The notes under the pieces are model-generated. The model had not been told where the DNA came from. It saw only the letters and a list, made by a program, of their open reading frames with translations, and did not search any database. From the NCBI GenBank assembly GCA_021784575.1, contig JAJYHX010000001.1, forward strand, positions 539,995 through 603,994: DNA of 64,000 nucleotides. The letters are read 5' to 3'. The position numbers and the translations under genes are program-made. This stretch comes from Nitrospirota bacterium. GTDB taxonomy: Bacteria; Nitrospirota; JACRHJ01. Shown here one piece after another: positions 1-64,000 of this stretch (positions are counted from its first letter, which is position 1; every line of letters starts with the position of its first letter).

Positions 1-121
1 GATATAATCGATGCGCGGTTCCTTGTGCCGGCGTTTACAAACGCCGTCCCTTCCATCCCCGACATATACGAGACGAAGATAAGGAGAACGGCGGCTGTTA
101 ATCTTTTGACCGCGGACGCTT

Positions 122-787
122 TCACGAAGCCCTCTCAAGCCTCCCGGCGGACATCCTGTAGCGGGATTTCGCCTCGGCGGCAAGCGAACTGTTATGCGTC
201 ACGATGATGAACGTCGTTCCCTCGGCGCATTTTTTCTTGAATATCTCCATTATCTCCGACTCCGTGGCCTCGTCGAGGTCGCCGGTCGGCTCGTCCGCGA
301 GGATGACCTTTGGCGAGTTTATGAACGCCCTGGCGATGGCGACCCTCCTCTGCTGTCCGCCGGAGAGCCGCGAAGGATAGCTTTGCATCTTGTCCTTCAG
401 GCCGACCATCTCGAGGAGCGAGCGGGCGTATTCCACGAGCCCGTCCCCGGATTTTCCGAAGGCCGTGGGAAGGAGCACGTTCTCAAGACACGTGAGAGTC
501 GGCACGAGGCTTGCGAACTGGAAGATGAAGTTCACGTTCTTGTTGCGGAAGGCCGACAGATCGTCGTCCGGCAGTGACCATATCTCCGTTCCGCCGATGG
601 TTACGGAGCCGGACTGGGGTTTTGTAAGGCCGCCCATAAGGGACAGGAGAGTGGTCTTGCCGCTCCCGGAGTGGCCTACGACGCTGACAAAATCGCCCGC
701 TTCGACCTCCATGGAAACGCCGTCCACGGCATGGACGAGTTGGTCGCCGTCCTTGTAAGTCTTGGAAACGTCCCGCAAGCTGATCAT
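122..787 (-). CDS. ABC transporter ATP-binding protein (MacB/LolD/FtsE-like)
   Basis: 221-aa ORF with Walker A GHSGSGKTT, ABC signature LSGGQQRRV and Walker B ILADEPTGDLD. Its start abuts the stop of the upstream permease gene. Confidence 0.9.
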   Translation of the reverse strand: MISLRDVSKTYKDGDQLVHAVDGVSMEVEAGDFVSVVGHSGSGKTTLLSLMGGLTKPQSGSVTIGGTEIWSLPDDDLSAFRNKNVNFIFQFASLVPTLTCLENVLLPTAFGKSGDGLVEYARSLLEMVGLKDKMQSYPSRLSGGQQRRVAIARAFINSPKVILADEPTGDLDEATESEIMEIFKKKCAEGTTFIIVTHNSSLAAEAKSRYRMSAGRLERAS

Positions 788-1993
788 TTACTCCCCTTTG
801 CGGATCGCTTCGTATGGCTCCATCCTCGCGGAGATGGAGGCCGGATACAGCGCCGCGGCGATGCCGGTGATGGTGGAGACGACTATGCACCCGACGAGAA
901 GCGCGATTATAAGGCCGGGCGAAGGCCACAGGTACGGCACGCTGAGTTCCTTCACCAGCAGGTTCTTGAACGAATAGACGACAATCCCGCCGCCCGCCAC
1001 GCCAAGGATGCCGCCGGCGGATGTCAGCATGGCCGCCTCGGTTATCAGGAGGCGGAACATGAAGCCCTTCGTCGCGCCCATCGCCCTCAGGAGGCCTATC
1101 TCCCTCTGGCGCTCGTTCACAATCATAGAGAAGACCACGCCTATGAGCAGGAGCGCCATAACCCAGACAATCCCGCCGACCGTCAGGAGGTATGCGAACA
1201 GCTTAGAGAGCTGGTCCTTTACCGTGGATATTACGTCGCTCGATGCGATGGCCTTGACGCCGTCCACCGCGAAGGATATTTTCACGGCCACTCTCTGGGG
1301 CGTGTAGCCGTCCTTTACCTTCACGAGGACGGTCGAAATCTCGTCCGGCGTCACGTTCACCTTCTTCAGGGCCTTGGTCCCGGACTGCGCGGCCATTTTA
1401 TACGCGGCGTTTAAGGTAATGAACGCGGAGTTGTCGAGGTATCTCATGCCGGTGCGGGCGAGGGTGCCCACGACGTTGAATTCCTGGCCGTAGAACTTGA
1501 GCGTCCTGCCGGTCATCGTCGGGACCTCGTCCCCGGCGATTATATCGTTGTTGTTGAAATTTTTCCCGGAGAAATCCGTAAGCCAGGGCGTAACGGAGAA
1601 GTCCGTTGACGGGTCGAAGCCGATAAGCAGGACGTTGGATACGCCGCAGCACGAAAGAGGAGATGATTTTATGAATACCTGCGGGGTGGCCTTTTCCACG
1701 CCCTCGACCTGCCGCACCTCATCAAGGACCTTGCTCGGCATGTAGTATTCCGAAGGCTGGCCGGATATAAGGGCGTCCCTCGCCTTGGACTCGTCCTGCG
1801 CGGGAACGACGAGCACATCGGCCCCAAGCCGGCCGGCCCCGACGGCGATGCTCCTCCTGACGCTGTAGATGACGAGCGTGGCGGAGAAGAGAGTGCCGGA
1901 CACCGCCGCGACGGAAAGGACTATGGACACCGTGCGGAAGAGCTTCCTCCTGATATTGCGGACTGCCAGGTGGTTTAGGCCCAGCTTCTTCAA
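788..1993 (-). CDS. ABC transporter permease, FtsX/MacB type
   Basis: 401-aa ORF with an N-terminal TM helix, a large periplasmic domain and a C-terminal FtsX-type helix bundle (ERQREIGLLRAMGATKG). It overlaps the upstream gene by 4 nt. Confidence 0.85.
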   Translation of the reverse strand: MKKLGLNHLAVRNIRRKLFRTVSIVLSVAAVSGTLFSATLVIYSVRRSIAVGAGRLGADVLVVPAQDESKARDALISGQPSEYYMPSKVLDEVRQVEGVEKATPQVFIKSSPLSCCGVSNVLLIGFDPSTDFSVTPWLTDFSGKNFNNNDIIAGDEVPTMTGRTLKFYGQEFNVVGTLARTGMRYLDNSAFITLNAAYKMAAQSGTKALKKVNVTPDEISTVLVKVKDGYTPQRVAVKISFAVDGVKAIASSDVISTVKDQLSKLFAYLLTVGGIVWVMALLLIGVVFSMIVNERQREIGLLRAMGATKGFMFRLLITEAAMLTSAGGILGVAGGGIVVYSFKNLLVKELSVPYLWPSPGLIIALLVGCIVVSTITGIAAALYPASISARMEPYEAIRKGE

Positions 1994-2385
1994 GATTCCA
2001 CCTCATCTTTCCTTGCCGCGAGAAAAATAATTATGGACAATAGCAGAATGGCGCCGCCGCAGAGCCTCCAGACCGGGAGGTCTCCATACGTGCAGGCCAT
2101 CATGGGGTTATTGCAGACACCGATTAAAAAAGACGGATAAAGTATGATAAGGACTCCGCCGACTGCGGTTATTACGGAGAGCATCCGGGGAGTTTCCATT
2201 TTCGATGAGATTATGGATAGAAATGCGGCGGCAATGACTACCGCACAGGCGCCGATGACGCCCATGTAGGTATGCGAGTCCTTGTCGGAACAGAGCGGGA
2301 AAACCGCCGGGGCGACAAGCGCGGCTGCGGAAACGGCCATTTCTCCGCCCGCGACTACGGCAATTAATTTTTTTCTTGCGCTCAA
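1990..2385 (-). CDS. small polytopic membrane protein, Cys-containing (possibly DUF4418-like)
   Basis: 131-aa ORF with a TTG start (an internal ATG is also possible), about four hydrophobic helices, and translational coupling to the permease. The family name is from memory only. Confidence 0.5.
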   Translation of the reverse strand: MSARKKLIAVVAGGEMAVSAAALVAPAVFPLCSDKDSHTYMGVIGACAVVIAAAFLSIISSKMETPRMLSVITAVGGVLIILYPSFLIGVCNNPMMACTYGDLPVWRLCGGAILLLSIIIFLAARKDEVES

Positions 2386-2494
2386 AACCTGCCCCCTGAA
2401 CTTTCAGAACGTCCCTGGTTGCCGTCTTACAATTTCATACGGCTCGTTTTATTTTTAATATATCACGGTTGACTGGTCTTCCGGTAAAATTTTA

Positions 2495-2531
2495 CTAAAA
2501 ACCGTCCCCTGGGCCTTTTGACCCAGGGGAC
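2495..2531 (-). terminator. rho-independent terminator of the beta-propeller gene
   Basis: The stem GTCCCCTGGG (2504-2513) pairs with CCCAGGGGAC (2522-2531) around an 8-nt loop. On the minus strand a GGTTTTT run follows. Confidence 0.65.
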
Positions 2532-2565
2532 ATGAGTCTTCCCTTGTTTAGGGGGGGCCGGGTAT

Positions 2566-3603
2566 CTATTCAGGGTTCTTTCCCCAGTCCACGGCTATGC
2601 CGCAGAGGAGGGGCGAACCGTTGTCTATCTTAATCTTCACGCCCGCCTCCTGATGACATCTCTTGCAGATGGACACTTCCTTGACGATCTTGTGCGTCTT
2701 GGCGTTCATGACGGCCAGTATCGAGTCGTCAGAGTATGTCCTGCAGGACACAAGCACCCATTTGCCGTCCGGCGTAAAGGCCAGGTCGTGCGGGAAGAGC
2801 TGGTCGTCCGTCACGTCAACCCTGTCCTTTATCTTCCTATTCTTCACGTCGATTATGACAATCTGGCTCTTGCCCTTGCCGGCGACGGAACTTGGCTGAG
2901 GGCCCTTGGCAGTAACGACGAACTCGTTCGGCGCGGTGCACCAAAGCTCGGTATGCGCCGGGTTCATGCGTATCTGGTGGATGAATGTGCCGATCTTAAT
3001 CGCGCCGATTTTCTTCTTGGTCTTCCAGTCAAGGATGAAAATCTTGCCCTGAACCATGTCGGAGACGAAGGCGGTCTTGCCGTCTTTTGTCCAGGCGATG
3101 CCGCATACGGACTTGCCGACCGGTATTACGTCCGCCTTCTTTTCCTTCTTGATGTTGAACTGGTATACGTTGCCGTTCGCCATGTCCTCATAGTAAATAT
3201 CCTTGCCGCCGGGGCCGGGGATGGCGCCGCAGAACTTCTCGCCAACCTGTCCCAGGTCGGTCAGTTTCTGGGTGTCGAGATTATATTTTTTAACCCGGCC
3301 GTCAAGAAGGCCGACGAAGAGATCGCGTCCGATAAGCGCCGCGCCGTGGGTGCCGCCGCCCGGCTTCTTGTGCGCGGCGTCCAGGTGCAGGCCCGCTATA
3401 ACGCCTTCGGTCTCGCTCCCGGCGTGGGTTATTACAATCCTGTCCAGATCCCACGTGGAAAGATTAATCACGGCCAGGTGCCCGCCGTGTCCCGCCACAT
3501 AAGCCGTGCCTTTCAGAAGCGGCGCGTCATCAGCCGCGGCAATCATGGCCGTGGCCATCAGCGCCACGGCGGCAAGAGCAATACAGAACATCATCTTCTT
3601 CAT
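2566..3603 (-). CDS. secreted beta-propeller protein (YVTN/lactonase-like) with a C-terminal CXXCH motif
   Basis: The ORF track entry 2566..3699 was trimmed to the ATG at 3603, which is preceded by GGAGG. The protein has the signal peptide MKKMMFCIALAAVALMATAMIAA and blade-like periodicity. CKRCH is encoded at 2653..2667. Confidence 0.7.
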   Translation of the reverse strand: MKKMMFCIALAAVALMATAMIAAADDAPLLKGTAYVAGHGGHLAVINLSTWDLDRIVITHAGSETEGVIAGLHLDAAHKKPGGGTHGAALIGRDLFVGLLDGRVKKYNLDTQKLTDLGQVGEKFCGAIPGPGGKDIYYEDMANGNVYQFNIKKEKKADVIPVGKSVCGIAWTKDGKTAFVSDMVQGKIFILDWKTKKKIGAIKIGTFIHQIRMNPAHTELWCTAPNEFVVTAKGPQPSSVAGKGKSQIVIIDVKNRKIKDRVDVTDDQLFPHDLAFTPDGKWVLVSCRTYSDDSILAVMNAKTHKIVKEVSICKRCHQEAGVKIKIDNGSPLLCGIAVDWGKNPE

Positions 3604-3754
3604 GGCTTTTCCTCCAAGCTGTTTGCCATTTTTAATAGCCGGAATCCGCCGAGACCGGCTTTTCCCCAGTGATACATAGAAAAATCTCCCCTGCAACAAC
3701 CTAAAAAATAGCTTCCCGCAAATACCGCGTTCACCTCCTTTAAAAAAAATTCGA

Positions 3755-4876
3755 CTACTCTCTTATGAACAGGAAATAGACCATCGTCCAACTGCCGAGG
3801 ATTATGAATATTATCGATACCAGACTGCCCAGGGCCAGCGTGGAAAGGCCGGTGAGTCCGTGGCCGATGTTGCACCCGCCCGCAAGCGTTGCGCCGAAAC
3901 CCATGATAAGCCCGCCCGAGAACTGTGTCACGAGCGACTGGGCCTTGGGGGCGCGCCACGAGAACTCCTTGTTCCTGTATGCCGACAGAAACGAGCCCGC
4001 CACGAGTCCGAATATCATCCACACGCTCCATGTCATCGTCCCGAGCTTGCCTACCACGCCCGCCACGTCATCCGCCTGGGCCGCGACAGCCGTTTTCTTT
4101 ATCGCGGCGAACTTGGCCGCGCCGGTGAACCATGCGGACAACTCGTTTAAGGGGCCGGTAAAGGAAAGGCCCCTGGCATGCGGGAAGCCGCCCCAGACCT
4201 CGGAGGCATAGAAAGCCAGTGTGGCCACAAGGCCGACGATTATACCGGTAGACCACCAACTGAAGCCCTTTTGTCCGGCAGTCCTCTTGAAATTACCCTT
4301 GGCGATGAATATCAGGGCGGGGACGGCAAGCACGGCTATTACTAACCATCGGTTTACGCCGAGCACGCTGTATATGGTGACCGGCATGAGGTTGCCGTTT
4401 GTGTCCACTACTCCGTAAAAGAACTTCGCGCTGGCGAGGTTGGATGGATCGAACCCCGGGCCGAACCACAGGAACTTGGCGATGGGGTTAAGTACGCCCG
4501 AGAGCGTCGAGGCGGCTGTTAGCAGGAACCCCAGGGCGGCAAACCACGAGCCTATCATGCCCTCGCCCACCCTGTAGAGCGTCCCTGTCGCGCATCCGCC
4601 GGCCAGCACCATCCCGATGCCGAATATATACCCGCCCAGGACGTTGGCCAGCCAGGTGAAGGGAATAACCCGGAGCTTTATAATACCGGCGGCGTCCAGG
4701 CCGTTGGCGCCTATGATTAATATGATAAGCGCCAGGATGTATATCCTGAACACGGTGAAATCACGGGACAGGAGCACCTCCCGGAATGCGGTATTCATGC
4801 AGAATCGTCCGTGCTGGAGGGCCCATCCGAATATCAGCCCTACGCTAAGCCCGGAAATGATTAACGGCCAGTTCAT
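3755..4876 (-). CDS. YeeE/YedE-family sulfur-compound (thiosulfate-type) transporter
   Basis: Trimmed to the ATG at 4876, which is preceded by GGAGG. Polytopic membrane protein with the three conserved Cys loops HGRFCMNTAF, LAGGCATGTLY and LAGGCNIGHGL, typical of YeeE/TsuA. Confidence 0.8.
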   Translation of the reverse strand: MNWPLIISGLSVGLIFGWALQHGRFCMNTAFREVLLSRDFTVFRIYILALIILIIGANGLDAAGIIKLRVIPFTWLANVLGGYIFGIGMVLAGGCATGTLYRVGEGMIGSWFAALGFLLTAASTLSGVLNPIAKFLWFGPGFDPSNLASAKFFYGVVDTNGNLMPVTIYSVLGVNRWLVIAVLAVPALIFIAKGNFKRTAGQKGFSWWSTGIIVGLVATLAFYASEVWGGFPHARGLSFTGPLNELSAWFTGAAKFAAIKKTAVAAQADDVAGVVGKLGTMTWSVWMIFGLVAGSFLSAYRNKEFSWRAPKAQSLVTQFSGGLIMGFGATLAGGCNIGHGLTGLSTLALGSLVSIIFIILGSWTMVYFLFIRE

Positions 4877-4935
4877 TTCTTCGTTCCTCCTTCTATTTAT
4901 TGATATGGATTTAAACAACCGCCATTTTCCACAAG

Positions 4936-4951
4936 TGCAAAAGCTCTGCCA
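4936..4951 (-). promoter_or_regulatory. sigma-54 (-24/-12) promoter for the YeeE gene
   Basis: The minus strand reads TGGCAGAGCTTTTGCA, i.e. GG-N10-GC spacing with a TTGCA -12 box. It lies about 60 nt upstream of the ATG at 4876. Confidence 0.65.
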
Positions 4952-5166
4952 CCCCGTGCGCGGATTTTTGTCTTTTCGGGAACCATATGATTGAAAAAGG
5001 GAAAATGTTTATGAACTTTAAAATCCGGCATTTAATTGGCTGCTAAAATAATGCAAACTGGGACATCAGCGCCCCATTTATACCTTTTTTGTCCCAAAAG
5101 AAAGGGCTTTTATTCGGTTTTGCACTGTGATAAACTCCGGCAAGTGTCAGGATTGACCGCTTTCCA

Positions 5167-5182
5167 TGGCATGTTAATTGCA
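5167..5182 (+). promoter_or_regulatory. sigma-54 (-24/-12) promoter for the PhnD-like/TPR/YedE operon
   Basis: TGGCATGTTAATTGCA has correct GG-N10-GC spacing and lies about 77 nt upstream of the TTG start at 5259. Confidence 0.65.
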
Positions 5183-5258
5183 ATCATTATCTGTGTTGAT
5201 TAGACCCGCAACATCTGGTTAAAACAATAAAAACATTATTAATCAGGAGGGTAAGCAA

Positions 5259-6179
5259 TTGTCATCGAAAAGAGTTCTTTGCGTTCTGGGGGCGGTATTT
5301 TTGCTTTTTGCGGCATCCGGCTGCAACAAAAAGGCCCAAAGCGATACGGCGGGAAGGCCGACGATGCGGATTGGATTCATGATATGCAACAGCGAGGCAG
5401 AGACCATGTCCCGTTTTGCGCCTCTCTGCAAATATCTGTCTGAAAAGATGAATATCAATTTTGTCCCAGTCCCCATCAACACTATAGATTTCGAGCAGGC
5501 GGTCCGGGATAAGAAAGTGGACTTTACTCATACAAATTCCCTCTTGTATGTTATACTGAATAAGAATTACGGCGTCGATATACTGGCCGGAGACGTGCGG
5601 GGGCAGTACGGCAGGTTCTCCAGGGGGGCTATAATGGTCCGCAAGGACAGCCCCATAAAGACCATTGCCGACCTTAAGGACAAGCGTCTTGTTTTCGGGC
5701 CGGCGTTTGCGCCCACGGGTTATCTTTCTCAGTATTACCTGATGCTGAAGAACGGGTTCAACCCCGAAACCGGCCTAAGGTTCTATACGACGCCGCACGG
5801 CGCATACAAGCACGACAAGGTAATCTACGCCCTGATGTACGGGGCTTATGACGCAGCCGCCGTGCCGATGCTCGATTTCGAACTGCTGTCCAAAGAAGGC
5901 AGGATAGACCCTTCAGATTTTCGCATTATCGCCGAGGAAAAACTCATACCATACTGCGGTTTTGGAGTCTGTGAGAACGTAAAAGAGAACATTGCCGGCA
6001 AGTTCAAGAAAATCCTCCTGAACATAAAGCCTGGCGACACAGTGGATTACCAGGGCGAGCGCCTCAAGGTATTGAAGGCCGCATGGGTGGACGGTTTTGC
6101 GCAAGCGAAAGACTCTGATTACGACTTTGTAAGGGAGATGGCCAAGACGTGCAATATGCCGCCTTACCAGAAGTTCTGA
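5259..6179 (+). CDS. PhnD-like periplasmic substrate-binding lipoprotein
   Basis: 306 aa with a TTG start 8 nt after AGGAGG and the lipobox LFAASGC. The overall pattern resembles the phosphonate/PhnD SBP family (VDFTHTNSLLYV..., GAYDAAAVP). Confidence 0.65.
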   Translation: MSSKRVLCVLGAVFLLFAASGCNKKAQSDTAGRPTMRIGFMICNSEAETMSRFAPLCKYLSEKMNINFVPVPINTIDFEQAVRDKKVDFTHTNSLLYVILNKNYGVDILAGDVRGQYGRFSRGAIMVRKDSPIKTIADLKDKRLVFGPAFAPTGYLSQYYLMLKNGFNPETGLRFYTTPHGAYKHDKVIYALMYGAYDAAAVPMLDFELLSKEGRIDPSDFRIIAEEKLIPYCGFGVCENVKENIAGKFKKILLNIKPGDTVDYQGERLKVLKAAWVDGFAQAKDSDYDFVREMAKTCNMPPYQKF

Positions 6180-6180
6180 G

Positions 6181-6699
6181 ATGAAGCTCGACAGGTTTGA
6201 TCTCGTCGTCATTTCCGCCGCCGCGGCGCTGGCGGCCGGGGCTGTTTTTTATGGCGCCGCAGGCTACGGAACCCAGGAAAAGGCGGAGGCCGCGGCCAGG
6301 CAGGACCCGACGGTCGCCGCGCAGATGGCCCCGAAGATTATCGAAGCCAGGGCATTGATGAATTCCGGCCAGATGCGCCAGGCGGCCAGCGCCTGCAAGT
6401 CTGTATGCCTTGCCGACCCTGCGGACGCCTCGGCTCATGCGCTCTACGGCCAGGTGTGCTCCAGGCTTCAGGACTATCCGGATGCGGTAAAGGAGTTCCG
6501 GATGTGTCTCTCTCTCGATGCGGATTACGCCGACAGCAAATCGAGCAAGTTTATCGGCAAGATAATCAAGGCCACGATAAGAGAGTGCAAACCGCAGTTC
6601 ATGCTGGCGCTTTCAAAGAATCCGGGCGACAAGGAAGCGGCGGCGGACATGGAAAACGTCCATTACATCCAGAGGATGCTTGCGGGTGGCTGCGACTGA
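6181..6699 (+). CDS. TPR-repeat protein with N-terminal membrane anchor
   Basis: 172 aa with a hydrophobic N-terminus (VVISAAAALAAGAVFYGAAGYG) and TPR-like helices (AHALYGQVCSRLQDYPDAVKEFRMCLSLD). Confidence 0.6.
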   Translation: MKLDRFDLVVISAAAALAAGAVFYGAAGYGTQEKAEAAARQDPTVAAQMAPKIIEARALMNSGQMRQAASACKSVCLADPADASAHALYGQVCSRLQDYPDAVKEFRMCLSLDADYADSKSSKFIGKIIKATIRECKPQFMLALSKNPGDKEAAADMENVHYIQRMLAGGCD

Positions 6700-7759
6700 G
6701 TTTGTAAAAAAGCACAAGGAGACCCTTGTCGCCATCGCCGCCGGAGTGGCCATGGGGTGGGCCGGGGCGTGCCTCGCCTGTCTCGGCAACCCCAAGAATA
6801 CCGGCATATGCATATCCTGCTTCATGGAGAACCTTGCCGGTTCGCTGGGGCTTCACCATAACCTCAGAATGGCCTACATACGCCCGGAACTTGCCGGGTT
6901 TGTCCTGGGCGGCATGGCAGCCGCACTAATGGCCAGGGAATTCAGGCCGGAGGGCGGTTCTTCGCCGATGCTCCGCTTTTTTGCCGGCGTCCTCCTCATT
7001 GTCGGCTGCTCCATCTTCCTCGGATGTCCCATAAGGATGGTGCTAAGGCTGGCAAACGGGGACTTCACGGCGATTTCCGCGGTCGTGGGCCTTGTTGTTG
7101 GCGTATGGATAGGCTTTCAGTTTCTGAAGCGCGGGTTTTATCTCGGCGATATTTCGCCGATGCCGTTCTTAAACGGTCTTGTGATACCGGCGATATTCGG
7201 GCTACTTCTCCTGGGGCTTGCGTTCAGGCCCGATTTCCTGCGCTTTTCTAAGGTCGGCCCCGGGGCGATGGAGGCGCATATAAAGTTCTCGCTGACCGCC
7301 GGACTGGTTATAGGCTTCCTTGCGCAACGCTCGCGTTTTTGCATAACGGGCAGTATCGGGAATTTCATCGCATCAAGAGACAAAAAGGTAATCATAGCGC
7401 TTGTTGCGTTCGCGCTCACGGCCCTCGCGGTTAACCTCTACAAAGGCTTTTTTACGCCGGGATTTGAAGGCCAGCCCGGCTCGCACCTATCCTACGGCTG
7501 GAGTTTCATGGGTATGATGCTCGTCGGGATAGTGTCGGCGATGATAGGCGGGTGCCCGTTCAGGCAGCTTATCATGGCCGGCCAGGGCAGCACGGACGCC
7601 GGCGCGGCGGTGCTCGGCATGATTGCCGGCGGGGCCGTAGTCCAGGCATGGGATATAACCAGCTCGAACATGGGGCCGACAGTCTATGGCGAAGTGGCCA
7701 CGCTGGCCGGGCTTTCGCTGGTGCTGGCGGCGGGGCTTTTCCTGCGGGTGAGGGAATGA
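6680..7759 (+). CDS. YedE-family membrane protein (putative selenium/sulfur metabolism transporter)
   Basis: 359 aa and polytopic, with the Cys motifs CISCF, LGCPIRM, SRFCITG and GGCPFRQ, as in YedE-type proteins. Start is TTG or GTG and overlaps the TPR gene end. Confidence 0.7.
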   Translation: MRVAATEFVKKHKETLVAIAAGVAMGWAGACLACLGNPKNTGICISCFMENLAGSLGLHHNLRMAYIRPELAGFVLGGMAAALMAREFRPEGGSSPMLRFFAGVLLIVGCSIFLGCPIRMVLRLANGDFTAISAVVGLVVGVWIGFQFLKRGFYLGDISPMPFLNGLVIPAIFGLLLLGLAFRPDFLRFSKVGPGAMEAHIKFSLTAGLVIGFLAQRSRFCITGSIGNFIASRDKKVIIALVAFALTALAVNLYKGFFTPGFEGQPGSHLSYGWSFMGMMLVGIVSAMIGGCPFRQLIMAGQGSTDAGAAVLGMIAGGAVVQAWDITSSNMGPTVYGEVATLAGLSLVLAAGLFLRVRE

Positions 7760-7901
7760 AACACGTGATTTGTGCTTAGTGGAAAAGCCGCCGGGGCCCC
7801 GTTTAAAGGCCTCCGGGGGTGACAGGTTTTTAAATACAACGAACACGGGAACGAGCCACGAACACGGGTTTTACCGAGCGCCATGACAAACAGGACATTG
7901 A

Positions 7902-7931
7902 TTTAAAATATTCTTCAATTCCCGGTATAAT
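7902..7931 (+). promoter_or_regulatory. sigma-70-like promoter, possibly giving a leaderless mRNA
   Basis: TATAAT at 7926-7931 lies only 6 nt before the ATG at 7938, and there is no Shine-Dalgarno. The -35 (TTTAAA, 18-nt spacer) is weak. Confidence 0.35.
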
Positions 7932-7937
7932 AAAAAA

Positions 7938-9143
7938 ATGATATACCTCGACAACGCAGCCACGTCGCACCCGAAACCTGAATCCGTCTACAAACGGATA
8001 GACTTCGTCCTTCGGAACGCCTCCGCGAACCCCGGCCGCTCCGGCCACAGGATGGCCATAGAGGCAAACCGGGTAATCTTCGAGAGCAGAGAGAGCGTAG
8101 CGCGCCTGTTCAACATCAAACGCCCCGAAAGGATAATCTTTACCTGTAACGCGACGGCGGCCCTCAACCTCGCCCTTAAGGGGCTTCTTCAGCCGGGCGA
8201 CCACTGCGTGACGTCCGACATGGAGCACAACTCCATGGTCAGGCCGCTTAAGTTCCTCTCGCAGCAGGGCGTGAATGTTCACAGGGTGCAGGCGTCCAGG
8301 GAAGGGAGCCTCGACCCGGACGAGGTGTCTTCGGCCATAACCTGCGAGACCAGGCTCATAGCCGTAACGCACGCCTCGAACGTCATAGGCACGATTACGC
8401 CGATAGACGCCATAATCAGGGCCGCGCATAATAAAGAAGTGCCCGTCCTCATCGACGCCGCACAGACCGCGGGGTCCGTCCCGATAGACGTCGAGGCGCT
8501 TGACGTGGACATGCTCGCCTGTCCCGGCCACAAGGGGCTGTTCGGCCCGCAGGGGACGGGGTTTTTATATGTATCCCCGAAGATAAACCTGAACCCTACC
8601 GTGTTCGGCGGAACCGGTTCGCGCTCGGACCTCGACAGGATGCCGGATTTCCTGCCTGACCGTTACGAGGCCGGGACTCTGAATACGCCGGGCATCGCGG
8701 GCCTTGGAGCAGGCGCGGAATTTATATCCTCGGAAGGTGTCGATGCCATACGCGCACACGAAAAACATATGCTTTCCCGCCTGATAGACGGCCTGTTACG
8801 GGTTTTGGGGGTGAGGGTTTACGGGACGGGGGACATCGAGCGGCGCGCGGCTGTCGTGTCTTTTACAATCGAAGGCATGGACCCGGCTGTCATCGGGGAC
8901 AGGCTCGATACGGATTTTGGAATAGGCGTGCGCGTGGGGATACACTGCGCCCCGGACGCCCACAAGGTAATCGGGAGCTACCCGAAGGGCACGGTGCGGA
9001 TGAGCCCGGGATATTTTACGACGCCGGAAGATATAGACCGGGCGATAGAGGCGGTAGGCGTAATCGCAGCCGACCGGGACAACCGCCGGCATGTCCCTGT
9101 CTCCGCCCCGCGTCCCGCCCTCCCGCGCGGATGGGGAGAATAA
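7938..9143 (+). CDS. class V aminotransferase: cysteine desulfurase / selenocysteine lyase family
   Basis: 401 aa with a PLP-lysine context (ACPGHKGLFGPQGTGFLY) and an active-site Cys context (RVGIHCAPDAH). Confidence 0.85.
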   Translation: MIYLDNAATSHPKPESVYKRIDFVLRNASANPGRSGHRMAIEANRVIFESRESVARLFNIKRPERIIFTCNATAALNLALKGLLQPGDHCVTSDMEHNSMVRPLKFLSQQGVNVHRVQASREGSLDPDEVSSAITCETRLIAVTHASNVIGTITPIDAIIRAAHNKEVPVLIDAAQTAGSVPIDVEALDVDMLACPGHKGLFGPQGTGFLYVSPKINLNPTVFGGTGSRSDLDRMPDFLPDRYEAGTLNTPGIAGLGAGAEFISSEGVDAIRAHEKHMLSRLIDGLLRVLGVRVYGTGDIERRAAVVSFTIEGMDPAVIGDRLDTDFGIGVRVGIHCAPDAHKVIGSYPKGTVRMSPGYFTTPEDIDRAIEAVGVIAADRDNRRHVPVSAPRPALPRGWGE

Positions 9144-9199
9144 TGGGTAACGGTTGTTTCGGGGCCTGGTACAGATAGGGCAACGCGCGGGGCTGATAA

Positions 9200-9418
9200 A
9201 TGGAAGAGCAATATAAAATCTTTGTATTCAAAAGCACGTACCTCACCTTCAAGGCGGAGCGGGCGCTGAAGGGCGCGCATGTGTCGTGCAAGGTGGTAAC
9301 AAAGCCGCGCGACATAAGCTCGGACTGCGGGCTTGCCATACGCGTCGGCGCGTCGGACGAACAGACAGCCTCCAAAATAATGGGCGATTCAGGCATCACA
9401 AGCCTTGGGGTTTGGTAG
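9200..9418 (+). CDS. DUF3343-like small protein (putative S/Se carrier)
   Basis: 72 aa. The pattern (IFVFKSTYLTFKAERALKGAHVSCKVVTKPRDISSDCGLAIRV) is as I remember DUF3343, and the gene sits next to YedE and the desulfurase. Confidence 0.55.
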   Translation: MEEQYKIFVFKSTYLTFKAERALKGAHVSCKVVTKPRDISSDCGLAIRVGASDEQTASKIMGDSGITSLGVW

Positions 9419-9422
9419 GTTC

Positions 9423-9438
9423 TGGTATGATTCTTGCT
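9423..9438 (+). promoter_or_regulatory. sigma-54 (-24/-12) promoter for the AAA+-like gene
   Basis: TGGTATGATTCTTGCT has GG-N10-GC spacing and lies 43 nt upstream of the ATG at 9481. Confidence 0.55.
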
Positions 9439-9480
9439 CTATTTTCCCTGTAAATTATCCACTATCCGGAGAATCGCCTG

Positions 9481-10371
9481 ATGCACAAGCTCTTGTCGAA
9501 CATATATTACGAAGTCCGCGAGCCGAGGATGAAGTGGGACGATATAGGCGGTTTCGAGGACGTGAAGGCCATATTGAAAGAGATGGTCTGCCTGCCGCTC
9601 ACGAAGGGGCCGGAACTTCTCGATATGAACGTCGAGATCCCTTCCGGAGTTATGATATGGGGGCCTCTCGGAGTCGGCATAACTATGCTTGCGGAGGCCT
9701 GCGCGTCGGAGGCAGGCGTCGGATATGTCTACATTTCCGGGCAGGAGATGCTCGGCAAGCCGGAGGCCCTGAGGCGCGCGTTCCACGAGGCCCGGCACGA
9801 GGCCCCGTGCGTCCTTTTCATCTCCGATACGGAGTGGCTCTGCCCACGGAAGGGCGCCGACTACGAGTGGGAGGCCGGGAATTTCCGCGGGATTCCGCCT
9901 ACTTTTGCCGACAAGGAGCTCTCCGAGACGTTTATACAGGAGATAGACCGGCTCCACGGCGTCCGGGATGTCGCGCTGGTCGGCTCCTGCTACAGGATAG
10001 ACACGGTAGACCAGGCGATTATCAAGGAAAAACGCAGGTTTAACCGCAAGGTGTTCATGCACCCGCCAACGGTGGACGACAGGAAGGGCATCCTGAACGT
10101 ATACTTTGAGAAAATGAAGCTTTACGAGAAGGTGGAAGACGACGTGACCATAGCCCGTCTGTCTGAATTGACGGAGGGTTACGTCGGATGGGACATCGAA
10201 TCTCTCTGCAAGCGCGCGGGGCTTTCCGCCGTGAAATCCGGCGAACGGGTAATAGGCATGAGGCATTTCGAGGCCGCGCTGAAGGAGATTGAACCTTGGC
10301 TTTCCCCCGGCATGAACAGGAAATATTACGAGCTTCGGGACAGGGATTGCCCGCACCACTACGCCTTCTGA
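9481..10371 (+). CDS. AAA+ (CDC48/FtsH-type) domain protein with degenerate Walker A and B
   Basis: 296 aa with AAA+ architecture (WDDIGGFEDVK..., C-terminal helical lid). Walker A reads GPLGVGIT (no Lys) and Walker B reads VLFISDTEW. Confidence 0.7.
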   Translation: MHKLLSNIYYEVREPRMKWDDIGGFEDVKAILKEMVCLPLTKGPELLDMNVEIPSGVMIWGPLGVGITMLAEACASEAGVGYVYISGQEMLGKPEALRRAFHEARHEAPCVLFISDTEWLCPRKGADYEWEAGNFRGIPPTFADKELSETFIQEIDRLHGVRDVALVGSCYRIDTVDQAIIKEKRRFNRKVFMHPPTVDDRKGILNVYFEKMKLYEKVEDDVTIARLSELTEGYVGWDIESLCKRAGLSAVKSGERVIGMRHFEAALKEIEPWLSPGMNRKYYELRDRDCPHHYAF

Positions 10372-10610
10372 GCGGCAAAAAAACGGTCCGGTTTTTCTTT
10401 GCGCGCTTTCTTTTCACCCGGAAAGAAAGTAAGTTTTTGCCAGGATAGACAATATCTTGTCACCGGGGCGAGGGGCGCGGGAGGCCCGGTCACTGTGCAA
10501 AAACGCGCAGCTGTTGCGGGAATTTCATCAGTTTCAATGCGGCGGACGTGGCCGAGTTCCGTATCTGGTTGATAATAAAGGCTTAAATAAATCCGGCGCG
10601 TATCCCATAT

Positions 10611-10626
10611 TGGTTCGATTTTTGCA
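10611..10626 (+). promoter_or_regulatory. sigma-54 (-24/-12) promoter at the head of the paralogue array
   Basis: TGGTTCGATTTTTGCA has GG-N10-GC spacing and a TTGCAT -12 box. It sits in a 289-bp intergenic region. Confidence 0.6.
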
Positions 10627-10659
10627 TAATGCTCGGAAGGGAGCAGTTTATCTTAGTGA

Positions 10660-11505
10660 TTGACGAGTAAGGCCGCTTCTGTTAACAATATAAGAATCAA
10701 CGGGGTAGAGATAGTGAAGAGTCAGGTGAAGTGGGGTGTTGTTCGCTTCAAGATCGCCGCTTATGTCGCTGTTGCGGCGGTTGTTGTCCTTGCGTTAATC
10801 GGTCTTGGCGGCTGTGCGACTTCCGCCGGCAGGTCTGCCGGCTCGGCCTCCGCTTCCGGCGTCCGGGGCGTTGTGACGACGCCTGTCGAGGGCGCATACA
10901 TATTCGTCTACGAGAAGGGCGCGGAGCCTCACGGCCCGCCTTATGTCATGTCCGAGCCCACGAAGGCCGACGGCAGTTTTGAGGTCGGTCTCCCCGACGG
11001 CGAGTATACGATAGTCGCCCGCAAGCACAAGGACGGCGAGCCGGGAAGCCCGCTCAGGGAAGGCGTGGACAAGAAAAGCCCGATGGCGGATATTATCGTG
11101 AAAAAAGGCGTTATCCAGACGCAGAACTTCGTCATCAGGACGAAGGAGGACGACAAGAAATATTTCGGCGCCTGGGCGCCCTCCGATACGTCCATATCCG
11201 GGAAGATACTCGACAGCGACGGCAACCCCATGAAGAACTTCCGCGTGCAGGTATACACATACGCGCAGATGTCGGAGAGGCCGAAGTACGTATCCGACAA
11301 GACCGGGCCGGACGGCAAATTCGTCGTATACCTCCCGAAGGGCGGGACTTATTACCTCCAGGCGCGGGATACTTTCGGAGGCCCCCCGAAGGTGGGCGAT
11401 TTTTATGGCAGGTACGACGAAGGGACGGTTGACCCGTCGGGTGTTATGCTGAGGAAGGGTCAGAAGATAAAGGACATAGATATAACGGTGCACAAGGTCT
11501 GGTAA
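10660..11505 (+). CDS. lipoprotein with 2 transthyretin/CarboxypepD_reg-like repeats
   Basis: Lipobox LIGLGGC. Repeats are seen in GVRGVVTTPVEGAYIFVY...DGSFEV..GEYTIVARKH and ISGKILDSDGNPMKNFRVQVY...DGKFVVYLPKGGTYYLQAR. The start is uncertain (TTG 10660, GTG 10714 or GTG 10726). Confidence 0.7.
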   Translation: MTSKAASVNNIRINGVEIVKSQVKWGVVRFKIAAYVAVAAVVVLALIGLGGCATSAGRSAGSASASGVRGVVTTPVEGAYIFVYEKGAEPHGPPYVMSEPTKADGSFEVGLPDGEYTIVARKHKDGEPGSPLREGVDKKSPMADIIVKKGVIQTQNFVIRTKEDDKKYFGAWAPSDTSISGKILDSDGNPMKNFRVQVYTYAQMSERPKYVSDKTGPDGKFVVYLPKGGTYYLQARDTFGGPPKVGDFYGRYDEGTVDPSGVMLRKGQKIKDIDITVHKVW

Positions 11506-11532
11506 TTTTTTAAATCCTGAAAGGAGGGTTTT

Positions 11533-13185
11533 ATGAAGGTTATCGGCAGGTTTGCGATGCTGGCCCTGCTGGTCGGGCTGGTCATCTATGCCGCATCCGC
11601 CAATGCGGCAAAGAACTTCCACTTCTTCCGGAACGTGGCGAAAGAGGCGGGGGTTGACGACAACGGGCACGGCAAGGGCGTGATACTGTTCGACTACGAC
11701 GGCGATGGACGGCCCGATATTTTCAAGTCCAACAAGGGCGGCCATAACGTCCTTTATCACAACGACGGCAACGGCCATTTCTCCAATGTAACCGTGAAGG
11801 CCGGGTTGTGGGACACCGGTTTCTCGATGGGTTCCGTGATGGGCGACCTCACTAACGACGGCCACGAGGACTTAATCGTCGCCAAGGGCGGCAGGTACGA
11901 GGTTGATTCCGTAAGGGTCTACAAGGGCCTGGGGGGCGGCAAGTTCAAGGACGTTACAGAGTCCTCGGGTCTCGCCGGCTACAAGGACTTCACCTACGGC
12001 GCGCTCCTTTGCGACTTCGACCACGACGGTAAGCTCGACCTCTTCCTCTCCAACTACGGCGTGCACAGCGAGGACAGGCTCTTCCATAACGAGTCCACCC
12101 CCGGCCACATCAAGTTCCGGGACGTAACGAAGCAGGCCGGACTCGGCAAGGTGCGCGGCTGGAGCTGGAGCGCGCAGGCGGTGGACGTTAACGAGGACGG
12201 CTGGGACGACCTCTACGTCTGCCGGGGCCGCTATCCCGCGGGCGAGCCGAACAAGCTCTACTTAAACGTCAGCACGCCCGGTCATATCAGGTTTGCGGAC
12301 TACTCCAAACAGTCCGGGCTTGACGACCCGAACTGGACCCTCGGCGCGGCCTGGGCGGACTACGACCACTCCGGCCACATGAGCGTCTACATCTCTAATT
12401 ATGTCGGCCCCAACAGGCTTATGAAGGGCGACGGCACCGGGCACTTCACGGACGTTACCCACTTCGCCGGGCTCGACGACAAGCCCGACCACTGGGGAAA
12501 AGGCCCGTGCTGGGTGGACATCAACAACTCCGGCTACCCCTCTCTATACGAGGCGGACTGCAAGTTCGCAAGCCAGCTCTACTTAAACGACCGTAACGGC
12601 AAGTTCACGAACATTACGGAGCAGAACCCGGATTGCAAGATGACGGCCTTCCGCAAGAAAGGCGTGGCCTGCGGAGACCTCTTCGGCAACGGCTCTCTCG
12701 ACCTCTACGTCGTCAACTGGGCCGAGCCTGCCGCGCTTCTTAAGAACCTGAACGTCAACAAGAACTGGATAGAAGTTGACGCCAAAGGCACTGTCAGCAA
12801 CATGGACGGCGTAGGCACCATGGTGCGCGTCTTCGATGCCGGGCACATGGGCGACATGAGGCACTACAGGGGCGAGAGCGAAGTCCAGACCGCGACCGGC
12901 TTCTGCGCCCAGAACCCACTTACCCAGCACTTCGGCGTAAACCACAGGCGCAACTACGACATCGAGGCGGTATTCCCGAGCGGGCTTATAGCCTACAGAC
13001 TGAATGTCCACACCGCCCAGAGGATAAAGATAGTAGAGCCAGGCTCCCTGGCCATGCAGAAGAAGCTCTACCCGATGGCCCTGGCGTCCAATGGTCTTCG
13101 CTATCCGCTCTCCGTGGCCGTGGCCTCTCCCTATAACCCCGGCATGAGCGACGTGTTCAATGCGAGCGCCTGCGCGAAATACTAA
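11533..13185 (+). CDS. FG-GAP/VCBS repeat protein with ASPIC/UnbV C-terminus (CRTAC1-like)
   Basis: 550 aa with a signal peptide and repeated DxDGDGxxD(I/L)(F/Y) motifs (DYDGDGRPDIF, DFDHDGKLDLF, NEDGWDDLYV). The C-terminus reads NWIEVDAKG...DGVGTMVRVF. Confidence 0.8.
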   Translation: MKVIGRFAMLALLVGLVIYAASANAAKNFHFFRNVAKEAGVDDNGHGKGVILFDYDGDGRPDIFKSNKGGHNVLYHNDGNGHFSNVTVKAGLWDTGFSMGSVMGDLTNDGHEDLIVAKGGRYEVDSVRVYKGLGGGKFKDVTESSGLAGYKDFTYGALLCDFDHDGKLDLFLSNYGVHSEDRLFHNESTPGHIKFRDVTKQAGLGKVRGWSWSAQAVDVNEDGWDDLYVCRGRYPAGEPNKLYLNVSTPGHIRFADYSKQSGLDDPNWTLGAAWADYDHSGHMSVYISNYVGPNRLMKGDGTGHFTDVTHFAGLDDKPDHWGKGPCWVDINNSGYPSLYEADCKFASQLYLNDRNGKFTNITEQNPDCKMTAFRKKGVACGDLFGNGSLDLYVVNWAEPAALLKNLNVNKNWIEVDAKGTVSNMDGVGTMVRVFDAGHMGDMRHYRGESEVQTATGFCAQNPLTQHFGVNHRRNYDIEAVFPSGLIAYRLNVHTAQRIKIVEPGSLAMQKKLYPMALASNGLRYPLSVAVASPYNPGMSDVFNASACAKY

Positions 13186-13303
13186 TAGGGGCAGGTGGTC
13201 AAGCGGGTGGAGGTGCGAGACTGGAAGGATGGGGGGAAGGCAATTTGACGCCCGGAGAAATGGAGAGCCGCCTTCCCCGGTTTGGACATGATTAAATAAA
13301 TCA

Positions 13304-13345
13304 GCCGCCTATGGGTAAGTTCAGCCCGTAGGCGGCCTGTTTTTG
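13304..13345 (+). terminator. rho-independent terminator
   Basis: GCCGCCTATGGG (13304-13315) pairs with CCCGTAGGCGGC (13325-13336) with one G-T pair, followed by CTGTTTTT. Confidence 0.7.
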
Positions 13346-13376
13346 TAACGCCGGCACTATAACGGCCCGGAGCAAT

Positions 13377-14483
13377 ATGAGAGTCTCAGCGATAAAAAAC
13401 GCGGTATTGGTTTTCCTGATATGCGCCCTGTGTTGTCTTGTTTTTCCAGCCGCCTCTTCCGCCGCACAGACAGGCTTTGTCACGGGCAGGGTCATGTTCC
13501 ACGCGAAGCCTATGCCGGGCGCTTCGGTATATGCATATACCGACCCGGCAGACCTCTTCAGAAAGGAGTCCGCGCCGTCCGTGATAAGCGGCCCCGACGG
13601 CACGTTCAAAATGAAGCTCGCACGCGGGTCTTTTTATCTCGCGGCAATGAAAAAACTTACCGGGCCCGGCAAGGATGCCGCCGGTCGACCTGTCCCAGGG
13701 GATCTCTACGCCTTCTACGGCGGGAACCCCGTCATGATCGACCCGTTCAGGACTGCGAAGATAACCATAAACCTGATGGTAAAACCGAAAAACCGGAAAT
13801 CCGCGCCTTGCGAATTAAAAGGAAAAGGCGGCGTCGAGGGAACCGTCACGCTCGACGGCAAACCTCTCGACGGCGTTACGCTTTACATTTACCTCGACTC
13901 CAACAGCTCCTTCAGGGGCCTCGGATATTACATGTCCCCGCCTACCGGCGTGGATGGCCGCTTCAAAATGAGGATGAACGAGGGGACGTATTACCTTGTG
14001 GCGAGGAAGCGGATGAACAGGGAGGTTACGGGCCCGCTTAAGGCGGGGGATTACTACGGCTATCTGGATACGAACCCCCTCGTGGTGCGCAAGGGAAAGG
14101 TGTTGCGCGTCGAGTTCCCGGTGATGATGAAAGTGGAAAAGGCCGCGCCGGGCGGGCAGGGCTTTACCATCGTCTCCGGGACCATAAAGGACAAAAGCGG
14201 GAAGCCGCTTAAAGGTATGTACGCCTGCCTGTATAAGAACGACACGATGACCAACCGGCCAGCGATAGTCTCCGGCAAGACCGGCGCGGACGGGGTTTTT
14301 CGCCTGGAAGTGCCGTTTTCCGGCAAATATTATCTCGGTGCAAGGAGTGTCCTCGGCAAGCCCGTTGACAACGGCCAGTACTGGGGGCGCTACGACGGAA
14401 ACCCCGACCATTCCGTGGTCATCGTAGCCGGGAAGACGGTCGGCGGCCTCGACATAACGGCAGACATTGTGGGCGGGAAATGA
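13377..14483 (+). CDS. exported protein with 3 transthyretin/CarboxypepD_reg-like repeats
   Basis: 368 aa with a signal peptide and three ~110-aa units, each with a G.V...GKP..G..VY.Y core plus YYLVARKR...GPL.AGDYYGY..NP. Confidence 0.75.
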   Translation: MRVSAIKNAVLVFLICALCCLVFPAASSAAQTGFVTGRVMFHAKPMPGASVYAYTDPADLFRKESAPSVISGPDGTFKMKLARGSFYLAAMKKLTGPGKDAAGRPVPGDLYAFYGGNPVMIDPFRTAKITINLMVKPKNRKSAPCELKGKGGVEGTVTLDGKPLDGVTLYIYLDSNSSFRGLGYYMSPPTGVDGRFKMRMNEGTYYLVARKRMNREVTGPLKAGDYYGYLDTNPLVVRKGKVLRVEFPVMMKVEKAAPGGQGFTIVSGTIKDKSGKPLKGMYACLYKNDTMTNRPAIVSGKTGADGVFRLEVPFSGKYYLGARSVLGKPVDNGQYWGRYDGNPDHSVVIVAGKTVGGLDITADIVGGK

Positions 14484-16474
14484 CAGGTGCGGGACGACAA
14501 TCATTAACGACATGGATGTTCGTAATATTTTTCGCCTTTTCCCTTCCGCTTTCCGCGTCTGCCGCGGGACCTGCCGTATATAATAAATCCAATTCCACCA
14601 TAACAAAAGATACCACCTGGAGCGGGACGGTTCTGGTGGATTGCGTGGTGTTCGTGCCGGATGGCGTGACGCTGAAAGTCGCGCCCGGAACCACCGTGCT
14701 CTTCAAAAAAATCGCCGCGCCGCCCGGAAACGCCCGGGAATCGTCCCGGATTCTAATTCCCGGAAGCGGTATACGGGTCGAAGGGAAGATTATAGCCGAG
14801 GGCGAAAAAGGCAGGGAAATAACCCTTACCTCCGCCGAGAAGACGCCCAAACCGGGCGACTGGGGCTGTGTTTTTATTGACCACTCCGCGGGAAATGTTT
14901 TTTCCCGGTGCCGGTTTATGTATTCCGCGTATACGATTCACGCGCACTTCTCGCGCCTGTCCGTTTCCCGCTGTGTCATCACGAAAAACATCGACGGGAG
15001 CCGCCTTGGAATTTGCAGGGCGAGCTTCGATCACTGCAACATAAAAAATAACTCCGGCAAGGGGCTGAACTTCTGGCAATCGAAGGTCGATGTGACATTC
15101 TGTAACATTACGGGCAACTGGGACGGGATATTTTTAAACGCAAAGGACTCCGCCTGCAACATCGAGCACAATAATATCTGCGGCAATCGCGGGATGAATT
15201 TGCGTCTTGGGGATTTCCACAAGGACAACATAAAGCTCTCCGAGGACTGGTGGGGGGCGGCGGATCCGGCGAAAATCAGAAAGAAAATCTACGACAAGGC
15301 CCAAGACCCGGCGGTAGGCAGGGCGGATATTATACTTCCGCTCTCGCGGGAAGTCCTTGGCGCGGGGCCTGACGGGCCCGGGATAAAAATAAAGTGGAAG
15401 TTCAAGGCCGGTGCATATGTCGACGGCGGCGCGGTGGAGGCTAACGGCGCGGTATATTTCGGCTCGTGGGACAAAAACTTCTATGCCGTCCGCGCGGACG
15501 ACGGCAGGTTAATCTGGAAATTCGACGCCGGGGACTGCGTGGACTCTACCCCGGCGATTGCGGACGGGAATGTCTATTTCGGTTCCTGGAACCGGTATAT
15601 CTACTGCCTGAACGAAAAAAACGGGAAACTTGTCTGGAAATTCCGCATGCCGCCAAGCAACTTCGACGACCATCGGCAGGCGTCGCCGGTTGTTTATGAC
15701 AACGTGGTTTATATGGGCGGGTTCAATGGGGTTATTTACGCCCTGAATGCCGAAACCGGCGGGAAAATATGGGAATTCAAAACCCACGGGCCTGTCCGGA
15801 GCAGGCTTCTTCTGTCTTCGTGGGCGTCGCCCGGCATTAAGCCGCAAGGCAAGCTTCCATGTATTTATTTCGGTTCCGGCGACAAGTTCTTGTATTCGCT
15901 TGGGCTTGCCGACGCTCATGTGTGCCGGGAGATCAAAACCGGCGGCGCCGTTCTCAGCTCTCCCGCCTTCGACAACACGAAAACCACGGCCTCCTGCGTT
16001 TATTTCGGCTCCGCGGACGGCAAAGTCTATTGTTTTAACGAGGTTACCGGGCAAATCCTATGGGAATACGACACCCACTCCATAATTGTATATTCCTCTC
16101 CTTTAATCCTCGCCAATCTCGTCTGCATCGGCGATTGCGCCGGGACACTCAACGCCGTGGATAAAAATACCGGCAAGGCTGTCTGGAAATTCACCGGAGG
16201 GGGTGTCATATATTCGTCACCCGTGGCGGCCCGGGCTGGTCGACCGGCGGCGGGGGCCACATCGGGCCGTGCTGTCGAAGTGGCTTCAGGAGCGAAAATA
16301 CTTTACGGAGACAACTCCGGCGATGTATACTGTCTCAATCCTAACACCGGGGGATTGCTGGCTTTTTTCAAGGCCGGCAACGCCGTGCAGAACATTACGG
16401 CCAGCCCCGGCGGGGCTACGGTATACGCTTCTTCCCGTGACGGTTATCTCTATGCCCTGACGGTTTTGGAGTAG
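14480..16474 (+). CDS. exported fusion protein: NosD-like right-handed beta-helix + PQQ/BamB-like beta-propeller
   Basis: 664 aa, with an ATGA overlap with the previous gene and a signal peptide. The N-terminal module is TTWSGTVLV...LKVAPGTTVLF...PGDWG, followed by beta-helix turns and DWWGAADPAKIRKKIYDK. The C-terminal repeats are of the GAVYFGSWDKNFYAV..DGRLIWKF type. Confidence 0.75.
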   Translation: MTGAGRQSLTTWMFVIFFAFSLPLSASAAGPAVYNKSNSTITKDTTWSGTVLVDCVVFVPDGVTLKVAPGTTVLFKKIAAPPGNARESSRILIPGSGIRVEGKIIAEGEKGREITLTSAEKTPKPGDWGCVFIDHSAGNVFSRCRFMYSAYTIHAHFSRLSVSRCVITKNIDGSRLGICRASFDHCNIKNNSGKGLNFWQSKVDVTFCNITGNWDGIFLNAKDSACNIEHNNICGNRGMNLRLGDFHKDNIKLSEDWWGAADPAKIRKKIYDKAQDPAVGRADIILPLSREVLGAGPDGPGIKIKWKFKAGAYVDGGAVEANGAVYFGSWDKNFYAVRADDGRLIWKFDAGDCVDSTPAIADGNVYFGSWNRYIYCLNEKNGKLVWKFRMPPSNFDDHRQASPVVYDNVVYMGGFNGVIYALNAETGGKIWEFKTHGPVRSRLLLSSWASPGIKPQGKLPCIYFGSGDKFLYSLGLADAHVCREIKTGGAVLSSPAFDNTKTTASCVYFGSADGKVYCFNEVTGQILWEYDTHSIIVYSSPLILANLVCIGDCAGTLNAVDKNTGKAVWKFTGGGVIYSSPVAARAGRPAAGATSGRAVEVASGAKILYGDNSGDVYCLNPNTGGLLAFFKAGNAVQNITASPGGATVYASSRDGYLYALTVLE

Positions 16475-16482
16475 TAATTTCA

Positions 16483-16498
16483 GGGCACGGAAATTGCA
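16483..16498 (+). promoter_or_regulatory. sigma-54 (-24/-12) promoter
   Basis: GGGCACGGAAATTGCA is a near-consensus GGCACG-N4-TTGCA. It lies 72 nt upstream of the ATG at 16570. Confidence 0.7.
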
Positions 16499-16569
16499 TT
16501 TCACGATAGAGTTGGCGTGTTCTGGAAGAAACATTTGAAGAAACATTTAAGGTATAAGCGGGCTTTTTT

Positions 16570-17970
16570 ATGGATTTCCGGTTTTTAAAATTTTCTTTTG
16601 CCGCGGCGGGGTTTGTTGCGGCATTAATTTCCTCTTCTGCCGCCGCGGACATGGCGGTAAACCAGCCTATTGTTTTAAGCAAGGATACAGTCTGGTCGGG
16701 GAGGGTGAGCGTCGTGCAGGCGGTGAAAGTGCCCAAGAAGGTTAAGCTAAGGATAATGCCGGGGACGATGATAAAGTTCGGCGACAAGGCGGGGCTGACC
16801 GTCGAAGGAGTCCTGAAGGCGGCGGGGACGAAGTCCGCTCCGATTACCTTCACGTCTGTGGACAAGTCCCCAGTGGATGGGTGCTGGCCGGGCATAAACT
16901 TCAGCGAATCTGGAAAAGGCTCCGAGCTTAAGAGGTGCGTAATCTCCTATGCCGCTTCGATAAGCATAGACTCCTGCTCGCCGGAGATTAAAAACTGCAC
17001 GATTACACAGGGCCGGCAGGGAATAGAGCTTGCGAGAAAGGCAAAGCCGGTGATTTCCGGGAATACCATCCGGGACATTGCCGGATCTGGCATAAGCTGC
17101 CAGATGGGCTCATTCCCGACCATAGCCGGGAACACCATAGCCGGGTGCAGGCAATACGGCATTTTTTCTTCCCAGAATGCGGAGCCGCTTATAAAAAACA
17201 ATACCATTACCGGCTGCGATACCGGAATATCCGTCCAGGCGGCCCAGATCATAGAGGGAAACGTAATAAAAGACAGCAAGTGCGGCCTGTTCGCCAGCAT
17301 CGCCGGGAATGTCTTTGCCATCAAGGGCAACCGTTTCATAAACAGCGTAACGGGCGCGGTATGCCAGCAGTATACCTCTCCGGTATTCGAGAAAAACGAG
17401 TTTACGGGGAACAAGGAGGGCCTGGTGTGCTTCCGGGCGTCCAGCCCTCTTGTAAAAAACAACGATTTTTACAAGAACAAGAAAGCGATTCTCTGCATCC
17501 AGATATCCCACCCGACCATCACCGCCAACAACATACACGACAACGGCAAAGGGATATACCTGCATCTCTCATCCTACGCCCTGATAAACGGCAATAACAT
17601 CTGGGACAACAAAATCCAGGTGGAGCTCGGCAACATGTCGTCGGACTGGGAGCGCCGGGTCAAGAATAAGCCGACAAGGGGGCGCCAGGCCCAGAATATC
17701 AACATGGTAAGCCGGGCAAAGGCGGTGCCTGAAAAGCTGAGCGACGGGGCGAAGATAATGGGCAGCGTGGACGCCACCGGCAACTGGTGGGGCGCGGACG
17801 TTACGCGGGAAATGGACAGCAAGGGGCCGCAGGCAAACATAAAAAGCCTCATAGACGGTTACGACCGCCCGACGCGCACCTACAAAGGCTACTCCGGCGT
17901 ATACCTCGAAGACCGCATAAATTACAGAGGCTGGAAAAAGACAAGAATAAAAGACGCCGGGATTAATTAG
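16570..17970 (+). CDS. exported right-handed parallel beta-helix (NosD-like) protein
   Basis: 466 aa with a signal peptide, the shared N-terminal module (DTVWSGRVSV...LRIMPGTMIKF...ITFTS), many ~23-aa beta-helix turns (I.GN.I...) and NWWGADV near the C-terminus. Confidence 0.8.
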   Translation: MDFRFLKFSFAAAGFVAALISSSAAADMAVNQPIVLSKDTVWSGRVSVVQAVKVPKKVKLRIMPGTMIKFGDKAGLTVEGVLKAAGTKSAPITFTSVDKSPVDGCWPGINFSESGKGSELKRCVISYAASISIDSCSPEIKNCTITQGRQGIELARKAKPVISGNTIRDIAGSGISCQMGSFPTIAGNTIAGCRQYGIFSSQNAEPLIKNNTITGCDTGISVQAAQIIEGNVIKDSKCGLFASIAGNVFAIKGNRFINSVTGAVCQQYTSPVFEKNEFTGNKEGLVCFRASSPLVKNNDFYKNKKAILCIQISHPTITANNIHDNGKGIYLHLSSYALINGNNIWDNKIQVELGNMSSDWERRVKNKPTRGRQAQNINMVSRAKAVPEKLSDGAKIMGSVDATGNWWGADVTREMDSKGPQANIKSLIDGYDRPTRTYKGYSGVYLEDRINYRGWKKTRIKDAGIN

Positions 17971-18002
17971 AAAAATTGGGTCATTCCGAAAGGGGTTTAT
18001 TG

Positions 18003-19076
18003 ATGAGACGCTTCCTGTTTTTTTGCGCCGCCCTGTTTTTGCTGCCCTGCAACTCCTTTGCCGCGGGCATGATAAGCGGGAAGGTAAACTGCGAGGGAAA
18101 ACCGCTTGACGGGGCGTATGTATATCTCTACTCGAAGTCTGATACCGGGTTTAAGGGGCCGGCGGATTACAAGGCCGGGCCGACCAAGAACAAAGGCTCT
18201 TTCAGCATCTCCGCGGCCAAGGGCAGATACTACCTCATCGCAAAGAAACCGGTAAACGGGACGCTGGATAACCCCGCCGACGGGGATTACTACGCCTACT
18301 ACGGCGGGAATCCGGTGGTAGTCGGCGACGGCGAGACGATTAACATCGGCATAAACTGCTCGCCAATCCTTGCTGCTGCCGCAAAAAAGCCCGGCGGCAC
18401 GGGCATCCGGGGCCAGGTCTTCTTCGGCGGCAAGCCCCTCGACCGGGCGCGCGTTACGCTCTACCAGGACGACAGCACAATATTCCGGGGCATCGGCTAC
18501 GCCTCCATCCTCACTAACCAGAAAGGCCAGTTCGCCTTCTCGCTTGGGCCCGGAGCTTATTACGTCGTCGCGAGGAAACGCTTGGCAGGGGACAGCATGG
18601 GCCCGCTTGGCGTGGGCGACCAGTTCGGGTTCTCTCCGGATAACCCCGTGACGGTGGAAAAGGGAAGCTATACCATCATATCCATAAACTGCGTCAAAAA
18701 GCTTGTGAAAGTCAAAAAAGGCGGGCAGGAACTTACGCTCGGCGGGACGGTGAAGTCCGGCGAGACGGTGGTGCAAGGCAGGATTACCGACAAGAGCGGG
18801 AAACCTGTCGCCGGGGTATATGCGAGCGCGTACAGGGACTCGATGATGACCATGAAGCCGGACTTCATATCGAAGATGACAGGCCCGGACGGGATGTATT
18901 CCATAAGCCTCTCCGGGGGCGGCGTTTATTATATCGGCGCGCGCAACACCATAGGCGGCCCCGCCGAAAAAGGAGACCTCCTGGGGCGCTACGCCGGAAA
19001 CGACGACCACTCCGTAAAACTGAAGACCGGGGACAAGCTAAATAACATAGACATCGTCGTGGAGAAAGTTCAATAG
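18003..19076 (+). CDS. exported protein with 3 transthyretin/CarboxypepD_reg-like repeats
   Basis: Trimmed to the ATG at 18003 (MRRFLFFCAALFLLPCNSFAAG). Three repeat units carry YYLIAKK / YYVVARKR / YYIGARN and GD.Y(A/G).YGGNP-type motifs. Confidence 0.75.
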   Translation: MRRFLFFCAALFLLPCNSFAAGMISGKVNCEGKPLDGAYVYLYSKSDTGFKGPADYKAGPTKNKGSFSISAAKGRYYLIAKKPVNGTLDNPADGDYYAYYGGNPVVVGDGETINIGINCSPILAAAAKKPGGTGIRGQVFFGGKPLDRARVTLYQDDSTIFRGIGYASILTNQKGQFAFSLGPGAYYVVARKRLAGDSMGPLGVGDQFGFSPDNPVTVEKGSYTIISINCVKKLVKVKKGGQELTLGGTVKSGETVVQGRITDKSGKPVAGVYASAYRDSMMTMKPDFISKMTGPDGMYSISLSGGGVYYIGARNTIGGPAEKGDLLGRYAGNDDHSVKLKTGDKLNNIDIVVEKVQ

Positions 19077-19083
19077 GGGCTAT

Positions 19084-20241
19084 ATGAATAAATATCTCGT
19101 TTTTGCTCTGGCCGCTTTCTTCATGGTCCTGCCGTCCGCGGCCCTTGCGGGCACGGCGCCGAAACCGGACAGCTGGACAGGCTTCGAGGGCCGCGTGGTG
19201 TGCGACAGCCAGGTGTTCCAGGGCGCGCGCGTATATGTCTACAAGAGCTTCAAAGACATGCTGGCAGACAAGCCCACGGCCGTTTCCGCCCCGACGAAAG
19301 AAGACGGAAGCTGGAAGATGGACTGCCCGCCCGGGACATACTATCTCGCGGCCAAGCAGCTCGCCAAAGCCCCCGCAACCGGCGCGCCTGCCGCGGGAAA
19401 CTCCGGCGAAGTCCTTGGATACGATGGGCCGCTTTCCGTCGGGGACTACTTCTGTTTCCAGGGCAGCAACCCCATAACGGCGGTGCGGGGGAAATACACG
19501 CATGTCGGCTTTGCGCTCGTGAAATATGCGGCATCCGTCTCGTATTCGGATTCGAGCGACAAGGACAACGGCACCCTTACCGGCACCGTTACATGGAGCG
19601 GGCAGCCCCTCAAGGGCGCGATAGTCACGCTTTATATGGACGACAAGGACAACTTCCGGGGCCAGGGTTATTCCGCCTCGCCCCCGACCGGGAAAGACGG
19701 CAAATTCGACATGGAATTCCTGCCGGACACCGATTACTTCCTTATAGCCAGAAAACGGCAGAACGGCAAGAAGGCAGGCCCGTTGAAGGAAGGTGATTAC
19801 TTCGGATATTACGTTGCGAACCCGGTACACGTAAAGGCCGGCAAGGTGGCAACGGTTGATTTCGGAGTAATATCCAAGGCCGGTGAGATAGGCAGGGAAG
19901 ACAGCCTGTTCAGGGATACCGGGACGCATATCACCGGCAGGATACTGGACGACAAGGGCAGGCCGGTCAAGGGAGTTTATGCCTTCGCATACGTGGAGAA
20001 GGTGATGGCGCACAAGAGGCCGGAATTCATCTCCAGGCCCGCGGATAAAAGTGGAGTATACGTCCTGAACATCTCCAAGGGCGGGACATATTACATAGGC
20101 GCCCGTTCGAGATACGGCGGCACGCCCTCCTTCGGCGAGTGGTACGGCTGCTACGAAGGCGCAGGCGACCATCACGTGAATATAAAGACCGGCCAGGTTC
20201 TGAAGGGTATAGACATCCCCGTGGAGAAAATACCTCAATGA
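19084..20241 (+). CDS. exported protein with 3 transthyretin/CarboxypepD_reg-like repeats
   Basis: 385 aa with a signal peptide, paralogous to 13377..14483 and 18003..19076 (YFLIARKRQNGKKAGPLKEGDYFGYYVANPV). Confidence 0.75.
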   Translation: MNKYLVFALAAFFMVLPSAALAGTAPKPDSWTGFEGRVVCDSQVFQGARVYVYKSFKDMLADKPTAVSAPTKEDGSWKMDCPPGTYYLAAKQLAKAPATGAPAAGNSGEVLGYDGPLSVGDYFCFQGSNPITAVRGKYTHVGFALVKYAASVSYSDSSDKDNGTLTGTVTWSGQPLKGAIVTLYMDDKDNFRGQGYSASPPTGKDGKFDMEFLPDTDYFLIARKRQNGKKAGPLKEGDYFGYYVANPVHVKAGKVATVDFGVISKAGEIGREDSLFRDTGTHITGRILDDKGRPVKGVYAFAYVEKVMAHKRPEFISRPADKSGVYVLNISKGGTYYIGARSRYGGTPSFGEWYGCYEGAGDHHVNIKTGQVLKGIDIPVEKIPQ

Positions 20242-21101
20242 AATCAGCCGCCGCGGCGTTCATAATGCTGGCGCTTTTCGCCGGACAGGCCTGTTTGCAG
20301 GAATCGGCCGAGGCGGCTCCGACGGTCTACAACAAGGCATACATCCAGCACGACGAGACCTGGAGCGGAGAAATAAGGTTGATAGGACAGAACGTCGTGA
20401 AACGCGGATGCACCCTTACAATACTCCCCGGCACGATAATAAAATTCCCGTGGATTGACGAAGATAAAAATAATATAGGCGACGGGGAACTGACAATCGA
20501 GGGACGGATTATCGCCAAGGGCACGAAGGACAAGCCCATAGTGTTCACCTCCGCGCAGCCGAAGCCGAAGATGAAGGACTGGACGTTCGTGCAGATTGCC
20601 ATGAGCAGGAACTCCATCGTGGAATATTGCAAGTTCGAGTACGCCTTTACCGGGCTACAGGTGCATTACTCCACGGGGACGATAAAAGACAACCTCTTTA
20701 AAAACAACTTCGAGGGCATGAGGTTCTCTACGACGGATGTCCTTATAGAACATAACGACTTCATAGACAACGACTTCGGTATCCGATGCGAGGCTCTGGG
20801 CTCCCGCACGACCATCAGGAACAACCTCTTCCGGGGAAACGGGCAGACCTTCTTCCCGGTCCGTAATACATGGAACACTGTAAAGATATACGACAACAAC
20901 ATACTTGACAGTCGGGAATACGCCGTAAACTTCGGGCTGAGCCAGAAGCAGGATATAGATTTCACAAATAACTGGTGGGGCACCGCGGACGCCTCGGCCA
21001 TCGAGGCCCTGATATACGACAAGTCCAAGGATGATACCCTCGGCAAGGCGGATTTTATTCCGTTCCTTAAAGAGCCGGTGAAGGACTGCGGGATAGAATA
21101 A
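20238..21101 (+). CDS. exported beta-helix (NosD-like) protein, short form
   Basis: Trimmed to the ATG at 20238 (ATGA overlap with the upstream stop). It has a signal peptide, the N-terminal module ETWSGEIRL...LTILPGTIIKF...PIVFTSA, and the C-terminal NNWWGTADASAIEALIYDKSKDDTLGKADFIPFL. Confidence 0.75.
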   Translation: MKSAAAAFIMLALFAGQACLQESAEAAPTVYNKAYIQHDETWSGEIRLIGQNVVKRGCTLTILPGTIIKFPWIDEDKNNIGDGELTIEGRIIAKGTKDKPIVFTSAQPKPKMKDWTFVQIAMSRNSIVEYCKFEYAFTGLQVHYSTGTIKDNLFKNNFEGMRFSTTDVLIEHNDFIDNDFGIRCEALGSRTTIRNNLFRGNGQTFFPVRNTWNTVKIYDNNILDSREYAVNFGLSQKQDIDFTNNWWGTADASAIEALIYDKSKDDTLGKADFIPFLKEPVKDCGIE

Positions 21102-21132
21102 TATCTGTAGGGGCTCAATTTATTGAGCCCAT

Positions 21133-21156
21133 GGGCGCGATGAATCACGCCCCTAC
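21133..21156. repeat. REP-like palindromic element, family 1 (GGGCGC-N-GCGCCCCTAC)
   Basis: GGGCGCGATGAATCACGCCCCTAC has a second copy at 52677-52702. It is preceded by the perfect hairpin GGGCTCAAT-TT-ATTGAGCCC. Confidence 0.55.
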
Positions 21157-21170
21157 TTTAGGAGGAGACT

Positions 21171-22103
21171 GTGAAAAAGTTCGGCAGGCGCGATTTTATA
21201 AAAGGCGCGGCGTCCTGTTCCGCCGCCGCGGGACTGAACCTTATCGAGGGCATAGACCCGCTCGGCCTGGTGTCGGAGGCGTTCGCGGGGACGGTCAGGC
21301 CCGTGATAGCAGTGGCGTCTAATAAGACGCCGGAGGCCCTGACGCGCGCGGCGGTAAACGCTATAGGAGGGATGGGAAAATTTGTAAAGCGCGGCGAGGT
21401 GGTCGTTGTAAAGCCGAATATCGGCTGGGACAGGGTCCCGGCGCAGGCGGCCAATACAAACCCTGACGTCGTGAAGACCGTAGTCATGATGTGCCTTGAG
21501 GCCGGGGCGAAAAAGGTGCGCGTGTTCGACAGGCCGTGCAACGACCCCCGCCGGTGCTACTACAGAAGCGGCATACAGGGCGCTGTGGAGTCCATTGGGA
21601 ATCCGGCTGCGGTAATCGAATTCGTGGACGACAGGAAGTTCGAGATACTCCCCATAAAGAACAGCACGACAATTCCGAGCTGGTCGTTCTATAAGCCCGC
21701 GTTTGAGGCGGACAAACTGATAAACGTGCCGATTGCCAAGCACCATAACGCCGCCCGGCTCACCATGACCCTGAAGAACGTGATGGGGCTTCTCGGCGGG
21801 AACAGGGGGAACATACACCACGACCTTGACATCGATATAGCCGAACTGAATACCGTCGTAAAGTTCAACCTCCATATCCTCGACGCCGTGAGGATTCTTA
21901 CGGCAAACGGCCCTCAGGGCGGACGCCTTCGGGATGTTAAGGCAATGAACAAGGTTATGGCGGGCACGGACCCCGTGGCTGTCGACTCTTACGGCGCGAC
22001 CCTCTTCGGCATAACGGGATACGACGTGCCGCACGTTGTGTATGCGCACAAGCTGGGAGAGGGAGAGATTGACCTGAAAAAGGTCCGGGTGATAAACGTC
22101 TGA
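21171..22103 (+). CDS. Tat-exported DUF362 domain protein
   Basis: 310 aa with a GTG start after GGAGGAG and the twin-arginine signal GRRDFIKGAA. The DUF362-like core is VVVKPNIGWDR...NTNPDVV...VFDRPCND. Confidence 0.7.
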   Translation: MKKFGRRDFIKGAASCSAAAGLNLIEGIDPLGLVSEAFAGTVRPVIAVASNKTPEALTRAAVNAIGGMGKFVKRGEVVVVKPNIGWDRVPAQAANTNPDVVKTVVMMCLEAGAKKVRVFDRPCNDPRRCYYRSGIQGAVESIGNPAAVIEFVDDRKFEILPIKNSTTIPSWSFYKPAFEADKLINVPIAKHHNAARLTMTLKNVMGLLGGNRGNIHHDLDIDIAELNTVVKFNLHILDAVRILTANGPQGGRLRDVKAMNKVMAGTDPVAVDSYGATLFGITGYDVPHVVYAHKLGEGEIDLKKVRVINV

Positions 22104-23653
22104 TGTCCGTGTCTTTTGTCGCGGCGTTTATCTTTGCGGTCGCAGCCGCGGTCCCGGCTCAGACGGTGCTGGCGCATAATCCGGCTAAAACCCTGGGCGA
22201 AGGGCAGATAAACAAGGCGCATAACCTGCGTCAGGGAAGCGAGGAAAGACGGCCGAAATCCCTGAAGGGCGCCTGGTTCGAGGACGTGACAGAGAAGTCC
22301 GGCATACCGCCGCTTAAGTATTCCGAGGGCGTAAATTTCTGCGATCCGGAGGGCGGCGGCCTGCCAGATTTGTTCACCCCGGTCGTTAAAGGAAAGGACC
22401 GGCTGTTTCGGAACAAGGGCAATTTCAGGTTCGAGGATATAACAGACGCCGCCGGGATAAAAGGCAAGGGCGGAAAAGACGGCATCGGCGCGGTATTTGC
22501 GGATTTTATGGGAAACGGTCTCGAAGACCTCTATATCGTAAAGGGCGCCTATCCATACGGTGACAACGTGATGTATCTCCGGAAGCCGGACGGCGCGTTC
22601 CGGGACGTAAGCGCGAAAGCGGGAGTAGTGAACAGAAAAAACGGCATATCGGCGGTTGCGGCTGATTTCTTCGGTTCAGGGAGGCCGGACATCTTCGTCT
22701 GCAACTGGGGGATGAACACGTTCTTCAGGAACGTCAGCGCAGGCGGGAAGCTGAAGTTCAGGGACGATACCGTTAAGGCCGGGCTTGGTAAAAAGGGCAT
22801 GAGCTGGGCGGCCGTAGTGGCGGATTTCAATGGCGACGGCAGACCGGATATCTTCGTATGCCGCGGCGGATACGGCAAGCCCGAGTCTCCAAAACTATAC
22901 ATGAATAACGGGGACGGGACGTTTACCGACAGGACAGCCCAGTCCGGCATAAGCGGCATAGACTGGTCCCTTGGCGCGGTATCGGCGGATTTCAATAACG
23001 ACGGCCTGCCGGACCTGTTTGTAACGAGCTACGACGGCCGGGACAGGCTCTATATGAACCTGGGCGGGGGCAGGTTCAGGGACGTAACCGAAACATCCGG
23101 GATAGACACCGGCCATTCGGTCGGCGCGGCGGCGGCGGACATTGACGGAGATGGTCTGACCGACCTCGTCGTGGCGCAGTTCGCGGGGCCGGTAAAGGTA
23201 TTTAAAAACCTGGGGGGCGGCAAGTTCAGGGAGATAAAAAAATCCGGGATAGGGGCGTGGAGCAGGAATGAAGGCGTAGCCCTCGCGGATGTGGACGGCG
23301 ACGGCGCCCCGGATATTTACGTGTCCAACTACGACGGACACAACAGGCTCTACCGTAACCTTACGGGCGGCAGACGCCTGTCGATAGCGATAACGGGCGC
23401 GCGGGGCGCCGGGACGGAGGCGAGACTCTACGAGACGGAGGGGGGCAAAAGGAGCCTTGCCGCATTCCAGGAACTGCCCGGCGTATCCGGTTTTTGTTCG
23501 CAGGCCCCGGACGAGTTCCTTTTTGCGCTGCCGGAAAAGAATGCGCGGTATGATGTCGAGATTATTTTTCCGGGCGGAGGCAAGAAGATGCTTTGTAATG
23601 TAAGGCCGGGCAGGTTGAAAGTAAAAAGCCAGGCAAAGGGTAAAAATCAATAA
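22103..23653 (+). CDS. FG-GAP/VCBS repeat protein with ASPIC/UnbV C-terminus (CRTAC1-like)
   Basis: 516 aa with a signal peptide, the repeats DFNGDGRPDIFV, DFNNDGLPDLFV, DIDGDGLTDLVV and DVDGDGAPDIYV, and an ASPIC-like tail. Confidence 0.8.
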   Translation: MSVSFVAAFIFAVAAAVPAQTVLAHNPAKTLGEGQINKAHNLRQGSEERRPKSLKGAWFEDVTEKSGIPPLKYSEGVNFCDPEGGGLPDLFTPVVKGKDRLFRNKGNFRFEDITDAAGIKGKGGKDGIGAVFADFMGNGLEDLYIVKGAYPYGDNVMYLRKPDGAFRDVSAKAGVVNRKNGISAVAADFFGSGRPDIFVCNWGMNTFFRNVSAGGKLKFRDDTVKAGLGKKGMSWAAVVADFNGDGRPDIFVCRGGYGKPESPKLYMNNGDGTFTDRTAQSGISGIDWSLGAVSADFNNDGLPDLFVTSYDGRDRLYMNLGGGRFRDVTETSGIDTGHSVGAAAADIDGDGLTDLVVAQFAGPVKVFKNLGGGKFREIKKSGIGAWSRNEGVALADVDGDGAPDIYVSNYDGHNRLYRNLTGGRRLSIAITGARGAGTEARLYETEGGKRSLAAFQELPGVSGFCSQAPDEFLFALPEKNARYDVEIIFPGGGKKMLCNVRPGRLKVKSQAKGKNQ

Positions 23654-23666
23654 CAGGAGGCCAGCC

Positions 23667-24272
23667 ATGCGCAGGAATTTTACACTCTTTATTTTGACGG
23701 CAATATTCTCAGCCGTTATGTCTATGCCGGCTTTTGCATGTGTCGGGAAGACGCTGATTATCGGGGCCGTCAACAGGCCGGACATGAACACGATGTCCCA
23801 GATGCTCAGCATACTCATAAACGAGCGAACCGGCACGACCGTCATATCGAAGTCGTTCAACAGCTTCCCAGCGCTGATGGACGCGATGAAGAACGGCAAG
23901 ATAGACATAATGCTCGACTACTCCGGCAGGTGCTATATAGACGTGCTGGGAAACAAGCCGGAAAGCAGCGCGCAAAAGGTGTTCGCCGCCGTTAAGGAAG
24001 TATACCAGCGCGAAAAGAACCAGATATGGCTCCCGCCTTTCGGGTTCTCCGAGAAGGGGGTTATTACCGGCAACTGCGGCGCAACCCCGGCCGTCGCCGC
24101 CCCGGTCTTGCGGAGGAGCACGCTTGAGAAATTCCCGGCCCTGCCGCGCGTGCTGGAGAAGCTTGCCGGGAAGATAAATAATGCGACCATCACCCGCCTT
24201 TCCAACGAGAGCCGCCACGGGAACGTCAAGGAGATTACAAGGAAGTTCCTGAAAGAAAACAGATTGATATGA
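23667..24272 (+). CDS. short OpuAC-like (glycine-betaine type) periplasmic binding-domain protein
   Basis: 201 aa with a signal peptide. The pattern LIIGAVNRPDMNTMSQMLSILINERTG...ALMDAMKNGKIDIMLDYSG and the tail ...EITRKFLKENRLI resemble the OpuAC family, but the protein is about one third shorter. Confidence 0.5.
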   Translation: MRRNFTLFILTAIFSAVMSMPAFACVGKTLIIGAVNRPDMNTMSQMLSILINERTGTTVISKSFNSFPALMDAMKNGKIDIMLDYSGRCYIDVLGNKPESSAQKVFAAVKEVYQREKNQIWLPPFGFSEKGVITGNCGATPAVAAPVLRRSTLEKFPALPRVLEKLAGKINNATITRLSNESRHGNVKEITRKFLKENRLI

Positions 24273-25174
24273 ACCGGAGAGGTTTCTTAAAGACCACCGC
24301 GATTGCCGGAGCCGGCGCGGTAATCGCCCCCTCTTTCATAGAAGAGGCCCTTGCGTTTGAAGGCCCGCTCGTTTCGATGGCGAAAGGGACGCCGCCTGCA
24401 AGGATTACAAGGGCGGCTGTTGACGCGCTGGGCGGGATGAGCGCATTTGTCAGAAAAGGGGATGTCGTGGTGGTGAAGCCGAACATAGGCTGGGACAGGA
24501 ACCCGGCACAGGCGGCGGATACGAACCCGGAGGTCGTAACCGAGGTGATAAGGATGTGCCTTGATGCGGGCGCCCGGAAGGTGAAGGTGTTCGACCGCAC
24601 ATGCAACGACGCGCGCCGGTGTTACGAGAACAGCGGCATAGGCCCCGCGGTCGAGGGCATTAAAGACCCGCGTGTGGAGCTTTCTTTCGTGGACGAGAGA
24701 AAATACAAGATGGTGGACATCCCGGCGGGCAAGCTGATAAGGAGATGGCCGATATATGAGGAAGCCCTGAATGCGGACAAGTTCATAAACGTCCCCGTCG
24801 CCAAGCACCACAGCGCCGCGCTCCTTACGATGGGCATGAAGAACGTCATGGGCGTAATCGGCTCGAACCGCGCCGTGCTGCACAGGGAAATCAACGACGC
24901 CCTGCCGGACTTGAACCGGGTTATAAAGACCAGCCTTGCGATAATCGACGCGACGCGGATACTGGTCGCCAACGGGCCGCAGGGCGGAAGTCTCAAGGAC
25001 GTGCGCCAGACGAAGACCGTAATCGCCTCGGCGGATGTTGTCGCGGCGGATACCGTCGCGGCGACTCTCTTCGGCAAGACGCCAAGCGAGGTGCGTTACC
25101 TTAAGCTTGCGCAGGACGCCGGCCTTGGGGTCGCGGATATAAACAGGATAAGATTGAAAAAGGTTTCGGTATAG
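24269..25174 (+). CDS. Tat-exported DUF362 domain protein (paralogue of 21171..22103)
   Basis: 301 aa with the twin-arginine signal NRRGFLKTTA. It aligns along its full length with the first DUF362 protein (VVVKPNIGWDRNPAQAADTNPEVV...VFDRTCNDARRCY). Confidence 0.7.
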   Translation: MNRRGFLKTTAIAGAGAVIAPSFIEEALAFEGPLVSMAKGTPPARITRAAVDALGGMSAFVRKGDVVVVKPNIGWDRNPAQAADTNPEVVTEVIRMCLDAGARKVKVFDRTCNDARRCYENSGIGPAVEGIKDPRVELSFVDERKYKMVDIPAGKLIRRWPIYEEALNADKFINVPVAKHHSAALLTMGMKNVMGVIGSNRAVLHREINDALPDLNRVIKTSLAIIDATRILVANGPQGGSLKDVRQTKTVIASADVVAADTVAATLFGKTPSEVRYLKLAQDAGLGVADINRIRLKKVSV

Positions 25175-25179
25175 GAGCG

Positions 25180-26736
25180 ATGAGAGTATTACGAAGGCTT
25201 TCGCAGGTTTTGGTATTCCTTGTTTTCGTGTTCCTTTTCCTGAATACGGAATACAAGGACAACGACGTTCTACCCTACGCCGTAAACGTGTTCCTGCGCA
25301 TGGACCCGCTTGTGGCGGGCGCGGCAACCCTCGCGGGCAGGGCTGTGATAAACCTCCTCTGGCCTGCGCTTGCCGTGGCCGGGATAACGCTCTTTTTCGG
25401 GAGGTTCTTCTGCGGCTGGGTATGCCCGATGGGCGCGATTCTGGACTTTGCGGACGCGTCAATCTTCAGGAAACTCAAGAGAAGGGTGAAGCTCCCTGCA
25501 AACCTTCCGAGGCTTAAATATTTTATTCTGTTCTTTCTTGCGGCGTCATCTCTTTTCACGCTCCAGATGGTTTTTCTGTTCGACCCCATAAGCATACTTA
25601 TACGCTCGCTCACAATATCCATCTTTCCCGGCATCAACATGGCGATAAACTCGCTTTTCGATGCGCTGTATTTCACCAACATCCACGCCGTAACCAGGGT
25701 CTCCGAACCTGTTTTCAGCTTTCTTAAGAATCACTTCCTCGCGTTCGAGCAGCCGCAGTTTCGCCTGGCCGCGCTGGTCGGCTCGATATTCCTTCTGATA
25801 ATCTCGGCGGAATATTTCCAGAGGCGGTTCTGGTGCAGGAACCTCTGCCCGCTCGGCGCTCTGCTGGGGCTTCTGGGACGTTTCGGCCTGACCAGGAGGC
25901 GGGTCGGGGATTCATGCATCTCCTGCGGGAAGTGCGAGCGGGACTGCCGGATGGGAGCGATAGGCGGCGACTTCAAATCCACCAACGCGAGCGAGTGCGT
26001 AGAGTGCCTTGACTGCCGCAGCATATGCCCGGAAAAAGCCGTGCATTTCGTCGGGCGCGGCAGGCCGGAGCTTTTGCCGGTAAACGCGGGCCGTCGCGGA
26101 GTCATTACATCGCTGGCCGTCGGCGCGGTGGCGGCGCCGATATTCCTTTCCGAGGGATACAGGAAGGTCTCCGACCCGTCCCTTATCCGCCCTCCAGGCG
26201 CGCTCTCCGAGGAGAAGTTCCTGGACAGATGCACCAGGTGCGGCGAGTGCATGAGGGTATGCACCGCAAACGGCCTCCAGCCGGCTTTATTCGAGGCGGG
26301 GCTTAGCGGTCTCTGGAGCCCGATACTGGTGCCCAGGATGGGCTACTGCGAGTTTAACTGCACGCTCTGCGGGCAGGTCTGCCCGACCGGCGCGATAAAG
26401 CGCCTCAGCCCCCGCGAGAAAAGGAAGACGAAGCTCGGACTTGCGGAATTCGACAGGAGCCGGTGCATCCCCTGGAAGGGCGAGTCGAACTGCATAGTCT
26501 GCGAAGAGCACTGTCCTACGCCGGTGAAGGCCATCAGGCTCCGGGAGGAGCAGGTAACGACATTGTCGGGCGAGGTCATCAGAATTAAAAGGCCGTATGT
26601 GGACGAGAACCTCTGCGTGGGCTGCGGGATATGTGAAAACAAGTGCCCACTTACGGGGCATCCGGGGATAAAATGCACGTCCCGAGGCGAATCCCGCGCA
26701 CAGGGGGCTGAGCTTCTGACCACGGACGAAGGATAG
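25180..26736 (+). CDS. membrane-bound polyferredoxin, NapH/NosR/MauN-like
   Basis: 518 aa. The TM helices carry two CX3CP motifs (FFCGWVCPMG, FWCRNLCPLG). The C-terminal half has about six Fe-S cluster motifs (CISCGKCERDC, CVECLDCRSICP, CTRCGECMRVC, CTLCGQVCP, CIVCEEHCP, CVGCGICENKCP). Confidence 0.8.
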   Translation: MRVLRRLSQVLVFLVFVFLFLNTEYKDNDVLPYAVNVFLRMDPLVAGAATLAGRAVINLLWPALAVAGITLFFGRFFCGWVCPMGAILDFADASIFRKLKRRVKLPANLPRLKYFILFFLAASSLFTLQMVFLFDPISILIRSLTISIFPGINMAINSLFDALYFTNIHAVTRVSEPVFSFLKNHFLAFEQPQFRLAALVGSIFLLIISAEYFQRRFWCRNLCPLGALLGLLGRFGLTRRRVGDSCISCGKCERDCRMGAIGGDFKSTNASECVECLDCRSICPEKAVHFVGRGRPELLPVNAGRRGVITSLAVGAVAAPIFLSEGYRKVSDPSLIRPPGALSEEKFLDRCTRCGECMRVCTANGLQPALFEAGLSGLWSPILVPRMGYCEFNCTLCGQVCPTGAIKRLSPREKRKTKLGLAEFDRSRCIPWKGESNCIVCEEHCPTPVKAIRLREEQVTTLSGEVIRIKRPYVDENLCVGCGICENKCPLTGHPGIKCTSRGESRAQGAELLTTDEG

Positions 26737-26931
26737 GTTGCCAGGAAAAATCAAGCGATGAATCATTCCCGCCCACTCGGCTTCCCCGTTCGCTTCGCTC
26801 AGGGCTACGGCTTATCAGGGCAGGCAAGAGCGGGAATCCGGAGACTTTCAAAGCGGGGCATAACGGTTTATAAATCTTGAAATTATGAGTCGTTATATGT
26901 TATTTTATATGCGCCACCCGGAGGACGCCCG

Positions 26932-27840
26932 ATGAAGAAAGCCCTGCCGATTTTCCTTATGTTGTCCCTGCTCACTTTCCCCGCCTGCTCCACGCAAAAA
27001 ACCGCGCTTACCGGCAGCCAGATACAGGGACTGCCGGCGAACACAAGGACGGTCGACCTGCTGATAGAGCAGCTGAAATCCCCGCGCCCGCAGAGGGACA
27101 TGGCGTATAAAAGGCTTATCGAGATAGGGGAGCCCGCCGTGCCGAAGCTGCTCAAGCTTCTGAACAGCGGCGACCCGGACATGCGCGAGTATGCCGCCGC
27201 GATTCTCGGCTCCATCGACGACAAAAGGGCCATAAAGCCGCTCATAGCCATGCTTCAGGGGCACAGGCGCAGGCGATATATCGCGGCCTGGGCGCTGGGG
27301 CAGATGAGGGCGAAACAGGCGATTGCGCCGCTTGTGGACGCCCTGTCCGTGAAGAACGACGCAATCCAGAAGGAGGCCACGCGCGCCCTGATTAACCTGG
27401 GGCCGGACGCCGTGCCCGCGCTTATCGCGGCCCTAAAAAGCCCCGACGTGGATACAAGGGAGTTTTCAATCCGGGCGCTTGGAGAGATAGAGGACAAGCG
27501 GGCGGAGAAGCCGATTATCGGGCTTTTAAACGATAAAAATAACGGGGTCACGGAGGTCGCGGCGCTCGCTCTGGGGAGCGTGGGGACCGGAAAATCCATA
27601 CCTCCGCTAATCAAAACCCTGGGTTCGGAAGACGTTACGACCAAGGTTAACGCCTCGATTTCACTGGGACAATTGGGGGCGAAGGCCGCGATCCCCACGT
27701 TGACGGCGATGCTGAAGACCGACAAGGATTCCTACGTGCGGCAGTGGTGCGCCAGGGCGCTTGAGAACATTACCGGCAGGAAATACAAGTATAAAAACGA
27801 GAATGGCGTCATGGTCTTTCCCTATAACCTCTACAGGTAA
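26932..27840 (+). CDS. HEAT-repeat (PBS-lyase type) lipoprotein
   Basis: 302 aa with the lipobox LLTFPAC and repeated ~31-aa units (D..VR..AA.ALG.I.D.RA..PLI..L). Confidence 0.75.
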   Translation: MKKALPIFLMLSLLTFPACSTQKTALTGSQIQGLPANTRTVDLLIEQLKSPRPQRDMAYKRLIEIGEPAVPKLLKLLNSGDPDMREYAAAILGSIDDKRAIKPLIAMLQGHRRRRYIAAWALGQMRAKQAIAPLVDALSVKNDAIQKEATRALINLGPDAVPALIAALKSPDVDTREFSIRALGEIEDKRAEKPIIGLLNDKNNGVTEVAALALGSVGTGKSIPPLIKTLGSEDVTTKVNASISLGQLGAKAAIPTLTAMLKTDKDSYVRQWCARALENITGRKYKYKNENGVMVFPYNLYR

Positions 27841-27866
27841 TGGGCGTTTTGCGGGAAGATTTTTCG

Positions 27867-27901
27867 GAGGCAGGTGGGAGAGGTTCCATCTGCCTCTTTT
27901 T
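27867..27901 (+). terminator. rho-independent terminator
   Basis: GAGGCAG (27867-27873) pairs with CTGCCTC (27890-27896), followed by TTTTT. Confidence 0.6.
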
Positions 27902-27920
27902 GCAAGCATGAAGGGAAAAT

Positions 27921-28673
27921 ATGAAAAAACACCTGTTCCTGGCGGCCGCGGTTTTGCTTGTTATTTCCGCCTGCGCGCATAAAAACGATCTCTACGGCAT
28001 GAGACGTCCGGGGGTTGTAAAAGGAGCGCTTACGGACGAGGCCGGGAAGCCGCTCGCGGGAGCGGAGGTATATTTTTATGTCAGTTCGGAGCGCAAGTTC
28101 AGAAGCCCGGCTGATTTCATGGCGGAACCGACGGGGCCGGACGGCGAATATTACACGGAGGTGCCTCCTGGAAAGTATTATGTCGTCGCCAGGAAACGCA
28201 TGTCCGGGAGCATGTCCGGGAACCTCAAGAAAGGAGACTTGTATACCCCGGACGCAGTCCGGATTGATGTCCGTCAAGGGGGAACCTATAAGATAGACCT
28301 CTCCCTGTATGTTTTCTCCGGAAACATGCTCTTCTCCGGCAGCGTCGGAAGGCAGGGCATACGCGGCATTATAACGGACAGGAGCGGGAAGCCGTTCAGC
28401 CAGGCGTATGCCTTTGCATACAAGGACGCGAGGATGGTGGGCAGGCCGGATTTCGTCTCAGGATGGAGCAGGAAGGACGGGAAGTTCGTGATATACGTGG
28501 ACAAGCCCGGAAAATATTATATCGGCGCGCGCACCGGTCTGATGGGCGCGCCGGGGCCGGACGAGCCTTACGGTAAATACAGGGGAAGCCGCGACCACTC
28601 CGTAACCGTCAAGGACGGCGCCTTCACGGGCGGGATAAATATCAGGCTCGGCAGGTTTTCGGATGAGAGATAG
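27921..28673 (+). CDS. lipoprotein with 2 transthyretin/CarboxypepD_reg-like repeats
   Basis: 250 aa with the lipobox LLVISAC. It carries YYVVARKRMSGSMSGNLKKGDLY and a terminal repeat of the same subtype as the other four paralogues (GIITDRSGKPFSQAYAFAYKD...GKYYIGAR...YGKYRGSRDHSVTVKDG). Confidence 0.75.
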   Translation: MKKHLFLAAAVLLVISACAHKNDLYGMRRPGVVKGALTDEAGKPLAGAEVYFYVSSERKFRSPADFMAEPTGPDGEYYTEVPPGKYYVVARKRMSGSMSGNLKKGDLYTPDAVRIDVRQGGTYKIDLSLYVFSGNMLFSGSVGRQGIRGIITDRSGKPFSQAYAFAYKDARMVGRPDFVSGWSRKDGKFVIYVDKPGKYYIGARTGLMGAPGPDEPYGKYRGSRDHSVTVKDGAFTGGINIRLGRFSDER

Positions 28674-29984
28674 ATGGAACCCATAACCCGCATATGGGGC
28701 GCGGGCAGGAGGTTCTTCTCCTCGCTTCGCCTTGCGGTATTCCTGCTCATCATGCTTGCGGTGGTGTCCGTTTTCGGGACATTCCTGCCGCAGGGGCAGG
28801 CCCCGTCTTTTTATATCGGCAAATACGGCGTCCACGGTTACAAATACCTGAAACTCCTCGGCGTGATAGACCTCTATCACTCCTGGGGTTTCCGCGCGAT
28901 TATGTCCATGCTTGCCGTAAACCTCCTGGTGTGCAGCATGGGCAGGCTTAAACGGCTTATGCAAAGGACGCTTAAACCAAATGCCGAAAAAACCGGCGGC
29001 GACATAAAAAACCTCAGGATACACAACGAACTGCCCGCAACGTCCGGGGCGGAGATACTTGAACGCTCCCTGAGGGACAGAAAATACAGCGTAATCAAGC
29101 GCGGGCGCTGTATTTACGGCTTCAAGGGGAAACTTGGCCCCTGGGGAGACATGGTAACACATGCGAGCATCCTGCTTGTTCTCATCGGCGGCCTTATCGG
29201 CAGCATGGGTATGGTGGGCACGGTCAATATCTACGCAGGAGATTATGCGGACAGGTTCTACGACTGGGGCTCCGGGAAAGAAAAGCCGCTGAATTTCAGG
29301 CTGTACGTGGATAAGTTCACACTGGAGCATTACCCGGTGGGGATGAAGGTGAACGTGCGGGACAGCAATACCGGCGCGATGCTCGGGACGTTCAATGCGA
29401 TAGAAGGCAAGTTCTTCTCCATACCCGGCACGAAGTTAAAGATAAAGCCGAAGAACGCGGACATGGAGAGACGCGAGGCAATCCTTGACATCTACAACGG
29501 GGAAAACTTCCTGGGTTCTTACGATACCGGCGCGCCCGACGGCGGACTCGCCGCGCCTCCGAGCCTGGGATATATCTTTACCGTAGGCTCTTTCAACGGG
29601 CCGGTGCTCAAGAATATAGCGAGCAGTGTCCGGATAGTGAAAGACGGCAGGGAAGCGGACCGGGCAGTGATAGAGATAAACAACCCCATGGAATACGACG
29701 GTATGACCATATACCAGACGTCATACGCGCGTGATGCGCTCGGCAGATACTATTCCGGTTTTCAACTGGTGGAGGACCCGGGAGTCCCGGTCGTCTGGGC
29801 CGGGTTTATCCTTCTCCTGGCGGGACTGTTCCTCTCGTTTTTCTTTTATCACAGACAGATATGGATAACCGTCGAGGACGGGCGTATATTCATCGGCGGG
29901 ACATCCAACAAGGACATACAGGGTTTCATGCGCGAATACGGCGGGATAATCAAGAGCTTTATGCAGGAAGTTGAGCCGGTTTGA
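28674..29984 (+). CDS. ResB/CcsB-like cytochrome c biogenesis family protein
   Basis: 436 aa with a ResB-type N-terminus (FFSSLRLAVFLLIMLAVVSVFGTFLPQ), a large periplasmic domain and a C-terminal TM helix. No CcsA/ResC gene is adjacent. Confidence 0.7.
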   Translation: MEPITRIWGAGRRFFSSLRLAVFLLIMLAVVSVFGTFLPQGQAPSFYIGKYGVHGYKYLKLLGVIDLYHSWGFRAIMSMLAVNLLVCSMGRLKRLMQRTLKPNAEKTGGDIKNLRIHNELPATSGAEILERSLRDRKYSVIKRGRCIYGFKGKLGPWGDMVTHASILLVLIGGLIGSMGMVGTVNIYAGDYADRFYDWGSGKEKPLNFRLYVDKFTLEHYPVGMKVNVRDSNTGAMLGTFNAIEGKFFSIPGTKLKIKPKNADMERREAILDIYNGENFLGSYDTGAPDGGLAAPPSLGYIFTVGSFNGPVLKNIASSVRIVKDGREADRAVIEINNPMEYDGMTIYQTSYARDALGRYYSGFQLVEDPGVPVVWAGFILLLAGLFLSFFFYHRQIWITVEDGRIFIGGTSNKDIQGFMREYGGIIKSFMQEVEPV

Positions 29985-31522
29985 TGCATTTCGGCCTCAG
30001 GACCAAGGTAATAACGTTCGCATCCTGCCTGGTTGTCGCGATAATCGGGATAAACGCGGCGGTAATGCTCCATACCGAGAAGACCGACAGCAAAAAACAG
30101 CTCGAGGAGCAGGGGAAACTCTTCGCCAAGCTTACCGCCACGGAAGTCGTCCATACTTACGGCTCGCTGTCCTGGGAATCCGGCGGAAAGCAGGACGTCC
30201 GGACGCAGATGCTGAAGTTCTTCAGATACTACCCGGACCTTGTCCGGCTCACGATTATCAGCCAGTCCGGGCTTATACTATGGGATTCGGGCGGCGCTCC
30301 GGGACATACCCCGGTTGTGGACGAAGCGCTCCTGAAAAGGCTTCCCTCGAACGGGATCGATACTGAAAAATACTACGGGCCGGACGGCGAGGAGTATATG
30401 GATATCCTGGCCCCCGCCGCGGAAAACGGCGGGCCGCAGTTCCTGAAGGTCAGGTATATCATATCCTACCGTTCGCTGAAACAACGGCTTGTAGGCATAA
30501 GGAAGCAGTTCCTGCTCCTGACCGTTATCTTCATGTTCGTTGGCGTGTTTACGGCGGCTGCCTTTGCGGCAAAGCTCATAAACCCGATACTTGCCCTGAA
30601 GGAAAGCGCCCGCGCGATAGAAGGAGGCGACCTGGACCAGGCGGTTGAGCTTGACCGCGAGGACGAGCTCGGCGAGCTTGGCCGGTCGTTTAATTCTATG
30701 GCAGGCGCGTTGAAGGGGCACAGGCGCGACCTGGAGGAGGCGAACAGGAACCTCCTGGCCGCGAACGAGGAGCTGAGGCTCCTCCAGACGGAGCTTGTCC
30801 GCTCCGAGAGGATGGCCGCGGTGGGCCAGCTTGCGGCGGGGCTTTCCCACGAGATAGACAACCCTATCGGCGTGATAATGGGTTTTGCGGAGCTTTTGCT
30901 GGAAGACACGCCTCCTGAAGACCCAAGGCGCGAAGACCTTGCCAGGATACTGGACGAGAGCAGGCGCTGCAAACGCATTGTCAGGGGACTGCTCGATTTC
31001 TCTCGCCCTCCGGCCCTCGGAGTCGTGCCGACCGACCTTGCGGAGGCGCTTGGCCAGACGGTCGAAGCCGCGAAGACACAGAGACTTTTTCGGGATGTGA
31101 GGATAAACCTTGATAGTTCCCCCGTCCCGAAAGTAATGGCCGACCCGGACAGGCTGAGGCAGGTATTTATGAACCTTATGATAAACTCCGCCCAGGCGAT
31201 GCCGGACGGCGGGAATATAGACATAAAACTCCGGCATGAGGAGGCGGCGGGTGAAGTGCGGATATCTTTCTGCGACAGCGGCCCCGGAATAAGTCCCGAA
31301 AACATGGAAAGGATTTTCGAGCCTTTCTATACCACCAAACGACCGGGCGAGGGAACGGGGCTGGGGCTTCCGATATGCGTCCGGCTCCTTGAAGAGCATG
31401 GAGGCAGGGTTTGGGTGGAAAGCGCCTCCGGGAAGGGCGCGACATTCACCGTTTCGCTCCCGGACGGGCAGATTTCCGATGAAGTCCCCGGAGAGACTGA
31501 CGGAACAGGCGAAAATTCTTGA
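29984..31522 (+). CDS. sensor histidine kinase (periplasmic sensor, HAMP, HisKA, HATPase)
   Basis: Start is the ATG at 29984 (or TTG at 29981), overlapping the ResB stop. It has two TM helices, a HAMP domain, the H-box SHEIDNPIGVI, the N-box NLMINSAQAM, and the G-boxes DSGPGI and GTGLGLPI. Confidence 0.85.
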   Translation: MHFGLRTKVITFASCLVVAIIGINAAVMLHTEKTDSKKQLEEQGKLFAKLTATEVVHTYGSLSWESGGKQDVRTQMLKFFRYYPDLVRLTIISQSGLILWDSGGAPGHTPVVDEALLKRLPSNGIDTEKYYGPDGEEYMDILAPAAENGGPQFLKVRYIISYRSLKQRLVGIRKQFLLLTVIFMFVGVFTAAAFAAKLINPILALKESARAIEGGDLDQAVELDREDELGELGRSFNSMAGALKGHRRDLEEANRNLLAANEELRLLQTELVRSERMAAVGQLAAGLSHEIDNPIGVIMGFAELLLEDTPPEDPRREDLARILDESRRCKRIVRGLLDFSRPPALGVVPTDLAEALGQTVEAAKTQRLFRDVRINLDSSPVPKVMADPDRLRQVFMNLMINSAQAMPDGGNIDIKLRHEEAAGEVRISFCDSGPGISPENMERIFEPFYTTKRPGEGTGLGLPICVRLLEEHGGRVWVESASGKGATFTVSLPDGQISDEVPGETDGTGENS

Positions 31523-31545
31523 GCGCCGCCCGGAATTGAAATATA

Positions 31546-31644
31546 ATGGGAAAGCTTAAAAGGCGCTGTGGTTATAAAACCTGTATTTGCAGAATATGTG
31601 ATTGCAATTTGCTTTGCCCGCGCAGAACGAGAAAGCTGAATTAA
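31546..31644 (+). CDS. candidate 32-aa basic, six-cysteine peptide (below the ORF-track threshold)
   Basis: The ATG..TAA ORF reads MGKLKRRCGYKTCICRICDCNLLCPRRTRKLN and fills 99 of the 126 intergenic nt. Its stop lies 4 nt before the regulator ATG, which has no SD of its own. The ORF itself has no clear SD. Confidence 0.35.
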   Translation: MGKLKRRCGYKTCICRICDCNLLCPRRTRKLN

Positions 31645-31648
31645 TTAA

Positions 31649-33034
31649 ATGCCTGACATAAGGATACTGGTCGTAGACGACGAGCCTGGAATGCGCAGCC
31701 TGCTGAGCCGGGTGCTGGCCAAGAGCGGGTATTCCGTAAGCGCGTTCGAGAAAGGGGCGGATGCGCTCGAATCCATAAACTCGGAAGACTATGATCTTGC
31801 AATCCTCGATATCGAGATGCCGTCCATGAACGGCATCGAGCTTTTAAAGAAAATCAAGATAAAAGACCCGTCCCTGTCCGTCGTGATGATAACCGCCTAC
31901 GGCTCGCTCCAGTCCGCCGTGGAGGCGATGCGTCTGGGGGCGTACGATTACTTGAGCAAGCCCTTCGAGATGGAGGAGATAAAGCACGTAGTCGGGAAGG
32001 CTCTGGAGCGCGAGCGGCTGATACGGGAGAACCGTGAGCTTCACAAGGAACTGGAGGAACAATACCGTTTTACGGGCATAGTGGGCAAAAGCCCCAGGAT
32101 GGAAGAGGTCTACGAGCTTGTAAACCAGGTGGCGGCGACCAACGCAAGCGTCCTGATACAGGGCGAATCCGGCACCGGCAAGGAGCTCGTGGCCCGCTCT
32201 ATTCATTACAACAGCAGGCGGAAGGGCCAGCCGCTCGTGATACTCAACTGCGCCGCGCTCGCCGAGGGGGTGCTGGAATCAGAGCTTTTCGGCCATGAAA
32301 AGGGCGCCTTTACGGGCGCGATAAAGCGAAAGGCCGGGCGTTTCGAGCTGGCGCACGAAGGCACGATTTTCCTGGACGAGATAGGCGAGATACCGATTTC
32401 CACGCAGTTGAAGCTCCTCAGGGTATTGCAGGAGCACGAGTTCGAGCGGGTAGGCGGAGAGAAGACGATAAAGGTTGACGTCCGGATTATCGCCGCGACG
32501 AACAAGGACCTCATGGAGGCCGTAAAAGAGGGACGTTTCCGGGAAGACCTGTACTACCGCCTGAATGTCGTAAACATAAGCATCCCGCCGCTCAGGGAGA
32601 GGAAAGACGACATCCCCGGTCTTGCCGAGCACTTTCTTGCGAAGTTTTCCGGGGAGACGGGCAAGAAAGTCGAAGGCATAGAACCCGCCGCCATGGACAT
32701 GCTTACGCGCTACGACTGGCCTGGAAACGTCCGGGAACTGGAGAACATAATAGAGCGCGCGGTGGTGCTCGAAAAGAGCGAGACGGTTACTCCTTCGAGC
32801 CTGCCTCTTACGCTTCGCCATGAGGCCGGGGACGCGGACGTCGTAAAGCTTCCGGAAGGCGGCGGGACACTGACCGATGTCCTGGAGGAACTCGAAAGAC
32901 AGCTTATTGTCAAGGCTCTGAAAGAAAAAAGCGGCTCGCAGACCGCGGCGGCGGCGGCCCTGGGTCTTAAACGCAGCACGCTTCGCTATAAACTGGAAAA
33001 ATACGGGCTTGTATCGGCGGAACTCTCTGAATAG
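31649..33034 (+). CDS. sigma-54-dependent response regulator (NtrC family)
   Basis: 461 aa with an REC domain (ILVVDDEPG, DLAILDIEMP), an AAA+ domain with GESGTGKE and the GAFTGA loop (ELFGHEKGAFTGA), and a C-terminal HTH (AAAALGLKRSTLRYKLEKYGL). Confidence 0.9.
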   Translation: MPDIRILVVDDEPGMRSLLSRVLAKSGYSVSAFEKGADALESINSEDYDLAILDIEMPSMNGIELLKKIKIKDPSLSVVMITAYGSLQSAVEAMRLGAYDYLSKPFEMEEIKHVVGKALERERLIRENRELHKELEEQYRFTGIVGKSPRMEEVYELVNQVAATNASVLIQGESGTGKELVARSIHYNSRRKGQPLVILNCAALAEGVLESELFGHEKGAFTGAIKRKAGRFELAHEGTIFLDEIGEIPISTQLKLLRVLQEHEFERVGGEKTIKVDVRIIAATNKDLMEAVKEGRFREDLYYRLNVVNISIPPLRERKDDIPGLAEHFLAKFSGETGKKVEGIEPAAMDMLTRYDWPGNVRELENIIERAVVLEKSETVTPSSLPLTLRHEAGDADVVKLPEGGGTLTDVLEELERQLIVKALKEKSGSQTAAAAALGLKRSTLRYKLEKYGLVSAELSE

Positions 33035-33048
33035 GAACGGAATTTGCA
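33033..33048 (+). promoter_or_regulatory. sigma-54 (-24/-12) promoter for the beta-helix / transporter / rSAM operon
   Basis: AGGAACGGAATTTGCA has GG-N10-GC spacing and a TTGCAT -12 box. About 21 of 26 nt are identical to the promoter at 16483. It lies very close to the ATG at 33067/33073. Confidence 0.55.
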
Positions 33049-33066
33049 TTTTACTATATCGTACGA

Positions 33067-33735
33067 ATGCGGATGAAACCCATTAAATTTTTTACAATCG
33101 GTTTTATTCTCGCCCTTATTGTTTCCTCGCGCGCCCTTGGCAGCGACAGGCCAATGCAGGTGGAGGGAGTGATAAAAAAGAGCGCAGAATGGTCGGGAAC
33201 TATACTAATAACCGGCGATACGCTTGTGCCTGAAGGCGTAACGCTGAAGATAGCTCCGGGCGCCAAGGTCTTGTTCGTCTCAAGCGAAAGCTCGAAGATT
33301 GAGCCCCTGTATCTTTCGATGCAGACCGAGCTCCTTGTCCGGGGCAGACTCCTGGCAAAGGGCACGGAGAAGGCGCCGATAATCTTCGGTTCCGCGGGCC
33401 GGGACGAGGATGGAGACAGTATAAAGCCCAAAAAGGGCTGCTGGGCCGGCCTGATATTCGACGGCCCGGACTCGTCCGACAGCGTTGTCTCTCATGCGTC
33501 CATCAGGTTCGCGGATTCGGCGATAACGACAATAAATTCTTCGCCGGTCTTTAGTTTCTGCGACCTCACGGACGGCAATTACGGTATCTCCTGCCTCGGC
33601 GAATCATGGCCCATGGTCTATTCCTGCAACATTGCCGGGAACGACTTCGGGGTGTTGTCGGGCAAAGGGGCCGAAGCGGGGATTGACCACACGAAGGTGG
33701 AAAATAACAAGGTGGATTTTATTACGAGGCAATGA
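33067..33735 (+). CDS. exported beta-helix family protein, short (N-terminal module only plus a few turns)
   Basis: 222 aa with a signal peptide and the shared module AEWSGTILITGDTLVPEGVTLKIAPGAKVLF...APIIFGSA...GCWAGLIF. There is no NWWG tail. Confidence 0.65.
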   Translation: MRMKPIKFFTIGFILALIVSSRALGSDRPMQVEGVIKKSAEWSGTILITGDTLVPEGVTLKIAPGAKVLFVSSESSKIEPLYLSMQTELLVRGRLLAKGTEKAPIIFGSAGRDEDGDSIKPKKGCWAGLIFDGPDSSDSVVSHASIRFADSAITTINSSPVFSFCDLTDGNYGISCLGESWPMVYSCNIAGNDFGVLSGKGAEAGIDHTKVENNKVDFITRQ

Positions 33736-33738
33736 TCC

Positions 33739-34653
33739 ATGGTACAGGACTTCTTGAGCAACTTGCAGGGCAGTGGTATGGCGGGGTTTTATATCGCGGC
33801 GTTTATCCTGGGCGCATTTCACGCGCTCGAACCCGGGCACGGGAAGACCGTTGTCGCGGCGTATCTCATCGGCTCAAAGGCGAAGGTTTACGAGGCGTTT
33901 GTGCTCGGAGTCATTGTAACCTTCACGCATACCTTCAGCATAATTGTCCTGGCAATCCTGGCGAGGTTTTTCGCCGAGAGGTTCACCGGTCTGCAACTGC
34001 ATATTTATCTTGGTTTTGCCGCGGCGGCCATGATACTCGGCGTCGGCCTCTCCATGATATGGACACGTTTCCGGGCCTTGAGAAGGCATATACGTCACCG
34101 CAATGAACATGCCGACGCCCATGACCATGAACACGAGCATGACCATGATCACGAGCATGACCACGAACACGAGCACGTGCATGATGAACATTCTCATATG
34201 CATTCCGACCATTACCATGACCACGACCATGACCACGACCATGACCATGAGCATGACCATGAGCACGACCACGAGCATCCTCATGCGCATTCCCACGGAG
34301 GGTTTTCCCATACGCACTATGTTCCGGGGCCGGGCGAGGAACCCTCGCTATGGAAGCTGTTTCTGCTTGGCATATCAGGCGGCATCGTGCCCTGTCCTGC
34401 GGCCTTCGCCCTTCTTCTCGCGGCTGTTTCCGCAGGCGCCGTTGCCAAAGGCTTAAGCCTCGTGATAGTCTTTTCGCTCGGCCTGGCGTTTGCGCTGATT
34501 ACCATAGGCGTAGGCGTTGTCAAGACGGCGGGGTTTGCCGGCAGGTTCATGGATATGGAAAAGGCGGCGCCGTACATATCGCTTGCGAGCGCCGTGCTTG
34601 TGACGCTTATAGGCGTCGCGACATTGTACGGCTCGATAATGCATGTAATTTAA
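33739..34653 (+). CDS. RcnA/NicO-like nickel/cobalt-type transporter with a His-rich loop
   Basis: 304 aa with the signature FHALEPGHGK in TM1, a central loop of about 79 aa holding about 34 His (HDHEHEHDHDHEHDHEHEH...), and further TM helices including GGIVPCPAA. Confidence 0.75.
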   Translation: MVQDFLSNLQGSGMAGFYIAAFILGAFHALEPGHGKTVVAAYLIGSKAKVYEAFVLGVIVTFTHTFSIIVLAILARFFAERFTGLQLHIYLGFAAAAMILGVGLSMIWTRFRALRRHIRHRNEHADAHDHEHEHDHDHEHDHEHEHVHDEHSHMHSDHYHDHDHDHDHDHEHDHEHDHEHPHAHSHGGFSHTHYVPGPGEEPSLWKLFLLGISGGIVPCPAAFALLLAAVSAGAVAKGLSLVIVFSLGLAFALITIGVGVVKTAGFAGRFMDMEKAAPYISLASAVLVTLIGVATLYGSIMHVI

Positions 34654-34667
34654 GAAACTGCGCTATT

Positions 34668-35786
34668 ATGAATAAGGTCTTGTTTATATTAATTTTACTC
34701 TTTCCCGGGGCCGCGCTCGCAAGCGGCGGCATACTGCGCCTGCACGACCAGACGTATAATATCGACCAGACCTGGAGCGGCAAGGTTATAATCGACGGTG
34801 TTATTCAATTCGGGCCGAAGGCGACCCTTACGGTCCTGCCCGGGACGAAAGTCGAGTTTACAAGGAACGACGCCCACGGCATCGGCATTGGCGAGAACGA
34901 GATATACATCCAGGGCAGGCTTGTCGCAAAGGGGACAGCGGACAAACCGATAGTGTTCACTTCGGCCGAAAAAACCAAAAGGCCGGGGGACTGGGGCGCG
35001 GTGAATATAATGGTGAGCCAGGGCAAGATAAACAGGCTTTCCCATTGCATAATCGAGTATGGTTATCGCGGCTTTCACATGCATTTCTCCAAAGCGTCGA
35101 TAACCGATTCCAGTCTCAGGCACAATTACATGGGCATTCAATGCCAGGACTCGTCTCTCGACATTGAGCGCTGCGAGATAAACGATAACGAATGCGGGGC
35201 GATAGTCTTTAGAGACTCCAGGCTCAAGATACGCGACTGCAACATACACGACAACCCCTGGGGGATAAGGTTCCTTTACGGCAGGGCGGATATTACGGGC
35301 AACGTATTGACGGGGAACATCTTAAACGGGATTACGTTCAGCGGGGCGAAGGTAAGGGTATCAGGCAATATCCTGCGCGGAAACAGGAAAGGAATCTCGG
35401 CGGATAAATCCCGGGTCGAGATAACAGGCAACGTGCTGGCGGAAAACTACGAAAGCGGGCTGTACCTTAAACGCTCGAAGGGCGTTGTTACCGGCAACCA
35501 GATTACCGGGAACGGCTATACCGGAATATCCGTTACGGATTCGGACGTGAAAATAACCGGGAACAACATAAGGGCGAACTGCATCTGGGCGATAGACAAC
35601 GGCGGCAAACAGGACGTGGATGCGGCAGGCAACTGGTTCGGGCCTTCCTTCAGGGTGGACCCGGCGAGGCTATTGTACGACAGAGGCAGGGATGCGGCCC
35701 TGGGAAAGGTGACCATCCTCCCCCAGGCGGACAGGCCTTTTATAATAACGCCCGATGTTTCCGTTCCGGCGGGCAGGCATGAATAA
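34668..35786 (+). CDS. exported right-handed beta-helix (NosD-like) protein
   Basis: Trimmed to the ATG at 34668 (MNKVLFILILLFPGAALA). It has the module QTWSGKVIIDG...LTVLPGTKVEF...PIVFTSAEKTKRPGDWG, beta-helix turns (ITGN.L.GN...) and GNWFGPSF...LLYDRGRDAALGKVTILP. Confidence 0.8.
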   Translation: MNKVLFILILLFPGAALASGGILRLHDQTYNIDQTWSGKVIIDGVIQFGPKATLTVLPGTKVEFTRNDAHGIGIGENEIYIQGRLVAKGTADKPIVFTSAEKTKRPGDWGAVNIMVSQGKINRLSHCIIEYGYRGFHMHFSKASITDSSLRHNYMGIQCQDSSLDIERCEINDNECGAIVFRDSRLKIRDCNIHDNPWGIRFLYGRADITGNVLTGNILNGITFSGAKVRVSGNILRGNRKGISADKSRVEITGNVLAENYESGLYLKRSKGVVTGNQITGNGYTGISVTDSDVKITGNNIRANCIWAIDNGGKQDVDAAGNWFGPSFRVDPARLLYDRGRDAALGKVTILPQADRPFIITPDVSVPAGRHE

Positions 35787-35809
35787 GGGAGGGTCGGACT
35801 TAGATTTTT

Positions 35810-36205
35810 ATGAGATTAATCTTTCTTCTGTTTTTTATTCTGACGTTAATACCTGCTCCGGCCTTCGCGCACTATACTGGGGAGCTGCTGCCGGATTCGG
35901 TCGCGGTCATGGAATATCAGATGATTATCAGTATGCAGCCGAACGACATGTTGACCAGGAACAAGCTTGGTATGGTGTATCTCAGGCAGAACAAGCTGGA
36001 TAAGGCAAAAGAGCAATTTCTGGAAATATTGAAGATAGACCCGAAAAATTTCGACGCCCTGGACAGCCTCGGCATTGTCTCAAGCAGGCTTGGAGACCCT
36101 TCGCAGGCGGTGGCTTGGTACGAAAGGGCGCTCAAGATAAAGAACGACAATGGTTGCAGGCAGCGGTTCCTGGCGGAAAAGGCCTTGCTGAAGGCGAAAA
36201 AATAA
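35810..36205 (+). CDS. exported TPR-repeat protein
   Basis: 131 aa with a signal peptide and TPR helices (NKLGMVYLRQNKLDKAKEQFLEILKIDPKNFDALDSLGIV...AVAWYERALKI). Confidence 0.7.
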   Translation: MRLIFLLFFILTLIPAPAFAHYTGELLPDSVAVMEYQMIISMQPNDMLTRNKLGMVYLRQNKLDKAKEQFLEILKIDPKNFDALDSLGIVSSRLGDPSQAVAWYERALKIKNDNGCRQRFLAEKALLKAKK

Positions 36206-36216
36206 GGAGGCTACTT

Positions 36217-37215
36217 TTGAGAAAGATATTACTTTCATCGATTCTTCTGGTTATGCTGACCTCTCTTGCGTCGTGCGCGGAGGTAAAGCCGATTGCGAAA
36301 TCCGAGCTCCATGAGAAAAGACTCGGGCTCTATACCATGATGAAGGATGCCACGTGGGAAGGCCGGATAAGGATAACGGGCGACGTATACGTGAAAAAGG
36401 GTGCGACGCTTACAATAAAGCCGGGGACGGTTATAAGGTTCGACACGATCGCGCCCAGGCTTGAGTCTCAGGGCGGAAGGAACATGTTCAGCGTCGGCGG
36501 CCCCGGAATCCCGTATTTCCCCGGCGCGGAGATAATCGTCCGGGGGAGGATAATCGCCGTGGGCACGAAGGACAGGCCGATAATCTTCACTTCCGACGAT
36601 CCATCTCCCAGGCCGGGGATATGGGGAGCGGTAAACCTCCTCGGCTCGAACGGCGACGTATTCAAATACTGTCGCATATCCTATGCCTACAACGGCATAC
36701 ACAACCACGCCTCCCACGCGAAGGTGACGAAGTGCATATTCCATGACAACGGGACGGCGCTGTCGTTTATGAAAGCGAATTTCAACAACACCTGCGTAAT
36801 GGACATAGAGGACAACACCATTGTGGGCAATCTCTCCGGCATTTCCGCCAGGTATGCGCACATAACGATTCTCCATAACGACATATCGAACAACAAGTTC
36901 TACGGCATCTGGCTGCACGAGGGCGATAAAGGCAAGATCGCCTACAACGACATAATGAGAAACGGCAAGGGCATCTTTCTTTTCAGGGCGGCGCCGTTGA
37001 AGGTGCATTGGAACAACATAGCCCATAACAGGGAATATAACATTGCGCTGGCCGTGGAGACCCCCAATAATGTAGACGCCGCGGACAACTGGTGGGGCAC
37101 CATCGACCCGGTAAAGATTAAGGCCAGGTTTTACGACAAAAGGACGGACGACAGCCTTGGGCTGGTCAATTTCAGGCCATTCCTCAAGAAAAGGGTGCCC
37201 GACACAGTGAAATGA
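36217..37215 (+). CDS. beta-helix (NosD-like) lipoprotein
   Basis: Trimmed to the TTG at 36217, 6 nt after AAGGAGG. It has the lipobox LTSLASC, the module ATWEGRIRITGDVYV...LTIKPGTVIRF...PIIFTSDDPSPRPGIWG, and the tail DNWWGTIDPVKIKARFYDKRTDDSLGLVNFRPFL. Confidence 0.75.
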   Translation: MRKILLSSILLVMLTSLASCAEVKPIAKSELHEKRLGLYTMMKDATWEGRIRITGDVYVKKGATLTIKPGTVIRFDTIAPRLESQGGRNMFSVGGPGIPYFPGAEIIVRGRIIAVGTKDRPIIFTSDDPSPRPGIWGAVNLLGSNGDVFKYCRISYAYNGIHNHASHAKVTKCIFHDNGTALSFMKANFNNTCVMDIEDNTIVGNLSGISARYAHITILHNDISNNKFYGIWLHEGDKGKIAYNDIMRNGKGIFLFRAAPLKVHWNNIAHNREYNIALAVETPNNVDAADNWWGTIDPVKIKARFYDKRTDDSLGLVNFRPFLKKRVPDTVK

Positions 37216-38009
37216 AAAAGATCGCAATCATAGCGGCTGTCGTCGCCGCAGTCTTGTTCTCCGCGCGGGTCCGCGCAGGTACGCTTGAGGCGAACGCCGT
37301 CTGGACGGGAACGGTAAAGGTGTCGGGCCGGTTATTGGTGAAGCCCGGCGTGACCCTTAAAATCGAGCCGGGGACGGTTGTGAAATTTGTCCCGGCGAAG
37401 CCGGACGATACCGGGCTCGCGCAGTGCGGTATGCTGATACTTGGGACGATAATAGCGGACGGACGGCCCGGCGCGAGGATAAGATTTACCTCGGCGGCGC
37501 AAAGGCCCAGGCCGGGAGACTGGGGAGAGATCCAGATTATAAGGAGCAAGGGAAGCTCTTTTACGGACTGCGACTTCCGCTTTGGCGGATGGGGACTTCA
37601 TATGCATCACACGAAGATAAAAATCTCCGGCTGCACCTTCATGCGCAACCGTTTCGGAGGCATTCGCGGAAAGGGCGGCAGGGTTGAGATTGCCGGCTGC
37701 ATACTCAAGGGGATGCACATAGGCATACGTTACCTAAGCGGCGGGCCGTATATCCACAACAGCGATATAACGGACGACAGGACCGGGATATTCTGGCGCC
37801 AGGGATGCAATCCAAGGATCAAATATAATAACTTCCAGGGCAACAGGGATTACGACATAAAGCTCGGCGAGTTGCAGTCCGGCAATATAGACGCCCGCCT
37901 GAACTGGTGGGGAGACGGAAGACCGAAGCTCTACGACCGTCATCGGGAGAGTTATATCGGCAGGGTCATTACGAAACCGGCGCTTTCGGCCAGGGCAAAA
38001 ATAAACTGA
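37212..38009 (+). CDS. exported beta-helix (NosD-like) protein, short form
   Basis: 265 aa with an ATGA overlap and a signal peptide. It has the module AVWTGTVKVSG...LKIEPGTVVKF...IRFTSAAQRPRPGDWG and the tail LNWWGDGRPKLYDRHRESYIGRVITKP. Confidence 0.75.
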   Translation: MKKIAIIAAVVAAVLFSARVRAGTLEANAVWTGTVKVSGRLLVKPGVTLKIEPGTVVKFVPAKPDDTGLAQCGMLILGTIIADGRPGARIRFTSAAQRPRPGDWGEIQIIRSKGSSFTDCDFRFGGWGLHMHHTKIKISGCTFMRNRFGGIRGKGGRVEIAGCILKGMHIGIRYLSGGPYIHNSDITDDRTGIFWRQGCNPRIKYNNFQGNRDYDIKLGELQSGNIDARLNWWGDGRPKLYDRHRESYIGRVITKPALSARAKIN

Positions 38010-38023
38010 GGCAGGGGATTGCA

Positions 38024-38335
38024 ATGCGGAATATCAGGCGGAACCCGGACATAATCTGGCGCGAGGAGGAAGAGGCCAGGGAAGAAGCCGTCAAGGCTAT
38101 GGAGCGCGGCGATGACGCGTCCGGGGAAGGGACGGCGCTGCTTGTGGAATCCGGGATGATGCACCAGCTTAACCTCCTTGGCGGCGAGATATGGAAGCTC
38201 CTCGACGGTATCGACGAAGAAGCCCTTGTGGACAGGCTCGCGGAGGTATTCGACGTGGACAGGGAGACGCTCTCGCGCGACGTCCGGGACTTCCTTATCG
38301 ACATTGACAGGAGGGGCTGGCTGGTCCATGAGTAG
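38024..38335 (+). CDS. PqqD-family protein (RiPP-recognition-element-like peptide chaperone)
   Basis: 103 aa from the ATG at 38024. The pattern is NPDIIWRE...GTALLVESGMMHQLNLLGGEIWKLLDG...LVDRLAEVFDVDRETLSRDVRDFLIDIDRRGWL. Confidence 0.75.
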   Translation: MRNIRRNPDIIWREEEEAREEAVKAMERGDDASGEGTALLVESGMMHQLNLLGGEIWKLLDGIDEEALVDRLAEVFDVDRETLSRDVRDFLIDIDRRGWLVHE

Positions 38336-39326
38336 AATACCTTTTTCGCCCATAACGATCAACTGGACTCTTACCTTCCGGTGCAACTTCAACTGCCGCC
38401 ACTGCTACTCCAGGCCGGAGAAAGCGCCTGAGCTGCCGACGGAACAGGTGAAGGAGATAATGGCGAAGGTTGCAAAATATAAAGTTCCGTTTATAAATTA
38501 CGGCGGAGGAGAACCGCTCCTCAGGAGCGACCTCTTCGAGCTTACCGGGTATGCGGCGGCCCTCGGCTTCAACGTCTCCATGAACACCAACGGGTTTCTG
38601 ATGACGGAAGAGAAGGCGGCCCTGGCCAAAGAGTCCGGTTTTAAGACCGTCGGCGTATCCATAGACAGCACAAGGCCCGAAGCGCACGACGACTTCCGCA
38701 ACACAAAAGGCAGCCACAATAAGGCCGTGAGCGCGGCGAAGTTCCTGAAAGATAAGGGCGTGCGCCTTACAATATCCTCCGTCATATGCCGGATAAATTA
38801 TACTGAGTTCGAGGACCTCGTGCGCCAGGCGAGAGACCTCGGCGCGGAGCAGATTTCGCTGCACAACTACAAATGCGCCGGGATGGGTTTCACCAACAGG
38901 GACGAGCTCGACCTCTCGCCCGCGGAGTGGAAGGAATTTTACCTGAAGGCCATCGCGCTCAGAGAGAAGGTAACGGATATAAGAATATCGATGGACGACC
39001 CCATCACGGCGACGATACACAAGGCCCCGGAGCAGGCGATTGTAAAGGGAAGCACATGCGGGAAGTTGTCTCTCAATATCCGCGCGAACGGCGACGTTAC
39101 GCCGTGCGGTTTTATTCCTGTTGTCATAGGCAACCTGCTCACGGACGACCTGAAAGACCTCTGGGACAACTCGAAAGTCCTTGAGAAGATGCGCAACAAA
39201 AAACCGAAGGAGAAATGCCTTACCTGCAAGCACTACGAGGACTGCCTCGGCGGCTGCACCGCCCGCGCCTACGCCACCACCGGCGACTTCAACTCCCCCG
39301 ACCCGCACTGCTGGGTGGCGAAATAA
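38328..39326 (+). CDS. radical SAM enzyme with SPASM domain
   Basis: 332 aa, with the ATG at 38328 overlapping the PqqD gene by 8 nt. It has CNFNCRHC (CX3CX2C), GGGEPLL, and the SPASM cysteines CGKLSLNIRANGDVTPCG ... CLTCKHYEDCLGGC ... HC. Confidence 0.85.
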   Translation: MSRIPFSPITINWTLTFRCNFNCRHCYSRPEKAPELPTEQVKEIMAKVAKYKVPFINYGGGEPLLRSDLFELTGYAAALGFNVSMNTNGFLMTEEKAALAKESGFKTVGVSIDSTRPEAHDDFRNTKGSHNKAVSAAKFLKDKGVRLTISSVICRINYTEFEDLVRQARDLGAEQISLHNYKCAGMGFTNRDELDLSPAEWKEFYLKAIALREKVTDIRISMDDPITATIHKAPEQAIVKGSTCGKLSLNIRANGDVTPCGFIPVVIGNLLTDDLKDLWDNSKVLEKMRNKKPKEKCLTCKHYEDCLGGCTARAYATTGDFNSPDPHCWVAK

Positions 39327-39431
39327 CCAGCAGGTATTTATGCTGATACGGGTGTCGGCAGGATAAGACTTCACACTTTTCTTTTCCTCTCCCGGTTGAC
39401 CATATATATTATTCAATCTATCCTTTTTTTT

Positions 39432-40505
39432 ATGCGCACCATCCTCCATATCGACATGGACGCCTTCTTTGCGGCGATAGAGGAGCTCCGGCATCCGGAG
39501 CTTAAGGGCAGGCCGCTTGTCGTCGGCGGGAACGGAGACCCGAACACGAGAGGCGTCGTCTCCACCGCGAACTACGCCGCGAGGAAGTTCGGCATCCGGT
39601 CCGCGATGCCGCTCAAGGAGGCATACCGCCGGTGTCCTTCGTGCGTCTTTTTGCCCGTGGACTATGCCGAATATTCCCGCGTATCGAAGGAGATGATGGA
39701 GGTCCTGAGGGAGTTCGGCTGCACAATCGAGGAGGTCGGCATCGACGAGGCGTTCATGGATATAACGGACTGCCCGCTTGGAACACCCGAAGAAATCGGC
39801 AGGAAGCTGAAGGAGCGCATCAGGGAGAAGACGGGTCTCACGGCGTCTGCCGGGATTGCGCCGAACAAGCTCGTTGCGAAGATTGCATCCGACCTTGAGA
39901 AGCCGGACGGGCTTACGATAATCCCGGATGGCAAGGTGCGCGAGAGACTTGCTCCGCTTCCGGCGGACAGGGTCTGGGGCGTAGGCGAGGTGACGTATGC
40001 CCGGCTCCTCAATATGGGGATAAAGACGCTGGGCGACCTTGCGGAAGCGGACGACGGGAAGCTTGCCGCGGAGTTCGGAGAGAACTGGGGACGAAGCCTT
40101 AAAGCGCGCGCACGCGGGATAGACGACTCCGAGCTTGTTACGGAGTGGGAGCCGAGATCGCTGTCGAGAGAGACGACATTCGAGCGGGACACCGCGAAGA
40201 TGCTTGAGATAAAGAAGGAGTTCGAGTGGATGGCGGAAGACCTGGAGCATCGGCTGAAGAAGCGGAATTTCCTTGCCAGGACGGTTACCGTGAAACTGAG
40301 GTATTCGGACTTCACCACCCTCACGCGGGCGAAGACGATGGAGCGTCCTACGGCGGAGCGCGAGCCTATAATGCGCGCGGGGCTGGGGCTTCTGCACAAG
40401 TTCCCGCGGGAGCGCCCGGTGCGGCTTGTGGGGCTTCGTGTGTCGAACTTCGTCGCGGACGGGCAGCCGCAGGACCCGCCGCCGGACGCCGCCCTTTTTG
40501 ATTGA
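39432..40505 (+). CDS. dinB: DNA polymerase IV
   Basis: Trimmed to the ATG at 39432. Y-family motifs are present: ILHIDMDAFFAAIEE, VVSTANYAARKFGIRSAMP and SAGIAPNKLVAKIASD. Confidence 0.9.
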   Translation: MRTILHIDMDAFFAAIEELRHPELKGRPLVVGGNGDPNTRGVVSTANYAARKFGIRSAMPLKEAYRRCPSCVFLPVDYAEYSRVSKEMMEVLREFGCTIEEVGIDEAFMDITDCPLGTPEEIGRKLKERIREKTGLTASAGIAPNKLVAKIASDLEKPDGLTIIPDGKVRERLAPLPADRVWGVGEVTYARLLNMGIKTLGDLAEADDGKLAAEFGENWGRSLKARARGIDDSELVTEWEPRSLSRETTFERDTAKMLEIKKEFEWMAEDLEHRLKKRNFLARTVTVKLRYSDFTTLTRAKTMERPTAEREPIMRAGLGLLHKFPRERPVRLVGLRVSNFVADGQPQDPPPDAALFD

Positions 40506-40522
40506 AAAGTTTTTTTATTGGC

Positions 40523-40551
40523 TTGACAGGGTCGGAGCGGCCGGATATTAT
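40523..40551 (+). promoter_or_regulatory. sigma-70-type promoter upstream of arsR
   Basis: TTGACA (40523-40528), a 17-nt spacer, then TATTAT (40546-40551). Confidence 0.55.
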
Positions 40552-40641
40552 TCATAAAGGCATTTAAATATTTTTATTCGGGCAGGGGATAAGGTATAGT
40601 CCTCGCGGTTTGTTCTTTGCGTTAAAAGGGAGGGCAGGGAA

Positions 40642-41079
40642 GTGGAAAAGCTTATACCGGTATTCAAGGCGATGGCGGACGAAACGAGGCTCAGGATATT
40701 AAAGCTCCTTTCCTGCGGAGACGAGATATGCGTGTGCGACCTCACGGAGGCCCTGGAGATGACGCAGCCGAATATCTCGTTCCACCTGGGCATACTCAGG
40801 GAAGCGGGACTCATAAAAGACAGGCGCGAGGGGCGCTGGAGTTTCTATCAGCTCGACACGGGCGACATGTTAAACCGCTCGCTCGTTCCCGCTTCTCTTG
40901 AGAGGGTTGCCGGCAGAAAGCTCGACGGCGACAAGAAGCGCCTCGAAGCTGCGCGCAAGGCAAAGGAAACCGCAAAGGCGGCCAGAGCCAAGGCCGATAA
41001 ACCAAAGCTTAAAAAAGGCCGTAAACCGGGCGCCGCCGGGGCGAAATCCGTGTCGAAAAGAAGGTCTGTGGAGGCGTGA
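40642..41079 (+). CDS. arsR: ArsR/SmtB-family metalloregulator with a Lys/Ala-rich C-terminal tail
   Basis: GTG start after GGGAGGG. It has the ELCVCDL-type site (DEICVCDLTEAL), the HTH QPNISFHLGILREAGLI, and a roughly 50-aa basic K/A/R tail. Confidence 0.8.
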   Translation: MEKLIPVFKAMADETRLRILKLLSCGDEICVCDLTEALEMTQPNISFHLGILREAGLIKDRREGRWSFYQLDTGDMLNRSLVPASLERVAGRKLDGDKKRLEAARKAKETAKAARAKADKPKLKKGRKPGAAGAKSVSKRRSVEA

Positions 41080-41086
41080 CGTGGTT

Positions 41087-41920
41087 ATGGATAAGAAAAT
41101 AAAACTCAGCGTGCGGAAGACGTACTCCGGCATTGCGAAGGGCGAGTCCGGCAGTTGCTGCGGCTCAACAAAACCGAAGTTCGCGCACGAGGAAAATATC
41201 GGTTACGACATGAAAGAGCTTCTGGGCCTGCCTGAAGGCGCGATTCTCGGCGTCGGCTGCGGCAACCCTGTAGCCCTCGCCTCGCTTAAGGCGGGCGAGA
41301 CAGCGCTTGACCTCGGCTCCGGCGCGGGTATCGACGTATTCCTTGCCGCCGGCAGGGTCGGGCCTTCCGGCAGGGTGATAGGCGTGGACATGACGCCCGA
41401 GATGCTCGCCCGCGCGAAGAAGAACGCCGAGGACGGGAAGTTCACGAACGTCGAGTTCCGACAGGGCGAAGTGGAAAACCTGCCGGTGGAAGACTCTTCC
41501 ATAGACTGCGTGATAAGCAACTGCGTCATAAACCTCTCCGTGGACAAGGACAGGACATTCTCCGAGGCGTTCCGCGTCCTGAAGAGCGGCGGGCGGCTTA
41601 TGGTGTCGGACATCGTGCTTACGAAAGACCTGCCGCGCGCCGTGGTGGAGAATGTCGAGGCGTATACCGGGTGCGTCTCCGGGGCTGTGAAGCACGACGA
41701 GTATATCGCGGCTGTAAGGCGAGCCGGGTTTGAAGACATTACCGTCCTCTCGCTCGACGACGCCTCTTTTCTCGCGGAGACGACATGCGGCTGCGGGATT
41801 GTCACAAAGGACAACGTCAGCGACCTTGGCCTTCGGAGCATAAAACTCCTTGCAAAGAAGGGCGGCCAAAGCGACTTTGGCGGGCCGGAATCCTGCGGCG
41901 GGGACTGCTGTGGCGATTAA
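41087..41920 (+). CDS. arsM: arsenite S-adenosylmethionine methyltransferase-like protein
   Basis: Trimmed to the ATG at 41087. It has the SAM motif LDLGSGAGIDVF and the ArsM-type cysteines (GSCCGS, VGCGNP, SNCVINL, YTGCVSGA), and it follows arsR. Confidence 0.75.
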   Translation: MDKKIKLSVRKTYSGIAKGESGSCCGSTKPKFAHEENIGYDMKELLGLPEGAILGVGCGNPVALASLKAGETALDLGSGAGIDVFLAAGRVGPSGRVIGVDMTPEMLARAKKNAEDGKFTNVEFRQGEVENLPVEDSSIDCVISNCVINLSVDKDRTFSEAFRVLKSGGRLMVSDIVLTKDLPRAVVENVEAYTGCVSGAVKHDEYIAAVRRAGFEDITVLSLDDASFLAETTCGCGIVTKDNVSDLGLRSIKLLAKKGGQSDFGGPESCGGDCCGD

Positions 41921-42163
41921 CATATTAAAATAACAGGGATTATTCCCGTTGGGCCATCTTGCCTTCCCTTGTCGATGTTCGTGCATAATCCGTCGGTAAT
42001 CATAGCTTATAACCTCCAGGCTCAAGCGGCAGCCCCGCCGCTTCTTGCCAATAAGCCCGCCCCGGGTTTCCGTCAAAGGCCGTTACATCCGCGGCAGATA
42101 GCGTAAAAGCACAATCTTTATAGATAGTTGCGCTGTATGGTTACCGTTATGTTATAAAAAGAC

Positions 42164-42192
42164 TTGACAATATTATACTAAAGTAACATAAT
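42164..42192 (+). promoter_or_regulatory. sigma-70-type promoter of the hsp20-dnaJ-hspR-clpB unit, bracketed by an inverted repeat
   Basis: TTGACA (42164-42169), a 17-nt spacer, then CATAAT (42187-42192). It is flanked by TTGCGCTGT (42128-42136) and ACAGCGCAA (42197-42205). Confidence 0.55.
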
Positions 42193-42237
42193 CAGAACAG
42201 CGCAACACTATGCCACCTTACCGGAGGGACCTCGAAA

Positions 42238-42660
42238 ATGAAGATAATAAAATGGGATCCGTTCAAGGATATGATGATGGTGGAAGAGTTCTTCGATCCC
42301 GCAAAGCGTCTGCGCGGGGTGGATAAGCCGTCCACATGGTCTCCGGCGGTGGACGTTTATGAGACGGAGAACGAGATAGTCCTGACGGCGGAGCTTCCGG
42401 GGATGAACCAGGAAGACATAACGCTGACCGTCCAGGACAACGTCCTGGCGCTTAAGGGAGACAGGCTTTTCGAGAGGGATGTGAAGCACGAGAACTTCTA
42501 CCGCATAGAGAGGAACTACGGCCACTTCAACAGGAAGTTTTCCATGCCCTGCGACGTCGATACGGAAAGAACCCTGGCCAATTTCAACGACGGCCTGCTG
42601 AGAGTGGTAATACCTAAAAAGGACAAGGTCAAAAAGGTGCATGTCAAGGTGGAAAGATAA
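42238..42660 (+). CDS. small heat-shock protein (Hsp20/alpha-crystallin family)
   Basis: 140 aa with an alpha-crystallin domain (PAVDVYETENEIVLTAELPGMNQEDITLTV...FNDGLLRVVIPK). Confidence 0.9.
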   Translation: MKIIKWDPFKDMMMVEEFFDPAKRLRGVDKPSTWSPAVDVYETENEIVLTAELPGMNQEDITLTVQDNVLALKGDRLFERDVKHENFYRIERNYGHFNRKFSMPCDVDTERTLANFNDGLLRVVIPKKDKVKKVHVKVER

Positions 42661-43869
42661 ATGACCGGGAAAAGGGATTATTACGAGGTCCTTGGAGTCC
42701 CGAAGACCGCGGACGAAAAGGAGATAAAAAAGGCATACAGGAAGCTTGCCCGTAAATTTCACCCGGACGTCAACCCCGGCGACAAGGATGCGGAGCGCAA
42801 GTTCAAGGAAATAGGCGAGGCGTACGACATCCTCTCCGACCCCAAGAAGCGCGGCATGTACGACCAGTTCGGCCACGCGGCCTTCGATCAGGGCCAATCG
42901 GCCGGCTTCAGGCCGGGGGCAGGCGCGGGGCCTGGAGGTTTCCGGTATGAATACAGACCCGGCGGCTTCGGGCCGGAAAACTTCGAGGGCTTTGCCCACG
43001 GAGGCCGGTCTGCCGGTTTCGGCGCGGGGGAATTCGAGGACATGGTCTCCGGCCTGTTTGGAGGCCGTTCTGCCGGCTTCGGGCCTTCCGGGCCTGTGAA
43101 GGGCGAGGATACGTCCACCACGATGGAAGTGGACTTCGAGGACGCCCTTTTCGGGACGACCGCACAGCTTAACCTGCGGCGCGAAGTCCCATGCGCCTCC
43201 TGCGGCGGCACGGGGACACAGCCCGGAACCCGGCCCGGAACCTGCCCGGACTGCGGCGGCGCAGGGCAGACCAAGGCCGGGCGCGGGATGTTCAGCATAA
43301 ACAGGACGTGCCCGCGCTGCGGCGGCAGCGGCAAGGTGCAGGAGCCTTGCCGGACGTGCGGCGGCAGCGGCTATGTCCCGAAGACGGAGAACCTTACGGT
43401 AAAGATACCGCCGGGAGTGGACGATGGCTCGAAAGTCCGGCTCCCCGGCATGGGCGGCCCCGGCATGAACGGCGGCCCTCCGGGCGATTTGTATATCATA
43501 ACCAGGGTCCGCCGGCATCCGTATTTTGAAAGGCGCGGCGACGACCTCTACAGCGAAATACCAATAACTTTTTCCGAGGCCGCGCTGGGCGCAAAGGTTG
43601 ACGTGCCCACGAGGGACGGGATTGTAACCATGACCATCCCGCCGGGGACGCAGTCCGGCCAGGAATTCCGCCTGCGTGGAAAGGGCGCGCCTCGCCTCGG
43701 CAAGACGGGCTCCGGAGACCATTACGTCCGGGTGAAGGTGGCTGTGCCGTCTTCCTTGAGCGAGCAGGCGAAATCGGCCCTCATGGATTTTGTGAGGCAT
43801 AATCCGCAGAACCCGCGCGCAGGCATCGGCTTCGGCGGGTTCAGGCGCGGCGGGAGGGGCGCGGCATGA
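42661..43869 (+). CDS. dnaJ: DnaJ-class molecular chaperone
   Basis: J domain with HPD ([19 protein letters not shown]), a G/F region and four CxxCxGxG zinc-finger motifs. Confidence 0.9.
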
Positions 43870-44252
43870 CAAGAAAACAGACCGCCGTATACATGATAAG
43901 CGTCGTCTCCGAGATGCTCGGTGTGCACCCGCAGACGCTTAGGCTCTATGAGCGCGAGGGTTTCGTGCATCCCTCGCGGCGCGCCGGCGTAAGGATATAT
44001 TCCGAGGATGACGTTGAGCGCATCCGGGCGATAATTAATCTTACCCGCGACATGGGCGTGAACCTCGCGGGCGTCGAGGTCATACTCTCGATGCGCGAGA
44101 GGATGCAGAAGCTCCAGGACGAAATGGAGCACATGATGTTCGAGATGCGCGAGGAGTTCATGCGGGAGCTTTCGCGCCGCGAGGCGGAGATGAAACACCC
44201 CCTGGCCAAGGTGCCCGAGGGGAAGATTATAAAAGTGAGGAAGATGCGGTAA
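43866..44252 (+). CDS. hspR: MerR-family heat-shock repressor, HspR-like
   Basis: 128 aa with the MerR HTH ([30 protein letters not shown]). It sits between dnaJ and clpB, as in HspR regulons. Confidence 0.75.
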
Positions 44253-44257
44253 TCAAC

Positions 44258-44313
44258 CTGTCATTCTGAGCGGAGCGAAAAGTCCGGGGCAGTCGAAGGG
44301 TTCAGAATGACAG
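44258..44313. repeat. 12-bp-stem hairpin containing REP-like element family 2 (TGTCATTCTGAGCG...)
   Basis: CTGTCATTCTGA (44258-44269) pairs with TCAGAATGACAG (44302-44313). The left arm plus loop matches 63878-63903 at 23 of 26 nt. Confidence 0.6.
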
Positions 44314-44334
44314 TAAATGTTGGTCGGAGGTTTT

Positions 44335-46944
44335 ATGCGGCTCGATAAATTCACGGTAAAGGCGCAGGAGGCCATGCTTGCCGCGCAGGACGAGGCGGGC
44401 AGGCGCGGGCATCAGCAGGTGGACGCGGAGCATCTGCTGCTGGCCCTCCTTAGGCAGGAAGAAGGTGTTGTGCCGCCGATACTCAAGAGACTCGGTGCGG
44501 ACGTGAAGGCGCTTGAAGGCGGAGTAATCTCGGAGCTTGAGCGGATGCCGAAAGTCGAAGGCTCCAGCGCGATGGGGCAGGTATACGTTACGCAAGGGCT
44601 GAACGGGATTCTTGAGCGCGCGGCGCGCGAGATGGACGGCCTGAAGGACGAGTACGTCTCGACGGAACACCTGCTCCTTGCAATGGCGGAAGACGACGGC
44701 GCGGCGGGCAGACTCCTTAAAGGCGCCGGCGCAAAGAGGGACGGAATACTAAGGGCGTTGAAGGAAATCCGGGGTTCCGAGCGTGTTACCGACCAGAACC
44801 CGGAAGGGAAGTATGAGGCGCTTGCGAAATACGGCAGGGACTTGACAGACCTTGCGCGGAGAGGGAAGCTCGACCCGGTGATAGGCCGGGACGAGGAGGT
44901 GCGCCGGGTTATACAGGTGCTCTCCCGCAGGACGAAGAACAACCCCGTCCTGATAGGCGAGCCGGGCGTCGGCAAGACCGCGATTGTCGAGGGCCTCGCC
45001 CAGAGGATAATCGCCGGAGACGTGCCGGAGGGCCTGAAGGACAAGCGCGTTGTCGCGCTCGACATGGGCGCGCTTATCGCCGGGGCGAAGTTCCGGGGCG
45101 AGTTCGAGGACAGGCTGAAAGCCGTCCTGAAGGCCGTGGAGGAATCCCAGGGGAGGATTGTTCTTTTTATCGACGAGATGCATACGCTTGTCGGAGCGGG
45201 CGCGGCGGAAGGCGCGGTGGACGCCTCTAACATGCTGAAACCCGCCCTTGCCAGGGGAGAGCTTCGGTGCGTCGGCGCGACGACCATAGACGAATACAGG
45301 AAGCACATAGAGAAAGACCCGGCCCTTGAGCGGCGCTTCCAGCCGGTGATGGTGCAGGAGCCGGACGTTGATGATACCATCTCGATACTCAGGGGCCTGA
45401 AGGAGCGCTACGAAGTCCACCACGGCGTGCGCATAAAGGATTCCGCGCTCATAGCGGCGGCGATGCTTTCCAACCGCTACATAACCGACCGCTTCCTGCC
45501 GGACAAGGCCATAGACTTAATCGACGAGGCGGCGTCCAGGCTCCGCATGGAGATAGACTCCATGCCCACGGAGCTCGACGAGCTCGACAGGACGATAAGA
45601 CGGCTCCAGATAGAGCGGCAGGCGGTAAAAAAGGAAAAAGACCAGGCGTCGAAGGAGCGGCTAAGCGGCATAGAGAAGGAGATTTCCGGGCTTTCCGAGA
45701 AGCGCTCCGGGCTTCATGCCCGGTGGATGAACGAGAAAGATGCAATCAAAAGAATACGCGGGCTCAAGGAGAAGCTGGAGCAGGCCAAAAGCGATGCGGA
45801 GCGCGCAGAGCGGGAGGGGAACCTGGGCCGCGCGGCGGAGCTTCGCTACGGGACTATCGTGGAGCTGGACAAGGGTCTTCAGAGGCAGAACGAGGCGCTG
45901 GCGGCTCTCCAGGAGCAAGGGACTCTTCTGAAGGAAGAAGTCGATGAGGAGGACATAGCCAGGATTGTCTCGAAGTGGACGGGCGTGCCGGTATCGAAAA
46001 TGCTTGAAGGCGAGGCGGCAAAGCTCACGAGGATGGAAGAGCGGCTTCGTGAGAGGATTGTCGGGCAGGAGGAGGCTGTCGCCGCCGTGTCGGACGCCGT
46101 GCGCCGGGCGAGGGCGGGGATACAGGACCCCGGGAGGCCGATTGGCTCGTTCATATTCCTTGGGCCGACGGGCGTCGGCAAGACGGAGCTTGCGCGCGCG
46201 CTGGCCGAGTTCCTTTTCGACGACGAGAAGGCGATGGTCAGGATAGACATGTCCGAGTATCAGGAGAAGCATACCGTGTCGAGGCTTATCGGCGCGCCTC
46301 CGGGATACGTGGGTTTCGAGGAGGGCGGCCAGCTGACGGAGGCGGTGCGCAGGAGGCCCTATTCCGTCATACTCTTCGACGAGATAGAGAAGGCGCACCC
46401 GGAGGTGTTCAACGTGCTGTTGCAGCTTCTCGAGGACGGCCGGCTCACGGACGGGCACGGGCGCACGGTTGACTGCAGGAACACCGTCGTCATCATGACC
46501 TCCAACATCGGGGGAAGCATCATACAGGAGGCGAAGACCGAGGACGAGATGCGAAGGCTTGTATCAGATGCCCTGAAGGGCCATTTCAAGCCGGAGTTCT
46601 TAAACCGCATAGACGACATAATAATATTCCACCCGCTCTCCGGGGAGCAGTTGAAAAGGATAGTGGACATTCAGCTTGGGCTCCTCCAGAGGCATATCGC
46701 CCAGAAGAAGCTGAACATAGTATTGACCCCGGCGGCAAGGGAGATGCTTGTGACGATGGGATACGACCCGGCATACGGCGCAAGGCCGCTTAAACGCGCC
46801 ATCCAGAGGGAGATACTGAACCCGCTCGCCATGAAGATACTCGAGGGGCAGTTCAAGGAGGGCGATACGGTGCAGGCGGACTTTGAAGGCGGGCGGCTCG
46901 CCTTCCGCCGGATGTCCGAGGCCGGGGCGGCGCCTTTATCTTGA
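44335..46944 (+). CDS. clpB: ATP-dependent chaperone ClpB
   Basis: Trimmed to the ATG at 44335 after GGAGG. It has a Clp N domain, two AAA+ modules ([18 protein letters not shown]) and a long coiled-coil middle domain. Confidence 0.95.
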
Positions 46945-47002
46945 ATTTTCGCGCCGGAAATGATACAAATACAATAGAATACGGTTAGCTTGGAGGCAGG
47001 TT

Positions 47003-47521
47003 TTGGCTGTTCTTGAAATAAGAAAATATCCCGACCCCGCTCTCCGGAGGAAATCGAGGCCGGTGCCCGAAATAACCCCGGAAATCCGGGAGCTTATAGA
47101 CGACATGATAGAGACCATGTACGCGGCGCCGGGTGTGGGGCTGGCCGCTCCGCAGGTGGGTATACCGCTCAGGCTCGCGGTTATCGACGTGTCCACTAAG
47201 GACGAGAAGTCTCCGCTCCTGGTGCTTGTGAATCCGGAAATAATCTCCACGGAAGGCGAACTGAACGAGGAAGAAGGGTGTCTGAGCGTAAAGGACTTCC
47301 AGTCCGTCGTTACCCGCTTTGCCAGGGTCCGCGTCAGGGCTATTGACAGGGACGGCAAGCCCTACGAGGCGGAAGGCGAAGGACTTCTTGCCCGCGCCTT
47401 CCAGCACGAGATAGACCACTTAAACGGCGTGCTGTTCATAGACCGTATAAGCCCACTGAAACGCAATCTGTTCAAGCGACGGGTCAGGAAAAACCTGAAA
47501 GAAGACAAGGCGGCCATTTGA
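47003..47521 (+). CDS. def: peptide deformylase
   Basis: TTG start after GGAGG, with the motifs GVGLAAPQ, EGCLS and QHEIDHLNG. Confidence 0.9.
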   Translation: MAVLEIRKYPDPALRRKSRPVPEITPEIRELIDDMIETMYAAPGVGLAAPQVGIPLRLAVIDVSTKDEKSPLLVLVNPEIISTEGELNEEEGCLSVKDFQSVVTRFARVRVRAIDRDGKPYEAEGEGLLARAFQHEIDHLNGVLFIDRISPLKRNLFKRRVRKNLKEDKAAI

Positions 47522-48456
47522 GAATAGTCTTCATGGGGACGCCCGGCTTCGCCGTGCCTGCGCTTCGCGCCCTTGTGAAGGCGGGGCATGAAATCCCGCT
47601 CGTGGTAACCCGGCCGGACAGGCCGAAGGGCCGGAGCAAAAAGCCAGTCCCGCCGCCGGTGAAGGAACTGGCCGTCTCCCTTGGTCTCCCGGTCTTTCAG
47701 CCGGAAAGAGTAAGGACTCCGGAGGCGATGGAGGAAATAAGGAAGCGCCGCCCGGACGCGCTTGTCGTGGCCGCATTCGGACAGATACTCCCGGGGGCCC
47801 TCCTCGACGTCCCAAGGCTCGGCTGTTTCAATGTCCACGCATCGCTCCTCCCGGCATACAGGGGGGCCGCGCCGATTAACTGGGCAATAATAAACGGCGG
47901 CGATATGACCGGAATAACCATCATGCTGATGGACGAGGGGATGGATACGGGGGCTATACTGACGTCCGAAGAAGAGCCGATACTGCCGGAAGACACCGCG
48001 GGGACGCTGACGGAGAGGCTTTCGCATATTGGGGCCGGATTGATTGTGAAGGCCCTTGCCGAGTTCGAGGCGGGGCGGATAAAACCGATAAGCCAGGACG
48101 GCTCGCGGGCGACATATGCGCCCATACTTAAAAAAGAAACGGGAAAGATCGACTGGAGCAAATCCGCGCGGGAGATTGAAAGAATGGTTCGCGGGCTTGA
48201 CCCCTGGCCCGGCGCGTATACATACCGGGCGGGCAGGTTGCTGAGGATCTGGAAGACGGGGGCTTCGCCCTCTCCACGGCCATCCGCCACCAGGGGAGAG
48301 GGTGAGGTTATCTCCGCCGATAAGAGCGGCATAGTCGCCGCCGCCGGGGAAGGCGCGGTTATTATTCATGAGCTTCAGCCGGAGGGCGGGCGCAGGATGA
48401 AGGCGTCCGAATACCTCGCGGGACATAAAATATCGCCGGGCGAGCGTTTGGGATGA
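47518..48456 (+). CDS. fmt: methionyl-tRNA formyltransferase
   Basis: TTG start overlapping the def stop, with the motifs RIVFMGTPGFA and NVHASLLPAYRGAAPINWAI. Confidence 0.9.
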   Translation: MRIVFMGTPGFAVPALRALVKAGHEIPLVVTRPDRPKGRSKKPVPPPVKELAVSLGLPVFQPERVRTPEAMEEIRKRRPDALVVAAFGQILPGALLDVPRLGCFNVHASLLPAYRGAAPINWAIINGGDMTGITIMLMDEGMDTGAILTSEEEPILPEDTAGTLTERLSHIGAGLIVKALAEFEAGRIKPISQDGSRATYAPILKKETGKIDWSKSAREIERMVRGLDPWPGAYTYRAGRLLRIWKTGASPSPRPSATRGEGEVISADKSGIVAAAGEGAVIIHELQPEGGRRMKASEYLAGHKISPGERLG

Positions 48457-49214
48457 AAGAGCCGAAGAAGCGCGTATTCATTGTTCTTCTCTTTATAACG
48501 ATGGGCCTGCTCTCGGGGGCGGGCTGGCTTTTGTGGTATATCCCGCAGGTGGGCCTCAGGAACATAAATCCCTTCCTCCCGGTTGTCCTGACGGTGATTA
48601 TCTTCGGCGCTATCGGCGTCGTGGCCTTCGGAGTTTTCCTCCTCATCCTCACGCTTATCAGGGGGCACGAGATATTCCTGGCCCAGCGCCTGAGGTTCGT
48701 GGTTATAAAAGTGCTCTTCCCCATGATGGTCCTTGTCGGGAAGCTCCTTGGCATCTCGCGGGACAGGGTGCAACAGTCCTTCATAGCCGTCAATAACCAG
48801 CTCGTCCGCTCGAACGTGGGGAAGGTCAGGCCGGACAGGCTGCTGATACTCCTGCCGCACTGCATACAGATAAACGAGTGCAACATAAAGATAACCGGCG
48901 ACGTGCACAGGTGCAAGGGCTGCGGGAAGTGCGAGATTAAGGAGCTTGTCGCCATTGCCGACAAATACAGCGTAGACCTCTCCGTCGCCACGGGCGGGAC
49001 GCTGGCCAGGAGGATAATCAGGGACAAGCGCCCGAAGGCCATAATAGCCGTCGCATGCGAGAGGGACCTGACGAGCGGCATAGTGGACAGCTATCCGCTG
49101 CCCGTGATAGGTATACTGAACGACCGCCCGTTCGGGCCGTGCATGAACACGCGCGTGGACATGAACGATGTGAAGGAGGCGCTCGAAACCTTCATTTCGC
49201 CCGCCAATGCGTAG
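48453..49214 (+). CDS. DUF116-family membrane protein
   Basis: 253 aa with N-terminal TM helices and a Cys-rich core (LLPHCIQINECNIKITGDVHRCKGCGKCEI...IAVACERDL). Its position between fmt and rsmB is typical. Confidence 0.65.
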   Translation: MKEPKKRVFIVLLFITMGLLSGAGWLLWYIPQVGLRNINPFLPVVLTVIIFGAIGVVAFGVFLLILTLIRGHEIFLAQRLRFVVIKVLFPMMVLVGKLLGISRDRVQQSFIAVNNQLVRSNVGKVRPDRLLILLPHCIQINECNIKITGDVHRCKGCGKCEIKELVAIADKYSVDLSVATGGTLARRIIRDKRPKAIIAVACERDLTSGIVDSYPLPVIGILNDRPFGPCMNTRVDMNDVKEALETFISPANA

Positions 49215-50676
49215 CGCGCGCGACGCCGCTCTATATGTCATCTCCCGCGTGCCCCCGGCGCGCGCCGAAACCCTGCTCAAGGAATCTTTCCGTAAATACT
49301 CCCTCGACAGCCGGGACAGGCGCCTTGTGACAGAGCTTGTCTACGGCGTCATAAGAAACCTTATAACGCTCGACCATTCCCTCTCGTTCTACATAAAACA
49401 GCCTAAAAAAGTCCGGCCGGAGGCGCGCAATATCCTGAGGCTTGCGGCCTACCAGATACTTTACCTGGACAAAATCCCCCCGCGCGCGGCTGTGGACGAG
49501 GCGGTGGAGCAGGCCAAAGGTGTGGCGGGAAAGTGCATGACCGGATATGGTCATGTCCGAAGCCGGTCTACCGGCTCGACCGGCCCCCGGCTCGCCGCCG
49601 CCGGTTTCGTTAACGCCGTGCTCCGGAACATGCTGAGGGCACCGGAGAAGGTTATATTCCCATGCCCGGAGAAAAGTCCTCTCGATTACCTTTCCCTGAA
49701 GCTCTCGTACCCGAAGTGGCTTGTCGAGCGCTGGACGGGGCGTTTCGGCTTTGAAGGCGCGAAGGCCCTCATGGAGGCCGGGAACGATGTCCCGCCGCTC
49801 GTTTTAAGGGTTGACAGCCGCCGCCCGCGAGACGAGTTGATTAGACTTTTCAAAGAAGGCGGGATTGAGGCGGAGCCTGGAAGATACGCTCCGGACGCGC
49901 TTGTCGTGCGCTCGCGCAGGCCAGTTACGGAGCTTCCGGGATATGACGAAGGGCTGTTTTCCGTGCAGGACGAGGCGGCGCAGCTCGTGTCGCTCCTCGC
50001 CGCCCCGGAACCGGGCGAGGTTATCCTCGACGCCTGCGCCGCGCCCGGCGGCAAGAGCGCGCACCTCTCGTCCATTTCCGGCGGACTTGCCCGTATAGTT
50101 TCAATGGACATCTCCCTTGACAAACTCGCGGTTCTGAAAGAAAATAGTCTGCGGCTCAAAACGCCGGACATATTTTCCGTCGCTGCGGACGCGGCGGGTG
50201 AGTTGCCCTTCAAGGGGAAGGCCGCCGGTTTTGTCCATGCCGGGGCAGGCTCCGGTCGGGCGGGGGCCGGGGGTTGGTCCGGGTTCGACCGCATACTCCT
50301 CGACGCGCCCTGCACCGCGCTCGGCATAGTCCGGCGGCGGCCTGAGATAAAATATGCAAGGGGGCCCGCGGACATCGCGCGGATGGCCGTGATGCAGTTA
50401 TCGATGATCGAGAACGTCTCCGGGCTTCTGAAGCCGGGCGGGACGCTGGTATATTCCGTCTGTTCCACGGAGCCCGAGGAAGGCGAGGGCGTCGTGGGAA
50501 GATTCCTCTCGCGCCATGCGGAGTTCAGGCTCGACGACCCGCGCCCGTTTCTGCCTCAGCCGGTTGACCGGCCCGGCGGCGCGGCGCATGGTTTGGTTAT
50601 GGATAATTTCATCCGGACGTTCCCGCACCTGCACGGGACGGACGGGTTTTTCATGGCAAGGATGATGCGCCGGTGA
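49207..50676 (+). CDS. rsmB: 16S rRNA (cytosine967-C5)-methyltransferase
   Basis: N-terminal NusB-like domain, the SAM motif DACAAPGGKS, and the catalytic contexts LLDAPCTALG and LVYSVCS. Confidence 0.85.
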   Translation: MRSARDAALYVISRVPPARAETLLKESFRKYSLDSRDRRLVTELVYGVIRNLITLDHSLSFYIKQPKKVRPEARNILRLAAYQILYLDKIPPRAAVDEAVEQAKGVAGKCMTGYGHVRSRSTGSTGPRLAAAGFVNAVLRNMLRAPEKVIFPCPEKSPLDYLSLKLSYPKWLVERWTGRFGFEGAKALMEAGNDVPPLVLRVDSRRPRDELIRLFKEGGIEAEPGRYAPDALVVRSRRPVTELPGYDEGLFSVQDEAAQLVSLLAAPEPGEVILDACAAPGGKSAHLSSISGGLARIVSMDISLDKLAVLKENSLRLKTPDIFSVAADAAGELPFKGKAAGFVHAGAGSGRAGAGGWSGFDRILLDAPCTALGIVRRRPEIKYARGPADIARMAVMQLSMIENVSGLLKPGGTLVYSVCSTEPEEGEGVVGRFLSRHAEFRLDDPRPFLPQPVDRPGGAAHGLVMDNFIRTFPHLHGTDGFFMARMMRR

Positions 50677-51467
50677 CGATGAAAAAATTCTTTCAGATTA
50701 TGCTTGCCGCGCTGGTGTTTTTTGGTCTGGCGATGGTCTCGGCGTTCATAACCATGAAGGCCGTGACATGGAGCCGGACCGTGGCCGTTCCCGATGTGCG
50801 GGACATGAGCCTGCCCGTGGCCATAAACCTCATAAGGAACGCCGGGCTTAACATAAAGGTGGAGCGCGAGGAGCACCATCCGACCGTGCCGCAGAACTAC
50901 ATCGTCGGCCAGAACCCCGCGCCGGGCGAGCGCGTGAAGAGCGGCAGGGACGTCATGGTCGTCGTGAGCCTCGGCTCGCAGGAAGTGACGGTGCCGCAGG
51001 TGACTGGCGAGGTGTTCCGGCTTGCGCAGGTTACGCTCAGGCAGGCCGGGCTGAACCTTGGCGAGACGGCGCGGGTCAGCTCGCCGTCTCCTGTCGATTC
51101 GGTGATTTTGCAGTCCCCGACGCAGGGAACCGTGGTGCAGAAGGATTCCGCGGTGGATATGCTCGTGAGCGGCGGCAGGGAGGCGGTTCGTTACGTAACG
51201 CCGGATTTGAGGGGAATGACGCTTCCGCAGGCCGGAGACGCGGTGAGGCCGATGGGCGGGAAAGTGCTTTATTCCGGGAAGGGCGCCGTGATTGCGTATC
51301 AGCAGCCGAAGGCCGGGTTCCGGCTGCCCGCGAACGGGCAGATAATCGTCGCGCTCGGCGCGCCCAGGCCGGGCAAGGTTCCCGCGCCGCAAAAGCCGAC
51401 GCCGGGCAGCCAGGGGCCGGGAACCGGTGTTCAGGGGCCGGAGACAACGCCCCAAATCCCTAATTAA
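50673..51467 (+). CDS. membrane-anchored PASTA-domain protein (no kinase or PBP domain)
   Basis: GTG at 50673 or ATG at 50679. It has an N-terminal TM helix, three PASTA-like units (VPDVRDMSL..., VPQVTGEVF..., TPDLRGMTL...) and a Pro/Gly-rich tail. Confidence 0.7.
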   Translation: MTMKKFFQIMLAALVFFGLAMVSAFITMKAVTWSRTVAVPDVRDMSLPVAINLIRNAGLNIKVEREEHHPTVPQNYIVGQNPAPGERVKSGRDVMVVVSLGSQEVTVPQVTGEVFRLAQVTLRQAGLNLGETARVSSPSPVDSVILQSPTQGTVVQKDSAVDMLVSGGREAVRYVTPDLRGMTLPQAGDAVRPMGGKVLYSGKGAVIAYQQPKAGFRLPANGQIIVALGAPRPGKVPAPQKPTPGSQGPGTGVQGPETTPQIPN

Positions 51468-51484
51468 TCAAGGAGGTTATACAC

Positions 51485-52153
51485 GTGATAAGTATTGCGC
51501 CGTCCATACTTTCAGCGGATTTCGGTAGGCTTGCGGAAGAGATAAAGGCGGTCGAGAAGGCGGGGGCGGACATCATACATGTGGACGTGATGGACGGGCG
51601 GTTTGTCCCGAATATCACCATCGGACCGAAGGTGGTCCAGGCGGCGAGGAAGGCCACGTCGCTCCCCATAGACGTCCACCTGATGATAGTGGAACCGGAG
51701 AGATTTATTCATGATTTTGCACATGCCGGGGCGGATTACCTTACCGTCCACGCCGAGGCCTCCGTGCATTTAAACCGCACCCTCGCGGCCATACGCGAGC
51801 AGGGGGTGAAGGCCGGAGTCGCGCTTAACCCCTCGACATCGTTGAGTTCTCTGGACTGGGTCTGGGAGTATATCGACCTGCTTCTGATAATGTCGGTAAA
51901 CCCCGGTTTCGGCGGGCAGGAGTTCATCCCGAACTGCATGGACAAGCTCTCCGGAGCCAGGGTGGAAATAGACATGAGGGGCCTGGACGCGCTGCTGGAG
52001 GTGGACGGCGGGATAAAGGTGTCCAATGCGAAGGAAGCGGCCCTCGCAGGCGCGGATATACTCGTCGCCGGGAGCGCGATATTCGGCGCAACCGATTATA
52101 AAAAAACGATAAAACAGTTTAAGAACGCGGTCAAGGGCGTGCGCGAGGAGTAG
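51485..52153 (+). CDS. rpe: ribulose-phosphate 3-epimerase
   Basis: GTG start after AAGGAGG, with the motifs IAPSILSADF, HVDVMDGRFVPN and MSVNPGFGGQ. Confidence 0.9.
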   Translation: MISIAPSILSADFGRLAEEIKAVEKAGADIIHVDVMDGRFVPNITIGPKVVQAARKATSLPIDVHLMIVEPERFIHDFAHAGADYLTVHAEASVHLNRTLAAIREQGVKAGVALNPSTSLSSLDWVWEYIDLLLIMSVNPGFGGQEFIPNCMDKLSGARVEIDMRGLDALLEVDGGIKVSNAKEAALAGADILVAGSAIFGATDYKKTIKQFKNAVKGVREE

Positions 52154-52467
52154 CCGCCTCCTCCGATGAACCGGGCCTGTCCCGAGCCCGTTTTGCTCGG
52201 AAATCGCACTGTTCCCGTTCCCTTTTTTTTGCCCGGAAATACTCCTTCCCCGCACCCCGTTTTTGGCCAGAAATTGCCCCAAAACGGCCCGTTTTCGAGC
52301 CGCTTTCGATGCCGCCCGAAAAACTCTATTTTAACTTATTTTTTCTTTAATAATCAGTTTGTTGTGTAGTTAATCCGGAATAACCACTAACAATGAATTT
52401 CGCCTACCGATGAGGATTGCTCAAGGGCGTTCAGGTCGAAGTATTAGTAAATAGCATCGCCATTCAT

Positions 52468-52702
52468 CCCCCTCTTAAGATAAGAGGGGGAACGAGGGGG
52501 CGTTATGACAACCGTGGATGGCGGCGAACCCTCTCCCGGCCTGTGGCCACCCTCTCCCATGAAAGGGCGAGGGATGAACTGTCTTTACCCTCCCCCGCCA
52601 CTGGGGGAGGGAGAACCGGCTCCTGCCGGTGGGAGAGGGCTGACTTTCGAGCGCCGGCGGGAGAGGGCTGAGGGGCGGGCGCAAGTGAACTCGCGCCCCT
52701 AC
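52468..52702. repeat. cluster of G/C-rich REP-like hairpins (nested palindromes)
   Basis: There are three hairpin sets: CCCCCTCTTA-AGA-TAAGAGGGGG (52468-52490); CCCTCCCCC-GCCACT-GGGGGAGGG (52588-52611); and CCCTCTCCC(GGC) copies at 52529 and 52550 facing GCCGG.GGGAGAGGG copies at 52625 and 52653. A family-1 element lies at 52677-52702. Confidence 0.6.
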
Positions 52703-52780
52703 GATACTGGCAGCAGGCACGGAAATGGCTGGCGTTACGCCCCATATCAGGACATATTACAAACAATCATTCGGCTTTCC

Positions 52781-52809
52781 TTGACGGCCTTCGGGCCCTG
52801 TGTTATATT
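52781..52809 (+). promoter_or_regulatory. sigma-70-type promoter of the CheY-like regulator gene
   Basis: TTGACG (52781-52786), a 17-nt spacer, then TATATT (52804-52809). Confidence 0.5.
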
Positions 52810-52844
52810 CTAAGAAATCTAAAAATTTCGAGGGGGTATAAGTT

Positions 52845-53240
52845 TTGGAGAGTATTGGACTAACGGCTTCCATTCTCGTGGTTGACGACGAGGAAAACGC
52901 GCGCGAAGGTTTATCTAAGATCCTTTCCAAGGAAGGCTACCGGGTCGAAACCGCTGCAAACGGCAAAGAGGCGATAGACACTTTGAAGCGTCAGCGTTAC
53001 GACCTTGTCATAACCGACATGCGCATGCCGCTCATGGACGGATTCGAGGTCCTGCGCGAGATCAAGAAAATGGACGAAAACACAGGAGTAATAATGATTA
53101 CCGCCTATGGCGAGGTGGAGTCGTATCTCGAAGCCATGAACATGGGCGTATTCGAGTACATCAACAAACCTGTGCGCGTCAACGAGCTGAAAAGGGTAAT
53201 ATCCAAAATCCTGGAAGCACGGCTTAAAAAGCCCGCCTGA
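52845..53240 (+). CDS. single-domain response regulator (CheY-like receiver)
   Basis: TTG start after GAGGGGG, with the motifs ILVVDDEENA, DLVITDMRMPLMDG and ITAYG. Confidence 0.85.
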   Translation: MESIGLTASILVVDDEENAREGLSKILSKEGYRVETAANGKEAIDTLKRQRYDLVITDMRMPLMDGFEVLREIKKMDENTGVIMITAYGEVESYLEAMNMGVFEYINKPVRVNELKRVISKILEARLKKPA

Positions 53241-53257
53241 CGAACCTCTACTTTCGC

Positions 53258-53599
53258 ATGAACCATCCACAGGAAACCGGGCCGCGGGTATTGGACGCAA
53301 ACGAGGAAAGCTTCCATAATCTCGTAATCCACTCCCCTCTGCCCGTGGTGCTGGAGTTCTGGTCGCCCGAGTGTTCCTTCTGCATGAAGATGGCGAAGGT
53401 GCTGGACGCCCTCGCGTCGGAGATGTCGGGGCGCTGCAGGGTCGTCAGGATGAACGTGCTCGAAAACCATTATACGCCCAATAACTTCGGCGTGACGGGC
53501 ATCCCGGCGTTTTTCAGGATAGAGGACGGCAAAGTTGTCGGCAGGGCCGAGGGCGCGATGTCCAAGGGGAGGCTCAAGAAGGCGCTCGGAATACTTTAA
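53258..53599 (+). CDS. thioredoxin-family protein, cytoplasmic, CSFC active site
   Basis: 113 aa with a thioredoxin fold pattern (PVVLEFWSPECSFCMKMAKVLD...GIPAFFRIEDGKVV). Confidence 0.8.
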   Translation: MNHPQETGPRVLDANEESFHNLVIHSPLPVVLEFWSPECSFCMKMAKVLDALASEMSGRCRVVRMNVLENHYTPNNFGVTGIPAFFRIEDGKVVGRAEGAMSKGRLKKALGIL

Positions 53600-53612
53600 G
53601 ACGGGGGGAGAG

Positions 53613-54011
53613 ATGAAAAAATCGTTTCTTACGATTGTTCTAGCCGCGGCGCTCCTTTTCATGGCGCTTGCTTTCGGACAGGCGATGGCGGCCACGGGCG
53701 CCCCGATAAACATATCGGACAGCGAATTCAGTCGGGCCGTGCTTCGCTGTGCTTCACCGGTCGTGGTGGAGTTCTGGTCTCCCAAATGCCCGCACTGTCT
53801 GAGGATGGCGGGCAAGGTCGATGCGCTTGCGAGCGATCTTGCGGGAAGGGTGAAGGTCGCAAAGGTAAACGTGCTCGAAAACCGGTGGCTGACAAGGGAA
53901 TACGGCGTGGAGGTTGTCCCGACTTTCCTGCTTTTTAAAAACGGCAGTGTCGCGGCGAAGGCCTCCGGCGAGATGGAAGAGGCCGACCTGAAAAAGGCGT
54001 TAGGGATATAA
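53613..54011 (+). CDS. thioredoxin-family protein, exported, CPHC active site
   Basis: Trimmed to the ATG at 53613. It has the signal peptide MKKSFLTIVLAAALLFMALAFGQAMA and is paralogous to the upstream gene (PVVVEFWSPKCPHCLRMAGKVD). Confidence 0.8.
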   Translation: MKKSFLTIVLAAALLFMALAFGQAMAATGAPINISDSEFSRAVLRCASPVVVEFWSPKCPHCLRMAGKVDALASDLAGRVKVAKVNVLENRWLTREYGVEVVPTFLLFKNGSVAAKASGEMEEADLKKALGI

Positions 54012-54218
54012 TATTTTAAACGGTATCTCTTCCGAAAGCGCGCCGGCGAGGCCCATGAAATCGGCCTTTAAATCCGGCGCGACAAGGACTTCGAGCAGGC
54101 CGCTTTCAGGGTCCGCCGTCCGCACGACGCCGATGCCGTCGTACGCCTCGATTATGAAGCTCGCGTAGGCTATGCTGCGCTTCTCCGTCTTTACGGTTAT
54201 GACGAGGGAGTCAGGCAT
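54000..54218 (-). CDS. small conserved hypothetical protein (possibly DUF4911-like)
   Basis: 72-aa ORF coupled to accA by an 8-nt overlap. The composition looks protein-like. The family assignment is from memory only. Confidence 0.45.
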   Translation of the reverse strand: MPDSLVITVKTEKRSIAYASFIIEAYDGIGVVRTADPESGLLEVLVAPDLKADFMGLAGALSEEIPFKILYP

Positions 54219-55185
54219 TCTTCGCGCCCGGAGGTGACGTGAGCGAGCCGATGGCGCGGAATTTTGCGTAGCGGTTTGCCGCGAGCTCGTCCGGGGACAT
54301 CGCGCTCAGTTCCGAGAGGTGCTTCTTAAGGGCCTTTTCGATGTTCTTTGCCGCAAGCTCGTAGTCTCTGTGCGCCCCGCCTACCGGTTCCTTTATCACC
54401 TCGTCGATTATGCCGAGCTTCAGGCTGTCCTGCGCGGTGAGCCTCAGTAGCTCCGCCGCGTCGGGGGCCTTCGAGCCGTCCTTCCAGAGGATGGAGGCGC
54501 AGCCCTCCGGCGAGATGACGGAATAAATCGCGTGTTCGAGCATAAGCACGCGGTTTGCGACGCCTATCGCAAGCGCCCCGCCGCTTCCGCCCTCGCCGAT
54601 GACGACCGACACCACCGGCACGCGAAGGCCCGACATGACAAGCAGGTTCCGCGCGATGGCCTCGCTCTGTCCGCGCTCCTCCGCGCCTATGCCGGGATAC
54701 GCGCCCACGGTATCGATTAAGGTGATGATGGGCCGGCCAAACTTTTCGGCGAACTGCATGATCCGAAGCGCCTTTCTGTAACCTTCCGGGAGGGGCTGGC
54801 CGAAGTTCCGCTTCAGCCTGTCCTTGGTTGTCCTGCCCTTGTTGTGGCCGATTATCACCACGGGTGAGCCGTCGAACCACGCCATGCCGCCGATTATCGC
54901 CGGGTCTTCGGCAAATAACCTGTCTCCGTGCATCTCCGTGAAGCCCTGGGTCAGAAGACCTATGTAGTCCTCGGTGTTCGGCCTGTCCTGGTGCCTTGCC
55001 ACCTGGGTCTTCTGCCAGGCGTTAAGGCCGGAGAATATCTTCTCCCGAAGCTCGTCCGCTTTTTTGGAGAGCCTCTTTATCTCGTCTTCCGCGTCCACCT
55101 GTCCGCCCGCGGCCAGCCGGAGGTCCTCTATGCGGCTCTCAAGCTCCGCAAGAGGCTTTTCAAATTCCAGGAAGTTGTATGCCAT
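54211..55185 (-). CDS. accA: acetyl-CoA carboxylase carboxyltransferase subunit alpha
   Basis: 324 aa with LDFEKPLAELE-type N-terminus (FLEFEKPLAELESRIEDL), GRPIITLIDTVGAYPG and VVSVVIGEGGSGGALA. Confidence 0.9.
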   Translation of the reverse strand: MAYNFLEFEKPLAELESRIEDLRLAAGGQVDAEDEIKRLSKKADELREKIFSGLNAWQKTQVARHQDRPNTEDYIGLLTQGFTEMHGDRLFAEDPAIIGGMAWFDGSPVVIIGHNKGRTTKDRLKRNFGQPLPEGYRKALRIMQFAEKFGRPIITLIDTVGAYPGIGAEERGQSEAIARNLLVMSGLRVPVVSVVIGEGGSGGALAIGVANRVLMLEHAIYSVISPEGCASILWKDGSKAPDAAELLRLTAQDSLKLGIIDEVIKEPVGGAHRDYELAAKNIEKALKKHLSELSAMSPDELAANRYAKFRAIGSLTSPPGAKNA

Positions 55186-55192
55186 AATTCTC

Positions 55193-58100
55193 CTATGCGA
55201 ACGATACCGCGCCCGCCCCGAGAAGCCCTTCCACTTCGTCCACCAGAAGCTCCGTCGGGGAGACGGAGAGCTCGCCGCCCGTCTTGAGCGAAAGCGCCGC
55301 GTTCCCGTGCCTGGGCATGTCTATTTTCAGGTAAAGCGGACAGCTGCCTTTGTGCCGGAGGATTACCTCACGGAGCTTTATAAGGTCGTCAGCCGTGGCG
55401 CCTGTCGCGGAGAGCCTTATGTCCACCCTCGTCGTCATCCTCTCGCGGACTTCCGACAGAGGGAGTATCTTCATCGCCCGCAGCTTCACGCCCTTCTCGC
55501 CCCTGTCCACCGTGCCGGTTATGAGAAGCGGGGCGTCTCCTGAAATAAGCGCCTCCGATGCCCTGTACTGTTCCGGAAAGACGATTACCTCCACCGTGCC
55601 CTGGAGGTCTTCCACGGTGAGGTTCGCCATTCTGTCGCCCTTTTTGGTCGTGGCGACTTTCCTTGTCCGCACGACGCACATTATCGCCGTCTCGCGCCCG
55701 TCCGGAAGCTCGGGCAGCTCGGAGCTTGTGTTCCGGGCGAATTTCTTCGCCTCGGCCTCGTACCGCGCAAGGGGATGCCCGGTTACATAAAACCCCATCG
55801 TCTCCTTCTCGAAGGCGAGGAGCGCCGCCTCGTTCCACTCCGCGGCTGCGGGATATTCCTCGTCATTTATTTTCGCTGGGCCGGAGTCCTCAAGCATCAT
55901 GTCGAACATGGAGGTCTGCCCGGCCTGGCGCTCCTTCGCGAGCTGGTTTGCGCCGTCCATAGCCTTGTCGAGCGCCGCCATCATCTTCGGGCGCGAGACG
56001 CCGGTAGAATCGAACGCGCCGCACTTGATAAGCCCCTCGATTACGCGCTTGTTCACCCTCCTTAAATCCACCTTGCGGCAGAAGTCGTAGAGAGACGAAA
56101 ACCCGCCCAGCTCGCTCCGCGCCTGCTTTATGGACTCTATGGCCGAATGGCCGACGTTCTTCACGGCGGCAAGGCCGAAGAGGATTTTACCTTCATCGAC
56201 GGTGAAATACGCGTCCGAGCGGTTCACGTCCGGCGGCATTACGGGTATGCCCATGTCCCGGCAGTCGGAGATATATTTCACGACCTTGTCGGTGTTGTCC
56301 ATCTCCGAGGACAGAAGCGCCGCCATGAACTCCACCTTGTAATGCGCCTTTAAGTATGCGGTCTGGTAGGTGATGAGGGCGTAGGCGGCGGCATGGGACT
56401 TGTTGAAGCCGTATTCGGCGAACTTCTCCATGTTCTCGAACACCGCCTCGGCCTTCTTCGCGGGGATTTTCTTGGCCGCAGCGCCCTGGAGGAACTGCTC
56501 CTTCATCTTCGCCATGACTTCGGGCTTCTTCTTGCCCATCGCCTTCCTTAGCGTATCCGCCTGGCCCAAGCTGAAGCCCGCGAGCTTCACGGCTATCTGC
56601 ATGACCTGTTCCTGGTAGACGATTACGCCGTAGTTGTTCTTCAGTATCTCTTCGAGCTCCGGTGGGTCGTACACTATCTGCTTCGCGCCCCGCCGCCGCT
56701 GGATGTAGTCGTCCACCATACCGCTCTGAAGAGGCCCTGGGCGGTAGAGCGCGTTGACGACTATCAGGTCCTCGAAGCGCTCCGGTTTCATCCTGATAAG
56801 GAGGTCGCGCATACCGGAGGATTCAAACTGGAAGACGCCGTCGGTGTCGCCGGAGGCCAGGAGCTTATATGTGTCCGGGTCCGGCTCGTCGAGCGAGAGA
56901 GACGAAAGCCCGAACGCCTCTTCTTCGGGCGCGCCACGGTTGATGAGCTTTACGGCATTGTCTATGACTGTAAGCGTCCGAAGCCCCAGGAAGTCGAACT
57001 TCACAAGGCCTATCTTCTCTATCTCGTCCTTGGCGTACTGCGTGACAATCGCGCCGTCGGCGTCGCGGTAGAGAGGCGTGTAGTCCGTTAGCGGTTCCTG
57101 AGAGATGACCACGCCGGCGGCGTGCTTCGAGGCATGGCGGGTAAGGCCTTCCAGCGAACCGGCAATCTCGAAGACCTGGGCTATGCGCTGGTCTTCCTTT
57201 ACAAGCTCCCTCAGGCGCGGCTCCTGTGCGAGGGCCTCCTTCAGTGTAATCTTGAGCGCGTCCGGGACGAGCTTTGCCACCTTGTCCACGTCCCCGTACG
57301 GGATGTCGAGCACGCGTCCCACGTCTCGTATTACCCCCTTGGCCAGCATGGTGCCGAAGGTTATTATCTGGGAGACGTGGTCTGCGCCGTATTTCTCCTT
57401 TACGTAACTTATGACCTCGTCCCGGCGGTCCATGCAGAAGTCCATGTCGATATCCGGCATGGATATGCGCTCCGGGTTCAAGAACCTCTCGAAGAGCAGG
57501 TTATACGGCAGAGGGTCTATATCGGTTATCTGAAGCGCGTATGCGGCTATGCTCCCGGCGGCGGAGCCCCTGCCCGGGCCGACGGGAATGCTCCTGCTCC
57601 TGGCGTAGTTTATGACGTCCCAGACAACAAGGAAGTAGCCCGCGAAACCCATGCTCTTGATTATCCGGAGCTCTTCTTCGAGGCGTTTCCAGTAGGCCGC
57701 CGTGTCGCCCTTGACGGTCTTGAGCCGCTTCTCCAGGCCCCGCCGGGCGAGCTCGTCCAGGTAGCCCTCTTTCGTATAGCCGTCCGGGACGACATAGTGC
57801 GGCAGGTGATACTGGTCGAAGTCGAGCTTCAGGTTGCAGCGTTCGGCGATTGTCACCGTGTTCCTTACCGCCTCCGGGTAGAACTCGAACGCGGACTCCA
57901 TCTCGGCGGGGGACTTGAAGTAGAACTCGTCCGTCTGGAAACGCATCCGGGACGGGTCGCTCATGGTCTTGCCGGTCTGGATGCAGAGAAGGGCCTCGTG
58001 GGCCCTGGAGTCGCTCTTTTTAAAATAGTGGCAGTCCGACGTGGCGGCGAGCGGGATGTTCAACTCATGGGAAAGCTCGGCCAGGAGCCGGTTTAGCTCT

Positions 58101-58657
58101 TTCTGTTCTTCGAGGCCGTTGTCCTGTATCTCGAGGTAGAAGTTCTCCGGCCCCAGGATTTCCCTGTATTCGAGCGCAGCCTCCCTTGCGCCGTCTTTGT
58201 CTTTGGCCAGAAGCTTCTTCGGGACCTCGCCCTTCAGGCACGCCGAGAGGCCTATAAGTCCGCCGGAATACTGCCTCAGGGCCTCCTTGTCGATACGGGG
58301 CTTGTAGTAGAAGCCCTCGGTGTATCCGAGGCTTACGAGGCGCATGAGGTTCCTGTAACCGTCGATGTTCCGGGTGAGGAGGATTAAATGATACGCGGAG
58401 TCGTGCGCCCCGCCGGTCTTTTCCGTCCTTGCATTCGGGGCGACATAGCACTCGCAGCCGATAATGGGCTTTACCCCGGCCTTCCGGGCCTTCTGGTAGA
58501 ACTCTATCGCCCCGAACATGTTGCCGTGGTCGGTAATGGCCAGGGCGGGCATACCGTATTCGACGGCGCTGGCTATCAGGTCGTCTATGCGGTTTGCGCC
58601 GTCGAGGAGGCTGTACTGGGTATGGATGTGAAGATGGACAAAGCCCGCGTGATGCAT
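55193..58657 (-). CDS. dnaE: DNA polymerase III subunit alpha
   Basis: Trimmed to the ATG at 58657. It has the PHP domain FVHLHIHTQYSLLDG, the polymerase core and a C-terminal OB-fold region. Confidence 0.95.
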   Translation of the reverse strand: MHHAGFVHLHIHTQYSLLDGANRIDDLIASAVEYGMPALAITDHGNMFGAIEFYQKARKAGVKPIIGCECYVAPNARTEKTGGAHDSAYHLILLTRNIDGYRNLMRLVSLGYTEGFYYKPRIDKEALRQYSGGLIGLSACLKGEVPKKLLAKDKDGAREAALEYREILGPENFYLEIQDNGLEEQKELNRLLAELSHELNIPLAATSDCHYFKKSDSRAHEALLCIQTGKTMSDPSRMRFQTDEFYFKSPAEMESAFEFYPEAVRNTVTIAERCNLKLDFDQYHLPHYVVPDGYTKEGYLDELARRGLEKRLKTVKGDTAAYWKRLEEELRIIKSMGFAGYFLVVWDVINYARSRSIPVGPGRGSAAGSIAAYALQITDIDPLPYNLLFERFLNPERISMPDIDMDFCMDRRDEVISYVKEKYGADHVSQIITFGTMLAKGVIRDVGRVLDIPYGDVDKVAKLVPDALKITLKEALAQEPRLRELVKEDQRIAQVFEIAGSLEGLTRHASKHAAGVVISQEPLTDYTPLYRDADGAIVTQYAKDEIEKIGLVKFDFLGLRTLTVIDNAVKLINRGAPEEEAFGLSSLSLDEPDPDTYKLLASGDTDGVFQFESSGMRDLLIRMKPERFEDLIVVNALYRPGPLQSGMVDDYIQRRRGAKQIVYDPPELEEILKNNYGVIVYQEQVMQIAVKLAGFSLGQADTLRKAMGKKKPEVMAKMKEQFLQGAAAKKIPAKKAEAVFENMEKFAEYGFNKSHAAAYALITYQTAYLKAHYKVEFMAALLSSEMDNTDKVVKYISDCRDMGIPVMPPDVNRSDAYFTVDEGKILFGLAAVKNVGHSAIESIKQARSELGGFSSLYDFCRKVDLRRVNKRVIEGLIKCGAFDSTGVSRPKMMAALDKAMDGANQLAKERQAGQTSMFDMMLEDSGPAKINDEEYPAAAEWNEAALLAFEKETMGFYVTGHPLARYEAEAKKFARNTSSELPELPDGRETAIMCVVRTRKVATTKKGDRMANLTVEDLQGTVEVIVFPEQYRASEALISGDAPLLITGTVDRGEKGVKLRAMKILPLSEVRERMTTRVDIRLSATGATADDLIKLREVILRHKGSCPLYLKIDMPRHGNAALSLKTGGELSVSPTELLVDEVEGLLGAGAVSFA

Positions 58658-58770
58658 AAAAAACCCCTTTTTTGAGCAGGTATATTTATACATCATCCGC
58701 GCGCTTTTATCAAGGGAGAGCGTCCCTAATTAATTTTTTTAAGCGGGCCGCGCCAATCCGGCTTTTTTGT

Positions 58771-58799
58771 TTGACTTTACGAATTGTCGGCCTTAATAT
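58771..58799 (+). promoter_or_regulatory. sigma-70-type promoter upstream of lipA
   Basis: TTGACT (58771-58776), a 17-nt spacer, then TAATAT (58794-58799). Confidence 0.5.
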
Positions 58800-58820
58800 A
58801 ATATTTTCAACAAGATAACC

Positions 58821-59681
58821 GTGATGGACGAGAGAATGCCCGCCTTCGCGCGGAAAAAATACAATATCGGAGATCTGGCGGATGTAAAGGCGAAGCTCCG
58901 CGGGCTTGGCCTGCACACGGTCTGCGAGTCCGCCCGGTGCCCCAATATCGGCGAGTGCTTCAAAAAGCCCACCGCGACGTTCATGATACTGGGGGAGGTC
59001 TGCACCCGCAGGTGCGGTTTCTGCTCGGTAAAAAAAGGGACCGCCGCGCCTCCCGACCCCTCGGAGCCCGAGAATATCGCCGTTGCGGCGGGCAGGCTCG
59101 GGCTAAGGCACGCCGTCATAACCTCCGTCACCAGGGACGACCTCCCCGACGGCGGCGCAGGGCAGTTCGAGGCGGTTATACGAATTTTAAAGAAGGAATT
59201 TCCGCAAATGATCGTCGAGGTCCTGACGCCGGATTTCGGCGGGGACGAAGCGGCGCTTTCGAAGGTGGTCGGGGCCGGGCCCCACATATTCAACCACAAC
59301 CTCGAGACGGTGCCGAGGCTCTATTCCCGCGTGCGGCCCCAGGCGCTCTACGCCCGTTCGCTCGCCGCGCTCAGGAATGCCAAGGCGATGCGCCCGGAGA
59401 TCTACACGAAGTCCGGGATAATGGCGGGCCTGGGCGAGACGGAGGACGAGGTCGTCTCCGTGATGCGGGACTTGAGGGGCGCCGGCTGCGACCTCCTTAC
59501 AATCGGCCAGTATCTAAGACCGTCGAAGGAGAACCTGCCCGTCGAGGAATATGTAAGCCCGGAGACTTTCGAAAGATACGCGGAGGCGGGCAGGCGCATG
59601 GGGTTTCTCTCCGTGGCATCCGCGCCGTTTGTCAGGAGCTCGTATAACGCGGAAGAGGTGTTTTCCGCAATAGGCGGATGA
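58821..59681 (+). CDS. lipA: lipoyl synthase
   Basis: CESARCPNIGECF auxiliary cluster motif and the radical SAM motif CTRRCGFC. Start is GTG 58821 or ATG 58824. Confidence 0.9.
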   Translation: MMDERMPAFARKKYNIGDLADVKAKLRGLGLHTVCESARCPNIGECFKKPTATFMILGEVCTRRCGFCSVKKGTAAPPDPSEPENIAVAAGRLGLRHAVITSVTRDDLPDGGAGQFEAVIRILKKEFPQMIVEVLTPDFGGDEAALSKVVGAGPHIFNHNLETVPRLYSRVRPQALYARSLAALRNAKAMRPEIYTKSGIMAGLGETEDEVVSVMRDLRGAGCDLLTIGQYLRPSKENLPVEEYVSPETFERYAEAGRRMGFLSVASAPFVRSSYNAEEVFSAIGG

Positions 59682-59871
59682 TAAGGATGTATGTTTCCCA
59701 GGTTTATCATCTCACGCTTGGCGTTATAATCGCCCTCGTCGCCGTATTGATTATAGCGAAGAGGTTCGGCGGGAAGGGCGGCGGCGCCGGGAAAGGCGCC
59801 GGGAAAAGAAGCGATAATAACAGGAACAGGGACAGGAACAGGAACAGAAGGAGATAACCGGAGGTGTTGTT

Positions 59872-61044
59872 TTGTACGAGTTCCAGAGGATAAAACGGCT
59901 GCCGCCATACGTCTTCGCCATCGTGAACCAGATGAAGATGGAGGCCAGGAAGCGCGGCGAGGACATAATAGATTTCGGCATGGGCAACCCGGACATGGGC
60001 ACGCCCCAGCACATCGTGGACAAGCTCGTCGAGGCGGCTTACAACCCGAAGAACCACCGCTATTCCGCGAGCCGCGGCATCCCGAAGCTCAGGGCCGCGA
60101 TAGCCGGCTGGTACGGGCGCAGATACGGCGTGGACATCGACCCTGAGACGGAGGCCATCGCGACGATGGGCGCGAAAGAGGGACTCAGCCATCTTGCCCT
60201 CGCGACGATAGAACCCGGCGACATAGTCCTGTCCCCGTCTCCCGCGTACCCGATACACCCGTATTCGGTGGTAATCGCGGGCGGCGAGGTGCGGCACATA
60301 CCGCTTCGGCGGGACTCAGACTTCTTCGAGGACATGCAGGCCGCGTTCCGCCAGGCGTGGCCCGCGCCGAAGATGCTGATAATAAGCTTCCCGAACAACC
60401 CGACCACGGCGACGGTGGATTTGGAGTTCTTCCAGAAGGTTGTCGATTTCGCAAGGGAGCACAAGGTCATGGTAATCCACGACCTCGCGTATGCGGACCT
60501 CGTTTTCGACGGCTACACGGCGCCGAGCTTTCTTCAGGCGAAAGGGGCGAAGGACGTCGGCGTCGAGTTTTTCTCGATGTCCAAGAGCTACAACATGCCG
60601 GGGTGGCGCGTCGGTTTCTGCTGCGGGAACAGGGAGATTGTCGGCGCGCTCCAGAAGATAAAAAGCTATCTCGACTACGGCATGTTCCAGCCTATTCAGA
60701 TAGCCTCGATTGCCGCGCTTAACGGCCCGCAGGACTGTGTCGATGAGATATGCGGCGTCTACAAAAGCCGCCGGGACGCCCTGGTTGACGGGCTTAACAA
60801 AATCGGCTGGGAGATACCGAAGCCGCTCGCGACGATGTTCGTCTGGGCGAGGATACCGAAGAAGTTTGAGCACATGGGCTCGCTCGAGTTCTCGAAGATG
60901 CTCATCGCAAAGGCGAAGGTCGCGGTCTCGCCCGGCATCGGCTTCGGCGAATACGGCGAAGGACGCGTGCGCTTCGCGCTAATCGAGAACGAGCATCGAA
61001 CGAGGCAGGCGATAAAAGGGCTGAAGAAGGCGCTGGGGGAATGA
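59872..61044 (+). CDS. class I/II PLP-dependent aminotransferase (alanine/aspartate aminotransferase-like)
   Basis: TTG start, with [22 protein letters not shown] and the PLP lysine in [16 protein letters not shown]. Confidence 0.85.
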
Positions 61045-62348
61045 AAAAAATCGGTATCGGATTAATCGGTCTCGGGACGGTCGGCTCCGGGGTGGTGAAG
61101 CTCCTCGGGGAGAACGCCGGCATCATCTCCCGGCGGCTGGGCGCGGAGGTAACGCTCGTCAAGGCGGCGGACCTCGACGCCTCGCGCGCGAAGGCTTTGA
61201 GAATATCCCATGATGTTTATACGAAAGACGCCCGCAAGGTAATAGACAGTCCCGGCGTGGACATCGTAATCGAGCTTATCGGCGGATACAACCCGGCGAA
61301 GGAGTTCATACTCTCCGCGCTAAAGAACAAAAAGCCCGTCGTCACGGCGAACAAGGCCCTGCTTGCAATGCACGGGGAGGAGATATTCTCCGCGTCGGAG
61401 AAGGCGGGCGCGCCGGTGGGCTTCGAGGCGTCGGTCGGCGGCGGCATACCCATCATAGGCGCGATAAAACAGGGCATCGCGGCGAATAATATCGAATCCA
61501 TTTATGGAATCATAAACGGCACGTCGAACTATATCCTGACGAAGATGACGGACGAGGGGCGCGATTTCGACGACGTCCTCGAAGAAGCCAAGGCCCTGGG
61601 ATATGCCGAGGCGGACCCGACCTTCGACGTGGAGGGAATCGACCCGGCGCACAAGCTCGCGATACTAGCCAACATCGCCTACGGCACGCCGATAAATTTA
61701 CCGGACATCTACACGGAAGGTATCTCGAATATCCTGCCGGAGGACATACGCTACGCGCGTGAGCTCGGTTTCAAGATAAAACTCCTGGCGATTGCCAAAC
61801 TCAAAAACGGAGAGATAGAGGCGCGCGTCCACCCGACAATGCTCCCGGAGGATTATCTGATAGCCAAGGTGGACGGCGTTTTCAATGCGATCTACGTCGT
61901 CGGGGACGCCATGGGGCCGGCGATGTTCTACGGACGCGGCGCGGGCGACATGCCCACTGCCAGCGCAGTCGTGTCTGATATAATAGACATTTCCCGCGAC
62001 ATCCTCTGCGGCGGCATCGGCAGGATGCCCGTCGCGTCGTTTCGGAAAGGTAACAGAAAAAAGCTGTCCGTTATGCCGATAGACAAGGTCCGGTGCCGGT
62101 ATTACATGCGTTTCTCGGCGCTCGACCACCCCGGCGTGCTCTCGAAGATTTCCGGTATCCTCGGCAGGCACGACATCAGCATATCGTCCGTAATCCAGCA
62201 CGGGCGCGGCGCGGGGAGCGCGGTTCCCATTGTCGTTATGACGCACGGGGCGGTCGAGATGAACGTCAGGAAGGCGCTCGGGAAGATCGACGAACTGGAC
62301 GTAATCTCCGCGAAGACGGCGGTGATAAGGGTGGAAGGGGAAGAGTGA
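61041..62348 (+). CDS. hom: homoserine dehydrogenase
   Basis: NAD motif [12 protein letters not shown], the catalytic domain, and a C-terminal ACT domain ([19 protein letters not shown]). Confidence 0.9.
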
Positions 62349-62370
62349 ACAAACACATGAGACGGAAGAG

Positions 62371-62775
62371 GTGAGCGATATGCCGGCCAAACGCGGGACC
62401 GGAAGCGGCTATGTCCTGATTATCATATCCGCCGTTACGGCGTACGTGCTCAAGACGCGCGTCGAGAATATCTTCGGCTACAGGTATTTTGTCCTGTCCG
62501 GCCATAATATATTCGACCGGCACGGCTTTCGCATCGGCGGCGGGACCTATACGTTTTTATGGGTTGCCGTCATCGTGGTATTTATTGCCGGAATAGGGAT
62601 GATAACAGGCACAATCGGCGGCAGGCCGCCGGCGAATGCCTGGACATCGGACGAAACCTCCGGCGGCGCAAAGAAATGTCCGATGTGCGCCGAGACGGTC
62701 AAGGCCGAGGCCCTTAAATGCAGGCATTGCGGCCATATGTTCGAGATTAGCAAAGACAAACCCGGAGAAAAGTAA
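62371..62775 (+). CDS. membrane protein with C-terminal zinc-ribbon motif
   Basis: 134 aa (GTG 62371 or ATG 62380) with two hydrophobic helices, then [24 protein letters not shown]. Confidence 0.55.
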
Positions 62776-63830
62776 TGGCCTGGAGAGGGATAATAGAGGA
62801 ATACAGGGAGTTCATGCCGGTGACGGTCAACACGCCGGTGATTACGCTCCTTGAGGGCAATACGCCGCTCGTGCGGACGAGGAACCTCGCAAAGCTCATC
62901 AACCCGAAGCTCGATATTTACCTGAAGTTCGACGGGGCGAACCCGACGGGCTCCTTCAAGGACAGGGGCATGACGATGGCCATATCCAAGGCCGTCGAGG
63001 ACGGCTCCGGCGCGGTCATCTGCGCGTCAACGGGGAACACGTCCGCCGCCGCCGCCGCGTATGCCGCGCGGGCCGGGATAAAGGCCTTCGTGCTGATACC
63101 GGAGGGCAAGATCGCGCTTGGGAAGCTCGCGCAGGCCATGATGCACGGCGCGCGGGTGATACAGATCGAAGGCAATTTCGACGAGGCCCTGAGAATCGTG
63201 CGGGAGGTGTCCGCGAAGTATCCGATTACGCTCGTGAACTCCGTCAACCCGTACCGCATCGAGGGCCAGACGTCTGCGGCATACGAGATTTGTGACGCCC
63301 TCGGCGGCCCGCCGGACTTTCACGCCCTGCCTGTCGGAAACGCGGGAAACATCAGCGCGTACTGGAAGGGTTACAAAAGATACAGGGATGCGGGGAAGAT
63401 AAACTCGCTGCCGGTAATGACCGGTTTCCAGGCGGCGGGCGCCGCGCCGATTGTCATTGGCCGTCCGGTCGAGAAGCCGGAGACCATAGCCACCGCGATA
63501 CGCATAGGCAACCCGGCGTCGTGGAAGACGGCGGAGGCCGCGAGAGACGAGTCCGGCGGCGTAATCGACATGGTTACGGACGACGAGATTATCGAGGCGT
63601 ATAAACTCGTTGCGGCCACGGAAGGCATATTCTGCGAGCCGGCTTCCGCCGCGAGTATCGCGGGCGTGATAAAACTGAACAACCTCGGCTACTACAAGGG
63701 CGAGGCGCGCATCGTCTGCACGCTCACCGGCCACGGCCTGAAGGACCCGGACACGGCGATAAAGGTATCCGCCAAGCCGCTTTCCATCAAGGGGACGATG
63801 GACGAGGTGATGAAGGCGCTGGGATACTAA
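62775..63830 (+). CDS. thrC: threonine synthase
   Basis: 351 aa with the PLP lysine in [11 protein letters not shown] and [14 protein letters not shown]. It overlaps the upstream stop (TAATG). Confidence 0.9.
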
Positions 63831-63877
63831 TTACATAAAGGCGCCGCTCTGGAAGGTGTCACTCTGAAATAAAAGGA

Positions 63878-63903
63878 TGTCATTCTGAGCGCAGCGAAGA
63901 ATC
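63878..63903. repeat. REP-like element family 2 copy
   Basis: TGTCATTCTGAGCGCAGCGAAGAATC matches 44259-44284 at 23 of 26 nt. A partial direct copy TGTCACTCTGA lies about 20 nt upstream. Confidence 0.55.
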
Positions 63904-64000
63904 TGGTTGTAATTTTTGCCGTATTTTTGTTGCCCGTTTCCGCTGTTGCAGGGCAGGAGAAGACTCTTTTCGATGCCGTCAGGGCGGGAGACGTTGCGGG

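Follow-up and report, generated by a model that had tools for sequence, protein, structure and literature searches.

The question raised by this locus is whether a long run of exported paralogs, redox proteins, transporters, and a PqqD–radical SAM pair constitutes one system and, if so, what that system may do. In the window (the whole 64,000-nt stretch of a Nitrospirota contig analyzed here), a sequence-only reading had placed the start of the cluster at position 10611; the true start is at approximately 5167, so that genes for a PhnD-like binding protein, a TPR protein, a YedE channel, a Sec-lyase-like desulfurase, a DUF3343 protein, and an atypical AAA-like protein also belong to it (Table 1). 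The segment from approximately 5167 to 39326 is one sigma-54-controlled regulon, namely, an expanded Nitrospirota version of the uncharacterized GeoRSP system together with conserved envelope partners. These approximately 34 kb of co-regulated genes encode an unstudied cell-envelope system whose conservation extends from the Nitrospirota as far as Geobacter relatives. It brings together secreted proteins of a scaffold type, transporters for metal and for selenium/sulfur, an electron conduit in the membrane, and a maturase of the radical-SAM class.

Table 1. Genes and sigma-54 elements of the cluster, in window coordinates.
Feature	Position	Strand	Remarks
sigma-54 -24/-12 element TGGCATGTTAATTGCA	5167..5182	+	5' of PhnD-like gene; identical element at the same place in L081
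PhnD-like periplasmic binding protein	5259..6179	+	PF12974, E 1e-45
TPR protein, 172 aa	6181..6699	+	always between PhnD-like and YedE genes
YedE-family putative selenium transporter	6680..7759	+	TIGR04112, 383.7 bits vs cut-off 200
class-V aminotransferase, EF2568-type cysteine desulfurase, Sec-lyase-like	7938..9143	+	TIGR01977, 463.8 bits vs cut-off 377
DUF3343 (PF11823) Se/S carrier-like small protein	9200..9418	+	PF11823 on L081/L082 gene call; tblastn to window, 94% identity
sigma-54 -24/-12 element TGGTATGATTCTTGCT	9423..9438	+	5' of AAA-like gene
atypical single-domain CDC48-type AAA-like protein	9481..10371	+	orthologs in other loci
sigma-54 -24/-12 element TGGTTCGATTTTTGCA	10611..10626	+	conserved in L081
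TTR/CarboxypepD_reg lipoprotein g01, 2 repeats	10660..11505	+	alternative start 10714 or 10726
FG-GAP/ASPIC exported protein g02	11533..13185	+	paralog g10, 32% identity
TTR repeat protein g03, 3 repeats	13377..14483	+	DUF4198, 50.5 bits vs cut-off 34; CarboxypepD_reg
beta-helix and PQQ-like beta-propeller protein g04	14480..16474	+	same architecture in L080, L083, L084, L170, L007
sigma-54 -24/-12 element GGGCACGGAAATTGCA	16483..16498	+	conserved in L081, L002, L021, L006, L005
beta-helix protein g05	16570..17970	+	Beta_helix 117 bits; NosD 96 bits
TTR repeat protein g06	17976..19076	+	likely start 18003
TTR repeat protein g07	19084..20241	+	
beta-helix protein g08	20238..21101	+	
Tat-signal DUF362 protein g09	21171..22103	+	DUF362, 162 bits; TAT_signal
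FG-GAP/ASPIC exported protein g10	22103..23653	+	
SBP201, 201-aa lipoprotein, truncated OpuAC fold	23667..24272	+	universal hub member
Tat-signal DUF362 protein g12, LarA-like fold (predicted)	24269..25174	+	pLDDT 90.4
dual Sec/Tat polyferredoxin (NapH-NapG fusion)	25180..26736	+	5 TM; RR at residues 305-306; 6 [4Fe-4S] motifs
HEAT (PBS-lyase-type repeat) lipoprotein g14	26932..27840	+	Nitrospirota forms only
TTR lipoprotein g15, 2 repeats	27921..28673	+	
ResB-like membrane protein g16	28674..29984	+	ResB, 229.7 bits
HAMP sensor histidine kinase g17	29981..31522	+	
NtrC-type sigma-54 activator response regulator g18	31649..33034	+	
sigma-54 -24/-12 element AGGAACGGAATTTGCA	33033..33048	+	conserved in L002, L021, L006, L089, L090
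short beta-helix protein g19	33067..33735	+	N-terminal module only, without NWWG
NicO/RcnA-like His-rich cation permease g20	33739..34653	+	39 His
beta-helix protein g21	34668..35786	+	start corrected
exported 131-aa TPR protein g22	35810..36205	+	travels with NicO
beta-helix lipoprotein g23	36217..37215	+	start corrected
beta-helix protein g24	37212..38009	+	
GeoRSP PqqD-family peptide chaperone	38024..38335	+	TIGR04302, 107.9 bits vs cut-off 100
GeoRSP radical SAM/SPASM protein	38328..39326	+	TIGR04303, 455 bits vs cut-off 400

All 32 genes lie on one strand, and junctions within units overlap or do not exceed 30 nt, in agreement with the tight packing described earlier. Sigma-54 motifs are not enriched in the window as a whole (12 observed vs. 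13.6 expected from shuffles), and the elements are significant because of their position and conservation rather than their raw count. Five matches are intergenic, lie just upstream of first genes, and occupy the same place in orthologous loci; at least three unit starts of this kind had been claimed. The element of the AAA-like gene is conserved across phyla: sigma-54 elements precede the AAA ortholog by 60–95 nt in three genera of Desulfuromonadales (L080, L083, L084) as well as in L081. The cluster itself contains a histidine kinase and a sigma-54 activator, and a pair of this kind also flanks the system at L167.

Domain assignments were redone with Pfam and NCBIfam, and all earlier domain calls were reproduced, including the two FG-GAP/ASPIC proteins, the two Tat-signal DUF362 proteins adjoining a NapH-like polyferredoxin, and the HEAT lipoprotein, ResB-like, NicO, TPR, histidine kinase, sigma-54 activator, PqqD, and radical SAM/SPASM proteins. 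The gene list was incomplete, as SBP201 had been overlooked, and so had the PQQ-like beta-propeller of g04. Scores against the NCBIfam models identify the PqqD/radical-SAM pair as the “GeoRSP system,” which NCBIfam lists but which is unstudied. The statement that the cluster maps to no characterized pathway holds: literature searches retrieved no relevant pathway and no paper or experiment on the function of any component. A part of the cluster had, however, already been catalogued as GeoRSP, with no function given. A conserved precursor-peptide ORF or another substrate of the radical SAM protein was looked for and not found.

The neighborhood search shows that synteny is retained in Nitrospirota relatives (protein identity 50–95%), and the gene set is also present, in rearranged versions, in Desulfuromonadales, Geobacteraceae, and further lineages; overall, the same families come together in a different order in no fewer than six lineages that belong to different phyla. 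We compared five independent GeoRSP lineages (the window type, L092, L093/95/96, L086, and L167). Beta-helix proteins, TTR proteins, SBP~200 lipoproteins, and a NicO or ArsP_1 permease are present in all five, the PhnD-like, TPR, and YedE proteins in four, and a ResB-like protein in three, with shorter ResB-like proteins in L086, L167, and L007-type loci. The comparison shows that the invariant hub consists of exported NosD-like beta-helix proteins, transthyretin-like repeat (lipo)proteins, and the truncated OpuAC-fold lipoprotein. It is always accompanied by a cation permease, NicO in the window and an ArsP_1-type protein filling this role in other lineages; usually, by the YedE-type Se/S channel with the PhnD-like protein, the ResB-like protein, and the cytoplasmic PqqD–rSAM/SPASM pair; and often, by the AAA-like protein and a periplasmic redox arm formed by the polyferredoxin and Tat-exported DUF362 proteins with a predicted LarA fold. 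The hub of Desulfuromonadales isolates, and likewise that of other lineages, is accompanied by DUF362, the polyferredoxin, the AAA-like protein, and a permease of the ArsP_1 type, while in the Geobacteraceae-type GeoRSP loci DUF362 and the polyferredoxin were not found within 10 kb. Taken together, these data support a coherent, conserved, sigma-54-controlled, envelope-based system.

The five tandem TTR/CarboxypepD_reg proteins, each with two or three repeats as described earlier, share 30–37% identity and contain few His and Cys residues. Two of them match DUF4198 above the Pfam cut-off; the one characterized member of this family, Zcp, is a periplasmic metal buffer, but the TTR proteins of the cluster lack its His triad. 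The seven beta-helix proteins have one N-terminal module in common, as claimed, whereas the C-terminal motif, (N/D)W(W/F)G, is present in six of them and absent from the protein encoded at 33067–33735. Their identification as NosD-type proteins was rejected, as the best score against TIGR04247 is 54 bits with the cut-off of 300, and none of NosZ, NosF, NosY, and NosL is present alongside. An FG-GAP/ASPIC protein is also encoded at L170. The SBP201 model (AF2, pLDDT 94) matches OpuBC/EgtU-type proteins with TMq ~0.8 and TMt ~0.58; neither conserved metal ligands nor an aromatic cage were found in this protein.

Among the upstream genes, the PhnD-like protein scores below every NCBIfam cut-off and bears a resemblance to the sensor domain of TtrS as well; its gene lies within GeoRSP loci L092, L093, L095, L096, and L167. 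The TIGR04112/YedE family has been reported only from selenium-utilizing organisms (PMC5322559), and its canonical partners are a Sec-lyase-like protein and DUF3343. The desulfurase scores 353.7 against the SclA model, under the cut-off of 525. The Walker A motif of the AAA-like protein, GPLGVGIT, lacks the lysine, and the C-terminal DCPHHY(A/E)F is invariant; orthologs with 55–65% identity adjoin the beta-helix/TTR hub in L080, L083, L084, L170, and L007-type loci, and one ortholog, that of L169, has no hub nearby. A TsuA-like transporter is encoded on a divergent unit.

The redox arm combines the polyferredoxin and the DUF362 proteins, which are paired in approximately 70 of 79 loci. The polyferredoxin belongs to the dual Sec/Tat “PFD” family, shown to depend on both Sec and Tat (PMC5449189). 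Its internal twin-arginine motif before TM5 is conserved in 71 of 78 orthologs, and two of its [4Fe-4S] motifs are cytoplasmic and four periplasmic, within the NapG-like domain; these features strengthen the earlier suggestion of transmembrane electron delivery. The two DUF362 paralogs (52% identity) have a nearly invariant Tat motif, one invariant Cys, and no Mo, heme, or Fe–S site of their own. Tat export implies cofactor loading ahead of translocation, and this expectation is strengthened by structure prediction, which confidently models the Tat-exported DUF362 proteins with a LarA-like cofactor-enzyme fold: the top 19 matches of the g12 AF2 model in the PDB fold search are all from the LarA family of nickel-pincer enzymes, and LarA itself matches PF04015 (E 5e-5). 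In our own profile alignment, LarA His174 and the cofactor-tether Lys184 correspond to the invariant H181 and K191 of DUF362, a correspondence that hhalign did not confirm, and the position of the Ni-ligand His200 is ambiguous. No cytochromes were found for the system.

As regards function, we tentatively favor, as plausible though short of probable, a periplasmic machine for metal/chalcogen trafficking and for assembly, its redox arm being linked to quinol. Its proposed working resembles that of the nitrous-oxide reductase accessory machinery, although the cluster itself is not a Nos system; the earlier reading as a “periplasmic metallo/redox machine” is still an inference. The periplasm would receive a divalent metal of the Ni/Co type through the permease, and YedE together with the PhnD-like, Sec-lyase-like, and DUF3343 proteins would handle a chalcogen species; we infer both the metal and the chalcogen solely from the names of the families. 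The beta-helix, TTR, and lipoprotein paralogs may bind and relay them in the periplasm. Electrons derived from menaquinol would cross the membrane through the polyferredoxin and reach cofactor-loaded DUF362, and these enzymes might keep a periplasmic substrate or center reduced, while the rSAM/PqqD pair may modify one of the exported proteins, or make a small product, before export. The whole set would be turned on by the histidine kinase and the sigma-54 activator. In favor of this scheme are the common regulon, the associations retained across lineages, the GeoRSP identity, the features of the polyferredoxin and of DUF362, the His-rich, RcnA-like NicO, YedE with its canonical partners, and the metal-buffering DUF4198 member. 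Against it stand the separability of the modules, the missing rSAM substrate, the beta-helix scores under the NosD cut-off, the scarcity of His and Cys and the lack of the Zcp triad in the TTR proteins, the absence of conserved metal ligands from SBP201, and the unconfirmed alignment of the pincer residues.

Defense of the envelope against metal or metalloid stress, with sequestration and detoxification instead of assembly, seems rather unlikely. Here, a ZraSR-like pair would sense periplasmic toxic metal or selenium, NicO or ArsP_1 would export the cation, the paralogs would act as a “sponge,” and the polyferredoxin with DUF362 would convert toxic species, such as selenite or a metal in a higher valence state, to less harmful ones by reduction. 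Indeed, the kinase and the response regulator score well, though below cut-off, against the ZraS/ZraR models, the RcnA efflux model is the closest to NicO, the ArsP_1 relatives are similar to the SO_0444 Cu/Zn efflux family, an ArsM-type methyltransferase is recurrent near the cluster, the amplification of paralogs (five TTR and seven beta-helix proteins) fits a stoichiometric binder, and Zcp of the DUF4198 family buffers metal in the periplasm. However, the TTR and beta-helix proteins are low in His, Cys, and Met, the cluster is devoid of RND, CDF, and P-type pumps and of metallothionein-like proteins, and the radical-SAM/PqqD pair, YedE with the Sec-lyase-like and DUF3343 proteins, and the AAA-like protein would be unexpected in a simple efflux/sponge system.

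It is unlikely that the system makes and uses a new redox cofactor or metallophore that acts outside the cytoplasm. In such a scheme, the GeoRSP rSAM/SPASM protein, PqqD, a SPASM-only protein, and a cupin would yield a peptide-derived or tetrapyrrole-like cytoplasmic product, in parallel to PQQ, mycofactocin, and heme made by AhbD/NirJ, to be exported via an MFS, ArsP_1, or ResB-like permease and used by the periplasmic beta-helix, propeller, and DUF362 proteins, with electrons moving to or from the quinone pool via the polyferredoxin. The best characterized relatives of the rSAM protein, AhbD (198.9 bits), NirJ2, MftC (174.8), and PqqE, are consistent with this, as are the MFS or ArsP_1 transporter gene directly upstream of PqqD in L167, L086, and L093, the heme-handling ResB family, the PBS-lyase-type repeats of the HEAT protein, the propeller, and the pre-export cofactor loading implied for DUF362. 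Yet no locus contains tetrapyrrole or other biosynthetic genes, the SPASM-only, cupin, and MFS genes are absent from the window, the propeller scores far under the quinoprotein cut-offs, and a conserved precursor is missing, as noted above.

A respiratory or assimilatory chalcogen reductase appears improbable. The polyferredoxin and DUF362 would then form a quinol-dependent periplasmic S/Se reductase acting on, e.g., thiosulfate, polysulfide, tetrathionate, or selenite, with the product taken up via YedE and an insoluble or reactive substrate held by the beta-helix and TTR proteins. YedE, the TsuA-like transporter of the divergent unit, the Sec-lyase-like enzyme, and DUF3343 are all there, the PhnD-like protein scores 72.8 bits against the tetrathionate-sensing TtrS domain, the host lineages reduce S0/Fe(III), and periplasmic reductases are normally fed by NapGH-type modules (PMC5449189). 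This is countered by the lack of an own Mo, heme, or Fe–S site in DUF362, by the approximately 55 loci where the DUF362–polyferredoxin pair stands alone, with neither chalcogen genes nor any other recurrent neighbor, and by the universal cation permease, which such a model leaves unexplained.

Finally, a fortuitous juxtaposition of unrelated operons (surface proteins, redox pair, metal transporter, and RiPP-like pair) is hardly credible: other genomes do carry the modules apart from one another, and every unit is preceded by a promoter of its own, but the same families recur in rearranged order across phyla under sigma-54 control common to the units, and the rare SBP201 family, with only about 100 representative clusters, lies within the hub gene cluster in all 13 extracted loci that yielded its sequences.

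The forward-strand genes from about 10.6 to 39.3 kb, which run without a break, are part of a conserved sigma-54-controlled system comprising an exported hub, a cation permease, a YedE set, and a cytoplasmic radical SAM (rSAM) maturase. The hub consists of beta-helix proteins, transthyretin/CarboxypepD_reg-like (TTR) repeat proteins, and SBP201, a truncated OpuAC-fold lipoprotein (the table below). All domain calls of the sequence-only reading were recovered with Pfam and NCBIfam models, among them two FG-GAP/ASPIC proteins, two Tat-signal DUF362 proteins (52% identical) adjoining a NapH-like polyferredoxin, a HEAT lipoprotein, a ResB-like protein, a TPR protein, a NicO protein containing 39 His, a HAMP-type histidine kinase with an NtrC-type sigma-54 activator, PqqD, and the rSAM/SPASM protein. 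The five tandem TTR proteins have two or three repeats each, are 30–37% identical to one another, and have a C-terminal motif in common. The seven beta-helix proteins do share one N-terminal module, whereas the NWWG end ascribed to all of them is present, as (N/D)W(W/F)G, in six of the seven and is missing from the short g19 protein. Nearly all non-membrane proteins of the cluster bear an N-terminal hydrophobic segment, a lipobox, or a Tat motif, and neighbouring genes of a unit either overlap or are separated by no more than 30 nt, with an 8-nt overlap between the PqqD and rSAM genes.

Two components had not been listed previously, namely, SBP201 (201 aa) and a PQQ-like beta-propeller fused to one of the beta-helices. 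SBP201 has an invariant Cys behind its signal peptide and an ERTGT motif, and its predicted structure (pLDDT 94, TMq ~0.8, TMt ~0.58) is that of a truncated OpuAC/OpuBC/EgtU-type binding protein; the family is rare, with about 100 representative clusters among 1.84 billion. It has neither conserved metal ligands nor an aromatic cage. A role in binding betaine or ergothioneine was rejected: the fold agrees, but the cage is not conserved. No sequence-level PDB relatives were found for the DUF362, beta-helix, or TTR proteins, and an exact-sequence look-up returned no record for the window polyferredoxin and the Geopsychrobacter rSAM protein.

Coordinates of the features in the window and in related loci (L-numbers) retrieved from other genomes
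Feature	Locus	Position (nt)	Strand	Remark
Divergent unit	window	122-4951	-	sigma-54-like element 4951-4936
Upstream unit of the system	window	5167-10371		
Sigma-54 elements	window	5167; 9423; 10611; 16483; 33033		intergenic, just upstream of first genes
YedE	window	6680-7759		
EF2568-type desulfurase	window	7938-9143		
DUF3343	window	9200-9418		
AAA-like	window	9481-10371		
Terminator-like hairpin with T-run	window	13303-13345		first FG-GAP gene ends at 13185
Beta-helix with propeller	window	14480-16474	+	
Near-perfect palindrome, 50 nt	window	21107-21156		
DUF362, first (g09)	window	21171-22103	+	
SBP201	window	23667-24272	+	
DUF362, second (g12)	window	24269-25174	+	
Polyferredoxin	window	25180-26736	+	
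Short beta-helix (g19)	window	33067-33735	+	
g19/NicO junction	window	33733-33741	+	
PqqD	window	38024-38335	+	
rSAM/SPASM	window	38328-39326	+	
ArsM-type methyltransferase	window	40898-41920		real start near 41084
Peptidase-U32-like protein	L007	11993-13936		647 aa
PIN-domain protein	L007	14076-14684		
DUF362-polyferredoxin ORF	L059	4733-7159		808 aa
AAA-like orthologue	L169	10001-12302		
Deferrimicrobium-type locus	L013	10001-15287		
thi-side feature	L080	7739-7844	-	
thi-side feature	L084	7753-7855	-	
thi-side feature	L083	9246-9357	-	

The gene-neighbourhood search suggested earlier found the cluster conserved in other genomes. It is most similar, with an identity of about 92%, to loci of Nitrospirota MAGs, and synteny is complete both in these and in more distant Nitrospirota at 50–70% identity (L005, L006). 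Rearranged versions with the same families occur in 'Deltaproteobacteria' or unclassified MAGs (L007, L009, L011, L017, L020, L077) and in L057; in L007, of the 'Deltaproteobacteria' type, genes for a peptidase-U32-like and a PIN-domain protein sit between a beta-helix gene and the AAA-like gene. A compact operon, in the order AAA-like, FmdE, ArsP_1 permease, (FG-GAP), TTR, beta-helix with propeller, (beta-helix), SBP of about 200 aa, DUF362, polyferredoxin, DUF3047, is found in L170 and in the cultured Geoalkalibacter ferrihydriticus, Desulfuromonas versatilis, and Geothermobacter ehrlichii. The Desulfuromonadales are an order of metal- and sulfur-respiring bacteria.

Further loci were retrieved with the rSAM protein. 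These carry GeoRSP, the NCBIfam name for a signature of PqqD and rSAM/SPASM with or without a SPASM-only protein. One of them, from a Geobacteraceae MAG (L086), encodes a cytochrome, beta-helix, TTR, SBP of about 190 aa, ResB-like protein, ArsP_1, cupin, PqqD, rSAM, and SPASM-only protein; three others (L093, L095, L096) have three beta-helix genes followed by TTR, SBP, PhnD-like, TPR, YedE-like, ArsP_1, cupin, PqqD, rSAM, and SPASM-only genes, and the same type of set with NicO is found in L092 and L167, the latter ending in a histidine kinase and a sigma-54 activator. Across five independent lineages, the beta-helix, TTR, SBP of about 200 aa, and a permease of NicO or ArsP_1 type are each present in all five, the PhnD-like/TPR/YedE trio in four, and the ResB-like and SPASM-only proteins in three each.

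At least three units had been claimed to start with sigma-54 promoters, and we found five conserved elements. Each recurs at the equivalent site in orthologous loci (L081, L002, L021, L005, L006, L089, L090), the proteins of which are only 50–95% identical; three Desulfuromonadales genera also keep the element ahead of the AAA-like gene, two of them as a perfect TGGCAC-N5-TTGC. In the window, the numbers of matches do not exceed chance, either for the strict consensus (five observed, 3.15 expected) or for a looser score (12 observed, 13.6 in shuffles), and the weight of the sigma-54 evidence lies only in position and conservation, not in raw counts. Both features sought in a sigma-54 regulon were found, that is, elements with the −24 GG and −12 GC and a bacterial enhancer-binding protein, the activator with its Sigma54_activat domain (250 bits); the activator and HEAT genes themselves have sigma-70-like promoters. 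Given the conserved sigma-54 control, the conditions of expression should be findable. Among other intergenic features, a terminator-like hairpin follows the first FG-GAP gene, and a palindrome is located downstream of the beta-helix gene g08, ahead of the first DUF362 gene; a repeated motif, GCGATGAATCA, was rejected since its two copies are not above chance. No riboswitches or other RNA families were detected in the window.

The start of the system, placed earlier at 10611, was not borne out: the upstream unit belongs to it too, since in other genomes GeoRSP loci include the PhnD-like, TPR, and YedE genes and the hub includes the AAA-like gene. This unit encodes a putative selenium transporter YedE (TIGR04112, 383.7 bits, cut-off 200), an EF2568-type desulfurase nearest to selenocysteine lyase, and DUF3343. 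YedE, selenocysteine lyase, and DUF3343 have been described as a selenium-utilisation signature (Lin et al. 2015, PMC5322559). The window set is similar in that YedE is followed by the lyase-family gene and DUF3343; it differs in having PhnD-like binding protein and TPR genes ahead, in preceding the AAA-like gene, and in sitting inside an rSAM/envelope system. None of selD, selA, and selB was seen among the annotated window ORFs (up to ~42 kb). Examination of the stop codons and in-frame upstream TGA codons of the cluster genes for selenoproteins yielded a single in-frame TGA junction, where the TGA stop of g19 and the NicO start share a frame one codon apart, probably by chance.

The AAA-like protein is 55–65% identical across phyla. 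In all ten aligned orthologues, Ile replaces the Walker A lysine (GPLGVGIT), and the protein ends in an invariant DCPHHY(A/E)F, which includes Cys-Pro-His-His; a role as pseudo-ATPase or metal-binding adaptor is conceivable. One orthologue (64% identical, L169) has no beta-helix/TTR hub within 10 kb; the next gene encodes a SurA-like PPIase, and DUF3047 and a MopE-like copper-binding protein are encoded close by. The AAA-led operon of three Desulfuromonadales genera is arranged back-to-back with thiF-thiS-thiG-thiH-thiE, the TPP riboswitch of which is the sole RNA family match in the Desulfuromonadales loci; this arrangement is probably inherited synteny.

At the other end, the PqqD protein matches TIGR04302 (107.9 bits, cut-off 100) and the adjoining rSAM/SPASM protein TIGR04303 (455 bits, cut-off 400). 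The SPASM-only third protein (TIGR04304) is absent from the window, where tblastn with the L086 protein matches only the SPASM domain of the rSAM protein itself; it is also absent in L089–L092 and other Nitrospirota forms, and present in L086, L093, and L167. By these model matches, the window cluster is a GeoRSP system with two of the three signatures. The claim that it matches no characterised pathway stands; part of it, the PqqD/rSAM pair, is already catalogued as GeoRSP, a name that homologues carry in public database records. That entry covers two to three genes with no assigned function; the window system adds envelope partners, and our literature search found no relevant paper on GeoRSP or these conserved partners.

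A precursor for the rSAM/PqqD pair was sought by clustering forward-strand ORFs of 20–130 aa from ten loci and by inspecting ORFs preceded by a ribosome-binding site in every window gap. Neither the ten loci nor the intergenic gaps of the window yielded a conserved short ORF; the clustering recovered as conserved only PqqD and the cupin, the latter missing from the window. On this search, the cluster lacks the short precursor gene beside the maturase that is expected of a RiPP-type rSAM/PqqD maturation system. A possible hint to the rSAM substrate comes by analogy from TIGR04133/TIGR04134, another catalogued pair coupling an rSAM/SPASM enzyme to a CarboxypepD_reg-like lipoprotein, together with the weak match of g01 to TIGR04134. 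Seven Deferrimicrobium-type loci (L010, L012, L013, L015, L019, L022, L025) have the order polyferredoxin, DUF362, PqqD-like, SurA_N-like chaperone, thioredoxin/AhpC-TSA-like, GTPase, with no rSAM gene; the PqqD-like gene directly 3' of DUF362 is a second hint, to DUF362 as a possible target of its product or to a part for this product in maintaining periplasmic proteins.

The redox arm consists of an electron conduit in the membrane, with an Fe-S domain on the periplasmic side, and of the Tat-exported LarA-fold enzyme that this domain faces. The N-terminal part of the polyferredoxin is NapH-like, with four transmembrane segments and two cytoplasmic [4Fe-4S] motifs, and is followed by a twin-arginine motif RRGVIT (residues 305–310), a fifth, weakly hydrophobic transmembrane segment directly behind it, and finally a NapG-like domain that holds four [4Fe-4S] motifs. 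The twin-arginine motif is present in 71 of 78 orthologues, and 28 Cys are conserved at 90% or more. By this architecture, the protein is a member of the dual Sec/Tat 'PFD' family, and Tat translocation of its C-terminal domain is predicted. Tat-dependent insertion has been demonstrated for an MLMS-1 protein, and homologues have been listed in Nitrospirae and Latescibacteria, in a membrane insertion study that assigned neither partner nor function (Tooke et al. 2017, PMC5449189); to this we add a near-obligate pairing with a Tat-DUF362 gene, which adjoins the polyferredoxin in about 70 of the 79 loci found with it. The NapH and NapG models match the two halves far below their cut-offs (76.9 vs. 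213 and 93.7 vs. 269), so that a NapGH quinol dehydrogenase was rejected, and there is no NapA or NapB partner. Where the pair stands alone, no neighbour is shared by more than 11 of the 55 loci, and hence it is a self-contained module recruited by the system. In L059, the two frames are joined as a single ORF, either through a natural fusion or, possibly, through an artefact of assembly.

In DUF362, the Tat motif is nearly invariant and only one Cys is, so that the protein itself is not an Fe-S protein. Its AlphaFold model is confident (pLDDT 90.4), and the best 19 PDB fold matches all belong to the LarA family (Foldseek, E 1e-7 to 3e-5, probability 1.0, about 270 aligned columns). LarA matches the DUF362 Pfam model (E 5e-5, residues 83–246) and both are in one Pfam clan, while DUF362 matches only PF04015, with no match up to E 10 to Lar_N (PF09861) or LarA_C (PF21113). 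The large DUF362 family is the sister group of the nickel-pincer enzyme LarA, compared to which it is about 150 residues shorter, Tat-exported, and always beside the polyferredoxin; no LarB, LarC, or LarE was seen in the 64-kb window and fetched flanks. In a home-made profile–profile alignment, His174 and the cofactor-tethering Lys184 of LarA align to invariant H181 and K191 of DUF362 under three gap settings; the Ni-ligand His200 falls in a LarA-specific insertion with an ambiguous DUF362 equivalent, and there is no His at the position of His108. R77 is a candidate for Arg75 by motif inspection only (HTR75P of LarA, invariant WDR77xP of DUF362 alignment A1), outside the aligned region. Since hhalign and hmmsearch with the DUF362 profile produced no significant alignment to three LarA sequences, the profiles being too shallow, the residue mapping is based on the home-made alignment and is suggestive only.

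The beta-helix proteins had been read as NosD-type, which does not hold: the best TIGR04247 score is 54.2 bits against a cut-off of 300, and the models that they do pass, Pfam NosD and Beta_helix, are generic. NosZ, NosF, NosY, and NosL do not appear in the Pfam and NCBIfam results for genes at 5–40 kb. The Nos accessory machinery (NosD/NosF/NosY/NosL/NosR/NosX) assembles a periplasmic Cu-S centre and resembles the window system in its periplasmic beta-helix proteins, lipoproteins, NapH-type membrane polyferredoxin, Tat-exported partner, and metal and chalcogen theme; the window polyferredoxin differs in having no NosR flavin domain. The likeness points to a possible way of working, not to membership. 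System II cytochrome c biogenesis was rejected as well: the ResB-like protein matches PF05140 (229.7 bits), but the cluster has no CcsA-like gene as a CcsA/ResC partner, and there are no CXXCH substrates among the 28 cluster proteins scanned (g01–g26, AAA-like, and desulfurase).

We tentatively suggest, with somewhat less than even confidence, that the system works in a manner analogous to the Nos accessory machinery, combining metal and chalcogen handling, quinol electrons, and rSAM/PqqD modification. NicO or ArsP_1 would export a metal; the PhnD-like protein, YedE, the selenocysteine lyase-like enzyme, and DUF3343 would handle a chalcogen; the beta-helix, TTR, and SBP proteins would receive both and pass them on; the polyferredoxin would carry quinol-derived electrons to DUF362; and the rSAM/PqqD pair would modify an exported component prior to export.

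Two of the TTR paralogues score above the Pfam cut-off for DUF4198, a family whose sole characterised member, Zcp, buffers metal in the periplasm and has a Zn site formed by H29, H31, and H142 (PMC12663993). The paralogues resemble Zcp in being periplasmic and in their beta-sandwich fold, and differ from it in being tandem repeats with no Zn-binding His triad; g03 and g06 have two His each, and the match covers only the C-terminal ~60 profile positions (~141–209). A Zcp-type buffer thus fails on the full-length match and the three-His site. Among the alternative readings, a sponge for metal or metalloid stress is somewhat unlikely. That the system makes and uses a new extracytoplasmic cofactor is quite unlikely. 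The maturation of quinohemoprotein amine dehydrogenase (QHNDH), PQQ, and mycofactocin involves an rSAM/SPASM enzyme with or without a PqqD-type chaperone; the window resembles these systems in pairing a SPASM rSAM enzyme with a PqqD-type peptide-binding protein, and the products of the QHNDH and PQQ systems act in, or go to, the periplasm. Unlike these, it lacks a gene for a small precursor or gamma subunit, and neither a peptidase nor a dedicated ABC exporter is encoded. A chalcogen reductase is highly unlikely, and chance juxtaposition is hardly credible given the conserved neighbourhood. As each fails a tested defining feature, the system is not Nos, Nap, system II cytochrome biogenesis, PQQ, mycofactocin, or Zcp. 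Its composition is matched by no characterised system and described in no paper found; two of its pieces are already named in databases.

A more specific joint reading, which we regard as distinctly improbable, makes DUF362 a second, extracytoplasmic branch of the nickel-pincer (LarA-type) enzymes in a nickel/selenium-dependent periplasmic GeoRSP machine. DUF362 would be cofactor-loaded in the cytoplasm, Tat-exported, and wired by the polyferredoxin to the quinone pool; NicO would give the metal, and YedE, the selenocysteine lyase-like enzyme, and DUF3343 the selenium; rSAM/PqqD would mature an exported beta-helix or TTR protein, or DUF362 itself. If so, selenium utilisation would gain a new trait in addition to selenoproteins, selenouridine, and Mo-hydroxylases. 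Taken separately, a nickel-pincer-type cofactor in DUF362 would make it the first such enzyme outside the cytoplasm and the first coupled to an iron-sulfur electron chain, and involvement of selenium would mean a new trait dependent on this element. On the conservative reading, too, a periplasmic machine handling metal and chalcogen would be an unreported, widespread envelope function in subsurface anaerobes. The GeoRSP signature, dual Sec/Tat polyferredoxin, DUF362 family, and YedE channel are hereby joined as one testable system, which the cultured Desulfuromonadales hosts (G. ferrihydriticus, D. versatilis, and Geothermobacter spp.) open to experiment.

Both flanks of the system contain further genes. 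The divergent unit upstream encodes a TsuA/YeeE-like transporter, a YVTN-type beta-propeller, DUF4418, an FtsX/MacB permease, and an ABC ATPase, and is collinear solely in the close relatives L081 and L082; its regulation may be shared with the system. Downstream, 1.6 kb from the rSAM gene, lies an ArsM-type arsenite methyltransferase gene (NF008823, 310 bits), for which a reading of the upstream frame in the selenoprotein check showed just a later start. Two further Nitrospirota loci (L090, ~17.1 kb, reverse strand; L091, ~9.6 kb) also have the methyltransferase, within 7–10 kb of their rSAM gene, and DinB follows the rSAM gene both in the window and in L088.

Follow-up and report, generated by a model that had tools for sequence, protein, structure and literature searches.

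Seven genes in the 64,000-nucleotide stretch of DNA analysed here (the window) encode beta-helix proteins, BH1 to BH7, with similar N-terminal modules (N-modules) and, in most, similar C-terminal tails, which raises the question of whether these ends are homologous parts of one family and of what such a set of paralogues does at a single locus. All seven plus-strand ORFs are present at the starts given in an initial annotation of this DNA (Table 1), and a signal-peptide-like hydrophobic stretch can be read at the N-terminus of each, as had been claimed; likewise read from the sequence, BH6 has a TTG start codon with a Shine-Dalgarno AAGGAGG 7 nt upstream, and a LASC lipobox. A six-frame scan of the whole window recovered seven N-modules and six tails, no others, the BH2 tail being divergent, in agreement with the sharing first described. 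The seven N-modules align with 12 invariant columns, and BLASTP with the module alone gave significant matches for 21 of 21 pairs (E-values of 8e-5 to 2e-17, computed at a database size of 1e8 residues; 32–45% identity), while the middle rungs were only 24–29% identical and mostly non-significant; the best alignment thus lies outside the repetitive turns, which disposes of the concern that the paralogues might align poorly there. Leave-one-out HMMs recovered all seven modules (E ≤ 1e-17, Z = 1e6) and five of the six tails (E between 1e-17 and 2e-6), the exception being that of BH2 (E = 0.38), which keeps NWWG and ...YD and contains insertions. BH4 has no tail, and since the next gene begins 4 nt past its stop codon there is no space for a decayed one. 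Module-to-tail spacing varies from 102 to 275 residues, bearing out the variable number of turns noted earlier, and the number of rungs between the two ends is the sole variable part of this cassette. In BH1 the tail is followed by a PQQ/BamB-like beta-propeller, an architecture kept, propeller included, in two related loci (L131 and L132).

Table 1. Features of the window (BH, beta-helix; CPR, CarboxypepD_reg/DUF4198-like).
Feature	Position	Strand	Details
PhnD-like binding protein	5259-6179	+	module C
TPR-like protein	6181-6699	+	172 aa; module C
YedE-family putative selenium transporter	6680-7759	+	TIGR04112 383.7 vs 200
Cysteine desulfurase family protein (SclA-like)	7938-9143	+	TIGR01977 463.8 vs 377; SclA runner-up
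Module A partner genes	10660..20241	+	interleaved with BH1-3; order kept in L131-L133
CPR0	10660-11505	+	
FG-GAP/ASPIC protein	11533-13185	+	module A
CPR1	13377-14483	+	
BH1	14480-16474	+	664 aa; signal peptide, N-module, HAH site, tail, C-terminal beta-propeller
BH1 N-module; HAH site; tail	14591-14881; 14939-14947; 15194-15367	+	
Sigma54-type -24/-12 promoter-like site	16483..16498	+	GGGCAC-N5-TTGCA, 72 nt upstream of BH2
BH2	16570-17970	+	466 aa; 275-aa middle; no HxH patch; generic subtype
BH2 N-module; divergent tail	16669-16905; 17731-17961	+	
CPR2	about 18003-19076	+	
CPR3	19084-20241	+	
BH3	20238-21101	+	287 aa; N-module, QVH site, tail
BH3 N-module; QVH site; tail	20337-20600; 20658-20666; 20916-21092	+	
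Module A redox block	21171..26736	+	adjoins BH3 orthologues in 3/3 loci
TAT-DUF362	21171-22103	+	redox block
FG-GAP	22103-23653	+	redox block
OpuAC-like	23667-24272	+	redox block
TAT-DUF362	24269-25174	+	redox block
NapH/NapG-like membrane polyferredoxin	25180-26736	+	redox block
HEAT-repeat protein	26932-27840	+	
CPR4	27921-28673	+	
ResB-like	28674-29984	+	
HAMP histidine kinase	29981-31522	+	
Sigma54-dependent response regulator	31649-33034	+	
BH4	33067-33735	+	222 aa; N-module 33166-33462; no tail, no HxH
NicO/RcnA-like Ni/Co efflux-type transporter	33739..34653	+	153 bits, under cut-off of 195
BH5	34668-35786	+	372 aa; N-module, HMH site, tail
BH5 N-module; HMH site; tail	34746-35012; 35076-35084; 35586-35753	+	
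Small TPR protein	35810..36205	+	between BH5 and BH6
BH6	36217-37215	+	332 aa; lipoprotein; N-module, HNH site, tail
BH6 N-module; HNH site; tail	36331-36642; 36700-36708; 37033-37209	+	N-module with disordered insertion
BH7	37212-38009	+	265 aa; N-module, HMH site, tail
BH7 N-module; HMH site; tail	37275-37541; 37599-37607; 37848-38006	+	
GeoRSP PqqD-family peptide chaperone	38021-38335	+	TIGR04302 107.8 vs cut-off 100
GeoRSP radical SAM/SPASM protein	38322-39326	+	TIGR04303 455 vs cut-off 400

The products of the seven genes are exported right-handed parallel beta-helix proteins with a single domain and belong to one large cassette family, labelled Beta_helix_4, Beta_helix or NosD-like in Pfam. 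AlphaFold predicted a continuous beta-helix for both BH6 (pLDDT 88.9, pTM 0.83) and BH3 (pLDDT 93.9, pTM 0.88), and Foldseek searches with these models returned right-handed beta-helices exclusively, including AlgG, PL6 lyases and NosD. In the models the N-module forms the first strands, making it the N-terminal cap plus the first few rungs, and the tail is confidently ordered (pLDDT about 97–98), its NWWG turn, short helix and two short strands forming the C-terminal cap. The combination is not special to this locus, for the same end-caps delimit a cassette that occurs, with unrelated surroundings, in at least 20,843 protein clusters. Among these are giant proteins of 1,000–7,600 aa (annotated as ‘right-handed parallel beta-helix repeat-containing protein’; Pfam Beta_helix_4 + Beta_helix + NosD), in which 3–20 of the same module-rungs-tail units are fused in one polypeptide, several with the module, helix and tail repeated in that order in tandem; their consensus (908 module and 60 tail copies) matches that of the window proteins and the motifs of the initial annotation. 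The caveat that the ends might be generic to all NosD/Beta_helix proteins holds in that the cassette is very widespread irrespective of context, and fails in that neither module nor tail significantly matched any solved structure among PDB chains or any model in a local Pfam copy.

Five of the seven proteins (BH1, 3, 5, 6 and 7) carry a conserved E-Y...(H/Q)xH...R patch, located on the two rungs that follow the cap; BH2 and BH4 lack this patch. In BH3 the pairs Q141/H143 and R162/S164 are invariant in 34 orthologues and lie one 21-residue rung apart on predicted strands, whose alternation suggests that the His pair is exposed and the patch solvent-facing. The motif G[ILFVM]HxH follows the module in 52% of locus-type cassettes versus 0.4% of 796 giant-protein modules. 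The full signature occurs in 198 of 393 unique locus-type cassettes, 72% of these 198 opening with E-Y and 69% having R or Q on the next rung, and the patch is also retained in distant Geobacterales. At least two subtypes, with and without the patch, fit the earlier idea of a graded set of specificities.

The seven could be surface proteins with a structural or adhesive function, scaled-down forms of the giants that were expanded for surface variation or mineral attachment and are unconnected with what the neighbouring transporter and maturase genes do. Giant size with many copies of one cassette is typical of surface adhesins, the export of all seven fits, and so does a locus (L048) in which a three-cassette protein adjoins a 1,449-aa multihaem cytochrome. 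However, we regard this as unlikely: orthologues of each paralogue are kept at 50–89% identity, the opposite of rapid surface variation; the polar patch conserved in locus-type proteins is missing from the giants; and the predicted lipoprotein status of BH6 counts against it, as does tight linkage and translational coupling with CarboxypepD_reg-like (CPR), transporter and GeoRSP genes across phyla. Alternatively, they could be CASH beta-helix carbohydrate enzymes (epimerases or lyases) that remodel exopolysaccharide or envelope glycan, with the patch as active site. The top Foldseek matches to both models were the mannuronan C5-epimerases AlgG and AlgE4/AlgE6 and PL6 alginate lyases, beta-helices located in the periplasm or secreted, one face of which bears a catalytic patch; AlgE6 was also touched by profile, and invariant Glu, Tyr, His and Arg on one face resemble lyase/epimerase catalytic sets. 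These matches are nonetheless weak (best E = 5e-4, TM 0.3–0.47, 10–16% identity, different cap sequences) and reflect the shared fold, and no residue of catalytic character is invariant across all seven paralogues. Glycosyltransferase, polysaccharide export and sugar metabolism genes are absent from the window locus and about 70 related loci, where the conserved context is of transporters, redox proteins and a peptide maturase, making a glycan enzyme unlikely.

NosD calls for a closer comparison. A published account (PMC8457098) describes it as a carrier in the periplasm that is associated with a membrane transporter, its proposed role being to carry between that transporter and a periplasmic target, and describes NosR as an Fe-S electron donor in the membrane. 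If the seven were true NosD paralogues they would mature the Cu-S centre of nitrous oxide reductase. Like them, the NosD of NosDFY(L) is an exported right-handed beta-helix encoded with a NapH/NosR-like membrane polyferredoxin; the aromatic N-x-W-type turn that ends its helix (GNYWSD) aligns with NWWG; Pfam NosD (PF05048) scored above cut-off for four of the seven; and the best PDB sequence match was NosD 7o0y (E = 0.0017). However, the NCBIfam NosD model TIGR04247 gave at most 54 bits against a 300-bit cut-off, there is no NosZ, NosL or NosF/NosY ABC partner anywhere in the 64 kb, neither module nor tail matched NosD, which lacks the N-module and post-NWWG tail, and NosD ranked only 7th and 31st among Foldseek matches to the window models. 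The model score and missing partner genes contradict a NosD identity, which we find hardly credible; the distinction from bona fide NosD made at the outset was well founded.

In this Nitrospirota genome the BH genes fall into two conserved gene modules. BH1-3 lie with CPR and FG-GAP proteins, two TAT-exported DUF362 proteins and a NapH/NapG-like polyferredoxin (module A), and BH4-7 with ResB-like, RcnA-like and TPR proteins and the PqqD and radical SAM/SPASM pair of the GeoRSP system. In two loci (L132 and L133) module A has no GeoRSP genes within 10 kb of it, so the two modules may function independently of each other. The block between them (26932..33034) is syntenic in L002-L004 and L008, its response regulator being orthologous to that of L049 (617 bits). 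The RcnA-like transporter has a His/Asp/Glu-rich loop of about 60 residues, and Geobacteraceae-type loci have an ArsP_1 / SO_0444-like permease in its place. Start and stop codons overlap by 4 nt in CPR1/BH1, CPR3/BH3 and BH6/BH7, and these overlaps are the only hint that the seven might be subunits of one assembly, as had been suggested.

BH cassettes are core, previously unremarked parts of the uncharacterised radical-SAM GeoRSP system, on which a literature search found no paper. Among GeoRSP radical SAM loci with at least 4 kb of upstream sequence, 20 of 20 independent loci contained a cassette ORF versus none of six control radical SAM loci. The window PqqD and radical SAM genes exceed the cut-offs of the NCBIfam equivalogs TIGR04302 and TIGR04303, and the window neighbourhood matches that of GeoRSP loci in Geobacteraceae, Geoalkalibacter and Nitrospirota, which have a common core. 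BH4 corresponds to the BHa genes of minimal GeoRSP loci (likewise tail-less in L049 and L050), and BH5 is the orthologue of the BHb gene present in most (263–282 bits to BHb of L049/L050); module C (5259..9143) is orthologous to genes embedded in the same two loci (E = 1e-96 to 1e-122). BH, PqqD/radical SAM and YedE/desulfurase genes are thus associated across genomes. None of the GeoRSP models in NCBIfam covers the beta-helix, CPR, OpuAC-like, ResB-like or PhnD-like genes; YedE and the desulfurase instead have models of their own. Seven copies, against the one or two usual in the 20 loci, do represent an expansion at a single locus, and the window differs further in that a SPASM-only gene (TIGR04304) and a gene for a VHPC peptide, present in most GeoRSP loci, were not found in it. 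A constant neighbourhood of DUF362, polyferredoxin and repeat proteins had been anticipated; this stands for BH1-3 (three of three orthologous loci) and not for the BH5, BH6 and BH7 types, for which no DUF362/polyferredoxin link was seen in 40 genome loci beyond the closest Nitrospirota relatives of the window or in 20 metagenome GeoRSP loci. The constant partners of the latter types are CPR, OpuAC-like and ResB-like proteins, a metal permease, a YedE-type transporter and the GeoRSP PqqD/radical SAM pair, and many Desulfobulbia loci have BH5-, BH6- and CPR-type genes without a PqqD or radical SAM gene within 10 kb.

GeoRSP resembles PQQ and mycofactocin-type RiPP/peptide-cofactor systems in having a PqqD-family chaperone, a SPASM radical SAM enzyme (weaker matches of the window protein include MftC and PqqE) and a short precursor-like ORF, in this case a conserved one of 18–21 codons that ends in the reactive sequence VHPC and lies within or next to about 20 GeoRSP loci. 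It differs in that this ORF is unrelated in sequence to the PQQ and mycofactocin precursors and in that the system lies among genes for exported beta-helix proteins, transthyretin-like proteins and transporters. The BH proteins might themselves be the substrates that the radical SAM/SPASM enzyme cross-links or modifies, rather than partners of a modified peptide: the PqqD and radical SAM genes immediately follow BH6 and BH7, the window has no recognisable VHPC precursor, and a Cys just past the module is conserved in six of the seven paralogues. This seems to us highly improbable, since the VHPC ORF is what a PqqD-dependent maturase would typically act on, a cytoplasmic Fe-S enzyme is unlikely to target proteins exported through Sec, and module A cassettes occur without a radical SAM enzyme.

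We favour the reading, to which we give a probability of roughly one half as a whole, that these capped beta-helix proteins of the GeoRSP system act as periplasmic carriers or scaffolds for chalcogen or metal species, NosD-like in role and not in family. The neighbouring putative selenium transporter YedE, cysteine desulfurase and RcnA-like or SO_0444-like permease provide the chalcogen/metal context. We propose that the E-Y...(H/Q)xH...R patch would bind a metal or chalcogen (Se or S) species, which might be attached to the radical-SAM-modified VHPC peptide or derive from it, and that the BH proteins would transfer this species between transporters in the membrane (YedE, RcnA-like) and partners in the periplasm, namely CPR proteins and the DUF362/polyferredoxin redox proteins, with patch-less BH2 and BH4 as putative structural or docking partners. 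The E/Y/H/R residues of the patch are as compatible with catalysis as with binding, and epimerases and lyases of polysaccharides give the best matches in fold, which counts against the carrier reading. Also counting against it are the missing patch in BH2 and BH4, the absence of VHPC and SPASM-only genes from the window, and the loci that have module A, or BH5-, BH6- and CPR-type genes, with no GeoRSP PqqD or radical SAM gene within 10 kb. YedE is a predicted selenium transporter in the literature, its role in selenium being purely a comparative-genomics prediction.

Sites similar to the sigma54-type one upstream of BH2 occur at 4936 (minus strand), 5167, 9423, 10611 and 33033, each preceding another operon of the locus (six in total), and of 19 matches seven are in promoter zones on the correct strand, which make up 2% of the search space, a comparison that ignores intergenic AT-richness. 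The two BH gene modules appear to share promoters of this type.

All seven beta-helix genes under study (BH1 to BH7) are present as ORFs at the starts first read for them (see table), BH6 beginning at a TTG codon with AAGGAGG upstream. Each product carries an N-terminal signal-peptide-like segment as read from its sequence, with a lipobox in BH6. The initial annotation had described a shared N-terminal module and an NWWG...YD C-terminal tail in these proteins, an observation that was borne out with one nuance, the divergent tail of BH2. An alignment of the seven proteins contained 12 invariant columns, all in the first ~130 residues, and the module alone was significantly similar in 21 of 21 pairs (E-values of 8e-5 to 2e-17, 32–45% identity), whereas the central rungs (24–29% identity between paralogues) mostly gave no significant match; the paralogues thus do not align poorly outside their beta-helix turns. 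Leave-one-out profiles recovered every module (E ≤ 1e-17) and five of six tails (E ≤ 2e-6; 0.38 for that of BH2), and a six-frame scan of the 64 kb found exactly seven modules and six tails, and it is therefore that we regard the shared architecture as confirmed. BH4 naturally lacks a tail, as do its counterparts elsewhere, and the module-to-tail spacing in the window paralogues is 102–275 residues. Two of the proteins have additional features: in BH1 the capped beta-helix is joined to a PQQ/BamB-like beta-propeller that makes up the C-terminal half, a fusion kept in two related loci (L131 and L132), and the BH3 N-module has a variable loop (residues about 70–85) reading FPWIDEDKNNIGDGE, modelled at high confidence and with W72, D74, G81, D82 and E84 invariant in 34 orthologues, which in sequence resembles an acidic DxDxDG-type Ca-binding loop.

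Coordinates of features in the window and of VHPC ORFs in related loci
Position	Strand	Feature
122-4918	-	Divergent operon
122-1993	-	MacB/FtsX ABC pair
2566-3699	-	Beta-propeller protein
3755-4918	-	TsuA/YeeE-like thiosulfate-type transporter
4936-4951	-	Sigma54-type -24/-12 site
5167-5182		Sigma54-type -24/-12 site
5259-9143		Module C
6680-7759		YedE family putative selenium transporter
7938-9143		TIGR01977 desulfurase
9423-9438		Sigma54-type -24/-12 site
10611-10626		Sigma54-type -24/-12 site
10660-11505		CPR0
13377-14483		CPR1
14480 (start)	+	BH1
15368-16474	+	Beta-propeller half of BH1
16483-16498		Sigma54-type -24/-12 site
16570 (start)	+	BH2
about 18003-19076		CPR2
19084-20241		CPR3
20238 (start)	+	BH3
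20445-20490	+	Variable loop of BH3
25180-26736		Polyferredoxin
27921-28673		CPR4
31649-33034		Sigma54-dependent response regulator
33033-33048		Sigma54-type -24/-12 site
33067 (start)	+	BH4
33739-34653		RcnA/NicO-type transporter
34668 (start)	+	BH5
36217 (start)	+	BH6
37212 (start)	+	BH7
38322-38335		Overlap of GeoRSP PqqD and radical SAM genes
40898-41920		Arsenite methyltransferase
L009:952, L010:1176, L013:1138, L022:13970, L046:4053, L049:11106, L050:11039		VHPC ORFs
L052:11016, L058:7134		VHPC ORFs, examples from about 13 further metagenome loci

An exhaustive search with the module profile matched 20,843 cluster representatives (E ≤ 1e-3), of which 6,541 also pass E ≤ 1e-10, the best matches being giant proteins (1,000–7,600 aa, 3–20 copies each), several of which have tandem repeats of module, rungs and tail. 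The consensus of 908 module copies (TLTIePG..F...V.GtL.A.GTa..PIvFTS...PapGdW) and of 60 tail copies (NWWGttDp..I..kIYD..dd) from these unrelated proteins reproduced both motifs of the initial annotation. No model in our local Pfam copy, which was without PF28492, covers the module or the tail; the Beta_helix and NosD models span the central rungs only, with six of the seven proteins passing the gathering threshold of PF13229 Beta_helix (25.9 bits; BH4 fails at 18.7) and BH2, BH3, BH5 and BH6 that of the PF05048 NosD domain (23.6 bits; BH1 at 22.4 and BH7 at 21.1 fall just below). PF28492 (Beta_helix_4) is precomputed on BH3 of the window (P0379), on most BH3, BH5 and BH6 orthologues and on an N-terminal fragment holding the module alone; it is absent from tail-only fragments and fails to match several proteins whose module is clear, and this newer Pfam family appears to track the N-terminal cap region. 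AlphaFold models of BH6 (pLDDT 88.9) and BH3 (pLDDT 93.9) are continuous right-handed beta-helices in which the module forms the N-terminal cap strands and first rungs, and the tail a confidently ordered C-terminal cap with a turn at NWWG, one short helix and a pair of short strands; module and tail are thus the conserved ends of a self-contained cassette with a variable number of rungs. They are not generic to all beta-helix proteins: PDB sequence searches with the module and with the tail gave noise, with no match to NosD, AlgG, a pectate lyase or any other solved chain (rows for polyubiquitin and HIV gp120 are summed sub-threshold stretches). The shared module and tail are a real but ordinary family signature, capping a beta-helix cassette that is common, and recognising them as such guards against over-reading elsewhere. 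The Foldseek matches are generic to the beta-helix fold, led by AlgG and PL6 lyases (best E = 5e-4, TM 0.3–0.47).

NosD itself (7o0y, 7osf) is among these structural matches, ranking 7th and 31st, and the paralogues resemble it in being exported right-handed parallel beta-helices, as judged from the models and the signal peptides read from sequence. Membership in the NosD family is nonetheless ruled out: the best score to NCBIfam NosD TIGR04247 is 54.2 bits (BH2) against a cut-off of 300, the others scoring at most 25 bits or not at all, and although the canonical nosRZDFYL cluster includes NosF, NosY, NosZ and NosL with NosD (PMC8457098), none of these four appears in the ORF annotation of the 64-kb window, whose sole ABC system is of the MacB/FtsX type. 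The only sequence echo is that the NWWG of the tail aligns with GNYWSD of NosD.

Neighbouring genes of the cassettes are members of GeoRSP, a radical SAM/SPASM and PqqD system which is widely distributed (Nitrospirota, Desulfobulbia, Geobacterales) and named in NCBIfam only. In the window, which comes from a Nitrospirota genome, the order of what we call module B is HEAT, CPR4, ResB-like, HK, sigma54-RR, BH4, NicO, BH5, TPR, BH6, BH7, PqqD, radical SAM (CPR0 to CPR4 being exported CarboxypepD_reg/DUF4198-like proteins). It is syntenic in close relatives, the BH6 counterpart in MAG JAJYJM01 sharing 89% identity, and dinB lies directly after the radical SAM gene, as in the closest relative (L003). 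The radical SAM/SPASM protein (TIGR04303, 455 bits vs a cut-off of 400) and the adjacent, overlapping PqqD (TIGR04302, 107.8 bits vs 100) are equivalog-level matches; the SPASM-only TIGR04304 has no window homologue apart from the radical SAM gene itself, and the SPASM-only protein of one related locus (L049) reaches just 100 bits vs its 300-bit cut-off. In radical SAM-centred loci of Geobacteraceae, Geoalkalibacter and metagenomes the partners were cassette beta-helix, CarboxypepD_reg/DUF4198-like, OpuAC-like, PhnD-like, ResB-like, ~180-aa TPR-like, YedE, SPASM-only and cysteine desulfurase genes, and a NicO or ArsP_1 permease. One or more cassette ORFs were present within 10 kb upstream of the radical SAM gene in 20 of 20 GeoRSP-type metagenome loci with at least 4 kb upstream (mean 1.4, maximum 2) and in none of six loci of other radical SAM families from the same scan; the window has four cassette genes within 6 kb upstream of its radical SAM gene and seven within 24 kb. 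The cassette–GeoRSP association is tight.

In or beside about 20 GeoRSP loci we found a conserved ORF of 18–21 codons, M(K/R)KYxKPxVVGSSNVHPC*, which in the Geoalkalibacter-type arrangement lies between the radical SAM and SPASM-only genes and is likely a precursor peptide for the GeoRSP maturase. Regex and profile searches did not detect it in the 64-kb window or in the related loci L002–L004 and L008 (best E about 2); its gene could be elsewhere on the 623-kb contig.

Module C of the window is orthologous to genes inside GeoRSP loci (E = 1e-96 to 1e-122). Its transporter is an equivalog-level member of the YedE family of putative selenium transporters (TIGR04112, 383.7 bits vs a cut-off of 200; 398.9 bits for the L049 orthologue), and the runner-up match of its desulfurase is the selenocysteine lyase SclA. 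Reviews give YedE as a predicted transporter only, and state that no high-affinity Se transporter has been identified (PMC9312934). The adjacent divergent operon, which has its own sigma54-like site at 4936, encodes a DUF4418 protein in addition to its transporter, beta-propeller and ABC genes.

The cassettes of the locus differ directly after the module, on the rungs that in five of the seven bear an E-Y...(H/Q)xH...R patch. BH1, BH5, BH6 and BH7 have G/T-[ILF]-H-x-H at this position and BH3 has L-Q-V-H, while BH2 and BH4 have the generic '...SSPEI' version, as in the giant proteins. In the BH6-homologue set, 52% of modules are followed by G[ILFVM]HxH, vs 0.4% of 796 giant-protein modules, and x[YFW]xxxG[ILFVM][HQ]xH.[STA] is found in 198 of 393 unique locus-type cassettes, 72% of these 198 having E-Y at the start and 69% an Arg or Gln at the stacked next-rung position. 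In BH3, residues E134, Y135, Q141, H143, R162 and S164 do not vary among 34 orthologues, and its model places the Q141/H143 and R162/S164 strands exactly one rung apart; from the hydrophobic/polar alternation, both His residues probably face solvent. Locus-type cassettes fall into two subtypes, and each minimal GeoRSP locus combines a single gene without the patch (BHa) and a single gene with it (BHb).

We infer that the patch-bearing proteins may be periplasmic binding or carrier proteins for chalcogen or metal species, akin to NosD in this proposed role and not in family; the carried species would possibly be linked to the radical-SAM-modified peptide, and the proteins would cooperate with membrane transporters, with the transthyretin-like CPR proteins and with a polyferredoxin/DUF362 redox branch linked to quinol. 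The first of two main rivals, a glycan-active enzyme, is compatible with the fold matches and with the E/Y/H/R residues; it fits the conserved gene context less well than does the carrier reading, as does the second, a structural surface role. In its full form the carrier reading has the HxH-type cassettes, CPR partners, YedE-type transporter, SclA-like lyase, metal permease and GeoRSP maturase with its VHPC peptide making up a periplasmic pathway dedicated to the capture, reduction and trafficking of Se or another chalcogen or metalloid, with the beta-helix proteins as NosD-like carriers; this is speculative, and we put its probability at roughly 15%. Reviews say that a high-affinity system for handling selenium has yet to be identified (PMC9312934); if real, the pathway would be a candidate for it.

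Our literature search, within the library covered, returned no paper on GeoRSP and nothing relevant on Beta_helix_4/PF28492, and an exact look-up no record of the BH6 product or the Geopsychrobacter radical SAM protein. What the analysis adds is that the cassettes, above all the HxH subtype, are a core part of this unpublished system, that a YedE-type putative selenium transporter is linked to it, and that it includes a candidate precursor peptide. The extended list of components (beta-helix proteins with caps and a conserved His-containing surface patch, transthyretin-like partners, solute-binding-like proteins of two kinds, a ResB-like protein, a metal permease, the YedE-type transporter, an SclA-like lyase and the candidate peptide ending VHPC) opens an anonymous system to concrete experiments, and is a possible way in to the periplasmic acquisition or detoxification of selenium, sulfur and metal species by anaerobes.

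Module A, with the order CPR0, FG-GAP, CPR1, BH1, BH2, CPR2, CPR3, BH3, DUF362, FG-GAP, OpuAC, DUF362, NapH/NapG-like polyferredoxin, is conserved around BH3 orthologues in three of three loci, in two of them without nearby GeoRSP genes. The suggested link of the family to DUF362 and polyferredoxin genes therefore holds for BH1–3; it does not extend to the BH5, BH6 and BH7 types. Two TAT-signal DUF362 proteins precede the polyferredoxin, in which a NapH-like membrane part carrying two Fer4_5 CX3CP motifs is fused to a multi-cluster domain of NapG-like type; its match to NosR is weak and partial. The five exported CPR paralogues are expanded alongside the beta-helix genes: in most related loci a CPR gene comes next after the BH5-type gene, and 4-nt overlaps join CPR1/BH1, CPR3/BH3 and BH6/BH7.

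Six operon starts of the locus each have a sigma54-type promoter-like site (GG-N10-GC core) a short way upstream, an arrangement compatible with control by the sigma54-dependent response regulator encoded in the locus. The motif total in the window is not above chance (19 vs 21 expected) and placement alone is informative, 7 of the 19 matches falling within 2% of the search space; this placement, taken with the regulator, whose orthologue is found in L049, suggests that the locus operons form one regulon. Neither Rfam nor tRNA scans gave any hit in the window.

Several further observations concern the wider neighbourhood. The RcnA/NicO-type transporter has a ~60-residue loop that is almost wholly His, Asp and Glu (HDHEHEHDHDHEH...), and Geobacteraceae-type loci have an ArsP_1 / SO_0444-like permease and a cupin in its place. 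A link to the nickel-sulfur fibres of cable bacteria, considered in view of the many Desulfobulbaceae matches and the Ni/Co-type transporter, was dropped with nothing in its support. The arsenite methyltransferase (310 bits vs 263) just past the locus occupies a position where relatives (downstream in L001 and L002) have ArsR, ACR3, ArsD, ArsA and ArsC genes, which may reflect lineage synteny and not a functional link. In a Geobacteraceae MAG (L048:1-5237), a GeoRSP locus is headed by a multihaem cytochrome (1,449 aa, MtrC/OmcA-like domain), followed by a three-cassette beta-helix protein of 826 aa with three modules, two tails and two HxH sites. Lastly, in some Nitrospirota (L001, L005 and L006) a BH6 orthologue (67% identity) stands alone beside dinB, and none of the locus's remaining genes is within 10 kb, so proteins of the BH6 type can be retained where the remainder of the system is not close by.

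Follow-up and report, generated by a model that had tools for sequence, protein, structure and literature searches.

The window, i.e. the whole stretch of 64,000 nucleotides of Nitrospirota DNA that was analysed, contains a unit of five genes on the forward strand that overlap or lie 5-13 nt apart. The FG-GAP gene starts at the last coordinate of the DUF362-A gene and the stop of the OpuAC-like gene overlaps the DUF362-B start by 4 nt. This gene spacing suggests an operon structure; promoter and terminator scans of the locus gave results no better than those on shuffled sequences. The genes and positions reported in the initial annotation were borne out, with a fifth gene (23667-24272) overlooked and the sidedness of the iron-sulfur clusters misjudged. 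The following features were identified:

21171..22103, + strand: DUF362-A, predicted Tat-exported LarA-fold protein of 310 aa, lineage-specific copy (PF04015, 2e-47)
21183..21203, + strand: twin-arginine motif GRRDFIK of DUF362-A, residues 5-11 (Pfam TAT_signal, 19.6 bits)
22103..23653, + strand: FG-GAP/ASPIC-type exported repeat protein of 516 aa, accessory (FG-GAP_3, 1.7e-58)
23667..24272, + strand: half-size OpuAC-like binding protein of 201 aa, probably a lipoprotein (OpuAC, 2.1e-11)
24269..25174, + strand: DUF362-B, predicted Tat-exported LarA-fold protein of 301 aa, directly 5' of the polyferredoxin gene (PF04015, 1.5e-49)
24272..24292, + strand: twin-arginine motif NRRGFLK of DUF362-B, residues 2-8 (TIGR01409, 26.1)
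24800..24883, + strand: AKHH-x9-K-x13-H segment of DUF362-B, proposed cofactor site (conservation, LarA register)
25180..26736, + strand: polytopic polyferredoxin of 518 aa, NapH-like part plus NapG-like domain (NapH, NapG, Fer4_5 and Fer4 models)
25411..25428, + strand: first CX3CP motif of the polyferredoxin, C78GWVCP, at the end of TM2 (motif position)
25834..25851, + strand: second CX3CP motif of the polyferredoxin, C219RNLCP, after TM4 (motif position)
25915..26031, + strand: two cytoplasmic-side four-Cys motifs, C246-C256 and C273-C283, as in NapH (NapH/NosR C-terminal models)
26092..26148, + strand: internal twin arginine R305 R306 and TM5, predicted Tat-dependent helix (conservation, hydropathy)
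26230..26649, + strand: NapG-like domain with four four-Cys motifs (C351, C390, C429 and C479 series), predicted periplasmic (NF007012)

The HMM search confirmed the two DUF362 paralogues, which share 52% identity and both score about 160-170 bits against a PF04015 cut-off of 24 bits. Each carries a consensus Tat motif at its N-terminus. TIGR01409 lies above its cut-off of 16.7 for DUF362-B, and Pfam TAT_signal stays slightly under its cut-off of 22.7 in both copies (19.6 and 21.3); 68 of 70 genome orthologues and 112 of 114 database homologues contain the twin arginine, in support of the Tat signals proposed earlier. DUF362-A retains KPNIGWDR (residues 81-88) and the AKHH...K...H segment (H192, K202 and H216). 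Its orthologues are restricted to L002 and L004 among the loci compared below, and this extra DUF362 copy is a lineage-specific addition.

The FG-GAP protein described between the two copies was recovered with seven FG-GAP_3 stretches and a weak UnbV_ASPIC match, and has a paralogue at 11533-13185. Its gene occurs in the window, L002 and L004 only (absent in 78/80 genome loci) and is lineage-specific and outside the conserved unit, so that the FG-GAP protein and the DUF362 duplication no longer count as parts of that unit. The OpuAC-like protein, a probable lipoprotein, matches choline/carnitine/ergothioneine binding proteins at chain residues 15-128 and 226-289, which means that lobe 2 is missing; its gene lies directly 5' of DUF362 in L002, L004, L017, L021, L029, L036, L051 and L075. 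The window is rich in exported beta-helix, transthyretin-like and FG-GAP proteins, and a NicO-type Ni/Co permease gene with a His-rich loop is found 7 kb downstream.

Pairing of DUF362 with a polyferredoxin across genomes

Eighty genome loci were picked by DUF362 similarity alone, and in 73 of them a polyferredoxin gene follows directly downstream on the same strand (at most 400 bp from DUF362), which argues that the pairing is not due to chance. The median gap is 40 bp. In five more loci a polyferredoxin gene of the same orientation lies at a greater distance downstream (0.8-5.3 kb), and in L041 none was found within 3.1 kb of downstream sequence. The paired loci span about seven phyla; the sources include Nitrospirota, Acidobacteriota, Verrucomicrobiota, Zixibacteria, Planctomycetota, a Leptospira-labelled MAG and, for the Desulfobacterota, Geobacter, Geomonas, Desulfobulbus, Smithella and Syntrophorhabdus. 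Apart from these two genes, the loci share no conserved neighbour. The conserved unit is a Tat-bearing DUF362 gene directly followed by a polyferredoxin gene, a co-occurrence for which the initial annotation had proposed a survey and which is far stronger than could be known at that point.

In nine loci NosD-like and CarboxypepD_reg genes form a conserved block that surrounds the pair. Together with the many exported proteins in the window, this would fit a DUF362 without enzymatic activity that, once exported, assists the assembly of the polyferredoxin or serves as its structural subunit, or else belongs to a cell-envelope system formed by the surrounding array of beta-helix, transthyretin-like and FG-GAP proteins. 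However, this block is missing around the pair in about 70 of the 80 loci, and the conserved DUF362 residues are polar and grouped in the LarA active-site segment, as is typical of catalysis or cofactor binding; we therefore give this explanation very little credence.

Architecture and topology of the polyferredoxin

NapH models match residues 1-157 of the polyferredoxin and NapG models residues 327-499 (NF007012, 1e-26), at 77-94 bits and all below the equivalog cut-offs of 213-269; the Fer4_5 and Fer4 families match as well. The protein contains the two CX3CP motifs noted before (C78 and C219) and six four-Cys motifs, with all 28 motif Cys conserved to 99-100% in 72 orthologues. NosR identity was rejected, its model reaching 60 bits versus a cut-off of 1000, and of the earlier NapH/NosR-like assignment the NapH part holds, with NapG to be added.

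Just two of the six four-Cys motifs precede an internal twin arginine (R305 89% and R306 99% conserved) and TM5, and are on the cytoplasmic side; the other four come after it. TM5 is weakly hydrophobic, with a hydropathy maximum of 1.63 versus 2.19 in TM1. Dual Sec/Tat insertion was shown by reporter fusions for Q1NSB0 of delta proteobacterium MLMS-1, described as a NapH-NapG fusion with three cytoplasmic and four extracytoplasmic clusters; in polyferredoxins of this type, with homologues reported in Nitrospirae, Tat translocates the segment after the internal twin arginine and TM5 (PMC5449189). The window polyferredoxin is a NapH-NapG fusion of this dual Sec/Tat-inserted family. Given the conserved twin arginine before TM5, four of its seven predicted [4Fe-4S] sites should face the periplasm, and three are predicted at the cytoplasmic face.

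The interpretation offered initially, a NapH/NosR-like protein with about six clusters, all cytoplasmic, that serves two DUF362 enzymes in a unit including the FG-GAP gene, can draw on the CX3CP motifs, on the NapH and NosR C-terminal model matches and on the Tat signals of both DUF362 copies. It is nevertheless highly improbable in view of the conserved twin arginine and TM5 ahead of the NapG-like domain, as TM5 is Tat-dependent and these clusters are extracytoplasmic in the Q1NSB0 family (PMC5449189), and in view of the low NosR score, the lack of a periplasmic FMN-binding domain and the distribution of the FG-GAP gene.

LarA-type fold and candidate cofactor site of DUF362

Neither experimental work on any DUF362 family member nor an established function was found in the searchable literature, in agreement with what had been stated; yet DUF362 is not structurally orphan, belonging to the LarA clan and having LarA-superfamily structures as its sole good PDB matches. 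The best 18 PDB fold matches of the DUF362-B AF2 model (pLDDT 89.8) in Foldseek are without exception nickel-pincer enzymes of the LarA superfamily (E 2.5e-7 to 1.2e-4, probability 1.0), and Pfam clan CL0471 is common to DUF362 and LarA (PMC11770544). L. plantarum LarA matches PF04015 at 5e-5 and genuine Loigolactobacillus LarAs bear precomputed PF04015 hits.

The PF04015 profile aligns H174, K184 and H200 of LarA with H181, K191 and H205 of DUF362-B, and hhalign independently gives the same register. The statistics of this putative residue-level equivalence are weak: hhalign returned E=0.08-0.19 at a probability below 1%, a fragment in the residue-level LarA comparison reached E=0.055 versus PF04015, the pairwise Smith-Waterman alignment of LarA and DUF362 was not significant, LarA fragments of two further species did not match PF04015, and the Lar_N and LarA_C models did not match DUF362. 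In LarA, H174 is the catalytic His, K184 the cofactor-tethering Lys and H200 the Ni-ligand His.

In DUF362-B this segment reads AKHH-x9-K-x13-H (about His-x10-Lys-x14-His, comprising K179, H181, K191 and H205). Among 132 sequences, i.e. DUF362-B and 131 diverse representatives with 36-57% identity to it, H181 is conserved to 100% and K191 and H205 to 99%, and 120 out of 120 members of the second DUF362 subfamily have H-x10-K-x13-H. The first catalytic His of LarA, His108, is apparently Asp109 in DUF362-B. The search for conserved Cys and His suggested in the initial annotation yielded candidate ligands of the latter kind and no family-wide Cys, C118 being down to 33% among the diverse representatives. 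The lack of such a Cys disfavours an Fe-S site in DUF362 and favours the His-Lys-His site, and a cofactor other than Fe-S, inserted before the protein leaves the cytoplasm, is the better explanation of why Tat is needed.

As to the nature of this cofactor, a simpler metal bound by His, Asp and Lys has, in our estimate, somewhat less than an even chance, and a Lys-tethered, Ni-containing nicotinic-acid-derived (nickel-pincer-type) cofactor, which is plausible and unproven, a slightly smaller one, which leaves some probability for neither of the two. To our knowledge, the only role described for the nickel-pincer cofactor is that of a hidden two-electron (hydride) carrier, and a predicted flavin for splitting a hydride into single electrons is present neither in DUF362 nor in the polyferredoxin, which counts against coupling such a cofactor to single-electron Fe-S clusters. 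No larB, larC or larE was found within the window or in the ~6.3 kb beyond its downstream end (locus L087).

In an alternative version of the module, which differs from the explanation we prefer solely in the cofactor, the DUF362 pocket would bind an ordinary metal ion (Ni, Fe, Co or Zn, perhaps together with a carbamylated Lys) rather than a nickel-pincer nucleotide, and the enzyme would act on its periplasmic substrate by one-electron or metal-centred chemistry. A redox metal would be better suited than a hydride carrier to the single electrons of Fe-S wires, a metal site could be built from the invariant K70, N72, D109, K179, H181, K191, H205, D227 and D261, and the absence of lar genes from the window and the NicO-type permease gene point the same way. 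Moreover, it is well known that Tat exports proteins which have been loaded with their metal in the cytoplasm. Conversely, the residues aligned with the LarA pincer-site trio (catalytic His, tethering Lys and Ni-ligand His) are the best conserved of DUF362, at near-equal spacing, a typical mononuclear or binuclear site would be expected to have more than two invariant His, and the NicO-like gene was not seen in the other loci, whose flanks are short. We consider this version of the module less likely than not.

A putative periplasmic oxidoreductase and its relation to known systems

The genes present, their synteny and conservation, the DUF362 fold and the conserved motifs are observations made here, dual Sec/Tat insertion was shown for a homologue, and a physical interaction between DUF362 and the polyferredoxin, the direction of electron flow, the cofactor and the substrate are inferred. 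The whole reading, to which we attach a probability of about 0.6, is that of a two-part periplasmic oxidoreductase in which the polyferredoxin wires DUF362 to the quinone pool or the cytoplasmic face. It keeps the DUF362, Tat, ligand and NapH elements of the initial annotation and drops the six cytoplasmic clusters, NosR and the membership of the FG-GAP protein. Soluble DUF362 would fold in the cytoplasm, most likely obtain its cofactor there and then be exported by Tat. Sec would insert the first four helices of the polyferredoxin and Tat would insert TM5, bringing the C-terminal four-cluster domain to the periplasmic side. The seven predicted clusters may then form a wire from a (mena)quinone site or the cytoplasmic face of the NapH-like part to DUF362 as the periplasmic catalytic subunit, its active site being a putative LarA-type pocket of K70/N72, D109, K179, H181, K191, R201, H205 and D227. 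NapGH passes electrons from quinol to a Tat-exported periplasmic enzyme and, by analogy, electrons would most likely run from quinol via the polyferredoxin and DUF362 to the substrate, making DUF362 a terminal reductase; the reverse, with DUF362 as a periplasmic dehydrogenase feeding the quinone pool, is less likely. The Nitrospirota lineage would have duplicated the catalytic subunit (A and B), presumably with one polyferredoxin for both copies, and the FG-GAP and half-size binding proteins would be accessory. This enzyme-plus-wire gene pair recurs in numerous anaerobes and seems to represent a periplasmic redox enzyme that has not been described before.

DUF362 might also be a LarA-like periplasmic racemase, epimerase or isomerase without net redox chemistry, the polyferredoxin only maintaining the proper redox state of its cofactor (reductive activation or repair) or serving another enzyme. 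The characterised proteins of LarA fold are all 2-hydroxyacid racemases or epimerases (PMC11770544; PMC7583248), DUF362-CBM9-dockerin proteins occur outside the cell with no electron partner (PMC5742341), and a second Tat-bearing DUF362 subfamily adjoins a radical-SAM gene instead of a polyferredoxin gene. A seven-cluster wire with 28 conserved Cys and 73/80 adjacency would, however, be a large cost for activation alone, the second catalytic base for racemisation (LarA His108) is apparently Asp, and no other conserved candidate client of the polyferredoxin lies nearby, which makes this alternative improbable.

Judged by described features rather than by direct alignment, the polyferredoxin of the preferred two-part oxidoreductase resembles Q1NSB0 in its five TM helices, the twin arginine directly before a weakly hydrophobic TM5 with basic residues after it, the NapH-like and NapG-like halves, and the 28 Cys forming three cytoplasmic-side and four extracytoplasmic clusters. 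Tooke et al. 2017 (PMC5449189) dealt with membrane insertion only, assigned no partner or function and did not mention DUF362. NosR shares the NapH-like membrane core, the CX3CP motifs and two cytoplasmic four-Cys motifs (model match at residues 202-280); the window polyferredoxin differs by lacking the N-terminal periplasmic FMN-binding domain and by its added NapG-like domain, and nosZ is absent from the window.

MsrPQ (YedYZ) likewise combines a soluble cofactor-loaded Tat substrate with respiratory-chain electrons delivered through an adjacently encoded membrane partner (PMC5449189), but uses Mo-pterin and haem b instead of a LarA fold and Fe-S clusters. NapGH of E. coli and Wolinella succinogenes, as well as NosGH and MauMN, possess a membrane protein with two CX3CP and two cytoplasmic four-Cys motifs and a Tat-dependent periplasmic four-cluster ferredoxin (PMC5449189). 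In contrast to NapGH, the window has one fused polypeptide instead of two proteins, far below the NapH/NapG equivalog cut-offs, and DUF362 takes the place of NapAB, NosZ or methylamine dehydrogenase as the partner.

With the LarA superfamily (DUF2088; 5HUQ, 6C1W, 7S91, 9Q3J), DUF362 shares the fold (Foldseek down to E 2.5e-7), the Pfam clan and, in weak alignments, a His-x10-Lys-x14/16-His segment in register with H174, K184 and H200. It differs in being about 120 residues shorter, in lacking Lar_N and LarA_C matches and in the seeming replacement of His108 by Asp. DUF362 is moreover predicted to be Tat-exported, whereas we know of no signal peptide reported for characterised LarA enzymes, which are taken as cytoplasmic. 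Finally, DUF362 is paired with an Fe-S wire, and this coupling implies net redox chemistry rather than racemisation.

Gene cluster and its conserved core

The plus-strand stretch 21171-26736 of the window, whose Nitrospirota source genome was assembled from a mine-drainage metagenome, contains five tightly packed genes, which overlap by 1-4 nt or are separated by 5-13 nt, with a gap of 195 nt 3' of the last one:

21171-22103, + strand: DUF362-A, a DUF362 protein of 310 aa
22103-23653, + strand: FG-GAP repeat protein of 516 aa
23667-24272, + strand: OpuAC-like protein of 201 aa
24269-25174, + strand: DUF362-B, a DUF362 protein of 301 aa
25180-26736, + strand: polyferredoxin, an Fe-S membrane protein of 518 aa

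The initial annotation, which described this region as a putative periplasm-directed electron module, had counted four genes and overlooked the OpuAC-like one. The latter encodes a 'half' substrate-binding protein with a probable lipoprotein cysteine (…PAFAC); since its matches to choline, carnitine and ergothioneine binding proteins cover chain residues 15-128 and 226-289 only, the second lobe is deleted. Scanning for promoters and terminators gave counts near those of shuffled sequence and no operon boundary was obtained, and the sequencing runs looked up were DNA runs from the mine-drainage metagenome, with no RNA runs among them.

One genome per GTDB species was scanned with two DUF362 peptide patterns, which yielded at least 600 loci; the best 80 were kept and searched for each gene that the window cluster contains, and all their ORFs were also clustered de novo. 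A polyferredoxin gene lies on the same strand less than 400 bp downstream of DUF362 in 73 of these 80 loci (median gap 40 bp) and 0.8-5.3 kb further downstream, again on the same strand, in 5 more. One locus stops at a contig edge, and another (L041) has no polyferredoxin within 3.1 kb downstream of DUF362. The pair is carried by Nitrospirota, Acidobacteriota, Verrucomicrobiota, Zixibacteria, a Tepidisphaerales (Planctomycetota) MAG, a Leptospira-labelled MAG and many Desulfobacterota, including Geobacter, Geomonas, Geotalea, Desulfobulbus, Desulfobacula, Smithella and Syntrophorhabdus, and in Geomonas limicola it occurs bare, in a neighbourhood otherwise unrelated to the window.

De novo clustering of the ORFs of the 80 loci revealed no third gene conserved across loci. 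The FG-GAP gene and the second DUF362 copy are confined to the window and its closest relatives among these loci, L002 and L004. In nine loci the pair closes a gene block encoding NosD-like beta-helix and CarboxypepD_reg proteins, and in eight a half-size OpuAC-like gene directly precedes DUF362. Most of these eight also have the extended block, both occurring together in seven loci, while L070 has the block only and L021, a short contig, the OpuAC-like gene only. The core is therefore a two-gene module and the remainder lineage-specific decoration; this places the FG-GAP protein, initially annotated as part of the unit, outside the core.

Several features of the surroundings were recorded alongside. 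The gene order NosD/CPreg/NosD/CPreg/NosD/half-SBP/DUF362/polyferredoxin also occurs in five Desulfuromonadales-type loci (L017, L029, L036, L051 and L075). In the window, long arrays of exported proteins, NosD-like beta-helix and CarboxypepD_reg/transthyretin-like, extend over 10660-21101 and 34350-38009 and include, besides another FG-GAP/ASPIC protein (11533-13185), a fusion of a beta-helix with a PQQ propeller (14480-16474). Genes upstream of the array encode two sulfur-transport proteins of the YeeE/YedE type (3755-4918, minus strand; 6680-7759), a binding protein of the phosphonate type (5259-6179) and, at 7938-9143, either a class-V aminotransferase or a cysteine desulfurase. A radical SAM/SPASM-domain protein (38178-39326), which may be a peptide- or protein-modifying maturase, immediately follows the second set of beta-helix genes. 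The next gene after that of the polyferredoxin, 195 nt away, encodes a HEAT-repeat protein of the PBS-lyase type (26932-27840) whose signal is lipoprotein-like (…TFPAC); it occupies the same position in L002 and L004 and has a homologue in L021. Further downstream are a ResB-like cytochrome c biogenesis protein (28674-29984) with no adjoining CcsA/ResC gene, directly after it a HAMP histidine kinase (29981-31522) and then a sigma-54 response regulator (31649-33034).

Two clade-specific neighbours were set aside. An HgcA-like ORF with the cap-helix motif NVWCAAGK of mercury methylation is located some 3 kb downstream of the polyferredoxin gene in four loci (L017, 10830-12092 on the minus strand; L051; L053; L075); because these form one clade of the DUF362 tree, its proximity is probably inherited synteny and not a functional link. 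In five Syntrophales-type loci (L019, L059, L061, L064 and L074) the pair is flanked by two extra genes, encoding an aldo/keto-reductase with a Tat signal and a C-terminal two-cluster ferredoxin domain, possibly a second client of the polyferredoxin in the periplasm, and a 331-aa exported protein.

Architecture and topology of the polyferredoxin

The NCBIfam NapH models match residues 1-157 of the polyferredoxin (76.9 bits against a cut-off of 213, and 68.4 against 234) and the NapG models residues 327-499 (93.7 against 269, and 79.3 against 179), all below the equivalog or subfamily cut-offs, so that the protein is related to NapH and NapG without being an orthologue. The label 'NosR-like' that it had been given has to be dropped: the NosR model reaches 60 bits against a cut-off of 1000, over residues 202-280 only, and a search for the FMN_bind family in the protein found none.

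The sequence contains two CX3CP motifs (C78 and C219), two four-cysteine motifs at residues 246-283 and four more at 351-489, the two groups being separated by the segment AGRRGVITSLAVGAVAAPIFL. All 28 cysteines of the cluster motifs are 99-100% conserved among 72 orthologues, in which R305 and R306 are kept in 89% and 99%, respectively. Hydropathy analysis gives TM1-4 and a TM5 at residues 307-323, with a maximum of 1.63 compared to 2.19 for TM1, followed by R328 and K329. Tooke et al. (2017) described a polytopic polyferredoxin that is a fusion of NapH and NapG, with five TM helices and a conserved twin arginine ahead of a weakly hydrophobic TM5, for which three cytoplasmic and four extracytoplasmic clusters are predicted and which has homologues in Nitrospirae (PMC5449189). 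Reporter fusions of the MLMS-1 protein (Q1NSB0) showed that its insertion needs both Sec and Tat; no function or partner is given for it and DUF362 is never mentioned (PMC5449189). The window protein has the same five TM helices, a twin arginine ahead of a weakly hydrophobic TM5, basic residues behind it, NapH-like and NapG-like halves and three plus four predicted clusters, a likeness of architecture and model matches.

Because of this architecture, the initial placement of about six Fe-S motifs in the cytoplasm needs correcting: four of the clusters, those after the twin arginine and TM5, are predicted to be periplasmic, on the side to which DUF362 would go. With three corrections, namely the additional gene, the sidedness of these four clusters and the position of the FG-GAP protein outside the core, the gene grouping described from the window is real, and the comparative data support it much more strongly than could have been known from that one sequence.

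Predicted export, fold and candidate cofactor site of DUF362

Both DUF362 proteins match the PF04015 HMM well above its cut-off of 24 (DUF362-A, 162.3 bits, E=2e-47; DUF362-B, 169.2 bits, E=1.5e-49), in each case over profile positions 1-199 of 200, which confirms their assignment. They are 52% identical to each other, and a neighbour-joining tree did not resolve whether they arose by local duplication. The family is broad: phmmer returned 6139 representative clusters with E<=1e-3, among them 414 with E<=1e-30.

The proposed twin-arginine signals hold up as well. Tat substrates are recognised by an N-terminal motif of the (S/T)-R-R-x-F-L-K type ahead of a hydrophobic segment and a cleavage site of the A-x-A type, and both proteins fit this pattern, with GRRDFIK in DUF362-A and NRRGFLK in DUF362-B; TIGR01409 scores above its cut-off for DUF362-B and Pfam TAT_signal slightly below it for both copies. 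Of the genome orthologues, 68 of 70 retain the twin arginine, as do 112 of 114 database homologues and 114 of 131 full-length representatives that are 36-57% identical to DUF362-B, and A29 is conserved ahead of the mature part.

An AF2 model of DUF362-B, built with a 51-sequence alignment, has a pLDDT of 89.8 and a pTM of 0.86. Its 18 best PDB matches are all nickel-pincer enzymes of the superfamily of LarA, the nickel-dependent lactate racemase, and comprise lactate and malate racemases and single-His LarA homologues (E 2.5e-7 to 1.2e-4; query TM-score 0.35-0.55, most 0.44-0.55); the next are generic Rossmann methyltransferases with E >3e-4 and TM-scores <0.3. The model thus places DUF362-B in the LarA fold. 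Since neither Lar_N (PF09861) nor LarA_C (PF21113) matches either copy, even at E<=10, DUF362 is not filed as a member of the LarA family and is a sister family of it. In the literature searched, DUF362 has no role other than that of an outgroup to the LarA superfamily, a placement due to their shared Pfam clan, CL0471.

At the sequence level, L. plantarum LarA (the query being identical to chain 5HUQ_A) matches PF04015 at E=5e-5, and precomputed PF04015 matches exist on three genuine Loigolactobacillus lactate racemases. LarA fragments of T. thermosaccharolyticum and I. pallida have no match to PF04015, so that the Pfam bridge depends on the L. plantarum protein. PDB sequence searches with DUF362-B and with a 51-sequence profile returned nothing useful, and a DUF362 subfamily HMM run against LarA with filters off gave no match. 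Two comparisons were discarded: hhalign of a narrow DUF362 profile against a single LarA, which produced a spurious 16-column match, and pairwise Smith-Waterman alignment, which aligned wrong regions (z = 1.7, -0.4 and 0.2) and was uninformative. The LarA profile itself is shallow, because the search for diverse homologues brought back sequences of 75-99% identity only.

LarA tethers its cofactor to Lys184, holds the nickel with His200 as ligand and uses His108 and His174 as catalytic bases (PMC12611868). Fragment mapping via PF04015 puts H174, K184 and H200 at profile positions 111, 121 and ~136, which are the positions of H181, K191 and H205 in DUF362-B. When the DUF362 and LarA profiles were compared with hhalign, the sole local alignment was the H181-H205 segment in the same register, which agrees with the Pfam mapping for K191; pairing H205 with H200 needs a 2-residue indel. 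The statistics are weak (fragment E=0.055; hhalign E=0.08-0.19) and, together with the null Smith-Waterman result and the two LarA fragments that do not match PF04015, make the equivalence of H181/K191/H205 with H174/K184/H200 probable and not proven.

The search for conserved candidate ligands among homologues thus yielded histidine and lysine: in 132 sequences (the 131 representatives and DUF362-B) H181 is conserved in 100%, K191 in 99% and H205 in 99%, and K70, P71, N72, K179, R201 and D227 in at least 95% each. The position of LarA His108 seems to be taken by the conserved Asp109, extrapolated from the Pfam mapping, with a low-confidence hhalign register giving D76 instead; the N-terminal mapping is ambiguous, as KPNIGWDR may match LarA SSDHTRP or GFHRP. 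LarA homologues with a single catalytic histidine exist (PMC12611868). Another DUF362 subfamily, which shares 27% identity with DUF362-B (L013, 5412-6293 on the minus strand; L085; L086; proteins P0121-P0240), has H-x10-K-x13-H in 120 of 120 sequences. Its members carry a Tat motif in 73 of 120 and pair with a radical-SAM gene instead of a polyferredoxin; the radical-SAM protein of L013 itself begins with the twin-arginine motif SRREFFK.

An Fe-S or disulfide site formed by C97, C112 and C118 was considered and rejected. C97 and C112 vary among close orthologues, and the evidence against an Fe-S site is that no cysteine is conserved family-wide in the 132 diverse sequences, C118 being present in 33% of the representatives. 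Cytoplasmic insertion of a cofactor or metal would be the best explanation for a Tat signal that is kept across phyla on a protein lacking an Fe-S motif. The arginines that are invariant in close orthologues (R77, R116, R117 and R201) suggest binding of an anionic small molecule or of a cofactor phosphate.

Proposed electron transfer, the nickel-pincer question and known systems

Drawing on the pairing, the Tat motifs, the NapH/NapG-type architecture with its internal twin arginine, the LarA fold and the conserved H-K-H segment, we propose that DUF362 would dock on the periplasmic four-cluster domain of the polyferredoxin and act as the catalytic subunit of the pair. Electrons would most likely start at quinol or the cytoplasmic face and reach DUF362 by way of the seven clusters, the reverse direction being possible. 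The earlier suggestion of a candidate new periplasmic redox enzyme is thereby supported in outline.

As to what the DUF362 pocket holds, a simpler metal is plausible at rather less than even odds, and a nickel-pincer-type cofactor is only slightly less likely. About 15% of genomes carry larB, larC and larE, the genes of pincer biosynthesis, without larA, and the field concludes that there must be pincer-binding proteins other than LarA, notably in cyanobacteria (PMC11796402). DUF362-A and DUF362-B match the NCBIfam family NF052623 ('Npun_F2552 family') at 6.5e-20 and 5.6e-26. From the locus-tag style, we take this name to stand for Nostoc punctiforme, a cyanobacterium; if so, the family would be a candidate for the cyanobacterial pincer-binding protein, which is a lead and not a test. 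A LarA homologue of Geobacter metallireducens has been characterised, and at least one lineage akin to the carriers therefore has pincer biosynthesis. No lar genes are found in the 64-kb window or in the ~6.3 kb further downstream (L087). To our knowledge the nickel-pincer cofactor acts solely as a hydride carrier; this hydride-only chemistry, with no flavin predicted for one-electron coupling to Fe-S clusters, is a real difficulty for the pincer idea.

At 33739-34653, downstream of the histidine kinase and sigma-54 regulator pair, the window also encodes a permease of the NicO (Ni/Co) family whose long loop is rich in His, Asp and Glu (HDHEHEHDHDHEHDH…), and this may bear on the nickel hypothesis; no such gene was seen in the other loci, which have short flanks. 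An ORF listed at 34350-35786 shares ~300 nt with the permease gene, and the true start of that ORF is therefore probably further downstream.

That DUF362 proteins are the missing pincer users other than LarA, with the cofactor tethered to K191, loaded in the cytoplasm, exported by Tat and wired via seven clusters to the respiratory chain, is unlikely. If true, this minority reading would be of high interest, as it would provide the first nickel-pincer enzyme with net redox (respiratory) chemistry instead of racemisation. Conservation of what is probably the His-Lys-His triad of LarA, in a relative predicted to be exported and coupled to Fe-S clusters, opens to direct testing the question of which non-LarA proteins use the nickel-pincer nucleotide, and an E. 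coli system for co-expression of LarB, LarC and LarE already exists for such a test.

The pairing gives each partner a testable function, that of a new periplasmic terminal oxidoreductase. DUF362 is a broad family to which no paper in the searchable literature assigns a function, and the polyferredoxin is among the few membrane proteins with experimentally supported dual Sec/Tat insertion, for which a role and a client were previously lacking. The carriers, including Geobacterales, Desulfobulbales, Syntrophales and Nitrospirota, drive anaerobic cycling of carbon, metals and sulfur. The combination of DUF362 and polyferredoxin is not described in the literature searched. NapGH acts as a quinol dehydrogenase and supplies a periplasmic enzyme that is exported by Tat; modules of this type and the polyferredoxin of Tooke et al. 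are the closest known systems on the membrane side, and LarA is the closest one on the catalytic side.
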